Shown: piece after piece, positions 1 to 64,000 of the stretch
Numbering within the stretch: the first letter of the stretch is position 1
How the letters are laid out: each line of letters begins with the position of its first letter
Translations under genes and position numbers: made by a program
Notes under the pieces: model-generated
What the model was told of the DNA's origin: nothing
The model's database searches: none
What the model saw: only the letters and a program-made list of their open reading frames with translations
Source: Kudoa neothunni
Taxonomy: Eukaryota > Animalia > Cnidaria
Direction: 5' to 3'
NCBI GenBank assembly: GCA_964304625.1
Contig: OZ199838.1
Location: 416,859-480,858, forward strand
Length of the DNA stretch: 64,000 bases

Positions 1-149
1 TTACAAGTTTACAGGAGAATGAAGTTAAGTGATCCCAATACTTTTTTCAACCTCATTTTCAATATTGCTATAGGATGTCTTAGATAATTCGGTCATTATA
101 TGACAAATTTTTTCTGTTCTGAATGAATTCAAACGAATAAGGAATTTAT

Positions 150-1496
150 TTAAAAAATCTTCCAAAATAGAGAATTTTTTATCACGCTCTTCAGTTTTGA
201 ATTAAGAGCTTCTAGTCGATTATTTGTTAAATTATTGTAAAAGTGTCGGATTTTACTGAATGAAATGATCCATTGTGGTTTAATTGGATCCCAATTTTTC
301 TTGAAATAGATATTGAAATCCAAAATATTATAACTATTGAGCTCATTACATAATTTTTCATAATCCACTTCAATTTTAACATGCTTCACTTTTTTAAGGA
401 TAGATAACATGGATTCTTTTATTTCATTATTAATATTATATTTCGCAAGTTTTAACTCTCGTTGAAAAATCTGTATAACGTGAAATTTACAAATAAACAT
501 TTCAGCATTGGAAAAATGACTATTCTTAACTTTTCGAAGCTTTAAATCCTTATCAGTACCAATCGAGAAGACTTTTTCTTTTATCCAAGGAACAATTGAT
601 ATCAGTTCATTAATGTACCAGTCAACTACTATTTCAGTCTCCTCAAATATTATACATGCACTATTTAGGTGGGTCCAACCCATAAAGTCTTCAGAAACCG
701 TCAGATCCAAGTGAGCCCCAAAATTAGAATAGATAACTTTAATATTTTAAAATAATAAAAATAACCGCTAATTAATTAATTTGTAGATTGCGTCAGTTGA
801 TAGATGTTCTAGTAAAAATGAAAAAACATCCTTCATTTTTTCATCCACGAATATAATTGCACTAACTTAGTTTGTTTCACCTGCTAGTATTCTAACATCA
901 CAATTATAATCTTCCTTTAGTAATTTATAAAGGATGTTCACATCAATCTTTTGCATGGATAGATTTTTGTTAATATTATGTATAGACTTCAATGTTATCA
1001 TTTTACCGGTTTCTTGTTGGATTTTGGATTGAATCAATTTTTTGTTGGCGCAAAAAGAAACTAGTTCTGATACCCTTTGATCATTACGATTCGATTTTCG
1101 TTGTGGAGGAAAACATTTAAAAAAAGTTGGGTTGGTTTCATGATTGTGGCTTAGATTGAGTGATTTTACTTCGAGCGTTTGTCCGTCTGAACTTACTCTT
1201 AGTGATACATGAACAGGACAGGTGCCTTTCATGGTTTGTTTTTATCGAATACCCTTTGACCTGTCTCGATATTGGTCACTGAAATAACAAACATATCTAA
1301 CGGAGTAGTAATTTAAGTTTTTGTTGAATTTTTTGGTGAGGACTCGCTTTAGGTTTAATAGTTTTTTTGATTCACGCTTAATCAAGACACAGCACGATTG
1401 CTGTTCAAACATATGTATAAACTCTTCTAATTGCGTAAAAGAGTCAAATTTTTTACCTACTTCAAATAAATCAATATCGGTTCTATTTGCCATTTT
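150..1496 (-). pseudogene. MULE/Mutator-type (ZSWIM3/FAR1-like) transposase remnant, continuing off the left edge
   Basis: ORFs 1242-1493, 867-1232 and 150-710 carry FAR1-like motifs (C-x-F...CPVHV...HNH) and MULE motifs (GTDKD, FICKFHV, TNNRLEALNSKLK). The frame is broken by stops and frameshifts. Confidence 0.75.
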
Positions 1497-1854
1497 CCAT
1501 ACATGCGTCGCAACTACTTTACTTTAATTTTACAAATTTTCTAATTAAAATTATTTTTAATCAATATTTACCTAATATATGTTTATATGAGACAAGGATA
1601 ACAATTTTAACTTTCTAATTTTCTTGAAACTAAACTTAGTTTCTCCAATATTAATGGAAAAATCAATAAAAAATTTTTGTAATATATAGGGTTTTCCGAG
1701 CTTTAGTGACACGGTATTTAAGATAGCTAGATAATTAGGTAAAAAAATACGAAAATATTACTTTAAATTTCGAATGAACAAAAAATAATAATTTTGGGAA
1801 TTTGAAAAAGATATCCAAACACTATCGTATAATCTATACTTATTCTAAAATAAT

Positions 1855-2862
1855 TTATCGGTTCAAACATCTGCTGATATATCGAAGCATTTTTCGATAA
1901 TAATTTGAGCAGTCGTTGGTGGTAATAACTTTGAAACCATCATCTATTAAATTTAAAAGGTCGCTTTCATTTCTCGCATGTCCTCTCACAACATGGTTTT
2001 TCCATTTGCTGAAAACATTTTCAATTGGATTCATGAAGGGTGAATACGGAGGTAGATACATCAACGTTAGTTGTAACGTTGCTAAAATTTCGCTAAGTCC
2101 CCGATAATGATGTATCCTTGCATTATCGAGTATGAAGCATGGATCTTCAATTTCCAAAGAACGGCACAAATCTGCCAACTCAATGAGGAACTCTTTAAAA
2201 TCTTCGCCATTTACTGGTCTTCGATTTATTTTATATAGCACCATGCCATACTTATTCATCGCTACGATGACGGATATGTTCCTTGACTTGACGGCTTTCA
2301 CGTTTACATATGCTGATGTACCAGCAAGCGAACGACCCTGTCTTGTACGTGACGATACATTAAAACCAACTTCGTCAATAAAAACAAAGTTGCTGCCTTC
2401 TGCCTCAAGCAATTTTGAATTGAACTCTTGGGCGTACACAAAACGTTTTTCCACTGTATCGTCAGAGTTTCTTCGTTCAGGAACAATGGTGAGCATTTTT
2501 AAAGAATAATGGAATTCTTTAAGGCATCTATTTATTGTGCTAACGCTAACACTCACGCCACATTCGTCTAATAATTTTTGACGAAGAGTCTTAAGGGTAA
2601 TGGTGGCGTCCTCATCCATCCAACTTCTAATACGCAACTTTTGATCTTCATTGAGTTTTGAAGAAAAGTCACCACCCCTTTTTAATGACTTTTCTTTCCC
2701 ATCAAGAAGATACGATTTTACAATTGAAGCAACAGTTCGTCGCTTAATTCCAACATTTTCAGCGATGACGGCGTTGCTGTAACCCAATTCGCACTGATTA
2801 GCAATCATTTTCCTATCTCGGTCACTTATTGTTTGTCTCTTAAATTTGGTTCGAGTTGTCAT
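1855..2862 (-). CDS. Tc1/IS630-family DD34E transposase (335 aa)
   Basis: Two HTH-like regions; FIDEVGF, ILDNARIH and LPPYSPFMNPIE, with 34 residues between the second D and E. Confidence 0.93.
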   Translation of the reverse strand: MTTRTKFKRQTISDRDRKMIANQCELGYSNAVIAENVGIKRRTVASIVKSYLLDGKEKSLKRGGDFSSKLNEDQKLRIRSWMDEDATITLKTLRQKLLDECGVSVSVSTINRCLKEFHYSLKMLTIVPERRNSDDTVEKRFVYAQEFNSKLLEAEGSNFVFIDEVGFNVSSRTRQGRSLAGTSAYVNVKAVKSRNISVIVAMNKYGMVLYKINRRPVNGEDFKEFLIELADLCRSLEIEDPCFILDNARIHHYRGLSEILATLQLTLMYLPPYSPFMNPIENVFSKWKNHVVRGHARNESDLLNLIDDGFKVITTNDCSNYYRKMLRYISRCLNR

Positions 2863-3000
2863 TTGAGAATCGTCGCTATTATCTGTTTTTAAAGTTCATA
2901 AATATTAAACTAACGTGTAATGTTAAATTTATACCACTCATATTATTTTTATTCGATTAATTTACAATGTGAACGAAATTATAAGCTTAAATTACGCACG

Positions 3001-3058
3001 TGTCACTAAAGCTTGACATGATGTCATTAATGCTTGACACGATGTCACTAAAGCTCGA
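3001..3058. repeat. Three 21-bp subterminal repeats of the TIR core (TGTCACTAAAGCTTGACA...)
   Basis: Units start at 3001, 3022 and 3043; the third lies within the TIR. Confidence 0.85.
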
Positions 3059-3379
3059 AAAACCCTATAAATAGATATTTTAGGAGATCAATATATGTTG
3101 AAACAATATATAAAATTTCAGACTAGAACTATTAGTAATTTTGGAGAAATTAATTGTCGTGTCAATAGCCACTGTCATGATAAATATTATAAACATATTT
3201 CATTGTTACATTCCAATATCATAAGAATTCTCTGTTTCTCCCATTTGATTCATCTTTTAATTAAAAAACTATCAATGACATATTTCCTCATGTATGATTT
3301 TTTTTCACGAAATTTTCAACACTTATTAAAAAAACAGATGTGCTAGGAAGGTTTTTATGTATCATCTAGAAAAACGTGA

Positions 3380-4501
3380 TATTGAATATTTAAAAAAATA
3401 CCCCCAGGTAATGATTGCAGATGGTATAGTCTCTACAATTGTGTCACCGAAACATTGAATTATATCCCTGCTATTATTGACTTTTTGGTTGATAATGAAA
3501 TTGATCTGAACGTTTTTTCACTCCAAAAATTATTTCTTTATTTTAAAGTCATTATCGAAACATTGAATTCAATTAACAAACTTTAAAAGTTTATTGAATG
3601 TGAGAATGAAATGACTTTTTCAAGTGTATTCGAGTGGATATCATCAATGTTCCAAATTGATAAAACTTCAATAATATTGTCTCAAGATCGAACCCTTTCT
3701 GAATGGAATTTTAAGGAGAGAGAAGCCATCACAATTAAGTTGAATTTGTATATTGATAAATTAATACTGAATCTCAATGAGATAATATGTAAAAAATACG
3801 ATTATTTCCCACCTTCAACGTTCATGGAGACTGTCAAGAACCTTGATACAACCAAAAATATGAATTAGCAATAAATAAATATACCTGATATTGCGAAATT
3901 CTTAAGTATAGAACAAAGAAAATTAATAAAAATTCAACTTCAATTATTATCCTTCTTAAATGAAGTAGATGTGAATGGTGATTCCCGCCTTTGGAGCAAC
4001 AAGAGAAGATTAATCCCAGTAATATCAAAAATAGCTCTTGATATTTTATCAACTCATACTTCTTCAATCGCTATTGAAAAAGGATTTTCAGAAATGAGGC
4101 ATTTATATACACAATATGGAACTTCACTCTCAAGAGTAAAGTGCTCAATGATCATGCAGCTATACCACAATGGAGACATTAAATATTAATAATGGATATA
4201 GGTATTCTTATTTTATTTTTTTCTCTGTGTTTTAAATATAATTTTATTTATTTATATAATTATATTATTTTCTATCAGAATTATTAATTTTAATTTAATA
4301 AAATAATATTTTAGATAATTATCTAATTAAAGGTGGATTGTTTTAAATAAGTCCACATTCAAATAAATGATTTACATGATTTACGTCATTTTAAATGGTT
4401 TGATTTTGATAATTATTTAGTTTTTACTAGGGTTTCACAGTTACCTTATTTTTAAAATGAGTACGAGTGCTCCAAATTTCAGTACTCGCCGATACCCACT
4501 A
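3380..4501 (+). pseudogene. Degenerate hAT transposon: C-terminal dimerization domain and putative right end
   Basis: ISKIALDILSTHTSSIAIEKGFS resembles the hATC motif; GAGTAC/GTACTCG subterminal motifs end at ...gatacccacta (~4501). Confidence 0.6.
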
Positions 4502-4731
4502 TGATACCATGCTCGATGCATATCCACATTTTAAATTTTAATTGTTTTAGACTTTTGTTGCATTCAAATGAGATTACGCCAAAATTGTTGGTCATTCTAA
4601 AAAAAGTTTTATTTCTCCAAAATTTTCTGATTTTACTTAATAAGGGAACCTAACTGATTGTATTATCGGTAAGTAAAATATTAATTTTCTCAAATAATGT
4701 TTTGCTATCCATTACATGGATAACTAATTAA

Positions 4732-7075
4732 CCCATAACGGGTCCAATGTTTAGATTTTATTTATAACTTATATATGTATTAAATCATTAATAATTAAAC
4801 ACTGGTGTAATAGATTTTTGAAATATTAAATATTTAATGAATTACAATTGAATTAGTAATTGGTCGAAAAAGCAACGAAAAACTACCGACGTGCGATTTT
4901 CCAATAGCAGGTTTGTGTTTGCGGTATATAAATAACAGCTGGTTTAAAGTGAAATAATTGTAAATAATTATGTCTTATGAAATTTTATTGAACATTTTAT
5001 GTGCATATAACATTGGCAATTCGTACATAAATGTATTGAAGTTTTTTTACAAACTATACATCTACGTTTCTTTTTTGCAGGATGGGTATTAAGCAAAGGT
5101 TTTTTGCACAATGATGACGCTTGGAGTTTGGATAGGGACGATGTTCTGGTAAGTTTTTCATGGTCACTAATGCTAATTAAACATGTTACGATATTCCGAA
5201 TATGGTTTAACAATTTTATTTTTCCACCATTTGTATAGGTAACCAATTTATATGAGTTAACCGCAGCCAGGGATAACATATTGGTAAACAGGGGTCAGTA
5301 TCATTTTTTAGATTTTATATTTACTCTGTAACATGAAACTGAAGCATCGACGACATCGACTCCTCCCATGTATTTATTATACATATAACACATGTAAGGT
5401 TGAGGAACGTTGCCGTATCTTTTTTTAGATTGGAAATATCGTCGGATCTGTTGGACAGGTTCGGCATTTAGTGCATTACTCATTAGAGCTACAGGTTTTG
5501 TGTCTCTCCAATATAGACAATTAATGCCAAATTCTTTTTCCTTAAATGTTTCTAAGAAACCTATCGATTTTTTTCCATCACTTTATTTGTTGTAAGCTGG
5601 CATTTGGAAGTACGATTGGTTCTCACGGTCCCGGTTGCTTTGAGGGATCTTTTCTTCAGTTCAACGAAAAATTTATAGGATGTGAAAAAATTGTCCATAT
5701 AAATATGATCGTTTGATTTATCCTTAAGATCGTCCGCAAAATTCAGCACAACACTGCCACCGAGGCCAAAATATTTATCATATTTCGCTGACTTGCCTCT
5801 ATAAACGTCAAAGCTATACACAAAACCATCCGCAGAGGCCAACATCCACCGCTTAAAACCAAACCGAATTGGTTTTCCTCTCATAAACATTTTGCATGAG
5901 TGGTGACCGGTATACTGAACTATCTGTTCATCAACACAAACGTTATTATGGAAAATACCAAATTTCTTAAAATTTTCATTCAGTTTTTTTATTATTGGTG
6001 TAAGTTTGAAGAGCTTATCTTCAGGATCTAAATTGGCGTTATTATTAAAATGAATATATGATTTTATAGTCTTGAAGCGTTTATAGGACATGCACTTTCT
6101 GACTATATCAACTCCAGAGTCCATTGCAGATTCCCAATACATATGTTGTTGGGATAATTTATTATATCCAGACAGTAGCAAAATACCAATGAATGATTTT
6201 AGTTCCTTTAACGATAAGTGGAAAGAATGGTCATTCTTCTGGCGAGCGTACAGATTACTTTGTTTAACAATGTACATCAATAAACTTCCATCAAAAAATT
6301 CATAAAATGCTTCAAGTGAATCGTATTTTTCGAGCGAAACGTTTGTTGGCAATTCATTTTTGTTTTGTGAAAAAACATTAGTTTCCGCATCGGTTGATAA
6401 ATTTGATGAATGAAGAATTTTTTCCACTTAGCCATGAAGTTCTCAGCAGTCTGACCATCATCTAATGTTGAAAATATCTCAACTTCCCCGCAAACTTCGG
6501 GGACATTCCTGATGTCAACATTGTCTGAATCTAGGCTGACAAAACTTTCTTCTTCGTCCGTTAAAATATCGACTGTTTCAGGAGGTAATGTTACAATATC
6601 GATGCAATTAATTTCATCATCATTATTATCAATTTCATCAACTGCGTCGATCAAATTCCTATACCTCATCTCTCAAGTAACAAATATGGGATTATTAGGA
6701 TTTAGCATGCCGGTCGTTATTCGTTGCTTTTTCGGCCTCACATTACATCCGTTAAAACTTATCTTAGATAAGTCTTTAGTTCTTAAATTGAATTTATATC
6801 ATACAACTAAATATAATTTTTCTAAATTTACAAAAATACTCTTCAAAGAGACTAATATCATAAATTTTTTGTTGCATTATAACCTAAGCACAAGGTATGA
6901 GTTATTTATTATCATATCTTTACAAATACATTATTAACTATAATTATACTTTAGTAATAAATAAAAAATGCATTAATTAATTGATGGGAAAAAAATAATA
7001 AAATTTTAAAAATAATGAAAGTTTTTATGGCGGTTATATACCAGAGCCGAAAAAGCAACGAAAACCCGCTATGGG
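4732..7075 (-). mobile_element. piggyBac transposon (PGBD2/3-like)
   Basis: TTAA at 4728-4731 and 7076-7079; TIR CCCATAACGGGT / CCCATAGCGGGT; internal repeat CGAAAAAGCAACGAA at ~4865 and ~7048, inverted at ~6720. Confidence 0.92.
4968..6669 (-). pseudogene. piggyBac transposase, frameshifted
   Basis: VDEQIV, KPIRFGFK, MDNFFTS, YNKYMGGVDVVD and a C-terminal Cys-rich CxxC-CxxC-HxxC domain, spread over four ORFs. Confidence 0.9.
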
Positions 7076-7203
7076 TTAATTTAGTACGGTAAAACAAATA
7101 TTTAGCGCGAGATTTATATTTTTTATTTATGGACACATCAAACCATGAATAATATATTTTATCAGATAATTAAATTGTTTGCTTGTCATATTTTCATAAG
7201 ATA

Positions 7204-7440
7204 CTAGCGCAAACTGCCCAGCGTCGCATGGGGAAAATTTTGCATAGAGATGTTTCTTTATAACATTAAAAAAATATTGTGTCAAATTGATTTCGAAATT
7301 TAAATCATTATCATTTCTGAGCAGGAGTATATCAATCCTGGTATTGAATTAACAATTTCTTGTCCAGGCACCAACGCTAAATAATTTAAGGTCATTGTCA
7401 TATTTATTTTCGCCACCGAATTATTTAAACTCTCTTAAAT
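7204..7440 (-). mobile_element. Helitron 3' end fragment
   Basis: Minus strand reads CCCCATGCGACGCTGGGCAGTTTGCGCTAG|T (GC hairpin + CTAG), closely similar to the end at 51157-51186. An LVPGQE helicase-like remnant lies upstream. Confidence 0.65.
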
Positions 7441-7674
7441 GCAATCTAATACGTCATTTTTTGACCCGGGGGATTTTTAAAGTCCAATTTGGACTGGATC
7501 GGAAAATGTGTGAACCATTAATTTTTTAAGGAATAAAAAAAGAAAAAGTAAAAGAGATGAAGAAAACACAAGAAAATTAATTTTGGTTATTCATATTAAT
7601 ATTCGTTGCCCTAGCATAAACTTTAATGAGCATTTTTCAACAAACATAGAATGACTTTGATTATTTCTTATTTA

Positions 7675-7972
7675 TCAACTCAAAAGTTATTTATTACTAC
7701 TATTTAGATTTTTTACTATTGACATATAACAATTGTATATAAACTAATCTTAAAAATAAACTTTTTGCATATTTCACAAACACATCTCATTTTTCATTAT
7801 AATATAAATAATTCATGAACTTTTAAATATAGATATTAGTGTAGTAATATTTTTTCTAGTTTATAATTTTGTTTATTAAATTTTTTAGTAGAAATTGAGA
7901 AATTATTCAGTTTTTATTATTAAAATTCAGGAACCTAATTTTTAAAAATAATTACATTAATTTGTTTTACCT
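7675..7972. repeat. Diverged inverted copy of ~11915-12210 (non-coding transposon interior)
   Basis: Alignable by eye on the reverse complement, with shared strings such as caaaagttatttatta and tttttattattaaaattcag. Confidence 0.7.
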
Positions 7973-9099
7973 TAATGTATGTTTAAAACAAAAAAAATTG
8001 TTAAAAATCTACTAATTGTGAATATTTCAAGATGTAGATACAATATGTTACTTAAGGTTATTAATGTATCAGTACATATATAGTTCATTAGCGCAAAAGC
8101 TCCACTTCGCGAAGACTTCCTTACCCAGCCAAGTAGGCTAACACTTGGCACAGACTAAAGCGTTTTCGATTTTTAAGTAAATAGCGCTAATGCGCAGTTT
8201 TGCCTGGTACAGTGTGATGGAAAATTTTAACTTTTAATTTTATTTTCCTACTTTAATTGTTGTATTTTAAATCTTGTCATTATTTTTGCAATGTGATGAT
8301 TTAGAAAAACAAAATTATGTCCCCACTTTATATTTAAATATAAATAGATGTATTGAGCGAAATCAATGAGTATTTTTAAGTTTATTTTACAAATTGTTGG
8401 CCAAAACTATGATGACCTCAATTTTAAGAGAAATGTAATTAGCGATTAAAGTTCAGTTATTTATGAAACAAAATCATTAAGTAACTTAAATAAGACCTTC
8501 AGGTATTTTCAAAATCTTACGATAAAAATTAATCCTTCTACTCATAAAATTTATCTGTTATTATTCATTTATAAATTAGTTTGAATATAGTCTCGTGAAA
8601 TATTAAATACATATTAATCATTGGATGATTTGTGAGATACAGTAACCATATACATATTCCAATAAATTTTACGAAAGAAATATATAATTTTAAATAAGGT
8701 TCAAAAAATTTATGACGTTTTATTTTATTTAATCGACTATCCAGAACATCGTATCTGCTAAGTAAGCACGGAGAAACCGTGCGCAATTCCCTTTCAACGA
8801 GCATGTAGAATAAGTAAAAAGCATTTTCACCGCAAAATAAAGGCACCATTATGTATTAGTTTTAAAAATAGGTTTATTAGTAGGCGAATTTAATGAACGA
8901 ATTACGATATAACGCTTAAACTCACCAATAAATTTTAATAAAAAGATAACTTTATGAAATTTTATTTTCGAGGAAATGAAAAATAGCTTTACACATTATT
9001 GAAATCAGTTTTGTAATATCTTCGCTATTCTAAGAGATATTCTTTAGCGTAAGAATAGCCTGTGCTGATGGAGGGATTATACAGATCCGTAAGTATAGT

Positions 9100-10930
9100 T
9101 AGGGGTTAAGACGGTTCGGTTATTTCTAAAATCGGTTTTCGGTTTTTTAAATAATTTTTTCAAACGCACTATAAAAAATTCTATAGTTCAAATTTCAATT
9201 TAGTTATTTCTATTTTCATAAATAAAAACAATTGTCTCAAGTTTCGAATCACTCAGTTTTGTTCTCAAGGGGGAAATAACACGGTTGCATAGGGAAAAAC
9301 ATCTTTCTGAGTCAATATTTGTAGGCCTTATATTAGCGAGAGTTTTACGAACCCTCTCTAAACGATGTGACATCACACCGTGATTAATAAAATTGGTAAT
9401 TTCGTCTAAATCCATTTCAGCTTCCCAAGGTTCATGGTTGTGGATTTGATCATTCGGTTCAATGAAATTAATTGCTTCTTGTAACTCAAAATTTGATGGT
9501 CTTCTGTAGAATAAACTTTTTTCACAAATGTTTGAATCGAAGCTCAAAAACATAAATATGTCAGACCAAATGGTGCGTCGTTCAAAGCAGCGTTCGATAA
9601 ATTTCATTTTTAAATTCTCTGAAATTGTTCCGTCAATAAGAGAGAGATCCTCAACTGTGTTAGTTAGTATAAAGTCACATTGTGCAAGATTTATTTGTGA
9701 CTCTGAAAGTTTGAGAACGGCGCGATGCACAATTTCCAGACATGATGTTAATTCCTTAACATTCAGTCATTTTTACAATATATTTATCGATAATTACATT
9801 GACCAAAATAATTTCATCTTTTTCGATCAGCAAATTCTTTTCCAAAATCATGTAAGCGTCTTCAGTGGCCTCGAACATCTTCACAAATTTGACTAACATA
9901 TCGTAACAACTTGACCATCGTGTCACACAATCGATATTCATTGATAGGTATTTAATGCCTTTTCTTTCACATGATTTTCTCAAGGCGTCCGAAGCCAATC
10001 CAGATCTTGAAAAGTAACTGACAACTGACCTCACCCGAGATAAAATATCTAAGAAACTTGTCACAAGGACAAATTCTTGCTCATCAAACTCCAGCTCGTC
10101 AGTTATAGTTTCGATATTTTTTGGCTTCTGGCTATTAGCTTCTTCATACATTGTGTCTTTTACAGCTATACGTTAATGTAGGTTTGTCAATTAATAATTC
10201 AATTACCTAAATTTATTCCATGTAGCATGCACTTTATCTGCTGAAAACCTAACTCAAAAGTGCATTTTGCCATGTTTGACGCTCCATCGATACACATAAA
10301 TAAGGACGTAACGCCAATTCTACGCCTGTACATCTTTCGGTGACTCTAATAACCCCGAGCGAAATTTTTTTGTCTTCGAAATATGCTTGGATATTGAGAA
10401 ATCGCTTTTTAGATCTTGACGTCCACTCATCAGAACAGAGCGCAGGTCTTGAATTGGCACCGGGAAAAAAATTTTTTTTATCTTTGCTCACCATAGATGC
10501 TTCTACTTTTACGCAAGAATCGGAAATTTCATCATAGGATACTGGGATTTCTTTATTGTGAACTTTTTTCAACAATCGTCTTATGGTGGTACTTTTTGCA
10601 ATTTTGGCAATATCACTATCCAGGTTAAAATCCCAAAGACTTTTGCTCGCAAAACTTTCAATAACGGGTTGTGTTTGTATGCTTCTAAATTTCGATAGAA
10701 AAATATCAGCGATTGCAACAACTTATTTTTTGAATCAATCCCATGTATTTTAGCGTGTGCATGCAATGTACTAGTCAAACTTTTTTTGCACATAAGTACT
10801 GCATCGCATTTGTTACACTTTGCTTTTTCATTAGCAAGCTTAACGAAATAGCTCCAAATAGCAGATACCATCACCGTAATTATGAACGAAAAAAACTTAT
10901 TCCCTATTAAAGCACGTGCCACTAACAAAA
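9100..10930 (-). pseudogene. hAT (Ac/ZBED-like) transposase pseudogene with BED finger
   Basis: IWSYF...KCNKC...LHAHAKIH (zf-BED), CSDEWTS, DCVTRWSSCYDML and PTNIDSERCFS; TAGGGG terminus at 9100 with CGGTT repeats. Confidence 0.85.
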
Positions 10931-10987
10931 AATTTTGTTACCCCTTTAATATTTTAAAAACTAGTTTATTTTTTTAAAATACTGCAT

Positions 10988-12456
10988 CAATCACATTTTT
11001 ACATATTTTTAGTAATATTAAAGTATGTGGCACCTAAAAAACGTCCTCTTGCGCATGTTTTTCACGATTCTTGATAATAAGATGAAAGAATACGGAGATA
11101 AAAAATTCAGCTCAAAATAATGACTTTAGAATTATAAGAATTTTTCATCCACACGCAGTCGGATACATGTGTAACCTCCATCTTCTTTCAACAAACGTTG
11201 AATTGTTCTCTAACTCGTTTTGAAAATCATTCATAAATTGGTTTCATTTCGTATTTTTTATCGTATAAAAGAAAATTTTTACGATGTCAAATTTATCTAT
11301 ACATGTTTTTATTGGTTTTTAAATATGAATGGTTTTAAACAATAACTTAACCACGTGCTCTCAAAATGCATTTTCTTATAACTTGTGTTTTCTTTCACGC
11401 TCACTCAGACTTAGAATAAACACACACGCGGCTTGTTCAGGTCCGACAGTAAAACAATATAGAGCTTACTTAACAAGGTGATGAAGCAGCCGTTAATTTA
11501 TATAATAGTTATAATCTCCAATAGAACTGATAAATTTTTTTTAAATAAATCAACACTATATTAAAGATAAGCATTTAATTTAAAAAGGTAAATATCTTGA
11601 GTTCGAATAAAAGTTGTTATTACTTTATTAGAGGAAATTTTACGTGTGTGTTTAGTCTAACATTCAACCAACGTAAAAATGTTGTTATTGTACCTTCAAA
11701 GAATTTATATTTCTATAAATATATCAGTTTTAGTCAATTATACGTGTATTGATATAAATAACTTTAGATAACACATATATTTTTATATCTCGTAATATTC
11801 TCAATTAGCATTTTTTGGAGAATTATTTGTTACCAAACTTTGACTTATAAAAAAACTTAAAAAACAATAAAAATATCGCTTAGTAATTTTTTTCCAATAT
11901 TATACCAACACTGCAGGGTAAAACAAATTAATATCATCATTTTTAAAAATTAGGTTTCTGAATTTTAATAATAAAAATTGAATAAATTCATAATTTCTCG
12001 AAAAAAATTAAATCTAAAAAATTATAAACTAAAATAAATCTTACTACATTGACATCGATATTTTAAAGTTCATAAAGTATTTTTATCTTAGCGAAAAATG
12101 AGATGTTTTTGTGAAATTTGCAAATAGTTTATTTTCCAAGTTAGTTTATAAAATTGTTAGATATCAAAAGCGAAAAATCTAAATAGTAATAATAAATAAC
12201 TTTTGATTTAATAACTAAGATGGAAACATAAAAATTCAATGTTAGATGAAAAAAAAGATGGAGATTACACGTGTAGCCGACCACATTCGGATGAATAATT
12301 CTCAAAATTTTTAAGTTATTATTTTCAGCTAAATTTTTGTATTTCGTATTCTTTTATTTTATTATCAAGAATCGTGAAAAAAGAAATGCGAAAGAATATG
12401 TTTAAGGAGATGCTTTTCAGGTTCCGCATACTTTACTATTACTAAAAATGTGATTG
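10988..12456. mobile_element. Non-autonomous element with ~210-bp imperfect long TIRs (MITE/foldback-like)
   Basis: 10990-11205 aligns to the reverse complement of 12231-12455; no ORF inside. Confidence 0.6.
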
Positions 12457-12639
12457 ACTACTTATTTTAGTGATTCTTTGTTTAAAATTCAGCATCAACT
12501 GATAATAGAAGCTAAATTATAACAATTAAAAAATTAATATTAATATTTCAATACTTTTAAATAAATACGATATAACTAAATGTAAATAAAAATTAAACTA
12601 TATATATCCAAATTCTAACTACGTCATATATTTTACATA

Positions 12640-14080
12640 AGACGGACTTTCGCCGGAATTTGTATAACGCGCGCGCTTAATATTGCTTAAGAAAACACAG
12701 TTAAATCAAATATATATACATCTATTACATTCAGTGAAGACTACGATATTTTTTTGAGTTAAAAATTATTTCACCTTCCAAATACAATGTCTCGGTAGTA
12801 TATATCATACTTTAGAAATATTTGTTTCAATTTTTCATATTTCTCGTTTACTTATTTTGCCATATGGTTCCATATTTGAAAAAAATATCTCTCTTCACAT
12901 TACTTTGATGTTATTTTAATTTTTGAATAAAAATGTGTATCCGAGCATGAGATTTTTTAAAACGACTGTAAAAATGTCTATTGAAAATCTCAGCGGAATT
13001 TGATGTCAACTTGATATTTCGTAATATTATGTCGAGAGCATTCCACGATTTTATTGGAAATTTAAGGTTTACAATACATGTGTTTTCATAGTATTTCATA
13101 AAGGAATCTATGTTGGTTACAGAGGAGATTTTTAGATGTTACTCTTAACTTTTCAAATTCGTTTTGAGCACAATTAGGCGGAACAAAAGCGAAAGATGTT
13201 ACTCATTTTACGAATAATTTAAAATCATCGTTAGAGTCATAATCATTAGAACAACCTAGTTTTTGCATTTTTCTATATACACACTGACCTAGGTGAAATA
13301 AACAGAAATGCATAGAATATTTTGATTCTTTTTTAAAAGAATTATATGCTGCCATTTCAAAATCTATTACGACATTTTCCGAAGTCCTAAATTACCTTTT
13401 CCTTGAGAATTCGGAGTACTTTTTCGTAACTTTTTTGCAATTTGTTGGACATTAATATATAAACTATGGGGGGGGGGGGGGGGGTGAGAACTCTATTAAA
13501 AATTGAATCGTGGATAGTGTAAAGTTGAAAAAATTCCTTAGGTGTACAAGATTAGTCTCGGTAGTGAAAATTATGATTCTGTTCCTGTCATCAGATCCCG
13601 AGTCACGCAAAAAAAATGGTTCATCTCTAAAGGTTTTTAAGTCGGAATAAACATCATTCATCTGAATACATTCAATATTCTTCCTTTCTCTAATACTTAA
13701 GATTCGTTTGCACATTGTTTTTTTTAGAAACAATTGGAATATTATTGATACTTTCATTATTAGAAGCTAAGCTGTAAACTTTAGAGGAGGGGCACACAGT
13801 ATTTTCCTATAATTTTCTTGATTCAATCGCCATCAATTTTTTTGTTCATCGTCGACAACGTGATTATGAAATTTTAATTCTTTAATGTGGTCCATGTTGT
13901 CTGCAGGGATGTTCTTAATCTTCCCTGACGCATTCTAACTTGACATCTCAAATATTTATACTTAGTATTTTTATAATCCTTCACATAAAAAGTAATTGTT
14001 AGACATAAGGTCATTATCCCTCCGATATTGTTCATTACTGGATGCGCGCGCATATTATTTTTACGGCGAAGCGTTGTTTC
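12640..14080 (-). pseudogene. Degenerate MULE transposon
   Basis: Minus-strand remnants RIIIFTTETNL, FCLFHLGQCVYRK and TSNSAEIFNRHF; eroded TIRs sharing TTCGCCG...GCGCGCGC at ~12641 and ~14080. Confidence 0.7.
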
Positions 14081-14199
14081 TGGCCAAACATTATCATACC
14101 AAATCCTATATAACGAAATGTAAATAAGAAGAAAACTATATATATATATATATATATATCTAAATTCTAATTATGTTATATATTTTTGTACCATCAGAT

Positions 14200-17100
14200 T
14201 TATATTTGTGGGCTAAGGTGTCGTATCGCATCTAGCGCTAAGTTCTTAAAGGTTCCTTGCAAATTTTTTTCGCAATGGCCTTGTTCCTTAAAGTTATTCA
14301 AATTCATCTTTTTCCCGTTGTAAAAAAAAGAAATGCAATTTCCTGCATTGGTTCCAGTAGTTTCATAGTAATATCTAGTTAACTTATATTTGTCTCCATT
14401 TTTCCAGACACCAGCTTGTGGTTGTTTACACGCTTCTACCGCTTTGAGATCACCAAGATGACCAGCTAAATTCGATTAGATATATAACACGGAAAATATA
14501 ATTAATATAAAATACTGGCGGGACAAAAACTAGCACATATCTCTGCAGAACTAAATATATTTTTTGCACCATCATCAAGTTTAACTGAGTCCCCAGTCGG
14601 AGTCAATGATAAAAAAGGACGACATACTCTATTTTCTTTGTCAAAATAAAAGTATTCTTTAACAGTTTCAACATTGGTGTTTATTTCTTGTTCGGATGGT
14701 ACTTGGTATGGTTCAGTCGCATCGCAAGCTGCAACAAAATCCGCTAATTATTACCATCATTGCGTGCCTATCAGTGCAATTTAATACTTATGCATGTTGC
14801 TACGCATTTTGGTAGTTCCTCAAAAAATCCTCTATCTGACAGCTTACCAACTGCAGCATAAACGCATCTTTTTTTGTCTTTGTGTAATACAACTCCCATT
14901 TTAGGAGTATCGTTATCTACTTCAGCAGCAAAAAGGCAGTCAAACTTATTAGGAAATGCAGTAAGAGTGTCATCGTTAGCATTTGTTGCACCACCATTCT
15001 TTTTATCTAAGTCAATTTAGTTTATTCGATAATATAATACAGTTGAATCTAGATTATCCAGAAATTTGGAACATGCGATTTTCTTTCCGGATAGCGAGAT
15101 TTCAATTAGTCAAACGTAAAAAATGTCACACACGCATTTATTTGAAATTTTTGCTTATGTTGATTGTTTACTTGATTTATAAACAATTTTTACTATTTTC
15201 AACGTAAAATATTTTAATTTGTGCCATTTACATTAAAAATGCTGACATATCCCTTGATTAAGAATACAGAGACGTAACCCTCTAACGGATTTAGGGTGTA
15301 TTAAACCCCAAACCACGTTTAATGTGGGAATAAAATTTTCCAACCATCTCAAAGAAAATTGAACTTAAACGTTATTCTCCCAAAAAAATCCATAATCCAT
15401 CCTCTAACGGGCTTGGGGTGAAAAACAACCAAATGAGGAACTGTTGTATAATCCCATCGATAAATTTCCAAGAAAATCTGAAACTAGTATCTCACCTAAT
15501 CCAATGCGGTATTCTTCGTCGATCGATCGAAAATTTCCGTTGGTATAATATTGAGGTTCTCCTAACAGATGGACGGAGAAATGTCGATTTTGTCTGATAT
15601 ATCGGGTTTTGATAATTAACGAAAAATTTTTGTTGAATTATAATGTTCAAGAATACTTCTTCGTAAATTTTATTACAATTATGCGCCAATTTGGGTTATG
15701 CAGAAAAATGGGATTATTTGAACAAGAAGCTTGTACTAATTGGACAATTTTGGTAGGTGAATTAAGATGAACACTTTCATTGAATTTTACGATGATATCC
15801 ACTCCTTAAATTTTATGTTAGATAATAACTTGTTTTTCACACTACTTAACGCAAGGCCTTATCATTCATTGAAAATAATCCACCTTGATTGAACCGAACC
15901 ATTTCGAGCCAGATTAAGTTTTATAATAGATGTGAAAATACTCCAAATTCTATCGATAGAATTTACTAAAAGTTTTCAATTAAATTCAAAGTATTTTTTG
16001 AGTAAATTTAAGCCAAAAAAACTTGGGGTGTTTTTCACCTCAAACCCGTTAGAGCTATGTTTCCCAAACTTTTTTCTATCGCGCCCACTTTTTCTTAAAA
16101 ATAAGTTACGCGCTTCACCTTTTCTAAATGTATTGATTTTTTAAGTTAAACTGTTTATAATTTGGAATCAAGCTTCATGCCACATTAAAATTATAAAATG
16201 GCAAATATATATTTCTTTTTCATTAGAATTAAAATGTATTAGATCAGATCTAATTTAATTTATAGACGGACTTTAAAAATTAAATTTTTACTTTTACATT
16301 CAGTCAAAAACCGTGTTAAGTGAAATTTATGGTAATCCAACCCCTATCAGGCAAAACTTTTCTGTATTGGGGGATTATAAACCGAAATTAAATAATTAAT
16401 ATTGAAAATTAATCAATATCGTTTTTGGATAAGTCAATAATAGAGGGCATCACGGTTATAAATGTGACAACATTGGAATTATAACCATTCCGATTCTATT
16501 GAGAAAAAACCATGTAAAACGTTTTTATATTTTTTATATAAATTAATCGGTGCTTTTGTATTGTTTTAGGATATTCACATTCGCTTAAAAATAAGCAAAA
16601 TCAAAAATCGAAGTATCGATTTCAATGTGTGTCACACTGTCCATTTATCTCACCATTATCCATGTCACACCAATGTCCATGATTTTCCACGCCCTACAAG
16701 AGCCGTGCATTGAACGCTCAAAGATTTCCATGCCTCGCCTGTGGGAAACACTGCGTTAGAAGATGGAATTTTTCGCTAGCTTAAAGGGTTAAAGGAAAAA
16801 CAGCACATAATTATGGCAGTTTTTATACGTCTACAGAGGAGTAATCTACTTTTTTAAATAATCGATAATTAACGTTTGTTTAATATACATACAGGCATGT
16901 GTTCAGATATAGCACAAATTTATATAAGAACTGAACGCTTAACTTAAGTTTTAAAAGGAAAATTTATTCATAAATAACCTAGAACTGTTTTTGTTTTGAA
17001 TATTGAATTGGTATATATACCACATTGTATGTCGTACGGTGATGGTTGGTACTTTTATCCGGAAATATGATCAAATAGATCTTCTGGTTTCCGGATAGTC

Positions 17101-17790
17101 GAACATTTATCGGCACGTAATGTCAGTTAAATTCAAATAAAATTTAAAATTTCTTCCAAGTAATCGAATTCCAGATAATCGAGGTTCGATTGTACTACAA
17201 AAAAATTGGTCAAACTTAATTACTATTACAAGCATTTTTGCAGTCTTCTTCACTCATAAAATTATTGGCGTTTCCTCCGCACCCAGAGTATTTGAATGTT
17301 TTGCATGAGTAGGTAGGGGGTGAACCATCAGCTGTCTTTGAAAAATACCACCTCTCAGGTTGATTCGCCTCGGGTACTTTGCAAGCGCCTTCTTCTTTAG
17401 GTAATGCACACGCTTTGGACTGCTCTTCTGGTGTGAATTTTACTAATAATAAAGTTAAAAAACTTTAAATATAATGATTTACAATGATATTGACAAACAG
17501 CCTTTGACACAAAGTTGTTAAAATTTCCTAGTGAACCCAAATATTGGAATTTTTTGCACGTTGCAGTTTCTATGTCGACATACCATCTGTCAGCTACAGC
17601 TGCTTTTTGTTGGGCTTCAGTCATCCAAGCTGGAGCCGCTCCGACATCTTTTACATAAGAATCCAACGCTCTTTCTATTTTTCATTTAAATAAAGTTGAG
17701 TTGAAACAATGTAAATGTACCTAGGGAAGCTGTTTCTAATGAAACAAAGAAAATTAACGAAGCCAACATTCCCATAGGTATTGCAACAAG
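14200..17790 (-). CDS. Secreted multi-Kunitz (BPTI-fold) protein, signal peptide + 5 Kunitz-like domains
   Basis: Exons 17790-17721 (signal LVAIPMGMLASLIFFVSLETAS), 17674-17483, 17442-17224 (canonical CALPKEEGACK...RWYF...CKTFKYSGCGGNANNF...CKNAC), 15006-14788, 14743-14516 and 14465-14200. All joins are phase-1 GT-AG introns (46, 40, 2217, 44, 50 nt). Start is either the ATG at 17775 or an upstream mini-exon near 17857. Confidence 0.88.
15040..17192. mobile_element. pogo/Tigger-like non-autonomous element inside a Kunitz-gene intron
   Basis: TIRs CAGTTGAATCTAGATTATCCAGA / CAATCGAACCTCGATTATCTGGA, each flanked by TA. Removing it leaves a 62-nt intron. Confidence 0.75.
15278..16055. mobile_element. 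Nested piggyBac-like MITE remnant
   Basis: Inverted ends CTCTAACGG(A/G)TTT.GGGTG; an extra end copy at ~15400 and a related end at ~18437-18490 that starts TTAA-CCCT. Confidence 0.5.
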
Positions 17791-18517
17791 CTATTAAAAT
17801 CGTATATTTCCGATGTCTGAATTAATATTATAAATACCTTATTTATATATCGTACATGGTTCGATTCATTAAATACGAATGGATAATATGAATAGTGACC
17901 ATAAACAAAACAACCATAATGTTGTATTACGAATCAATATTCAATCAGCGATCTTTGTGCTAACGCAGCCTAAAGGGATAACATTCAATCCGAAGAATTA
18001 AATTTATTTTTATATTGCGACAGTTTTTACTTTGAATATAATAATAACAATAATATTTCGGTGTTTCTTTTGGTGTTTGGATTGTATAAATTCCTCAAGT
18101 TAAACAATGATAACACCGGCAAAACCTTCTCGTAATAAATGGCATATTTGTATATATAGATACACTTACAATCAGACCAGTTTTTCAATTAAATAGCCAA
18201 AAAATCTATACAAAGTATCAAACAAGATATATAATTTATTAATCATACAGAGTTATTTTAACCCCTTTTTAAATTTGAACAGAACGCAATATTCACCAAC
18301 AAAAATTAGTTCGAATATGGGTAGACCTTAATATAGCCTAATACTTATTTTCTTATATCAAAGAAAGTAAACATTATTTATAAATATAAAAAAAAAACAA
18401 CCAACTAAATACTGATGAAATTGCTGATTTCGATATTAACCCTCTAACAGACGAAAAACAACCACCCCTCAACGGGCTTTGGGGTAAAGAGACGATAATT
18501 GTGAAGCGTGTGGCTAT

Positions 18518-19115
18518 CCCATTTTTAGCGTAGTTTACGACTTTTTTCGTCGAAAGTTGTTCCAAAAAATCTTATATGCTCTTCTCATCTGGAGTGAATC
18601 AAAATTTTCCTCAAAATTATAAAAATACATTTTTCTTCTAATCGCATATATGACAGTGTAGTAAATAATATAATCTCCATGCTAAACACTAGTTCTGTAT
18701 TCCACCATGAAAGAATACGATGTTGAGTACAAATTGTGCAACAAACTGTTTATAATATTTTTAGGTTTTATTCCGCCTAAACTTACTTCACAATAAGTTA
18801 TTATTAACGGTTGTTGTTCAGACATGTAGAATATTGAAAATTTATCGATAGTCAAAATATTTTTTCTATATTATAGCAATATAACTATTTTTAGTTGTGT
18901 GAATTTTTTTAATCGAATCGCTACATTATTAGATGCAGTTATTGAGTCCTATTTGATAAATTATCACCTAAACTGTATTTAAAGAGTAGTTATAAATTGG
19001 AAAATGCATAAAAAACTAATTTGATAGTTCATAAAAATGTTTATAATTGAGAATAATCTCTAGAGATGGAATATATTTGGACAGACTATTATGCACGAAA
19101 AATCAAATGATTTCT
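18518..19115 (+). repeat. Left arm of a ~600-bp near-perfect inverted repeat (partner 27105-27701)
   Basis: Reverse complement matches with no mismatch that I could see over ~575 bp; mismatches occur only at the edges. Confidence 0.93.
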
Positions 19116-19342
19116 GTCGTTAGGTTTAAATCAATTTTTATCTTTAAACCCATTTTTAATATCGAACAAATTTTTTTCGCTTAAAAGTGATATAATTTAT
19201 ATTTTTTATTAAAATTAGAATTACATTTCTTGTCATAACAAAATGTTTGTTAAACGGGATTATATTTTATGACTATTTAGACGTAATAATTCAGTGTAGG
19301 TTTTACTTCTTGATATTTATTTATCTAATCAAGATATATTAA

Positions 19343-22300
19343 CCCTGCCGGGACCAACCGGGGTCATTCGTGACCCCATTTTTCGTATTTTTGGATTTTT
19401 CTGTTTGAAAAAAGATTATACACGTCTCACAGTTTTTGTAATCTAATGAAATGTAATGTTCAATTTTGTTTTTAAGTTATAACTTAAAAACTATCAAGAT
19501 GATACGAGATATAATGATTTTAAGTTAACACATATCAGTAAACCTTGGCTAAACGTAGACATAATAATTTTATTTGTTGAATTTAGGTAGCGAAATTAAA
19601 TAGAATTCATCTGAAATATTGAAAATTTATGAAACCAAGTATGGGAGGAAACATTTTGATTTTATCACTCACTTGTCGAGAGATTCCGAATAACTTAAGG
19701 GATTTGTTGGGCCGGATTACCGCGAGAAGTAAACATTTGGAACGGATAAGTAAAATTACCTGGGAAATTTGAAATGAAATTTGTATTTAGTCATGTCGTA
19801 TTACAAAGATCTGAATAAACTAATTGATGATAATGTAGAGACTGATCAAAGCTCCGATAACGACCTTGAATTTGAAGGTGACCTATCAGATGCCTCATAT
19901 TATGAGGATATTGAGGAGGATTCAGACCCGCGTTCAGACCCATGTTCTAATTCTCAAAATGATGATGAATGCCAAACTGAGAACGATAAATCAATGTCGA
20001 AATAAGGAGTTCTGTGGGATATTACAAATCAAACAAGAACGCGAACTAGAGTTCACAATATCGTCACAAGTAACTCGGGACTTTTAGGTGATGCTAAAAA
20101 TGTGAACAGCATTTCTGATTTCTTTCAACTTTTTATGTCTGACTCCATTCTAGAGAAGATTCTAAATTACACGAATAATTTTTGTGATTCCAATAGCAAG
20201 TATGGAAATGAAAAAAAATAACCATTGAAGAGTTAAAATCTTTTATTGGGATATTAATTGCTTCTGGGCGATGTAATGGTTCAAAATTATCATTAAAAAC
20301 ATTTGGGATACAAACCCGCTATTCAAACAATTTTTTTTTCTGTAGCCATGGCAAGAAATCGTTTTTCTCATATATATAGAGTAATACGGTTTGATGATAG
20401 ACAAACCAGACAATTTAGATTTAATTTATCTAATGATAAATTCGAACCCATTCGGGAAATTTTTAATGAAATAAATGATTCTTTCAAAAAAAACTATTCT
20501 CCTGGTTCTCACATAACCGTCGATGAAAGAATGGTGTCATTTCGCGGAAGATGCCCGTTTCGATTGTACATAAAAAATAAACCCTACACAGGTATGGTTG
20601 GAGGCATTAGAGATTCAAAACAGGTGGAAAAGGTTGTCAAGGAACTAATTGAACCATTTTTTGGATCAGGTCGTGGTGTCACCACTGATAACTTTTTTAC
20701 AACGGTTCCGCTGGAAACTTTCTTGCTACAAAATAAAATTACTTTAACGGGCACTGTTAGGCGCAATAACACTTACATTCCTCAACATTTGCTGGATTTT
20801 AAAAATCAACCTGAGCTTTCGTCCACTTTCTGTTTTTATAATGACATAACAATGATGTCATATATCCCGAAAAAGAATCGAGTTGTTTATTTATTGTCCA
20901 GTGAAATAAATGATGGTGAAATAGAAGCGGGTGTGAGAAAGAGACCAACAATTATTCTCCACTACAATAAAACTAAAGGAGCGGTTGATAACGGTGACAG
21001 AATAACCGGGTTGTACAGTTGTTCAAGATCAACTAGAAGGTGGCCTTTACGTATGTTCATGGATTTGGTGGATATATCAGCTCTCAATGCTTATGTCATA
21101 TGGACGTCCAAATTCCCTGATTGGAGAACTAACGATCGAAGTCGCAGACAACATTTCTTAAGAGATCTGTGTATCGATTTAGTACAGTCGAATGTGTTAC
21201 TTCGTCAAACTGCGGGTTCCAATTATCAATCACACATAAAATACAGTTTTGAACTGTTTAACAAGTACACAAATAATAATGATATATCCGATTCGATAGG
21301 GTTGAGTCCTGTATATAAAAGATCAAGGTGTGTGTTTTATTCAAGAAATACTGATCGAAAAACTAACGTAAAGTGTCATAATTGTAAAAGACCTATCTGC
21401 TCATCACACAGATTTAAAAAGAATGTTGCCTATTGTCAAACATGTAATGTAGATAGTGATTGTTATTTTTGCCGATTTTTTACGCATAAATTGAACTACC
21501 TTATACCCCACAAAATTTTAACATTAATTTTGAGCAACTATCTAAATAATTGAGTTAATTAAGCCCATATACTACCTCTTCGATTAAGGAAATTTTCTAA
21601 TAAGGGTACTTAAAAATGGTGTCGTTTATTAGAATGTCTAACTCGAATAGAGTTAAATTTGCATAATCTTATAAACTTTACATATTTTATATGTATAATA
21701 GAGTTTATTCCTAGTTTAAGAAAAATATTTTTATTTCTGTGATCAATATAAGTGAATGCTAACAATATTATTAAATATTGCTCTAGTTTTATCGAGATTT
21801 TCTTATTAGATTATTAACTTCTAAATAGAAATATAATTTTATTTCAATAAAAAATTTTTTTCCGAGGATTTTCATCCTTGGTTTTATTACGCAAACATCG
21901 TTACAATAAATCATAGTATTCAAATCTCTAGAATACGCCAATCATGCCGATAAAATAGGAATTACAATATATAATTTCAAACCAAATATTCAGTATTACT
22001 CCTAAATATAAATTTCGATGAAGGAAACTCTTTGTTTTGGGAAGATATTACAATCTCACTTTAATCTCAGATTAGTGTTAAGCACGGCGAAGTTCTCAGG
22101 AAAATGTGCTTAATGGAGAAGCATGATCTTCTGTGTTTTCTCTGTTTAAAAATTGTTTCAATGTCGGGGTTCCTTGTGATTAACTTTAAATATAAAAGTG
22201 TGGTGTGTTGTCTGGTATATATTAATGAGAATTTTTTGTTTTGATTCAAATCTTTGTGATTTTCCGATGAGTAATTATTGTGATTTTTATTGATAATGTA

Positions 22301-22466
22301 TTCGCTGTATGAAGTTCTAACAGGTTGATCTAGTTATATTAAATGCATTAATTATAGAACTTACTTAACTTGTCAAAAAAATGTAATAATAAGTAAAAAA
22401 TCACTGGGGTCAAAAAAGACCCCGTTGGGAACACGCGTTTTTTCCATGAGCTCGGTCCCGGGAGGG
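19343..22466 (+). mobile_element. piggyBac transposon (PGBD4-like)
   Basis: TTAA at 19339-19342 and 22467-22470; TIR CCCT(G/C)CCGGGACC; GGGGTC-N6-GACCCC subterminal palindromes. Confidence 0.93.
19793..21553 (+). pseudogene. piggyBac transposase with frameshifts and an internal deletion
   Basis: TVDERMVSFRGRC, TDNFFTT, YNKTKGAVD and a C-terminal Cys-rich domain; the conserved KYGIK segment is missing at ~20583. Confidence 0.88.
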
Positions 22467-23598
22467 TTAATCAGTAAAACTAAAAAATGATATTGAAATC
22501 TTCTGAAAGAATTTCTTAAAGCAAAATACAGAATAACCAGTGTGAGTAATAATACAATAGGAGATTCACAAGACTCTATCGAGTTAACCCATATAACCGA
22601 GAATGGAAAATTCTAATATCTAAAAAGGGAACTGGTTAACAAATATTTGAATAATCTCCGTTTAAATTATAAAAAGAAGTATAAATGTATTTTACGTTTT
22701 ACAACTTATATTCTAACTTAATGAGTTTTAAAAATCTTGCGAACATTTCAATCTTTCTATGTAGAGTTGATCTAAACCAGGCTTCTTGGAGATGGGAATG
22801 AACATGCTCAAATTTGCCCCCCCCCTATCTTATCTTCAGAAGCTTGGTTTTCAAGACATTCCAACAACATTCAATGGTGTTGGAATGTTTGTTTCAATCC
22901 ACATAACGCTCAGAGTGATTAACGGTTTGATGGTCAAACCATGATCACTCAGAATATTATATGCATCCCATCCATCACTATAAATAGTGGTTCTGGGAGG
23001 ACTTCATTAAGAATGATGGACACGAGGATCCTGGCATCTCTTTTTTCAACATAGAAATATCTAACTGCTTCTAAGTTTCTTTTGCTGTCCTCCCTTAGGG
23101 AACAAAGACAGATACCAAAGACCCAAGGCCCATCGATTCTATTATTGTATCGGTCTCTTTGGGCCACGATCAATTCATCATCTAGAAATAGTTTAGATAT
23201 TAATAAGATGTATAATTATTATCATATATAAAATCAACGTCAGAGTCTGATGCACAATATTCACTCCAAATTGTTGAATCTTTTTTCGGGTTATTAAAAG
23301 ATTTTCCAGTACAATTACCTTCAATGTATATTCGTGATTGGGAGTGGGAGACTTCCTTATTTTTGGAAGTCTTCCATTTGTCAAACCCCAAATATCGACA
23401 TTTGTTGTTTTCCGATTTCCTCACAACAAAATTTCGTCGATTTCTACAACGAACCCTGGACCGCCAAATTTCTCCCGGCCGCTAAAAAAATTCGAAACAA
23501 CGTTTCTAATTTTTCCATACCAATACAAATGAATTTTTTATATCAACGTTGATATTCTCGATGGAAGAAAGCATTGTGTGATCCAGGGCCCAATAATA

Positions 23599-25570
23599 TA
23601 GGGTTTCTCAATTGAACTCGGCACCATTTTGGTTCCAACAATAATTCATATTTAAAAACTAATGATATATTTATTAGTTAATCCCGTAAAAAATAAATAT
23701 CAATGGAAAACACATAATATAATACATGTTAAAAACAAGCTCAATTCGATTTCCCCAACAAATTCTTGTGTAACCTTTAATAGGTACCATATAGTAATTC
23801 CTCTTTAAAATTTATTTTTAAGAAAATTGTATCATAGAAAGAACCAATATAATATCAACCTTAGACTTAGGAACAAAAGACCTCGTATAAAAAATACGAT
23901 CAAAAGATCGAGGCAGCGCATTAAAAATACGGTAAACTGAATATGCTTCTTTCGTATCCCAGATAATGGTCTTATCATCAGAATTCTCTAATTCTGTCAA
24001 CCACGTGTGACGTTTTCTGACCGAACTCATTGGTTACTAAAATTGTGTTGTCGCAAAGAAATTTCATAGTGCAATGAATCCAGAAGAGAAAAATAACAAT
24101 TTAATTGAATCCGATGGTTCTATTTCCGATGACAATGAAGTTCTAATTACTTCAGAGCCTAAGAAACGAGTTCAACGGAAAACAATATCGTCTGAACTGA
24201 GAGAGCAAATGTTCAACTTTTTTGAAAAGGGGAGGAGTGATACCTATATTGCATCCGAGATGCGTCTGCCTCGGTCTACAGTCTGGTCTATTATATCCAA
24301 ATTCAGGATGAGTAGAACTCTTGAACCGAAACCTAGAGGCGGAAATAGACGACCTGTTCTTTCTCCTGAACAGAAAGAAAAAATTATTAGCTGGGTAGAC
24401 GAAAATTCTCTGATCTCCCTAAAAGAATTAAAAAATAAAGTCCATGAGGATTTTGGAATTGTTGTGTCGCTTAGTACAATCGACAGAGTGATCGGACAAT
24501 TTCACTATACTCTAAAAAACTTAGTGAAAGTGCCAGAGAGGAGGAACTGCGCTGCGAAACCACCATTCAAAAAAGAAAGGAATACGCAGAAATGTTCAGG
24601 GAATTGGAAACGACGGTGACTCATGAGAGTATTGTTCTCATCGATGAAGTAGGGTTCTCTATTGTGACGCGACCTAAAAGAGGTAGATCGTTAAAAGGAA
24701 CGTCAGCCTATTGCTTCGTTTCGGTCGCTAGAAGCAGGAATATTTCTGTTGTCGCAGCTGTAAATAAAAGTGGAATAATTTACAGCAAAATACACGACAA
24801 GGCGGTTACAGGGAAAGACTTTAAGATTTGTTTAGAAGAGCATAAGAATTCCTGTATAGCGAACGGTGTGCATCAACCGATTTTCGTAATGGATAAAGCA
24901 AGAATCCATCATTACACGGGATTAAAAGATTTGGTTGTTAGAGAAAATATCCTAATAAGGTATTTACCACCTTATAACTCTTTTCTTAATCCCATAGAAA
25001 ATGTCTTCTCTGTTTGGAAGAACCTGGTCATCCGTAGGCAATCCAAAAATGAAAATTAATTAAGAGTGGCCATTAAAGATTGCTTTAAAGAAATTACTCC
25101 ACAACAATGCGATGGATTCTACCGCAAAATGTTGGGATACATTACCAGGTCATCTCGTAGAGAAATTATCTTAGAATAAAAAATATATAAATATCGGATT
25201 TAAAGTTTTGTTTTTCTTGTTTTTATTTATGTCAGAAATTTAGTAACACTATTTAATACCAAACTTAACATGGATATACGCTCTAATCTTATAATAATAT
25301 TTAAAAATATGTTTGAAAGAAAAATAATTATTTTAAATTGTAAAATATTAATCTTACAGCACAATGATTCGAGTATGTAGAGTAGTGTCATCATAATTGT
25401 AAGTTACGAGATATGTATATATATACATATTTTTCTTTTAATTATTCGTTATTAAAAATTAAATTTATAGTTACATCCATATGATTTCAAAGTTTAAATA
25501 TGAATTATTGTTGGAACCAAAATGGTGCCGAGTTTAGTTGCAAATTGCCGCGTTCAATTGAGAAACCCTA
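23599..25570 (+). mobile_element. Tc1/IS630-like transposon
   Basis: TIR TAGGGTTTCTCAATTGAAC plus an inner inverted block CTCGGCACCATTTTGGTTCCAACAATAATTCATATTTAAA; TA flanks. Confidence 0.92.
24074..25178 (+). pseudogene. DD34E transposase with a frameshift (~24555) and a premature stop (25057)
   Basis: LIDEVGF, MDKARIHH and YLPPYNSFLNPIE; homologous to 1855-2862. Confidence 0.9.
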
Positions 25571-27104
25571 TATATTTATTAATTCCATTATTTTTTTGAA
25601 AAATAAATTAGTGGATCCGTTGGGGGACCCCGACGAGGATGAAAAAGTGGAACCCCCGTTTGGAGACACCTTTGTTTTATAATATTTACTCCATTCTTCT
25701 TAATGAACGAAAACAATTACAAAATTACTTTATAAAAATGTAAATATATTGAACTGTGACACCGTTCCTTTTGTTTAACGTCATCTCACTCGAAGAGGTT
25801 TTCAAATTACATTCTTTCGTAGAAATGTAAAGTGAATTACACCTCCTGCAATCCCGGCATCTTTTTGGAACATCGATGATTAATTTATGATCCATTAAAA
25901 ATTTGAATAATACTACATAGTCGTTAACAAGCACAAAAAAATAATCGTTTCCTCTAATTGTTGGTTGAATTATTCTTAGCGCGAATGCGGACCACAAACT
26001 TGCTGGATGATGGTTTTTATGTTGTCTATATAACAAAAAATCGGTGTCCCTTTTGTATAAGCTGTTGTCGTTAACACAGTGGCTTGCAAGCCCCAGTCCG
26101 GTAACAGATTTTAACTCCCAGTTAAAGACTAAGTGCAGCTCCACAGTTATTACCAATTCAATAAAAATTAAGTTCCGTATAATATTGATCCTTTGAACGG
26201 TGCCATGATTAAAACGATATCACCTTGAATATAATTCATTATAATTATTTAAAGAAAATATTAAGCAAAAACTAGGCGGAATATTTCTTTATTTTATAAT
26301 TTTACTTCCGAAGGTCGCTTGCTATCAAACATTTCGATTTTCTTTCTCTCCCGTTCAAGTTCCCGATATAAACTTTCCGATAATAATTATTTACTGTACA
26401 CATCGTTAATAAAGAGAGAGTAACCGCCATCATAACGCAAAATTGAAAATTAGTCATATTTTGTTTTTATATAGAAAATTTTGTGGTTTCATTTTAAACA
26501 TTAATTCTAAAACATGATTGTGGCGGCTAAGCCTATTAACAATTATTATTTTGCGCGAGTCACATAACGTGTCAGTTTTTTGAATCTGTCTTTTGTGCTG
26601 CCGCTTTAATGATTATACATAAAACCCTCAAATAACAACAAATCAGGCCAGGTTACTTTAATTTTGTTCGTTACAAACATGATATTCACATTCGGCATTG
26701 TTGGATTATGATAACTAAAAGAATAATATCTACAATAAAAATATTTACTTTAAAATAAATAAAATTATGTGTGTATTTTATTTCAACGTTGGGCTGAAAT
26801 TTAAGAGACAGCAACCTTAGAATACTATTGTAGTTATTAGATAATGTGATGAAAATCTCAACTCAACATATACTTTTCTTTACTACATAAAAATATAGAA
26901 AAAAGATATTAAACAATAAAAATTGATTTAAACCTATTAGGTATTGGACGCATACCTCTTCGATATAAGGATTAGCGGTATCCGCGAACTATATTGTATT
27001 AAGGCACAACACGTGTACATTCATTTTGTTGTTGTTAAGTTAAGGTTGTCTCTTGATAGCGCACATTACGCTAGGCTTCTTAGACGTAACAAAATCTAAC
27101 AATA

Positions 27105-27701
27105 GAAATCATTTGATTTTTCGTTCATAATAGTCTGTCCAAATATATTCCATCTCTAGAGATTATTCTCAATTATAAACATTTTTATGAACTATCAAAT
27201 TAGTTTTTTATGCATTTTCCAATTTATAACTACTCTTTAAATACAGTTTAGGTGATAATTTATCAAATAGGACTCAATAACTGCATCTAATAATGTAGCG
27301 ATTCGATTAAAAAAATTCACACAACTAAAAATAGTTATATTGCTATAATATAGAAAAAATATTTTGACTATCGATAAATTTTCAATATTCTACATGTCTG
27401 AACAACAACCGTTAATAATAACTTATTGTGAAGTAAGTTTAGGCGGAATAAAACCTAAAAATATTATAAACAGTTTGTTGCACAATTTGTACTCAACATC
27501 GTATTCTTTCATGGTGGAATACAGAACTAGTGTTTAGCATGGAGATTATATTATTTACTACACTGTCATATATGCGATTAGAAGAAAAATGTATTTTTAT
27601 AATTTTGAGGAAAATTTTGATTCACTCCAGATGAGAAGAGCATATAAGATTTTTTGGAACAACTTTCGACGAAAAAAGTCGTAAACTACGCTAAAAATGG
27701 G
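27105..27701 (-). repeat. Right arm of the ~600-bp inverted repeat (partner 18518-19115)
   Basis: Direct reverse-complement identity. Confidence 0.93.
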
Positions 27702-27714
27702 GGAGCTACACCTA

Positions 27715-30700
27715 AGAAGATAAGAAGAATATTACAATTGGGAAGACGTCGACAATTTCATCAAAATGCCGTGCTAAGAAGTGAATAAACGGATTTGAGG
27801 GTTTGTGTTATTCCGGCGGTAAGGTTATTTTGGACACTACCTGATCCTCCTCATTTTCTACAGACACTTCCTACAAAATATCTGATGATACAATTGCACT
27901 TTCCGGATGACATTTTTGGAGCGAACGTAATTATTAGGAACTGATTCATTCCTACTTTTAAGGTTCACAGTCATGCTTGTCATCGAATTGGATCGATATC
28001 GCTTTCTGAAAATGAGCGACCGAAATTCTTGCAAATATATTTCATACGAGACATGCATTTGCAACCTTAAAATCGATCCAACATGTATCTCCAGATTAGG
28101 TATGATATTATTTTAGCGCTTCAAGATATGTTACACAGGCACAATAGCTACATCCGCAGTTTTATGTATGCTTTAGAAATGTACCCGTCCTCTGATTTTA
28201 ATTTAACCATAAACGCTGACGAGCGTCCACAGGGAGAATATGGGAGAAGATACAACGCCCCAACTTACAATGAAATGGTCATCGTAATGTTGGATGAGCA
28301 GCATTGTAGGAGGGATATTGTTTTGAGCAGTAAGGACAACAGACCTCAAAGAATAAGCGAAACACACAGATCGTATTATGTATTGCAATATCCACTAATT
28401 AATGTCTATGGTCAATATGGTTACCATTTTCGTATTCCACAGATTGGCACAAACAAAAATGTTTCATGTAAGGATTTTTATTCTTTTCATTTTATGGTAA
28501 GGGAAAAGGGTTTTAACATGCTGCATCAGTTTGGGACATTATTCCAACAATGTATTTGCAAAGATGGAATCTGAGAGACTTTGTTTCATTAGATTCAACA
28601 ACAAGATGAACTTCGTGTCGAATCTTAAGTCAATTTAATGGATAGCATTCGTAGCTACGGTGAAATAAATGGACGTGGATGGTTGTGTATTTTGCCGTCG
28701 ACTTTTGTAGTTTCACCACGTTATATGAACGAGAACATGCAGCTTGCCATGACCTACGTTCGATATTTTGGAGGACCGGACCTATTTCTAACATTCACGT
28801 GTAATCCATTTTGGAGCGAAAGTAATGGAGAGTTATTTCCTGACCAAGTACCTAAAAACAGACTAGTCATAGTTACCAGAGTATTCAACTTGAAGTTAAG
28901 TTTTGATGAATTTAATTAAAAAATTGAAGATTTTTGATCAAGTTCACTGTTATATGTATACTATTGAGTAGCAGAAATGAGAGCTGTCACACGCTCATAT
29001 ATTGGTCTGGATGAAACAGAAATTGCTTTCCAATGAAATCGACCAATTCATATCGAGCGAATTATCAGCCCAGGTGTAGATCCAGTATTGTTCCAGATTG
29101 TAAGAACAATTATGATCCATGGTCCCTGTGTTGGGTTGAATTCAGAAAGCCCGTGCATTAATGATCAGAGAACATGCACCAAAAACTATTCCAGACAGAC
29201 AGTGATGGATTTCCTGTTTACAGAAGAAGACGACCTGAAGATGGGGGTTTTTTGGGCGTCAATCTATCTGTACAACAGTGGGGAAGTCATCATAGATAAT
29301 AAGTGGATTGTTCCCTATTATCCTTTGTTGACGAAGATTTTCAATGCCCATATTAATGTAGAGTATTGCCATTCAGTAAATTCCATTAAATATAAATGCA
29401 AATATGTAAATAAAGTTTCTGATGCCGCCATGTTTGTTGATAATCAAAGAGATCATTTTGTTAAAGTTTCAAATTACCAGGTTGGTCGCTACATAAGCAG
29501 TAACGAAGGATTTTGGAGATTCTTCGGCTTCAATATTCATAGTCATTTTCCAACCGTAAAGCATTTAAGCCTCCATTTGGAGAATGGCCAGCGTATTTAT
29601 TTCACCGACGAAACCTTGTTGAATCGATTACAAGATCCAAGGGACACGACATTAACCGCTATTTTCAAGCTATGCTAGAATAACGAATTCGCTTAAAGTC
29701 TCCTCTACCATCAAATCCCATCTTATTACGTATGGAATGATAATAGTTGGCATCGGAGAATGAGAGGATGTCCAGTTTAAGGCCACCCATGCATACGATT
29801 CGACGCTACAATAGGAAGAGTTTACAGTGTACATCCTGCACTTCAAGATTGATTTTATTTGGGGATATTGCTCCATTGTGTAAAGGGACCTTCAAGTTTT
29901 GACGATCTTAAGAAGGTTGACGGTCAGCTATACCCAACATACCTTGAAGCGTGCTTTAAAAATGATTTGGTAGCGGGAGACAACCACTAGGAATGTACAT
30001 TACTAGAAGCTGCTCTTACAAATAATAGTCCACGACAATTACTAAGATTATTCGCATTGTTGATCAGAAATTTCGAAACGTATCAGCCTCATAAACTGTG
30101 GTTACTTTTTAGGAAACGTATGTCGTAAGATTACCGGTATCAACTGCAACAAACCAGTTCAATGCTACACGTGATTTTCAATTCTGACCTTTTTAACATG
30201 TCCCTACTTGACATAGAGGACACTTTAATTCAAATGGGTGGAGGAATGTTAAATTCATACGGATATCCTCCTTTGGACAAAATTTGGCGCCTTTCTTCCA
30301 AATGAAGTCCAGAGATAATTTGCCTACAACATTGAAGAATTAACCGAGTTTGTAGAAATAAACAAGCCGAAACTGACGCCTGACCAAAGATTTGCATTTG
30401 AAACAGTGTTGGTAAGCATTTATAATAATATAGGTAATTGTAACGTTTTTTTGATGCACCGGGTGGTACGGTTAAGACATTTGTGACAAATCTTTTATTG
30501 ACCGAATTAAGAAGAGATTCTAAAATTACACTTGCTGTTACATCTTCGGGCATTGCAGCCACATTATTACCAGGAGGTAGGACCATCCAGAGTAAATTTA
30601 AATAGCCAATCGCGATTAAGGGTGATGGAACTGACGTACGTGCAATCAGCAAAGGGACAAGTTTATCCCACTTCTTGACAAGATGCATGACCATCATATA

Positions 30701-33134
30701 GGATGAATGTACGGTGGCGAACAGAGTGGTTTTCGAAGGTTTGGATAGAACGATAAGGGATTTAACAGACAAAAACATTCCGTTTGGTCGAATCACAATG
30801 GTTTTGTCGGCGATTTTCGTTAAACTCTGCCCGTAATACCCAGAGGTACAAGATACGACCATGTAAAATATCCCCTAAAGTTCTCCTCCTTATGGGCGAA
30901 CGTTAAAATCATCCATCTCAACACCAATATGAGAGTGTAACTGAGCGATGATGAAGGAGCCAATCAATTCGCTTCAGAAATACTACGGATACGTGATAAT
31001 CAACTTACCATTAGGCCACATGGATGTATTCCTCTGTGTTTCGTGGCAAAACATGGCTTCGTGCATGGATGAATTGACAGACCATGTTTTTCCAGAAATA
31101 CAAACAAACTTTTACAACTCAAATTGGCTGTCAGAACGAACTATCTTAACTCCCACAAACTAATCCTTAAACAAAATCAATGATAGATTGATCCGTCTTA
31201 TTTCAGGCGACTCTGCGGAGTATAATCATATGACACCGTCGTGGACAAAAATTAATGTATTAATTTCCTTGTTTAATTTCTCAACAGTCTAGAGTCTAGA
31301 GCTATCGGAGGTTCCTTCACACAAGATTCTTCTAATGGTAGACACTCCAATTATTTTGCTAAGAAATTTGGATTCATCAAGGTTGTGTAACGGCAATCGA
31401 CTATTGGTATAGTCGTTAATGTCTTACCTTATTGAGGTCACTATCATAACAGGTTGTGCCAGAGGGTAAGATGTAAATATTCCGATTATTCCTTCAGACA
31501 CCACCTTTAATTTCAGAAGACTGCAATTTCCCATCAAACCATGCTTTGCAATATCCATCAATAAGGCCAAGGGGAAAACCTTCAAAGTTACCGGTTTAAA
31601 TTTGGAGAAACCGTGTTTTTCTCATGGACAGTTGTATATCGCCGGCTCCAGGATAGGCTCCAAACACAATTTATACGCTTTTTCTCCGAATGGTCTGACC
31701 TAAAATATAATTTATAGGGGGGGTATTACAATAACTATGTTATCATTTTCATATTTATATGAATCTTACTCGCCTATTTAAATTCAGTGTTTATATAAAT
31801 TTCATTCAAATTTATTTATATGAAACAATGTCTCTTTGATTCTATTTTTGGGAATATATCTATAATGTTATGTGGAACATTATTCCAAATTTTGCAGCAT
31901 GTTCAAACATTATTCTATTATCATTAAGCGATACGAGTAGAAACTTTACATGAGACACTTTTGTTTGCCAATTTTTGGAGTGCAAAACTGATAACAATCT
32001 TCATCCCCGGCATTTATTTTTGGATGTCGCAGTAGACTATGCGATTTATGTGCTTCGATTACTGTTTGAGGTATGTTGTGTTTTTTTCACAAAAAATATC
32101 GAATACATCATGCTGCTCATCTAACTTTATGGGGGGCAATAATCGTTACTTTGAGTGTTATATCAACCTCTATTTTCTTCTTAAGAATGCCGTCAGTATC
32201 TTTTATTGTAATAGGATCAGACGTTGGATGGATTCCCAAAACAAACATAAAATGGTAGGGTATAGTTATTTTTCCTGTTAAACATATATTGGGTGTTAGA
32301 GATATACGTACTTTTTCTGAAAACGTGTTGCTGATCAATTCTAAGCTTGTATATGCAAATCTTCTAAAAATACATTTTGTAAAATGCCGGTTCGCCGTCG
32401 TCTTAATGTTACTACGATCCAATTCCACGGCTAATTTGATCCCATATCTTAAAGTAATCACAAATCCTGATTAAACGAACGCGTTAGTTTTAAAAGTGAC
32501 ATAATACTGTGTTATTATATCTTTAAATATGCTTGTGGAAGTATTTTGAAGTTTGTTGTCTGCATTTTTCAAGATTTTGCGTGTGACGGTGCGACGAAAT
32601 TTCTTTGGTAAGCGTTTATAGGATTTCATGTTCAAAATTTAATCTACCACATTGTTATAGGTATGATTCAACTGAGCAGGTCTATAACAGAATTCAAGTG
32701 ATAATTCAATTTCGGAATCTATATCCCTTTATCCGTTGACTGTATAGTTGTATTCCGTTGTAATGCCTCACGTATACGTCGATTTCTATTTGCTTTCCTT
32801 CGTTTCTTAAAATCGCGGATGCATCAAATAATGACGATGAGATTTAAATGAAATGAGGTTCATTTTGTTTGAATTATAGTTTCTTTAATATATTTTTATT
32901 AGGTTTTTTCTGTTTCTTGTTAAATATAATGGCTACCTACATTATTGTGTAAAATTTTATGTTTCATTTATGACTGTTCATTTCGTGTAGTAAATTTTCG
33001 GCAGATGTTTATGCCAATAACATATTGAAACATTTATTATATTGGAAAATATAATTTAAAAAATTTTTATTTCAATTTTGTCCCCTAAATTAGATATTCC
33101 CACCACTCCGAGCGTAGCCGGATATTTCAGCTAG
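27715..33134 (+). mobile_element. 5'-truncated Helitron with decayed Rep/PIF1 helicase (CDS remnant ~27720-31730)
   Basis: Rep motifs LPSTFVVSPRYM, PDLFLTFTCNP, HAHILVW, MIHGPC and AHINVEYC; helicase motifs DAPGGTVKTF, SSGIAATLLPGGRT, RRLQFP and PCFSHGQLY. The 3' end is hairpin CCGAGCGTAGCCGG followed by CTAG|T at 33131-33134. Confidence 0.92.
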
Positions 33135-34106
33135 TACATATATATAGCCATTCGTTTTGACGATCGATCAACAAAAACACTAACAATTCAAGAGAATAGA
33201 AATAATTTCGAGACCACACAAGAAATATTTGATGTAATGAAATCGTTTTTTCAGCAAAATTACTAACCGGGTACTCACCTAACAGTTGATGAGAGAATGA
33301 TTTCATTTCGTGAACAATGTTCTTTCCGCGCATATTTGAATCAGAAGCCCGATCGGTTCGGAATGACTGTTAGCAACAATTATTCCTGGATTAATTATCT
33401 CATAACAATTTTTTTGTCAATACTTTTTTAAATATCGATAATTTTACTTCTAATCAATTATTACAACCCAATAAATTTTCATAATTTTTTATGATGTGAT
33501 ATCTTAATGGATTAATAATTTACTAAGTTCATAATTGATTAATTTCCTATATCCGCACATTACCCAGTCTATTTTAACGATATTTTCATATGAACAACTT
33601 CATAATAAGATTTATACATTATTTTTATTTTTTCAAAATAGTCTTTTAGTTTGTTTTTAAGGAGTTAATTAATGAATAGAAGACAATCACGCGCCAAAAA
33701 CTGCTTATCGTTCATTTACAGGATTAACCGGAAATTACTCCGAAAGAGTGCTTTTCGAGTGTTTGGCCCGATTCTCATTTTTTAACAATGCAAGGTTCTT
33801 TATTTCTTCGCTCTTTTCGTGTAATTTCAGAAACGTATTTCAATATGTTACGAGTCAATGGACAATGATTTCTTATACTTCGAACCCTGTACACATAGAC
33901 TAAAAAATTAAAAGGATTCGTTCAATTTTTTTAAGAACTGAAAAATAATTCAGACGATTTAATTGATTATTATTAAATTATAAAGCATTTTAATTACTTA
34001 ATTAGGCAGGTTTGAAAAAAATTTTGCTGAAATAAAAAAATGCTGGGGTCAAAACTGACCCCACATAGGAACATACACTATTTTGTCGAGCACTATTCCG
34101 TGAGGG
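33135..34106 (+). mobile_element. Right part of a degenerate piggyBac element
   Basis: DERMISFREQCSFRAYLNQKPDRFG remnant (~33288-33363); GGGGTC-N6-GACCCC at ~34045; ends AGGG-TTAA (34107-34110). Confidence 0.75.
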
Positions 34107-34234
34107 TTAATAGGTGCAAATCTCCTAAACGTTTTGAAACTATTTCTGAGAAAAAAAAATAGAGAACAATATAAATACAATTTTTTCTCTTGTTCATTTA
34201 AATTTTGAATAAACATTAGGCACAAAAAGATTAA

Positions 34235-35625
34235 CCCTCACCGTACTGCGCGCGAAAAAATTACGCGTGTGTCGATGGGGTCTATTTGGGACCCCCTTTT
34301 AAATCAGCCTTAAACTCCTTCAATTATCACGAAACTAACACGATGTTATTTATAGACATTTATAAGTATAAAAAATAAAATCTAGCTCTCTCCGGTAGTT
34401 TAAAATGCAGATTTGAGACCAAGATGAACTTATTGTGTCCGACCAATATGATGAAATCAGCGCATATATTTCAGCGCCAATGATTTAGAAGGTGTCTAAA
34501 CGAAATAAATGTCTAATTTAACCGACTAAATGCTATAAAAAATTAATAGATGATGATCAAGCACAGGGCCGACTAAGCGCCGTCCTATAGAAATTATCGG
34601 AATATTTCGGAAGTAGTAAATGTAGCGGCGCATGCAGTTTGCTCTGAGATTTCATAGAGAGCAGTGTTTGAAGAACTCGCATGGTTTTAATTCCTTCAAA
34701 ATTAAAATAAAAAAAATTATAAAGGTGCATTGCTTAGTAATGCATTTGCATTTTTAAATGCTACGTCCTCTTACGTTTTTACGAACTTTTTTTATTTATT
34801 TGCATATTTAAGAGTTAATATGATTAGATTAAAGAATTTTATTTGAGGAAACCTAAGTAGTTTGAATATTTTGGTATCCATACTTACAAAACTGCTGGAA
34901 CACACGTCTAACGCTTTTATACGAATAATTCGTAACACACACGTCGATATCAATAATCAATAAACGCACAGTGCTTTAACTACTGTTATATACTCAATAC
35001 AAATATTAATAGCCATTATTTCTGACTATTTTTGAAAATTATTGATATTTCCTGTTGCTTATTTTATTAAATTTGCAGTAGAACAATTGTTCGCCAAATA
35101 CCTTGTACTCTATCAATTTATATTTCGTCGAATAAAAATTACCGAATCCCCAGATAATAAACAAAGATTCTAATAGTTATATTGCAAATAATGAATCATG
35201 GATTAATTTATTGTTGGTAAACAGAGATTCTTTAGAGAAACAAGAGTCTACCAACCAAGAAGCGCGGTACGTATGAATTCTCGCTAATCTCCTATTAAGT
35301 CGAAGTATGTATAAACCTTACGTATATATGACTTAAAAATCAATTAAACAAAATTTATATATATAAATAAGTAAAATAGATTAATATGCATATAATGGAC
35401 CATTTTTCTTGAAATTCTATAGGAATAAATATGCGGATTATGAAATAAATATAATCTCTAAGGCATATTTTTTAAATTAGAAAAAGAATTATGGTTTCTA
35501 TACTTACTTTTTAACCTTATAAAGGCATTCCTGGAACAGTTAAGAAGTCAATAGTTCATTTTCAGAGTAACGCGAAAAATACTAAAATTGGGGTCCCTAA
35601 TGGACCCCGCTTCGGACAGGTAGGG
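34235..35625. mobile_element. Non-autonomous piggyBac (1.39 kb)
   Basis: TTAA-CCCT...AGGG-TTAA with subterminal palindromes; the empty TTAA site is preserved in the paralogous arm at 58536-58539. Confidence 0.9.
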
Positions 35626-35798
35626 TTAATAAATAAGAATTAAGAAGTGATACGCATAATAAATGTTGTTAAGATTTTATATATTTTTAGAAAAAAATAA
35701 ATATAAGTTCAATATGAAAAGATACTAAAAGTTATCTATTACAATAATTTTATAATAATATTGGTAACTGATGTAATGGATGATGAATATATCAGTTT

Positions 35799-38700
35799 TT
35801 ATAGATCGTAAGAAATTTCCTTAGAATTCTTTCTGTAAACAACTACACCTATCACAACCAAAAGTGAAATCACGATGGGTATCATTGCATATAATCTAAG
35901 AAAGCTTATCTACAACAAATATGTATATTCTACTACATGTAACTTCCAACAGACCTATCTAATGTCAAACTTGAAAATATAAATGTAAATTACGAATAAC
36001 TATTCTTTGCAGCATCAAAATTGTGATTTTCTTTACTATCTACAATGTTTCTTTTTTATCAGATCATTAAATTAAAATAATTTTACTAAATATAATCTTA
36101 TAAATATGACATGAAAATTGTTGTTACCCTTTCTCAACCTTTTCTACTACTTTTTGAACGATATCATCTACAACAATGTTGGCATATTCACTCCTTATGT
36201 TTTCTCCTTCTATAAATTTTTTATTCCATAAGTTTCATTTATTTAAGTTACTAAAAGTAGATTATTATAATTATATAATAGATAATTGGAATTCTATTAC
36301 CTTTTTATTTTACCAATTCTTGAGTCTTCGCCAAATATATTATTAGAAAATAAGAATTATTTAATAATTTAAACAAAATATATTACATTGAATACTATAT
36401 GGTCTATACAGTGAGTGATCTTTTGCTTTCAATTTCAATATATAATCCTTTTCTATCGATAAATTATTGATGTTAACGACACATTTATTGGCAGAGCATT
36501 CTTCATCATCATTACACCATGTAACAATTTTTCCCTCCTGGTTGTCTACGATTTTTTCCTGAATCATAAACGGACATCTTGAATTGTCATCTTTTCCTGT
36601 GAAATCCACTTTAATTGTCAAGTCACTATCTCCATTCAACGAATGCTTAAGTGAAATACTACCATTTACTAAATAATATTAATAAAACATAAGATTATTG
36701 ATTATGAATACTTGTCTCAACAGAATACTCCTTTTGTTTTTTGCCATCAGATGGTTCGACGGTTACGTTGTAGGTCACTCCCAATTCTAGGTTGACAATT
36801 TTGAACGTAGCATCACATTTATTCTCACATGCTCCCATTCCCTCACACGTAGCCATATATTTTGGATCTGAGACAGCACTTTTTTTAACATAAATTCTAC
36901 AGACCGGCAAATAATTATCATGTCCAAATGGTGTTATTATAGCAAGTGGAATTTTGGATATTTGGTTTCGAATCCTTTGCAGCTAAATCTCCTCCCTCAG
37001 CTAAATATATCGTTAAACATTAGTGTTTAAATATGCTTTTACTTGTTCGGAATGTTATTTTCTTTATATAATCAGAAATCCCAATGTTGGTTACTGTTAC
37101 AGAAACTACATAACTTGTACCCCTCGCAAGCCCATTAATTGAATACGTCGCTGCACAATTAGTATTACATTCACCATTGCTATCACAACGAGGTTTTGTT
37201 TCAGTCGAAAAAGTATTTACTTGGCGTATTTTAATTGTACATTCTACATTAGGTTGACCTGTATTCATATCCTTATACACGTTAAGTCCAGTAAGGGTGA
37301 CTTCCGTGTCCTTAATATCGCTTATATTTATACCACTGTCATTTCCTAAAAGACATTATTTTTATTGTTGAATCCAATACTACTTTTAAAATATTGTTTG
37401 AATCCTTCGGTATCAAACCTTCGTTTAACAATTATTCCAATGTTCTCACTGCCTTCTGTCAAACTGATAATACCATCTTGACAAAGATGGAAACACTCTT
37501 TTTTCTCCTCAGTGCATCCATTCAGAACAGTACTTTGTTGAGTTGGGTCACTTCCATCTACCTTAAATACCTTGATGTGACAAATTTCGCCATTGTATGG
37601 ACCAGGAGAGAATTTTATCTGAAGTCTTCTATTGTTATCCTCAATACCTGAAACAGAATAAATAATCTCAGATTTTAGTGGGGTCTCAGAATTCAAATAA
37701 GTATTATTCATGTAATAGAATATTCCAGGCCATAACAGCGTTGAACTGATATTATAATAACATATGTATCTATCAAATGAGAGCGAAACAGTTTTAACGT
37801 TTGTAGTCTCGGAATAAGTTGATATATCAAATAAAGTCTTTTTTGTACCAATATGTGGATCATCCATCCCGTCATATTGTATATTCCAATCAGTCATTGA
37901 GTTTGATTTGTAAGAGAAATTAACTTTGCCATCAGCATAAGATATTGCATAAGTGTTATCTTGTATGTTATCTATAAAAAATATCGTTGAAATTTATAAT
38001 GTATAAATATTCTTTATTTTAATTACTCATTATTATTGGGAACACTTGCATCTTTTTACATCTTCTGGCTTCTGCGTCGTCTGCGCCGTAACAAACTGAT
38101 ATATATCGATCGACTTTTGAATTAATATATCCGACGTTAAGATCGCTTTTAGTGCATTCCACCAAACAATCATCCCCATCTCCTTCTGTGCAGAGTTGTG
38201 GCTTTATAAATTCAGTTCCTGCAAAATTAGCCATTTTTATCACACACTTTGCTGCGGAAAAATCTTTCAATGTAACGGAAAATTTCTCAATATCTACATC
38301 CGAAGATTTATAAACTTTTGTTCGAGTTTTCCACGTCGAATAAAAGCTATAAATGTATGTCAATTTAAACCTCTGTGTAAATGTTACCTGGTATCGATAG
38401 CTTGAATGGTGACGATTTTTGATCTGCATAAATCATCAACCTGTAGTTATATTTGTTATCGTATATATCATCAAATTCAATTTGGACGCATTTTTTGACA
38501 TCATTACTATTATCACATCCAATACAAGACTTTATTATTCTCGTGGGTGAAGCTATTTGAAGATAATAAAAATAATATGACACTATTACTTTCGTTTGTT
38601 TCATGTTTATATAACTGATAGTAACATTTTGTAGTGCTTGCGTCATTCATATTTCCTTTTGGTTGTATTATGAGCTTGTTCTTCTTGGTATTAGTTGAAA

Positions 38701-41700
38701 CTTCAAATTCAATTTGTTCACCAACTATTGATTAATTAATTAAATATGTAAATAATTCCCATTACTGGTTTTTTTGTTAAAAATTTGAGTGCCATACGTT
38801 CCACTAGGAACAATTTTCAATTCATACGTAGTATAGAAATTAAGCCCAATGATGTCGAACTGTGATTTGCACGATTTTACGCACAACACATTATCTGCAC
38901 AAATTGCAGGATAATATAAATCACTTTTCTCTTTTATGTAGATGGTACAAATATTTTCTGGAGCCGCTAAATTTTGATTAATTGTGATTCCATTCGCGCT
39001 GGCAGAGATTGAATCCTCTCTAATTAAAAGTTGTTGGTTTTGAGCTGAAAATATGTTTAAAATAACTTTTAATCTGACTAAATACTTATTTTGTGGAAAA
39101 AATATTTTCTTGGTGAGTAATTAGGTATACCCGTTATGGTCACCATAATATCATTATGTAAATAAGTTGGATCAGGCTCAATTTGAACCTTCCCAAAGCT
39201 ACAATCGGGCGATGAACCACCTACATCTTTCCTCCCGTTTTCAGTAACTAGTGGAGCGTATGAGTTCCATAAGTTTATCGTGCATGCAACAGGCGGAGGA
39301 GAAATTTCTCCACCATCTTCATTTTTATCTTTCCCCCTAATGTTTATTTGAATTTTATTTTCAACTGTTGTCGCAGGAACATCGTCACCATGTTTCACTA
39401 AAATATTTTGTGTTATTTATTAAATATATCAAAGTCATACGTATGTGTATATTATTTTGATAACCGATAGTAGGTTTCATTCCTAGTTTTAGCACCCTTA
39501 TTTTAACCGCCTTTACACTCGGCTGCACATTTCCAAATGTATAGTTGTTGCACAAACTGAAGAAACAATTTTCTTGATTATCACATCGATTCGAAAAAAA
39601 ACTGTTTGAATTTGCCGCTGTGGCGTCTATCCATTCGAATGTGCACATTTCAGACGGCTCTGGATTAGTAAGTTTAACTGTAAATGTATCTTTTTGTTCA
39701 ACATTATTTAATTCGTAATAAAATCTACTTAAAAAGGGAGCTTGATTTTTAACAAATGTATTGTCATAGAAATAATGGAAATCAAAATATTCAGGGCAGC
39801 TTATATAATAATCTTTGACTAACTCATCAAATTGAATCGAATAACTTTCAACTTTGTTATGGGTGTCGCAAGATTGTGGTTGATTCACAACAATTTGTTT
39901 TTTGGTATCCTTGAATGATTTGCATTTTAATGGGCATTTATTTAAACCCAATTTTATATTGTCGCCTTCTAATTTAGCTGTGTGGGTAATTTCTTCGTAA
40001 TGATCTTCAAAAAATGATTTAATTCATAAAAAAATTATTTAATACCTATATAGTATGAATAGACCTTTCCTTCATTAAAAGGGACGTTTTTTGTCGTTGG
40101 TATTATCGATTTTTCTTGTTCAAATGTTGAACGTGATGGTGTTTGATTTATTATCACCCCTGGGTCGCCGTTATTTCCTATAAGTGGTCCTTTCGTATTG
40201 CTGCTTCCTGAAGGCAGGACTTCGCCAAGTGATTGCAATCTTGCAATAATTTCTTTCTTAATACCCGATTTTTTGGCATCTGTGTCGGCAGTTTTACTGA
40301 CTTGATAAGTGACAGAAATATAATTTGGTTTATTCGGACTATTAGGATCAATTTCGAATTCTGTTGAAAGGACGGTGCATTGTTTTGGCGTTTCCCCACC
40401 GATTCTGTCATCAGAATAACCCAAAAGGTCATCTTTAGATTTTTTGACTGTGCAATGCTTGTTGCTCTTACTAGTTAGTTCATTATTCTTGAATTTTACC
40501 TTGTACTTTCGTGCAGATTTATTGTAATATAATACCATATCCTGATTACCTTCATCGATACCACCTATAAATAAAAAGTTAATATTTCAACAAAATAACA
40601 ATTACATTCTATGTTTTTTTCTGTTGGGTTGGAATAACCAACATTTATAACAACTAGTTTATAGGTAACTTCGCAACTGAGAGAAGCCCATGAGAAATCT
40701 ATTGTGTTAGTTCCAGTCGCTATAATGGGATCACATGCGCTATTCAAACAATCCTTGATAATTTTTGTAGATTCTTGTTCCAGTAGAACGTACGCCCAAG
40801 AATTTCCTAATGTTTGACCTGAAGCAGCAGCCACGGTAGCTTTAGTTTTCTTTTCCTCAACAACTTTTGAGGTGGTTATTTCTATCTCGATTCCACCAGC
40901 TATTAAATTTCATTTTCATTAAACTTTACAAATAAATTACTTGATTCCCCAATGTTTTCAATACAGTTATATCCTTCCGGACAAACAGTTATTTTGTACG
41001 TTGTTTTAGGGTCAAGGTTTATAATATTGAATTCAATGTTACAAGCACCGGAACAAAATTCATTAGCTTGACCTTTTTTACATGTAGCAGGATACATCGA
41101 TGTATTGCTTCCAGCAACTGAATAGTAGAGATCACATTTTGCCTGATTAACTCTTTCATCGGAGAATGAACTAGATAGATTTAGAGTTAGTGCATTTTGT
41201 TGATCAGAAGTGGGGGTTATGTTTAGTTCACCAGTTTTTATTACTTGTTCTCCTATATAAATTTAGGAATATAGAGTTAATATTTATCGTTACCTTTAGT
41301 TTTGAAATAGAAATAACGGTGGTAATAATTAACTCCAGGAGAATCTAATGTTGTAAGTCCTTTTATTTTAAGTTTTAAAATATATTCTGTTAGTGGCAGA
41401 AGAGAGCTCAAATTGATTGATTCAAATCGTTTGCAACCACCATCACACGTTACATCGTTCCAGTTATTTTTAATTCCCAGATTTTTCTCCATTATTTTAA
41501 CTTCAAAAATATCTGCTCCATCTACAGCACTAGTCTCGCCTTCATTTCGATTTAAATTAGTTAACTCTACAGTTGCCACGTTCTTTCCAGTTACAGTAAC
41601 AGTAGGTTGACCGGTAGCGACTATAAAATTGATAAGACATATTAGATAGATTAAAATTTACATGTTATAGTTTGAATAAACTCTTTTGATGTTATCTTAT

Positions 41701-42709
41701 CAAAGGGTTTAACGAGTACTTGGGCGAACTTAAAATCTGTCTCATGATATAAGGTAGCTTTGTAGCAAGGTTGAAGACATGGTCCAGCTCTCTTCATACC
41801 CGAACAATTAGAAGAAAAATGAGAGTCATTAATATCTTTTATTCCAAAATAACAAATTTGTGAAGGTTTCGGATTTTGGAGCGTAATTGTATAATACTTA
41901 TTATTATCGTTGTTTTCTTTTGAACCAGTTGCAATAAACCAATCCTCATCAAGGTTTTTTGAACTCAATAAAATTTCTGGCGTTTTTTGATCGACTTCAA
42001 TCACATACGTAGGTTGATATGATTTAGAAGGTAGTGTAATAGATTTTGTTGAAAAAAAGGTTTCCGACGATCCGTGTCTCTGTCTTGAAGCAGAATTTTC
42101 TTTGTCTGTCAATTCGTTACTGTCTTTACTTTGAACTGAAACAGTGAACGTACTAATTGTTTTGGTTGCTGTCAGTAAACTCTTTATGTAAAGATCTATT
42201 TTATTATATTAAAATATGGTCAAATATATTTCCATACCTTTTATGGCAAAAACTTTCTTGATTGGGCATTTTTTTACATCATTACCATCCTTACCTTGAC
42301 ACCATTTTATAAATTTAATGGTTTTAAACTCTGCACCACTAAGATTTAGTTCGACTTTTTTACATTCGTAAGTACACATCTTTAAATTTGTATCCAATTT
42401 CGCATCATTTTGAACATTTGTGCAATTAGGGACAGTGTCAATTTTCGCCCCATTATGGTCATAGTATACGAGAGCGCAATGTTTGAAGCTATTCTCAATA
42501 TTGTACCCAGAAAGTGAAATAATATATTTCTTAAAAGTGTGCGAAAAATTCACTTTCATTATATTATTATCAATATTATCAGAGATCACATTTTTCAAAC
42601 ATAACACTAATAAAGATTAATCTATATAATCTCAATGAAAATTACAAGTTAAAATGACGAGATATATTGTAGAAGCATATCGTTGTCTCAAAGACAATCT
42701 CATCATCAT
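35799..42709 (-). CDS. Giant Cys-rich FN3-like repeat type I membrane protein, copy A (~2,000 aa, ~20 exons)
   Basis: ATG at 42709; signal-like N-terminus; ~40-nt GT-AG introns at the same positions as in copy B; LxPxTxY tyrosine-corner motifs; C-terminal TM MIPIVISLLVVIGVVVY + RKNSKEISYDL*. At least two 1-nt indels (~38308, ~36944). The 3' mini-exons are uncertain. Confidence 0.85.
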
Positions 42710-43456
42710 CGTTAGCTTACTAGTTGTGAATTAACAAAAAATGTTTTGGTTAAATTTGTATCAATATGAATAGAGGAATTCATTTTGCTAATTATTCGTA
42801 CGTCCAATTCAATTAAAAAATTACCAAACTCGATCTTACGAAAAGATAATAGCTATTCAAATGTAACAAAATTTTATGTGAATAGACAATTATCTTTTCG
42901 ATTATTATTGATTGTTTCTAATGCCTAAACTATCACGTTCTTCATTCATTCAAACGATTTTTATATAATAAATATGAAATATTATTTTAATATTATAAAA
43001 CGTACATAAATTTTAAAAATTCCATGCAACTGATTTACGATTAGTCAATAAGCATAATGAAAACAAGTTGTCAATTGTAAGATTGAAAAAATTTAGGCTG
43101 AGATTATTTACACGATAAAATTTAATCCTAAATGGCATTTACGCCTGCTCAGTGGAAATTTTAATTCCAACAGGTCTTACTCGCAAGCCATATACAGATT
43201 TAATTAAATATAGTCGAAGCTAGTAACATCTGAATAGTATTTACCGTGCCAATAGTAACTTCCTTTACTCCAGGACAATCGATAATAGTATTTTTAGGTA
43301 TCATACAGTAAGAAAAATTTTTCAGTGTTAAATTACAACTTTATTTATACTATTCAATAATGTCTAGTTTTTAAAAAATATAAAATATTCGTGTTTTCTA
43401 AAATATTAATTTAACCCTCTGTTGAGAACAATTAATAACATTTATAATCATGTCTA

Positions 43457-44099
43457 TCCTCCTCCTAATATATAAAGTAGTAGTGTCCGTGTGTGTGTAC
43501 GCACAAATCTTCTGCTTATACAGAAAATTTTTGAACTATTTGAGTTTCTTAGTATACTTTAAAAAATACAAAATTAACTACAAAAATATAACGGGATAGT
43601 CTACTTTCTTATAAAGTGGTGGATGTGTGGTGTCAACTTTTTGTAAACAGATTAGCACAGATGATAATGAGATTACCACAGCAAGTGATTTGCTAATTTT
43701 TTAAGTGATGTGCATATATAACTTTAATTTATATTATTTAAACACAATTTTAACTTTAACTTTATTTATTTTACACTTTAAACTAAGTTAACAAATTTTA
43801 CAATATTCGTTCATGCGTCGGTGGTGAAATTGTCGTTAACGAAGATTTGTTATTTAAAAAGGAGATTAATAAGCCATACGAGTTGCACGAAACTGTGATT
43901 CCTAAATTAAAATAAAGTCCAATAAAGAAAAAAATGAAGATGATCGGGTTATTAATGTCAATTTCGTTCGAATTTGTCATCAAAAAGACGATAAAATCAT
44001 TATAATTGATTCTTAACATAAAATGACCTTGGCCTATTCAAGGCTTAAGTCGACGTGATCGGGCAAGGAAACCCAAGCGAAACAGGGTTTTTGTGCTAG
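43457..44099 (+). mobile_element. Non-autonomous Helitron
   Basis: A|TC start followed by TAATATATAAAG and (GT)n; 3' ACCCAAGCGAAACAGGGT hairpin then CTAG|T. Confidence 0.7.
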
Positions 44100-44172
44100 T
44101 ATCTACTAGATATAGAAAGCTGAAGTTTCCGTGTGTGTATAAGCAAGTACGCATGTGCGTCAAAATTTTTTC

Positions 44173-47100
44173 GGTAATGGGGGAGTGTGTAGCCCCTAAA
44201 AATCACTATCTTTCGCATGTTCCTTCTTTCTAATTTTTCACAATTGTTTATAATAAAATAATACCGATTGCATAGATTCGGCTCAAAATAACAACTTATA
44301 AACTCTAACAATTCTTAACCCGAACACTGTCGGATGCACGTGCAATCTCCATCCTGTGACAATAATCATTGAATTTTCTCTTATTTTCGAATTATCCATT
44401 ACTTTCATGATTTATTATTGAACATAATAATTTAATTTCTTTATTTGAACAATATATAAACTTTGCTAATAAAGTAACGGGTTAGCTTAGCACGTGTTAT
44501 GGAAATGGATACGTTAAGTTTTCTAGGAGATGACGATTTTTCATTGATTAATGATCCCATGAAATTATTTAATGCATTGTTACATAAAGGTTATCTTCGT
44601 TCTCATCCTCATAGGTGCTCTAAATGTTATAATTTTAAATGTTTTTCATTAACAAATCGAAAATCAAATGTCAGAAGGCCTATGTCAAAAATGACATCGT
44701 ACAAACGGAATGATTATGATTTTATGCTTTGCTATTTTTGTAAAAAGTAATAACGTTGTCTCTAAAAACCACCTTAACCCTTCGTCGTACGCAAATAACT
44801 TTACGAGGTTACACGCATGGGGTCCATTGAACCACATCAAAAAGAAACTGTTATTTAATATTAATAAATAAAGAAATCAATTATTTTTTAAACAGTTATT
44901 GCAAATGATATTTAAATGTATTTTAAAGACAAATTTTGAGCATTTCTGACAACTTGTTCTTGTTTTTTTATCATGTAGACGGGTGCATAAATAACAACTT
45001 CATTTGTTAACGAGCTAGCTTTTTGGATTTCTACTAATTTTAAGTTTAAAAAAATTATCAATGTATTAACCTTTTTTATTCAACTCAGGCTCTATTAATT
45101 GCATACTCAACGACTTTAAAAACTGCTTCCGACGAATAATTTTATCGGTCTTCATGCAATATATAACGTATGCATTTATTGCTACAATATCTAGAAGTGT
45201 ATGAAATATGACAACAGGCCATCTTCTTGTAATTCGATAAGTAGAGTAGTTCCCGCACATTTGTTCTATTGTATCAACTCCACCTTTTGTTGAATTGTAA
45301 AAAGAGACGATCTCTGGTTGCTTTTTAGGATGGCTCAAATCAACAGTGTAACGGCTTTGTTTCATTTGGGAACATAAGACACTAACGTTAGATCTTTTGT
45401 AAATGTAAAATAAGATGAGTATTATTCACGTGTTTTTGAAACCAGGAATTCAGGAGGTATTTCCTTCTTGTTTTTTCTAATGATACCACAAGCAATTATT
45501 CCATTCATTAATAATTCCTAAAACAATCAAACTGATGTAAGCTAGTTGTCAACAGTGATGTTTCTTCCTGAGCCCAGAATTGGTTGAATCAGGTACATAA
45601 TTAAACTATGGGGTGAGTTGTCAACTTTATTTGGGGCATTATTCTGGGCTCCCCAGGTAAACTTCAAGATTAAGGGTGTAAAAAGTTTTAGAATCACACA
45701 GGTTAAAAATCTTAATCCCATATTTCGCTGGCTTAGAAGGCATATACTGCTTAAAAATACAGTGACCCCGGAATGATCCAAGCATCTCATCGATCGTCAA
45801 ATATTTGGTGGGTATATAATATTTGATGAAATTAGAATTTATTTGATTAAAAATATCTCTGATTTTTGACATTTTATCTTGATTATTTTCATTGGAATTA
45901 CTTGAACCGATTGCAAAACGTAAACATGTTTTTAACAAAGAAAATCTATTCTGGTTGAATATTTTTTTGCAAATTGGAAAATCGAAGTCGTCATCTGCCT
46001 ATAGTTCATTCAAATGAGTAAGATTAGCTTTCTTCACGCCAAAAAAATAGTGCATACCAATGTAAGCTTTTAATTCACACATATCAAATGCCATACAATC
46101 TCGCGATCGTTTGTAATTTGGTTGGATATTTCGAAGGTAGTAATTGATACATTGCAATATTTCAGTTAATATATTCTCAGTGATAAATAAACCCCAAATT
46201 TAAGACTCTGATTCCACATCATCAGGAATTTTTACTCCATGTTTATCCGTTATAATGTCGTGTTTTCTCTTTCTTGAAAATAATCCCACAGGTTTTGAGC
46301 TCCATTCAAAATTTTTAGAGTATAACCAATGTTCACTATCATCTAAACCATTTATTTAAGGAATATTTATTTATTTATTCTATTCTATTATATTACTTTT
46401 TCATCATAACAATCATCAAAATCAGAATAAGTACTGCTCGTGTCCGAGTCTGATGAAAACAAATCATCAAAATCATCGCTTAAAAATTTTCAAAAGTCTA
46501 TTTCCTATTTTCATTTTGAAGAAAACGTAAAAAACCATGATTTTTTTCAATTTTAATGTTACCATAAAAAACACAACGATAGCTGTTTGCAGATTGAAAT
46601 CAGGTGAGGTCCATTGGACCTCATGCTTGTCACGGAGGGTTAATGGGATTTAAATGCAAAACCAAGGTATCTTCGAGAAATGGTATATTCCTTTCTATTT
46701 CAAATTGTCATGTTCCATCTCATAACCTGACGGTCAAAAAAATTTGTAAAATTGTTTACTGGTCCATGGATAATTCTATTTTATCCGCCTCCGAAATGAT
46801 TCATTCCGACAAGAAAACGGTGGCTATGTCGTTTACGAAGTTTCGAGATATTTTCATCCAGAACTTTAATCAACGATCCAAATTTTGCGTAGAAGGTTTC
46901 GTGGTAGAAATAGATGAAACTCCTCTCAAGGGAAAACAAAAAATTAACCGTGGCCGGTATTTAAAAGGAGATGTTTGGAAGACGTCTCCGAACAAAGAAT
47001 TTGTTGATCTAAGTGATTATCTCTATTATTTAATGCGCCATATTTCGTTATTATGGCTTGCTATACTTTCGATCTTATAGCTATCGATGATATGAGCGGA

Positions 47101-47757
47101 AGTCAATATGAGCCATCAGAGAACAAAGTGTCGGATAATTCCTCAAGTAATATACGATTACCTTGTTCAATTTATTTAAGCATATAAATTCAGCAAAGAG
47201 AGAAAAATACGGTAACCGTATTGACGGGCCGTGGATATTTGATTTGGCACTTTGTCATGTCGACGACAATAACAAAAGGTGGCTGAAGGAGGTTCGATAC
47301 TTCTACGTCGAAAAAAGAAATTCCGAAACCTTAACCGAAATTATCAAGAATGAAGTCATTTCTGGGTCGACCATTTTTAGTGATGAGTGGTCTGCCTACA
47401 ATAGTTTATCATCACTTGGTTATAATCATATAAAAATTAATCATTCTATAGAATATGTTCGCGATGGGTTTCACACTAATACCATCGAGGCCTGCTGGGG
47501 AAGACCGAAAACAAAATTCCTAAGAATCAAGAGAGGAGAGAAAAAGAAAATTCAATGTTTATTGTCACACGATAGAGATTGGACGTGCATCCGACAGTGT
47601 TCGGGTTAAGAATTGTTAGAATTTATAAGTTGTTATTTTGAGCTGAATCTATGCAATCGGTATTTTTTTATTTTATTATAAACAATCGTGAAAAAATTAA
47701 GAAGAAGGAACATGCGCAAGATAGTTATTTTTAGGTGCCACCCCCCTCCCCATTACC
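44173..47757 (+). mobile_element. Merlin transposon A, interrupted by piggyBac
   Basis: 8-bp TSD ATTTTTTC (44165-44172 and 47758-47765); ~170-bp imperfect TIRs starting GGTAATGGGG; transposase remnants CSKC, VVEIDE, RIDGPW, SDEWSAY and HTNTIE. Confidence 0.93.
44778..46639 (-). mobile_element. piggyBac element with decayed transposase, nested in Merlin A
   Basis: TTAA at 44774-44777 and 46640-46643; CCCT...AGGG ends; TIDEMLGSFRG, KPAKYGIK and YNSTKGGVD motifs. Confidence 0.92.
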
Positions 47758-47878
47758 ATTTTTTCCTTATAGAGAGATATTTGTGAAATTTGTTAAAAGT
47801 CACAATGTTTCAAAAAATTTTCAAATCATTTTTACACTACAAAATGTTCCAAAAAGTATTTATAAAATAGTGATTTTG

Positions 47879-50300
47879 GGTAATGGGGGAGTATCCAGCT
47901 CCAAAAATTCGGCATCTTCCCGTGCACGCGCATTCCCGATTGTTTTATAATTTAATTCACAACATTTTTAAAATATTGAGTGATCACAAATCAGACCAAA
48001 ATTTTTATTCTAAAGAGTTGCAAAAAATCACACTTCGGCAACAATCGGACAGCGCGCAATGTAATGCGCATACCCTTTCATAACCTTTTTTGGCCTAATT
48101 TGTCATAAATAACTCATGAAACTTATATTTTTAATTTTTATAATATAATCAAATATGTTCTCGCGATTAAAGAATCACACAGGATAGGAGATATTTTATT
48201 GAGTGGTGTTTTGAATTTTCGATAATTATAGATGTAATAGTAACTGCTATATTTATATCTCACGTCAAATTTAAAAATTTATATGTTTTTATAATTTAAT
48301 CCGATTAACAACAGTTTTTTCGATGGCGGATTTTTCACTTCAGCGTCAATTTTATAAACTTTTGTTTAATGTGAGTGCTCTATTTACTTACCTAGCGAAT
48401 AAGGGTCTATTACAAAAAATCCTGATCGGTGCAAGAATTGCCACAGGTATAACACTCTACGCCTCCAAGTTACAACGAGAAAAAGAAACAATACTTCAAT
48501 CGATCTTTGTGACGATGATATTGAGAAATACTCGTATACATGTTCAAAGTACTTTTATTTTATGTATAGTTTTTAAAATATTAATTTTAGGAGTGATTGT
48601 AGAACGCATTTTTCACCCAGGGCCTCTACCTTCTTTAGCATCAATAACGCGATGGGGACGAATGTATCCAAATTAGCAGTGTCTCAGCTATTTGAGTTAA
48701 TATACCTTTGGTGTATTGAAGAACAAAGATGCAGGGTGGTAGCATTAACTCAAATAACCGAGAAAACCATTACATTTTGGTATTCAGTGTTGAGGAATAT
48801 TTGTTATAAAATGTTCCAACGACGCGAGAAAATGGGCGGAGAAAATCGAATCGTCGAAATTGACGAATGTTTATTAAGAGGTCGCCGTAAAACCGGGGAA
48901 GATTTTTAAGCATAGACAAATGGTTGGCCACACCTAACTATTTCTTAAGGAGTAGGTTATTCCTTGGAGCGATTCCTTTGAGACGTCAGCTGAGAAATGA
49001 AAGGTATGGTTACAGAATAAACGGCCCTTGGGTTGTTGGCATTTGCGAATGCTCTGTCGATGAAGATGTAAAACGCAAATTGTTAGAATCAAGATTCTTT
49101 ATTGTCCAAAAAAGGGATAAACGAACGTTGACCCAACTCGTCTTACAGGAAGTTGAAAACGGGTCTACAATCTATACTGACGAGTGGTTGGGGTACACCT
49201 CTCTCCGAATTTACGGCTATAACCATATAACCGTTAATCATTCTAAAGAGTATGTCACTCCAGAGGGTTACCATACTAATACGGTCGAGGTCGTGTGGCA
49301 TCATCTCAAAACAAAACTCATTCGGAAAATGAGCGGTGTGCCACGAAATCAGCTGGATTCCTACCTATATGAATCATGGTCGCGTTCCATTCATAAAGGA
49401 TATTGGAATTTTTTCGAATATATTTTAACAGCGATCGCTACTATTTACCAATTAAATAATAGCTAGCGAAACAAAATATTTGTGTTTTGATTCCTCTCAT
49501 CTTTTATATACTGCTATTTGTCAAAAAACTTAAGAAAACTTTAGATTTTACCATATTAGTATTAACTATAAAATTAAAATTATATTTGCAATAAATATAT
49601 TTGAGATTTCTCGCGTATTTTCGTTTAATGATAATAAATTAAAATATATGTTTATGATTATACGACACATTAACTATGAATTATGGTTATCATGGATCGT
49701 TCCTCAAAGTAGTCAATATATTTGTATAAATCAACATTATATAATTTATGTTTGATTTATTTATAATCTAATTATAAGTAGGTAACGAATTCTTCATTTT
49801 GTTGTTTATAATATAAGGTTTTCAATTTCATCAATAAAGTTTGTACGGTATAACGTTATATATTTAATATTAGTACACCAAAAAAATATATGAACTAAAG
49901 AATAAAATTTTAAGTAACAATTAAGAGTCGTTAACGTAAAAAATGAAAACTTAAGGTTAAAAAACACAATAAATAACTGGCATATATCCTTTCTGTTCAA
50001 TTTCATTAATAATTCAAAGAACATATTTGATTATATTATAAAAATTAAAAATATAAGTTTCATGAGTTATTTATGACAAATTAGGCCAAAAAAGGTTATG
50101 AAAGGGTATGCGCATTACATTGCGCGCTGTCCGATTGTTGCCGAAGTGTGATTTTTTGCAACTCTTTAGAATAAAAATTTTGGTCTGATTTGTGATCACT
50201 CAATATTTTAAAAATGTTGTGAATTAAATTATAAAACAATCGGGAATGCGCGTGCACGGGAAGATGCCGAATTTTTGGAGCTGGATACTCCCCCATTACC
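47879..50300 (+). mobile_element. Merlin transposon B with perfect 283-bp TIRs
   Basis: 8-bp TSD TGATTTTG (47871-47878 and 50301-50308); TIRs 47879-48161 and 50018-50300. Confidence 0.96.
48323..49466 (+). CDS. Merlin/ISXO2-like DDE transposase with one 42-nt intron (48549-48590) and two apparent frameshifts
   Basis: CKNC...CSKSDC zinc ribbon after splicing; VEIDE, GPWVVG, TDEWLGY, VNHS and HTNTVE. Frameshifts at ~48417 and ~48891. Confidence 0.85.
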
Positions 50301-51466
50301 TGATTTTGTCTATTCAAAGTTTGTTAAACAGATTACTTGAGTTCAACAATAGGATTAACGTCTGCTTATGACCTGCTGATGGTTGGTTGAAGTTAACTTT
50401 TTTCCTTATATACTTTATCAAATTTAAATTAGGCGATATCATCTATTTTTATGTATAAGATTGGCGTTTCTATTTGGGTGTTCGTGCAAATACACTCCTT
50501 ATTTGTGGAGTTTAACATATTTGACTTGATAGACTCATTTTGAAGGTTCTTTTAATGGTTTTAGATATGATAAAAAATCTATATATGTTTCTTGAATAAC
50601 AAATTGGTGGAGAACATTAAAATTCCATTCACTGGAGCATTATAATGGAAATATTGCGTCCGTAGATTTCATTAAATCGTCCGCTAAGTTTAACTTTCCG
50701 TGATTAAATTCAATGTAGATGGTTGTACTTTTATTACACCAAATTATTTAAATTGTTTATGTTAAAGCTGGGGCGATTTATAACGGTTTATGGGAAAAAA
50801 TACGTTAAGCTCTTGCCGGGCCAAGCGATGCCAATTTTAGCAATATCAATTAATTTTAGTACGTTATGTTCTATCTCTATTACCTTTCTTATTTTTTATC
50901 TCTTAAAAAGTTAGTGATGCATACGGTTACCGAGCCGGGCCAGAATCCGACTTAAAAATCCTCCGACCCAAAAAATGTTTTAAATGACCGCCGGGATTGG
51001 AACACTCATTCAAAGAAATGATCATAATTTAAATTTCATAATCCAAATCGTTAAAGTATATTGCTTAAACATCTTTAGTTGTTTTGTTTCTATGGGTTAA
51101 TTCGAAACTTCGATATTTGTTTGAATGCCATTAAAAACGTCCCTAGGTGAAATCTTCCCCGAGCAAAGCTGGGCAGTTCGCGCTAATGTTAAATAATTTC
51201 CTGTATATTATATAAAAATAGTTTGAATGAATGAAGAACGTGATAGTTGGGGAATCAGAAATAATCAATAATACTCGAAAGGATGATTGTCTATTCACAT
51301 AAAATTTTGTCATATTTGAATAGTTATTATCTTTTCGTAAGATCGAGGTTGGTAATTTTTTAATTGAATTGGACATATGAATAATTGGCAAGATTAATTC
51401 CTCTATTCATATCGATACAAATTTAAACAGAACATTTTTTGTTAATTCACAACTAATAAGCTAATA

Positions 51467-54400
51467 ATGATGAGATTGTCTTTTAGACAACGATACACTT
51501 CTACAACATACCTCGTCATCTTCACTCGTATTTTTCATTGAGATTATATAGATTATTCGTTATTAGTGTTATGTGCTAAAAATGTGATCTCCGATAATAT
51601 TGATAATAATATAATGAATGTTGATTTTTCGCAAAGTTCAAAGAAATATATTATTTCTGTTTCTGGATACAATATTGAGAATAGCTTCAAACATTGCGCT
51701 CTCGTATACTATGACCATAATGGGGCGAAAATTGACACTGTCCCTAATTGCACAAATGTTCAAAATGATGCGAAATTGGATACAAATTTAAAGATGTGTA
51801 CTTACGAATGTAAAAAAGTCGAACTAAATCTCAATGACCAAGAGTTTAAATCCATTAAATACATAAAATGGTGTCAAGGTAAGGATGGTAATGATGTAAA
51901 AAACTGCCCTATCAAGAGGGTTTTTGCTATAAAAGGTATAATAACGTATTTGCTAATACTTTAATATCATAAAATAGGTCTTTACATAAAAAGTTTGTTG
52001 GCAGCAACTAAAGAAAATAATACATTCATTGTTTCAATCCAAAGTAAACAAAACAGTGCATTAACAATCAAAGGTTCTGCTTCAAGACAGAGACAAGGAT
52101 CGTCGACTGCATTTTATACAATCAAATCAATTAAATTACCTTCTAAATCATATCAACCTACGTATGTGGTTGAAGCCGACAATGTGTCACCAGAAATTTT
52201 ATTGAGTCCAAAAAACCTTAATGAGGATTGGTTTATTGCAGCAGGGTCAAAAGGAATCAAGAGTAATTATTATACAATTACACTCCAAAATCCAAAACCT
52301 TCGCAAATTTGTTACTTTGGAATAAAAGATATTAATGACTCTCATTTTTCCTCCAATTGCTCAGATATGAATAGAGCTGGGCCCTGTCTTCAGCCTTGCT
52401 ACAAAGCAACCTTATATCATGATCAAACTTTTAATTTCGCTCAAGTAATTGTTAAGCCCCTAGACAAGATCATATCCAAAGAGTTTATTCAAACTATCAC
52501 ATGTAAATCGTAATTTATCTAATGTTTCATGTTGATTTTGTATAGTCGCTGGCAGTCAACCCACTATTATTTCTACCGAAAAAGGTGTGGCATCTGTAGA
52601 TTTAACTAATTTGGATAAAAGTGAGGGCAAAAGTAGTGCTGAACGAGAAATATTTATCGCAGAAATTAAAATAATAGAGAAAAATCTGGGAATTAATCAT
52701 AATTGGGAAAATCCCGTATGTAACGGTAGCGGAGAATGTAATAATATTCAACGGATAATTTTGAACTCGCTTATGCCACTAACAGAATATATTTTAAAAG
52801 TTAAAATAATTGGACTTAAAACGTTAGATTCTCTTGAAGTTAATTATTATCACCGTTATTTTTATTTCAAAACTAAAGGTAACTTTAAATACTAACTCTA
52901 TTTATAATTCTAAATAGGAGATGAATTAACAAAAGATGGAAATATTACTCCAGGCATCACTAATAACAAGCATAATGAGCTGACTTTAACTCCATCTAAT
53001 TTATTTACAGATGAAAAAAGGAATGACGCAAAATGTGATCTTTATTATTCAGTCACAGGAAGTGATACCCCGATATATCCTGCCACATGTAAAGAAGGTA
53101 ATGAAAAAAAATTTTGTTCCGGTGCTTGCAACATTGAATTCAATATTATAAACCTTGACCCTAAAACAACGTACAAAATAACTGTTTGTCCGGAAGGATA
53201 TAACTGTATTGAAAACATTGGGGAATCAAGTAATTTATTTATAAAGTTTAATGAAAATGAAATTTAATAGCTGGTGGAATCGAGATAGAAATAACCACCT
53301 CAAAAGTTGTTGAGGAAAAGAAAACTAAAGCTACCGTGGCTGCTGCTTCAGGTCAAACATTAGGAAATTCTTGGGCGTACGTTCTACTGGAACAAGAATC
53401 TACAAAAATTATCAAGGATTGTTTGAATAGCGCATGTGATCCCATTATAGCGACTGGAACTAACACAATAGATTTCTCATGGGCTTCTCTCAGTTGCGAA
53501 GTTACATATAAACTAGTTATTATAAATGTAGGTTATTCTAAACCAACAGAAAAAAACATAGAATGTAACTGCTCTTTTATAGAAATATTAATTTTATATT
53601 TATAGGTGGTATTGACGAAGGTGATCAGAAAATGGTTCTATATTACGATAAATCGAAATCAAAATACATGGTAAAATTCAAAGAAAACGCTTTAACTAAA
53701 AAGGACGTTGAAACATATACAGTTCGAAAATCTAATGATGCCCTTTCGATATATATAAATGCTGGAAAAAATAGTAATCCAATTGAAAAACAATACGCTG
53801 ACCTTAAAACATTTTTCGAAATTGATCCTAGTAGTCAGAATGAACTAAATTATATTTCTGTCACTTATCCAGAGAGTAAAACTATTACTGCTAAAAAGGC
53901 CGATAAATCGGGCATGGATGGGACAATTCTACTTCAAGGAGGCAATGGCAGTAAAAAGACAAGCTCAGGCGAACCCCCTTCGTCATCTTTATCAACTGGA
54001 CAAGAAAAACTACAAAAATCACAGGATGTAAAAACTACTTTTAATGTAGGAAAGGTCTATTCATACTACATAGGTAATATATAATTTCTTTATAAATTTA
54101 ACCATTTTTTAAGATCATTTCAAAGAATTTACTCACAAAGCTGAATTAAAAGACGACGGAATAAAATTGGGTTTAAATAAATGTTCATTAGAGTGCAAAT
54201 CATTCAAGGATACTAAATTGCAAACTAATAGAAAGGAACCACTGACTCAAGAGTCCCCATGTGAATTTGAAAGTTATTTGATTCAATTTGATGAGTTAAT
54301 AAATGACTATTATATAAGCTGTCCAGAATATTTTGACTTTCATTATTTCTACGACAATACATTTGTTAAAAATCATGCCCCAATTTATAGTAGATTTTAT

Positions 54401-57400
54401 TACGAACTAAAAAATGATGAACCAAACAATACATTCATAATTCAATTGGTTAATTCAGAGCCATCTGAAATGTGTACATTCGAATGGGATAGACGCCACA
54501 GTGGCAAATTCAAACAGTTTTTTTTCGAATCGATGTGATAATCAAGAAAATTGTTTCTTCAGTTTGTGCAACAACTATACATTTGGGAATGTGCACACGA
54601 GTGTAAAGGCCGTTAAAATAAGGGTCCTAAAACTAGGAATGAAACCTACTATCGGTTATCAAAATAATATACATATACGTATGATTTAGATCTATTTAAT
54701 AGATAAGATAAAATGTTTTAGTGAAACACGGAAATGATGTTTCTGTGAAAACAGTAGATACAAAAATACAAATTAACCTTTTTGGAAAAAATAAAGATGA
54801 AGATGGTGGGGAAATTGCTGGTGGGGCTGCTAAATGCTCAGTAAAGTTTTGGAACACATACGCACCATTAGTTACTGAAACTGAAAGGAAAGATCCAAAT
54901 GGTTTATCGCCTTCTTGTAGCTTTAGGGAGGTTCAAATTACTCCTGCCCCAACACATTTGCATAATGATATAATGGTAACCATAACTAATATACCTAATT
55001 ACTTACCAAGAAAGTACTTTTTACATAAAATAAGTATTTAATAAGATTAAACGTTATTTTAAATATATTTTCAGCTCAAAACCAACAGCTTCGCATCCAA
55101 GATAATTCAGTAATACCTACAACTAATGGTTTCACACTTCCCCGAAATTCAGAAACTTCAGGAAAAATTTGTACCATTTACACTAAAGAGAAAAGTGACT
55201 TATATTATCCTGCAATATGTTCAGAAAATGTGTTGTGTGTAAAATCGTGTGACTCAAAGTTCGACATCATTGGGCTAAACTCTGGTACTACCTACGATCT
55301 CAAAATTGTTCCTAGTGGAAGTTATAACACTCAAATTATAAAAAAAAACACAAGTGACAACCATTATTTTATATATGCAATGAGTGAGTAAGTAATAAAT
55401 AGGCGGTGAAACAATTCAATTTGAAGTCTCAAATGAGACTACAAAAAAAAAAACTCATAATACAAACAAAAAATTCTTCCGATAGAATTAGCGATAAAAA
55501 CTGTTACTATCAGCTATATAAACATGAAACAAACGAAAGTAATAGTGTCATATTATTTTTATTATCTTCAAATAGCTTCACCCACGAAAATAATAAAGTC
55601 TTGCATTGGTTGTGATAATGGTGAGGATAAAAAATGTGACAATATTCAATTTTTGGGCGGTATATACGATAATAAGTATAACTACAGGTTGATGATTTAT
55701 GCTCATGAAAAATCCTCACCATTTAAGCTATCGATACCAGGTAACTTCTACCAAAAATCCCAATTGACATATATTTATAGCTTTTACTCGACGTGGAAAA
55801 CTTGAACAAAAGTTTATAAAGTCTTCGGGCAAAGAAACCGAGAAATTTTCCGTTACATTGAAAGATTTTCCTAATACCAATAAGTGTGTAATAAAGATAG
55901 TTAATTTCGCTGGGACTGAACTTAATAAACCACAACTCTGTGCTGGTGAAAATGGTGATTGTTTAGTGGAATGCACCCAAGTTGATCTAAACGTCGGATA
56001 TATTGATTCAAAAGTTGTTCGATATATATCAGTTTGTTATGGTGCAGACAAAGAAGAGGCCAAAACTTGTAAAAAAGTTCAAGTGTTCCCAATAATAATG
56101 AGTAATTAAAAAAAATATTTTATTTGAAGAGTAAATAATATTTATAGACTTCAAACAAGGTAACACTTATAAAATATCTTATACTGACGGCAATGTTAAT
56201 GTCTCTTACTTATCAAACTCAATAACTGATTGGAATATACAATATGATGGAAAGGATGATCCGCACAGTGACACAGTCAAGACCAGCTTTAATATGGAAA
56301 CGTATTCTGATACTCCACAAGATAAATCTGCTGCTCTCGCAATTGATAGACATATAAGTTATTATAATATCAGTTCAACGCTGTTATTGGCCTGGAATAT
56401 TCTATTACATGAATAATACTTATTTGAAATCTGAAATTCCTCTTAAATCTCAGATCATTTATTCAGTTTCAGGTATTGCTAATAACAATAAAAAACTCAG
56501 AATAAAATTCTCTCCTGGTCCATACAATGACGAGATTTGTCACATCAAAGTATTTAAGGTAAGTGAAACTGGCGCAGATCAACAGAGTATTGTTTTGAAT
56601 GGTTGTACCGGGGAGAACAAAGAATGCTTTCAGCTTTGTCAAGATGGTATCATCAGGTTGACGGAAGAGGGTGATAAAGTTGGAATAATTGTAAAACGAA
56701 GGTTTGATACTAATGGATTCAAACAATACTTTAAAAGTAATTTTATATTCAACTTTAAAAATAATGTCTTTTAGGGAATGACAATGGCATAATTATAACA
56801 GAGATTAAGGATACAGAAGTCACTCTTACCGGACTTAACGTCTATAAGGACATGAAGACTGATGGCAATAATTCTGGGTGTGCAATTAAAATTCGCCGAG
56901 CAAATACTTTTTCGACTGAAACAAAAGCTGGATGTAAGGACAGTGTTGAATGTAGTACTAGCTGTGAAGGGCAATACATTATTAATCGCCTTCAAGCCGG
57001 TACAAATTATGTGGTTTCTGTCACAATTACCAACATTGGAATTACTAATTATATTAGGAAGACAACATTCCGAACAAGTAAAAGCATATTTAAACACTAA
57101 TGTTTAACAATATATTTAGCTGAGGGAGGAGATTTAGCTGCAAAGGATTCGAAACCAAATATCCAAAATTCCACTGCTACAATAACACCATTTGGACATG
57201 ATAATTATTTGCCGGTCTGTAGAATTTATGTTAAAAAAAGTGGTGTCTCAGATCCAAAATATATGGCTACGTGTGAGGGAATGGGAGCATGTGAGAATAA
57301 ATGTGATGCTACGTTCAAAATTGTCAACCTGGAATTAGGAGTGACCTACAACGTAACCGTCGAACCATCTGATGGCAAAAAACAAAAGGAGTATTCTGTT

Positions 57401-58320
57401 GAGACAAGTATTCATAATCAATAATCTTATGTTTTATTAATATTATTTAGTAAATGGTAGTATTTCACTTAAGCATTCGTTGAATGGAGATAGTGACTTG
57501 ACAATTAAAGTGGATTTCACAGGAAAAGATGACAATTCAAGATGTCCGTTTATGATTCAGGAAAAAATCGTAGACAACCAGGAGGGAAAAATTGTTACAT
57601 GGTGTAATGATGATGAAGAATGCTCTGCCAATAAATGTACCGTTAACATCAATAATTTGTCGAGAGAAAAAGATTATATTTTGAAATTAAAAGCAAAGGA
57701 TTACTCACTCTATAACAAATATAGTATTCAGTGTATATATATTTTGTTTAAATTATTAAATAATCCTTATTTTCTAATAATATATTTTGCGAAGACTCAA
57801 GAATAGATGAAATGAAAGGGTAATTAAATTCCAATTATTTACTATATAAATAAAATAATTTATTTAGTGAATTAAATAAAAAATCCTTGTGGAATAAAAA
57901 ATTTATAGAAGGAGAAAACATAAGGAGTGAATATGCCAACATTGTAGTAGATGATATCGTTCAGAAAGTAATAGAAAAGGTTGAGAAAGGGTAAAAACAA
58001 TTTTTCATGTCATATTTATAAGATTTTATTTAGTAAAATTATTTTAATTTAATGATCTGATAAAAAAGAAACATTGTAGTTAATAAAGAAAACCACAATT
58101 TTGATGCTGCAAAGAATAGTTATTCGTAATTTACATTTATATTTTCAAGTTTGACATTAGATAGGTCTGTTGGAAGTTACATGTAATAGAATATACATAT
58201 TTGTTGTAGATAAGCTTTCTTAGATTATATGCAATGATACCCATCGTGGTTTCACTTTTGGTTGTGATAGGTGTAGCTGTTTACAGAAAGAATTCTAAGG
58301 AAATTTCTTACGATCTATAA
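51467..58320 (+). CDS. Giant Cys-rich FN3-like repeat type I membrane protein, copy B (~2,000 aa)
   Basis: Introns, all phase 1: 51528-566, 51936-977, 52503-545, 52879-917, 53230-270, 53565-605, 54074-113, 54679-721, 55034-074, 55354-402, 55539-575, 55741-780, 56102-147, 56737-774, 57078-119, 57408-450, 57733-794. Less certain 3' mini-exons follow. Signal MMRLSFRQRYTSTTYLVIFTLLCA; TM + tail MIPIVVSLLVVIGVAVYRKNSKEISYDL*. Three apparent +1 frameshifts (~54487, ~55450, ~56387). Confidence 0.87.
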
Positions 58321-59046
58321 AATCTGATATATTCATCATCCATTACATCAGTTACCAATATTATTATAAAATTTAGTTAATAAATTTTTCATTATTTGAA
58401 AAATATATTTGAATATTTATTTATGGTTGGTAATAATTAGAATTTTTTCACATTGAACTTGATTTATTTTTATCTAAACCTATATAAGCGGTTAAACAAC
58501 ATATATTTTACGCATCACTTCTTAATTCTTATTTTTTAATCCTTTTGTACCTAATGTTCATTAAAAATTTAAATGAACAAGAGAAAAAATTGCATTTACA
58601 CGGTTCTCTATTTTTAATATTTTCTCTGCAATAACTTTAAAATGTTATGGTAATTATTATCTATTTAAAAACAAATTAACAATTTTTATGAATTATAACA
58701 CTCGAATATGTATTCAAAAAAATTGACATGGCGCCGTTTTAAAAAATGTAACTTATTTCCATGCATTATCGTAATTAATTCAAATAAAGATTTTTGTGAA
58801 AATCATATATTTTATTTTTTTACAAGGTAGAACCCTGGCGCAACTTATTGTATTGTGGAATTCTGGTTGGTCAGACCACTTCCATTAACACTGTAGACAC
58901 TTCAGGACGTAACTTGAAACCCCGCCCCCCTCTCCTTGTGCGGTAGTGTGGGATTTTAACCCATGAAACATCCTTGTCTCAGGGCAACACCACCCCACTT
59001 CCTATCCCTTTAAGGACGTTGGCTCTGTGAGCACCTGCAAATTATT

Positions 59047-59301
59047 TACCTTACCTTCAGTTTACTTTCAGATGGGTTCCGGCGATTCAAACTCCTATTA
59101 ACGCTCATCACACTTCACGCGAATTTATTTGGCTGCCAATGCACCCCACTTCACAGGGAGCGTACACTTTAACCACAACTCCTAAATATGGGATGGAGAC
59201 CCACCGACACGGAGGCAGTATTCTGATCACCGGTAGATTCGAACCCATCACCTCAAGGTTCTGAGTCCGAGTGTCGCGATGATGTACCATCTGTCCTCGG
59301 C
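59047..59301 (-). mobile_element. tRNA-derived SINE
   Basis: Minus strand begins GCCGAGGACAGATGGT...GGACTCAGAACC...GGTTCGAATC (B box); ~190-bp body and an (AAGGT)n-like tail; GC-rich relative to the flanks. Confidence 0.7.
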
Positions 59302-60459
59302 TAGTTGTTTGTTAATTAACTGGTTCTAAGTAGGATATACTAATGTCTCTTGGATAATCGGAAAATTTAGTTATTTTTTCATCGTCTTTGTTTCTATACG
59401 TAATATTTTTTAATTGATACTTCGATAATGTTGAAAGTGGTTGAAAATCGTCCTGTCCAACCAACAAGATTTTTTCGAGATGGCTAAAACTAACCGGCGC
59501 ATGCGCAGTGACCAAGTTGACCAGGGTTGTCAGAATTGGTACGTTCGTACCAAGATGGTACTTTTTCATCTTCAAGACATGATTTTTAATCCCCTCAACG
59601 ATATGCAATTTCCGGTTAGGTATTTGTAATGAATGCAAAGTAGCATTAATGGCTTATTTAAAAATTTATACTTTTTGCGTTTATTTAGTATTATTTTAAC
59701 GTATAGATATATTATTATACGAGGATATACAAAATATGTCTTGGTGTTGAATTCGATGTTATTTTAAATATCCAACCTATCCCATTAATGTTTTGTCTCT
59801 TAAAGAAAACAAAACAAACAATTAATTTCCAAAATATTATCATTCAACAAAATTTTATTAAGTTAAGTTTATTTCCTCTTCACTTATTTGTAAAATGAGT
59901 TTCTGACCACTAAATTGTTATCTGTTTATTGTTTTAAATGAAACGTTCTTTGATTTCATGGTCAAATAAGTTCCATGTAATCCCAATGTATATTTAACTT
60001 TATACGTGGGCAATTAGCTCGTTTACTTTGCGAAATTAATTTTTTCTGCCGACAAGTTTTATACTTTAGGGTTTTAAAATGTTTTTAAAAACAAAAAAAA
60101 AAATCTGACTCGAAAGAGTTATCAAATTTAATTGTAGCTAAAAAAAATTCCTTAAAACTTTTATTTTATACATTTCTAATCAGGGAAATTGTTAATAGAT
60201 TAAATTTTTTAAAATTAAACCTATCATTGACACCGGAAGAATATTTAAATTAGATGAAAACGAAGTTGAAGAGGAAAAAAATATCCGCAATGCGATAAGG
60301 ATAAAATTTTATACACAAACACTAATTTTAACATGCAAATTCATTCATAATAGAACATGTTTTAGGAATTTACTATATAGTTTTTGCATTCAACAAGTTG
60401 AATTAATTTCTGTAACTTTATTGTGTTTTACATAATGCAATATTTGTTGGGTTAGTAAT

Positions 60460-61830
60460 TCTTGATGGCCTTTAATCAAAACGATAGCGACTGCGAAAGC
60501 GATTTTAGTAACACACCAACAAAGAAAATATATAGAGGTTATAAACGTAAGGCAAGAAGAGAATGTTTGGAAGATCGAAGGTTTTTCCAGTGGATTGATA
60601 TGAGTATGGATAACAAGGAGAATGTTTTCTGTACAGTGTGTAAATGTGAAGTTTTGGGAAGTATTTTACAAAGTGAAAAGCATCTGATAAAATATGAGAC
60701 AATCTACAAATAATATGTAAATGGAAGGTTATATAGAATTAAACAGTCCTGATTAATATGCTCGAAAAATAGCTTAAGCAGAATTAAAATTATGTTCCTT
60801 TGTTGCGAAACATAATTTACCGCTTTCAATCTTGGATCATTTGCCTGGTTTAGTTGCCAATGTTTGTGAAGATTCTGCTATTTGCAAAGATATTAATGTA
60901 CTCGAACGAAAGACAAATGTGCTTTTCGTCATGTTATTGGGAAATATTACTAAAAAATATAATTTCAAAATTACAAACAACCAAATTTTCATTAATAATA
61001 AATGAAGCCACAGATATATCCACAACTAAACAATTAGTTTTAGTAGATTGATATTATGATGTCGATGTTAAAAAGACAATGGACAAATATTTGGTCATGT
61101 TAGAGATAACGAATTGTACTGTCAAAGGAATTTTTGAACCATTGATAAATTTTTATAAAACTAATAATACCTCCATTCACAATCTTATCGGATTTGCCAG
61201 TGACAATGCAAATGTTATGATGGGTAACAAAAATGGTGTCCAGGGTTTACTAAAACAAATAATTCCTTCACTTTACGTGCAAGGTTGCTCGTGTCACTCA
61301 GTAAATTTACGTACTTCTAAAGTCTGTCTTCAACTTCCAAATGAGTTGGAAGACTTAGCTAGAAGAATTTTCACATATATTTCGAATATTCTATAACCTT
61401 TGAGTGAATACAAGGAATTTCAAAAGATAATGGATATTTGTCCTAGAAAGATATTACGCCCTTGTAGCACAAGATGTTGTCACTTGAACAAGTCGTAGCT
61501 AGAATACCCGATCAATGGAATACACTTAAAATATTTTTCGCTATTGCAGTATCAGAAAATGGGTTTTAATCAACAAAATTAATAAATCGTGAACACAATA
61601 AACCAATCAATCATATGTATTTTGAATTCTTAAATTTTATACTCCCAGTAATGAACAAACTTAATCTTGAATTCCAATTAGAAACCTTTCAAATACACAA
61701 GCTAAAAAATTCAATCAGTTTTACAATAAAAGTTTTTATCAGTTTATTTATGAAAAGAGAAATCATAAAAAATGTGGATATTTGGAATATTAAGAAAATA
61801 ACCCCTCAAATTATCTTCCATTAGATTGTT
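60460..61830 (+). pseudogene. hAT (Tip100/ZNF862-like) transposase remnant
   Basis: CTVC zinc finger, FSLIINEATDIS, ASDNANVMMG and GCSCHSVNL. Confidence 0.8.
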
Positions 61831-61925
61831 ACGGATTAGTTTTTGTTTGCTATTTTATTGAATAAAATAACAAACAAAAAACACACGCGATAATTTGCAT
61901 AGTCGGTATTGTTGTTACATTAATA

Positions 61926-63349
61926 CAGCGTTTCCCTTTTATTTTTTTCCCGCACCCCCCAAACGATTATCAAGTTCATTCTCGCATCCCTATGTTAATA
62001 TTTATAAAAATATTAATGGTAAATTTGTGTTTCCTTTTTTTACTTTAAGTTAATATTCCAAATAATACATTTTAATTTTGTAATTTTTAAAGAAATATAT
62101 TAAAATAATTTTCGTGAGTTTAGTCGATTAATCGCTACTACTTTACGAATCAAATTAAAAAAAGAATTCCTATGACAATCATACATTTTAAAAAGAAAGC
62201 CAAAACTTATAGTATTTTTACTTTATGTAACATTATTAACAAAAACTTTATTTATTTTATAAAACAATTAATAAAATATTGCGTATAGACAGATATCTAG
62301 TTACTATATATTAAGCTTGATATCAAATTCAGTCACTTTAATAAGCATATAAGAGACCAAGATTCAAAAAAATGATAACACATTTAAAAACTATTGAGTT
62401 TAATTTAGATTTATCGACTTTCCCTCTCTTGGCGTTCTTCCACTAATAATTCAAATCGCGGTACTCCATTTGTCAATGCGGTGCGTAAATAATTTTCTGG
62501 ATTCAGTAGATTTCTATATTTATTTTTTAAATACAACAAAGGTGAAAATACTGACTCGCACAACCAGGTCGTTGCGAATGTGGTAAGAATTTTCAATGCT
62601 CTTTTTGTAAGGGAAGGGTAACTGCATTGGGCATTGCGCCAAAAGTTCTCAAATGAATTTTCATTGTGTAGTCTTCTTGAAAATCTATTAATTCCTCAGT
62701 ATCATTATCCTCGTTATTCATATTATTAACATTAACTGAAAATGGATCAACAACCCAAATATCAGAATCTTGTAACTGGTCGGGAGAATAATAACCATCA
62801 AAGGATAATCTCAATTTATTTATGTGATACAAGGTATCATTCATGATATCTTGCCTACAATGGTAACTCTTGTGAAGCAATACCGAGTATAATCCTCATT
62901 CCATTTTCTAACCTTTTGGGAGGCAACCATGATGATGCGTGGGCGATGTTAATTCGCTCATTAAATACACACCATTAAGTTAAAATCTGTTAACGTCTTC
63001 ATACTCCAAGATACAAGTTTACAGTATTTTATTAATAATTAATAAGTTGTTGGTAAATAAGTAACGATTTTCGAATTATAAATTTATATTATTTTAAAAG
63101 ATAGAATGATTTTCATGGAAAGTGAACTATATAAAATCTGTTATTATTAGATTATTTCATTAACAAAATTTCCCATTATATGATATTTAATTAAATACAG
63201 TAACTTCAAGCTGAATTTATGAACTCAAATTTTTCTTTCATTTATATAATCAGGCTTAAATTCTTAATTCATCATAGGGTGCTCCCGCACCCCAATGAAT
63301 GCTTCATGCACCCCAAGGGGGTGCAATCACCCCCTATAGGAAAACCCTG
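61926..63349 (-). mobile_element. Internally deleted hAT Buster/Charlie-type element
   Basis: 8-bp TSD CATTAATA (nnnTAnnn) on both sides; TIR CAG(C/G)GTTT; C-terminal remnant FATTWLCESVFS...KNKYRNLL at 62411-62880. Confidence 0.9.
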
Positions 63350-63393
63350 CATTAATAAGTTGTATTATTAACACGCAGCTAAAAATATCTGAC

Positions 63394-64000
63394 ATGGCGT
63401 CCGAAGGGGAAAGTATACTCGGTAACTCGGTTTTGACTCTGTTGTCTTCGATGGAGACAAAAATAAATCGGCTTGCGAATGATGTGCAGGCTCAGCTGAA
63501 GGGAAACTTCAATATTTTGGAATTGTCGAAGCTATCGAAAAAATTAACTTGTGTGTTAAATATCTATAAAGAATATGTGACCAACTTAGCGAAGGATGGC
63601 AATTCAACCGACCTTGGATTCTGCGGAGACGTCATTATTAATACGGAATTCCTGTTAAAGGAGGTTGATGATGTCCTACGGAGAGAGGAAAAGATAGAAC
63701 CAAAATCGGAACTAAGTAGCATTCGCAATTTCAACGCTGGACAAGACGACATCCTCGTCTCAACCAGGATCCCCAAGCAAAATATACGGTTACCGGTGAT
63801 CAAACTGGAATGCTTCGGTGGAGCCTTAAATAAGAGGGGCCCGTACTGGGAAAATTTCCAGTCACTCGTGGGCAGCAACGAAGACCTAGAAGAATATGCC
63901 AAACTGGTGTATTTGAAGTCTACGTTATTCGGCCACCGAAGAGACTTCTCATGGACATCTCTACGGAAGCTTATAACTACGCTCTGGCAGTTGATACCCT
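63394..64000 (+). CDS. BEL/Pao LTR retrotransposon gag (DUF1759-like), open to the window end
   Basis: Frame is open from ATG 63394 and includes RLPVIKLECFGG...YWENFQSLV...KLVYLKSTL. It is absent from the ORF track because there is no stop in the window. Confidence 0.8.
   Translation, partial: MASEGESILGNSVLTLLSSMETKINRLANDVQAQLKGNFNILELSKLSKKLTCVLNIYKEYVTNLAKDGNSTDLGFCGDVIINTEFLLKEVDDVLRREEKIEPKSELSSIRNFNAGQDDILVSTRIPKQNIRLPVIKLECFGGALNKRGPYWENFQSLVGSNEDLEEYAKLVYLKSTLFGHRRDFSWTSLRKLITTLWQLIP

What the first reader, a model, noticed from the sequence alone, without database searches (positions are those of the whole stretch)
35799..58320. Candidate diversifying surface-receptor/antigen system: inverted paralogs with mosaic identity
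Two ~2,000-aa type I membrane proteins alternate between near-identical tracts and strongly diverged segments. Near-identical tracts, including silent sites and introns, are 51668-51830, ~53110-53506, ~57066-57650 and ~57890-58370 versus copy A. Diverged segments with many amino-acid changes and in-frame indels include 52560-52760, 53606-54073 and 56850-57000. TM and tail are almost invariant. Patchy homogenisation plus ectodomain diversification is the pattern of gene conversion seen in variant antigens and allorecognition loci. I recognise no named family. Function (immune evasion, host adhesion or self-recognition) is inference.
Basis: partly seen in the sequence, partly recalled or inferred. 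Interest (0 to 1): 0.88.

Follow-up and report, generated by a model that had tools for sequence, protein, structure and literature searches.

The report
Mosaic FN3 surface-gene pair, myxozoan
Two neighbouring, head-to-head genes of a fish-muscle parasite (most likely Kudoa neothunni) belong to an undescribed family of at least 60 giant surface-protein genes that swap 150-600-base patches by gene conversion, but both copies here carry frame-breaking indels and nothing yet shows the family is used for immune evasion.

Summary
The mosaic is real. Copy A (35799-42703, minus strand) and copy B (51470-58320, plus strand) share three 98-100% identical tracts (979 nt, introns included). The rest is 60-85% identical.

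They are not a closed pair. They belong to about 18 close paralogs, within a family of at least 60 loci on all three chromosomes. Every member is a patchwork of the others. B is 100% identical to a chromosome-3 gene over about 600 nt where it is only 84-89% identical to A. Permutation tests and segment trees support non-allelic gene conversion.

Intact relatives encode about 1,900-aa type I membrane proteins with 18 exons. They have a signal peptide, about 18 Cys-stapled FN3-like modules, a transmembrane helix and a 12-aa tail. No Pfam family passes threshold, and a search of 1.84 billion proteins found nothing close.

As assembled, A and B each carry three single-base frameshifts, so they are probably pseudogenes. 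dN/dS is 0.2-0.7 per exon, so diversifying selection is not shown.

The genome matches the published Kudoa neothunni assembly, a myxozoan. No expression data could be obtained. Earlier notes of this scan describe the same superfamily and paralog conversion on other DNA of this genome.

The parts
51470..58320 (+). Copy B, 18-exon gene model. Exons: 51470-51527, 51567-51935, 51978-52502, 52546-52878, 52918-53229, 53271-53564, 53606-54073, 54114-54678, 54722-55033, 55075-55353, 55403-55538, 55576-55740, 55781-56101, 56148-56765, 56810-57077, 57120-57407, 57451-57745, 58224-58320.
   Evidence: The consensus of splice-chain models for 20 paralogs was mapped through a MAFFT alignment. All splice sites are GT-AG. 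Introns are 37-49 nt and mostly phase 1, and the last intron is 478 nt. The same model gives an uninterrupted 1,912-codon frame in paralog L024.
35799..42703 (-). Copy A, same 18-exon structure. Exon 1 is 42703-42646 and exon 18 is 35895-35799.
   Evidence: Exon coordinates were mapped from B, and all splice sites are GT-AG. Frameshifts lie in exons 13, 16 and 17.
51186..51469 (+). Conserved upstream region of B (promoter and 5' UTR candidate). The A counterpart is 42704-42990.
   Evidence: Mean pairwise identity among 18 paralogs is 0.82 here. It is 0.57 immediately upstream.
54486..54486 (+). B-specific +1 insertion in exon 8.
   Evidence: Exon 8 is 565 nt in B and 564 nt in 17 of the other 19 paralogs. 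The site is not in a homopolymer.
55443..55453 (+). A11 homopolymer in B exon 11, where the frame shifts by +1.
   Evidence: The reading frame matches the family upstream and downstream of the run in different frames. This could be a homopolymer consensus error.
56387..56387 (+). B-specific +1 insertion in exon 14.
   Evidence: Exon 14 is 618 nt in B and 617 nt in 15 of the other 19 paralogs.
38309..38309 (-). A-specific 1-nt deletion in exon 13.
36945..36945 (-). A-specific 1-nt insertion in exon 16. It lies inside a tract that is otherwise 98-100% identical to B.
36384..36384 (-). A-specific 1-nt deletion at the end of exon 17.
   Evidence: It breaks the majority donor model. It would be intronic only if an upstream donor were used, and that donor is mutated in A.
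53109..53529 (.). Conversion tract exclusive to A and B (B coordinates). The A counterpart is 40641-41060. It covers the end of exon 5, intron 5 and exon 6.
   Evidence: It is 99% identical between A and B, and the next best copy in the whole genome is 82%. 177 consecutive family-polymorphic sites are identical, against a permutation maximum of 48. A and B are sisters with support 1.0 only in this segment and in 57060-57480.
51659..51836 (.). A-B near-identical tract in exon 2 (B coordinates). The A counterpart is about 42337-42514.
57062..57560 (.). A-B near-identical tract (B coordinates) covering the end of exon 15, exon 16 and the start of exon 17. The A counterpart is about 36559-37058.
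   Evidence: 150-nt windows are 97-100% identical. A and B are sisters with support 0.99.
57490..58101 (+). Tract of B identical to paralog L021 on chromosome 3 (C3:6.37 Mb).
   Evidence: 276 consecutive polymorphic sites are identical, against a permutation maximum of 38. A is only 84-89% identical to B over 57590-57815.
53606..54073 (+). Exon 7. It is the most variable exon: one module plus a Ser/Gly/Pro/Thr/Lys-rich linker with length variation.
   Evidence: Its length is 450-543 nt among paralogs. Median identity is 0.36-0.67. dN/dS is 0.67.
57746..58223 (+). Last intron (478 nt). It is more conserved than the coding exons.
   Evidence: Mean pairwise identity is 0.886 against 0.800 for the exons. 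Direct splicing from 57746 to 58224 keeps the frame in 14 of 20 paralogs. A model with three extra introns does so in only 8-9.
58224..58320 (+). Exon 18: a hydrophobic transmembrane stretch of about 20 aa, a 12-aa basic tail and the stop codon.
   Evidence: Mean pairwise identity is 0.919.
44249..47675 (.). Merlin/IS1595-like DNA transposon in the A-B spacer.
   Evidence: It has 134-nt inverted ends at 93% identity. The ORF at 47163-47609 matches DDE_Tnp_IS1595 with E = 3.5e-16.
47879..50300 (.). Second Merlin/IS1595-like transposon, with perfect 283-nt terminal inverted repeats.
   Evidence: repeat I7, 100% identical. The ORF at 48924-49466 matches DDE_Tnp_IS1595 with E = 4.7e-19.

Best explanation
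A and B are two adjacent, head-to-head members of a lineage-specific multigene family in a myxozoan parasite. The genome matches the published Kudoa neothunni assembly. Intact members encode about 1,900-aa type I membrane proteins. These have a short signal peptide, about 18 exon-sized, disulfide-stapled FN3-like beta-sandwich modules, one low-complexity linker, a transmembrane helix and a 12-residue tail.

Shown: the genes evolve reticulately. Patches of about 150-600 bp, introns included, are copied between paralogs by non-allelic gene conversion, both within the C1:0.34-0.51 Mb cluster and between chromosomes. Each gene is therefore a different mosaic. The 5' upstream 280 bp and the 3' end (last intron plus the transmembrane exon) are kept most alike. 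A and B exchanged three patches directly and took other patches from other paralogs. Both now carry three frame-breaking 1-nt indels, so they are most likely recent pseudogenes that still take part in exchange.

Inferred: the proteins sit on the parasite surface, and conversion, with pseudogenes as donors, maintains a varied repertoire of host-facing adhesion or surface molecules. I put about 0.9 on the gene-conversion and family part, about 0.7 on pseudogene status, and about 0.5 on a host-interface surface role.
For: - Mosaic. 15 of 153 pairs share 26 tracts at 98% identity or more, median 217 nt and maximum 607 nt.
- Significance: the A-B run is 177 polymorphic sites and the B-L021 run is 276, against a global permutation maximum of 60. 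16 of 153 pairs exceed that maximum.
- Incongruent segment trees with support 0.85-1.0.
- A-B pS is 0.045 in exon 6 and 0.438 in exon 7.
- The 53109-53529 tract is 99% identical only between A and B, and the next best copy is 82%.
- Family size: 85 exon-3 hits and 96 exon-16 hits in the genome, of which at least 60 are full-length, plus 17 full-length copies at 77-85% DNA identity.
- Gene model and integrity.
- FN3 fold: the exon-16 model has pLDDT 78, and every top PDB and Atlas hit is FN3 with TM 0.6-0.7. Exon 3 models as two beta-sandwich domains. A sequence profile weakly hits titin, Dscam and fibronectin FN3.
- Orphan status.
- Independent occurrence: metagenome and SRA fragments carry collinear exons 7-9 with about 46-nt introns.
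- Organism: three chromosomes plus a circular mitochondrial genome, 40.2 Mb, 30% GC, about 49-nt introns, and a (TAAACC)n array at exactly one chromosome end, all as in PMC12239612.
Against: - Expression, splicing of the last intron and surface location are therefore unverified.
- The assembly came from about 7x HiFi coverage. At least the A11-run frameshift in B could be a consensus error.
- dN/dS below 1 in every exon gives no sign of selection for diversity.
- Family loci are dispersed and not strictly subtelomeric.
- The signal peptide was judged by eye, not by a predictor.
- Only two exons were folded.
Confidence: 0.8

Rival explanations
1. The family is a structural or adhesive component, for example cell-cell adhesion in the cell-in-cell plasmodium or in spore or valve assembly. 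The patchwork would be ordinary concerted evolution of a tandem and dispersed family, with no role in host immunity. Variation would be neutral.
For: dN/dS is 0.22-0.67 in all exons, and windows above 1 are few and lie mostly in a linker. About half of the close paralogs are disrupted, as expected under birth-and-death evolution. FN3 arrays are typical adhesion and matrix modules.
Against: At least 60 copies of a 1,900-aa protein is a heavy load in a 40-Mb genome for which only 5,316 genes were predicted. The family is undetectable outside close relatives, which points to fast lineage-specific turnover typical of host-interface genes.
Confidence: 0.35
2. The identical tracts are assembly artefacts: chimeric consensus between paralogs in a low-coverage assembly.
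For: The parasite was assembled from about 7x HiFi coverage taken from a host sample. I could not lay reads on the locus.
Against: The assembler was hifiasm-meta working on HiFi reads, with no mapping-based polishing step described. Reads of this type are longer than a whole 7-kb gene, and paralogs that are 80-85% identical are not merged. Tract identity forms a continuum from 90% to 100% rather than being all 100%. The pattern is family-wide and includes inter-chromosomal pairs. Nine paralogs have entirely clean frames over 5.7 kb each.
Confidence: 0.04
3. The near-identical tracts reflect strong local purifying selection on functionally critical segments, not sequence exchange.
For: The 3' end from about 57440 to 58320 is conserved across the whole subfamily.
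Against: In the A-B tracts the family median identity is only 0.72-0.79, and the best third copy is 79-88%. Intron 5 and synonymous sites are identical. Different pairs have their tracts in different places.
Confidence: 0.03
4. The genes are allorecognition or self-recognition receptors of a cnidarian, like Hydractinia Alr, diversified by recombination with neighbouring paralogs and pseudogenes.
For: The organism is a cnidarian. The proteins are type I membrane proteins with beta-sandwich ectodomains. The genes are clustered, include pseudogenes and exchange segments.
Against: The tail is only 12 aa, with no room for signalling motifs. There are about 18 FN3-like modules rather than a few V-set-like Ig domains. 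No population data exist. Myxozoan plasmodia have no known fusion or rejection biology (my own knowledge).
Confidence: 0.05

Closest known systems
Mosaic variant-antigen gene families of unicellular parasites (Plasmodium var/PfEMP1, Trypanosoma brucei VSG, Pneumocystis MSG, Giardia VSP)
   Same: It is a large paralogous repertoire of predicted surface proteins in a parasite. Segmental gene conversion produces mosaic genes. Many members are pseudogenes that share tracts with intact genes. The gene ends are conserved and could anchor recombination.
   Different: The host organism is an animal (a myxozoan cnidarian). The proteins are FN3-like arrays with no sequence relation to those families. 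The loci are dispersed and clustered rather than strictly subtelomeric. Switching or mutually exclusive expression is untested, and dN/dS is below 1.
Candidate variant surface families reported in the myxozoan Sphaerospora molnari (VSP-like, RIFIN/STEVOR-like, ETRAMP-like; bioRxiv 10.64898/2026.02.11.705288)
   Same: Both are expanded lineage-specific membrane-protein families in a myxozoan, proposed as immune-evasion genes. In both cases antigenic variation is suspected but its mechanism is unknown.
   Different: The architectures differ. Those proteins are 300-700-aa CXXC-rich or small two-TM proteins with 10-27 genes per family. Here the proteins are about 1,900-aa FN3-like arrays encoded by at least 60 loci. 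That paper proposes MULE-mediated transfer, whereas I show paralog gene conversion. I found no FN3 family mentioned there or in the Kudoa genome paper.
Hydractinia allorecognition complex (Alr1/Alr2 and Alr-like IgSF genes)
   Same: Both are cnidarian clusters of type I membrane proteins with beta-sandwich ectodomains. In both, diversity is shaped by recombination with neighbouring paralogs and pseudogenes.
   Different: Alr proteins have 2-3 Ig-like domains and long signalling tails. Here there are about 18 FN3-like modules and a 12-aa tail. Sequence or fold relatedness to Alr was not tested.
Canonical metazoan FN3 domain (Pfam PF00041), as in fibronectin, titin, Dscam and cytokine receptors
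   Same: The predicted fold of the exon-16 module is FN3, with TM 0.6-0.7 to fibronectin-derived monobodies, tenascin and NCAM. The E-F strand 'L..T.Y.v.V' motif is shared, and each module is one exon flanked by phase-1 introns.
   Different: The modules fall below Pfam's threshold (best 17.1 bits against a cut-off of 25). They carry 3-4 invariant cysteines per module that canonical FN3 domains lack.

Membership tests
Non-allelic (ectopic) gene conversion among paralogs | Near-identical tracts embedded in a diverged background, extending over silent sites and introns | tested here: met
   A-B pS is 0.045 in exon 6 against 0.438 in exon 7, and intron 5 is identical.
Non-allelic (ectopic) gene conversion among paralogs | Tract lengths exceed chance, given the pairwise divergence | tested here: met
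   With 300 site permutations the global maximum run was 60 polymorphic sites. Observed runs were 177 (A-B), 276 (B-L021) and 328 (L013-L022), and 16 of 153 pairs exceeded the maximum.
Non-allelic (ectopic) gene conversion among paralogs | Phylogenetic incongruence between adjacent segments | tested here: met
   A and B are sisters in 2 of 12 segments. Elsewhere each pairs with a different paralog, with SH-like support 0.85-1.0.
Fibronectin type III domain (PF00041) | Sequence score at or above Pfam's gathering threshold | tested here: not met
   The best score is 17.1 bits (E = 0.0066) against a cut-off of 25, and most exons give no hit. A profile search against PDB sequences gives titin at 2.9e-5 and fibronectin at 2e-3.
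Fibronectin type III domain (PF00041) | Seven-strand beta-sandwich fold matching solved FN3 domains | tested here: met
   The exon-16 model has pLDDT 78. All top Foldseek PDB hits are FN3, with TM 0.6-0.7 and probability 1.00. The top Atlas row is an fn3 family. Only one module was modelled at useful confidence.
Type I membrane protein | N-terminal signal peptide, a single C-terminal transmembrane helix and a cytoplasmic tail | tested here: inconclusive
   A basic N-terminus followed by a hydrophobic stretch of about 12 aa spans exons 1 and 2. Exon 18 holds a hydrophobic stretch of about 20 aa and then a basic 12-aa tail. These were read by eye. No predictor or experiment was used.
Antigenic-variation system (var/VSG type) | Large archive of paralogous surface-protein genes, including pseudogenes | tested here: met
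   At least 60 loci. Under the 18-exon model, 9 of the 18 close paralogs (11 of the 20 aligned) are disrupted.
Antigenic-variation system (var/VSG type) | Mutually exclusive or switching expression of members | not testable with these tools
The genome paper reports that very few transcriptome reads map to the parasite.
Antigenic-variation system (var/VSG type) | Surface exposure and recognition by host antibodies | not testable with these tools
   This needs localisation and serology.
Antigenic-variation system (var/VSG type) | Signature of diversifying selection on exposed parts | tested here: not met
   Per-exon dN/dS is 0.22-0.67. 22 of 342 windows slightly exceed 1, mostly in the exon-7 linker, where the alignment is uncertain.
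Allorecognition locus (Hydractinia Alr type) | Extreme allelic polymorphism and homophilic, allele-specific binding | not testable with these tools
   Only a single assembly is available.

The most novel reading that the evidence does not exclude
An animal parasite (a myxozoan) runs a protozoan-style contingency system. An archive of at least 60 giant FN3-array surface-protein genes and pseudogenes is continually reshuffled by segmental gene conversion. Few members are expressed at a time, which lets plasmodia persist in fish muscle despite antibody responses. This would be the first such mosaic variant-antigen system described in Metazoa.
Probability: 0.2. Interest if true: 0.85.

Novelty: new variant of a known kind. 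Interest (0 to 1): 0.62.

Why it matters
How myxozoans survive in immunocompetent fish is unknown. Antigenic variation has been suspected in a few species, but no molecular basis is established. This family is large, orphan and membrane-anchored, and it visibly exchanges sequence among members. That is the genomic signature of contingency gene families in protozoan and fungal parasites, yet here it occurs in an animal and is built from FN3-like modules.

The Kudoa neothunni annotation was made from protein hints alone and predicts only 5,316 genes. The literature and protein libraries I searched contain no description of the family. Defining it therefore gives concrete candidates for expression, localisation and serology studies in Kudoa, which causes post-harvest flesh spoilage in tuna and other fish. 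It also offers a tractable case of inter-chromosomal gene conversion in a compact animal genome.

Tried and rejected
- First splice-chain models used a minimum intron of 45 nt. They produced false introns that hid B's frameshifts. I replaced them with a 20-paralog consensus that allows 37-nt introns.
- A 3' model with three extra introns and two small exons inside 57746-58223 keeps the frame in only 8-9 of 20 paralogs. Half of the paralogs differ there by a 1-nt indel. I rejected it in favour of one 478-nt intron, which works in 14 of 20. Alternative splicing is still possible.
- Pfam scans exon by exon gave nothing above threshold. The ESM Atlas search by features gave no usable hit.
- An exhaustive profile search of 1.84 billion representatives gave nothing below 1e-6. 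One hit was a bacterial DUF11 repeat protein, judged spurious. Two tiny fragments share the Cys motif.
- Nematode origin (Strongyloididae have three chromosomes and about 40 Mb) was rejected. There is no cuticle-collagen N domain, although that search's controls did not ring either. Other notes report minicollagens, and the genome matches the Kudoa paper.
- A transposon-borne gene unit was rejected. The 7.3-kb homology unit has sharp ends but no terminal inverted repeats.
- Simple local inverted duplication of A and B was rejected, because their flanks are unrelated and each matches other paralogs.
- Rfam and tRNA scans of the window found nothing.
I therefore did not use read laying and did not attempt any other route to reads.
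Every search and fold was done exon by exon, by reference. No contig that looked human was met.
Full report
**Observation**

The repeat finder and a MAFFT alignment of 35000-43500 against the reverse complement of 50700-59200 show one long inverted duplicate. It runs from A 35734-42980 to B 51196-58385. Identity in 100-nt bins swings between 97-100% and 37-80%.

With a criterion of 98% identity or more over at least 150 nt, A and B share B 51659-51836, 53109-53529 and 57062-57440. The last tract continues to about 57560.

Composition is about 30% GC. Open stretches in the three frames are linked by very short GT-AG introns.

**Gene model**

I derived an 18-exon model from splice-chain models of 20 paralogs projected onto one alignment.

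- In B coordinates, the start codon is at 51470 and the stop at 58318-58320.
- The introns are 37-49 nt and nearly all phase 1, so one exon corresponds to one or two modules.
- The final intron is 478 nt.
- In paralog L024 (C1:387408-395225) the model gives an uninterrupted frame of 1,912 codons.
- All splice sites in A and B are canonical.

Exon 1 and the start of exon 2 read as a short basic N-terminus followed by a hydrophobic stretch. Exon 18 holds a hydrophobic stretch of about 20 residues, a 12-residue basic tail and the stop codon. The architecture is therefore type I membrane. This was judged by eye and not by a predictor.

I built no joined spliced protein. All searches and folds were made exon by exon, by reference.

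**Both copies are disrupted as assembled**

Each of the following indels is specific to one copy, against 18-19 other paralogs.

| Copy | Change | Position | Exon |
|---|---|---|---|
| B | +1 | 54486 | 8 |
| B | +1 | A11 run, 55443-55453 | 11 |
| B | +1 | 56387 | 14 |
| A | -1 | 38309 | 13 |
| A | +1 | 36945 | 16 |
| A | -1 | 36384 | 17 |

- Only the A11 site looks like a typical consensus error.
- Nine of the 20 aligned paralogs have no disruption over 5.7 kb.
- The other eleven carry between one and five frame-disrupted exons, some with premature stops as well. That is 27 frame-disrupted exons in about 114 kb.
- The published consensus quality of QV 48.5 would predict about two errors over that length.
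- I therefore read A and B as recent pseudogenes, with probability about 0.7. No other in-frame stops have accumulated.

**A and B are not a closed pair**

- One exon (window 51995-52507) finds 85 places in the genome, at least 60 of them full length.
- Exon 16 finds 96 places.
- The whole 7.2-kb gene finds 17 further full-length copies at 77-85% DNA identity.
- Ten of these lie in C1:0.34-0.51 Mb, and A and B are among them. The others are on all three chromosomes.
- In exon 3, A is only 76% identical to B, while three other paralogs reach 81-82%.
- The flanks of A and B are unrelated to each other. Each matches a different paralog: upstream, B matches L013 and A matches L021; downstream, B matches L025 and A matches L024 or L014. 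So A and B did not arise by duplicating each other.

**Gene conversion**

- In 150-nt windows, the nearest relative of A and of B keeps changing.
- B is 100% identical to L021 (chromosome 3, 6.37 Mb) over about 57515-58000, where A is 84-89% identical.
- I ran a GENECONV-like test on 3,974 polymorphic, ungapped sites of 18 paralogs, with 300 site permutations.
  - The longest identical runs were 328 sites (L013-L022), 276 (B-L021) and 177 (A-B, 53242-53505).
  - The global permutation maximum was 60, and 16 of 153 pairs exceeded it.
- FastTree on 12 consecutive segments makes A and B sisters only in 53100-53520 (support 1.0) and 57060-57480 (support 0.99). In the other ten segments neither is the other's direct sister, and in most of them each pairs with a different paralog at support 0.85-1.0.
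- A-B synonymous divergence is 0.045 in exon 6 and 0.438 in exon 7.
- A whole-genome search with 53109-53529 finds 99% identity in A only, and the next copy is 82%. That patch passed directly between the two neighbours.
- Outside the generally conserved 3' end there are 26 tracts in 15 pairs, with median 217 nt and maximum 607 nt.
- Pairs within the cluster share tracts more often than other pairs (8 of 45 against 7 of 108). The chromosome-3 gene L021 is nevertheless a hub.

**Could it be an artefact or local constraint?**

- In the A-B tracts the family median identity is 0.72-0.79 and intron 5 is included, so local constraint does not explain them.
- The genome matches the published K. neothunni assembly. 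It has three chromosome-scale scaffolds of 17.15, 12.04 and 11.05 Mb plus an 18-kb contig, and a total of 40.2 Mb. GC is 30.4% and the median intron is 49 nt.
- The telomeric (TAAACC)n array lies at exactly one chromosome end, the right end of C2.
- That assembly used hifiasm-meta on HiFi reads. No mapping-based polishing is described, but coverage was only about 7x.
- Reads longer than a gene should not yield 200-600-nt chimeras between paralogs that are 80-85% identical.
- Tract identities form a continuum from 90% to 100%.

**What the protein is**

- No Pfam family passes threshold in any exon. The best is fn3 at 17.1 bits against a cut-off of 25.
- A profile of exon 3 from 18 diverse paralogs was run against 1.84 billion representative proteins. 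It gave nothing below E = 3e-6.
- Two small environmental fragments share the module's cysteine pattern.
- A word-indexed search with exon 8 found two fragments. On one of their contigs (L080, from an ENA metagenome), the end of exon 7, exon 8 (66% aa identity) and exon 9 (57%) are collinear and separated by 45-47-nt introns. On the other (L081, from an SRA run), part of exon 7 (41%) and exon 8 (54%) match. The family therefore exists in independent data.
- AlphaFold2 on a 26-sequence alignment of the exon-16 module gave pLDDT 78. All leading PDB and Atlas matches are FN3 domains with TM 0.6-0.7.
- Exon 3 models, at pLDDT 60, as two beta-sandwich domains resembling cytokine-receptor FN3 pairs.
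- The modules share four invariant cysteines, an invariant leucine and an F-strand tyrosine.

**Selection**

Among nine intact paralogs, dN/dS is 0.22-0.67 per exon. Only 22 of 342 15-codon windows slightly exceed 1, mostly in the exon-7 linker, where the alignment is uncertain. Diversifying selection is therefore not shown.

The most conserved DNA is the last intron (0.886 mean pairwise identity) and the transmembrane exon (0.919), against 0.800 for the other exons. A 280-bp upstream block is at 0.82. These conserved ends could be regulatory, or they could serve as homology anchors. This is inference.

**Literature**

The Kudoa genome paper does not mention gene families, surface proteins or fibronectin. 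A 2026 preprint on Sphaerospora molnari proposes other candidate variant surface families and notes that the basis of suspected antigenic variation in myxozoans is unknown. Full-text searches found no description of this family.

**Earlier notes of this scan**

Earlier notes on other DNA of the same genome already describe a Cys-rich FN3-like surface-protein superfamily. One follow-up, s1-682521, describes a gene that is a patchwork of neighbouring paralogs. My result agrees with that on independent loci. It adds the inter-chromosomal exchange, the family census, the pseudogene status of this pair and the identification of the organism.

**Verdict**

It is a family-wide network rather than a two-gene diversifying system. 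The two genes in hand are probably dead copies, and the proposed function remains untested.

Noticed in passing
window 44249-47675 and 47879-50300: Two Merlin/IS1595-like DNA transposons fill the spacer between A and B. The second has perfect 283-nt terminal inverted repeats, which suggests a very recent insertion. Both hold ORFs matching DDE_Tnp_IS1595.
   Followed up: partly
window 1855-2862(-), 5561-6427(-), 20303-21553(+), 24074-25059(+): The left half of the window is rich in DNA transposons. There are piggyBac-type (DDE_Tnp_1_7) and Tc1/mariner-type (DDE_3 with HTH domains) transposase ORFs.
   Followed up: no
window 57746-58223 (B) and 35896-36374 (A): The 478-nt last intron is more conserved among 18 paralogs (0.886) than the coding exons (0.800). 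It contains stretches that stay open in about half of the copies. It could be a regulatory element, an alternative-exon region or a recombination anchor.
   Followed up: partly
window 55443-55453: An A11 homopolymer inside exon 11 of B is where the frame slips by one base. It is either a consensus error or a slippage-prone tract of the kind that switches contingency genes on and off.
   Followed up: partly
L080 (ENA ERZ28624939 scaffold_17303) and L081 (Logan SRR33529766 contig): Short contigs from unrelated public datasets carry relatives of exons 7-9 (L080) and exons 7-8 (L081), at 54-66% aa identity in exon 8. L080 has the same short introns. A second organism or isolate with this family is therefore present in those samples.
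   Followed up: partly
G000:C2:12039536-12040069: A (TAAACC)n telomere-type array lies at only one of the six chromosome ends. This matches the statement in the Kudoa neothunni genome paper.
   Followed up: yes
L025 = G000:C1:480763-488420 (just right of the window): The next paralog downstream of B has a 200-N scaffold gap in its 5' region. Its start and promoter are therefore not assembled.
   Followed up: no
G000: C2:2.58-2.65 Mb, C1:14.50-14.51 Mb, C3:4.48-4.51 Mb, C3:8.73-8.75 Mb: Weak exon-level hits (E 1e-4 to 1e-6, 26-37% identity) point to further, more distant FN3-like subfamilies arranged in tandem arrays.
   Followed up: no
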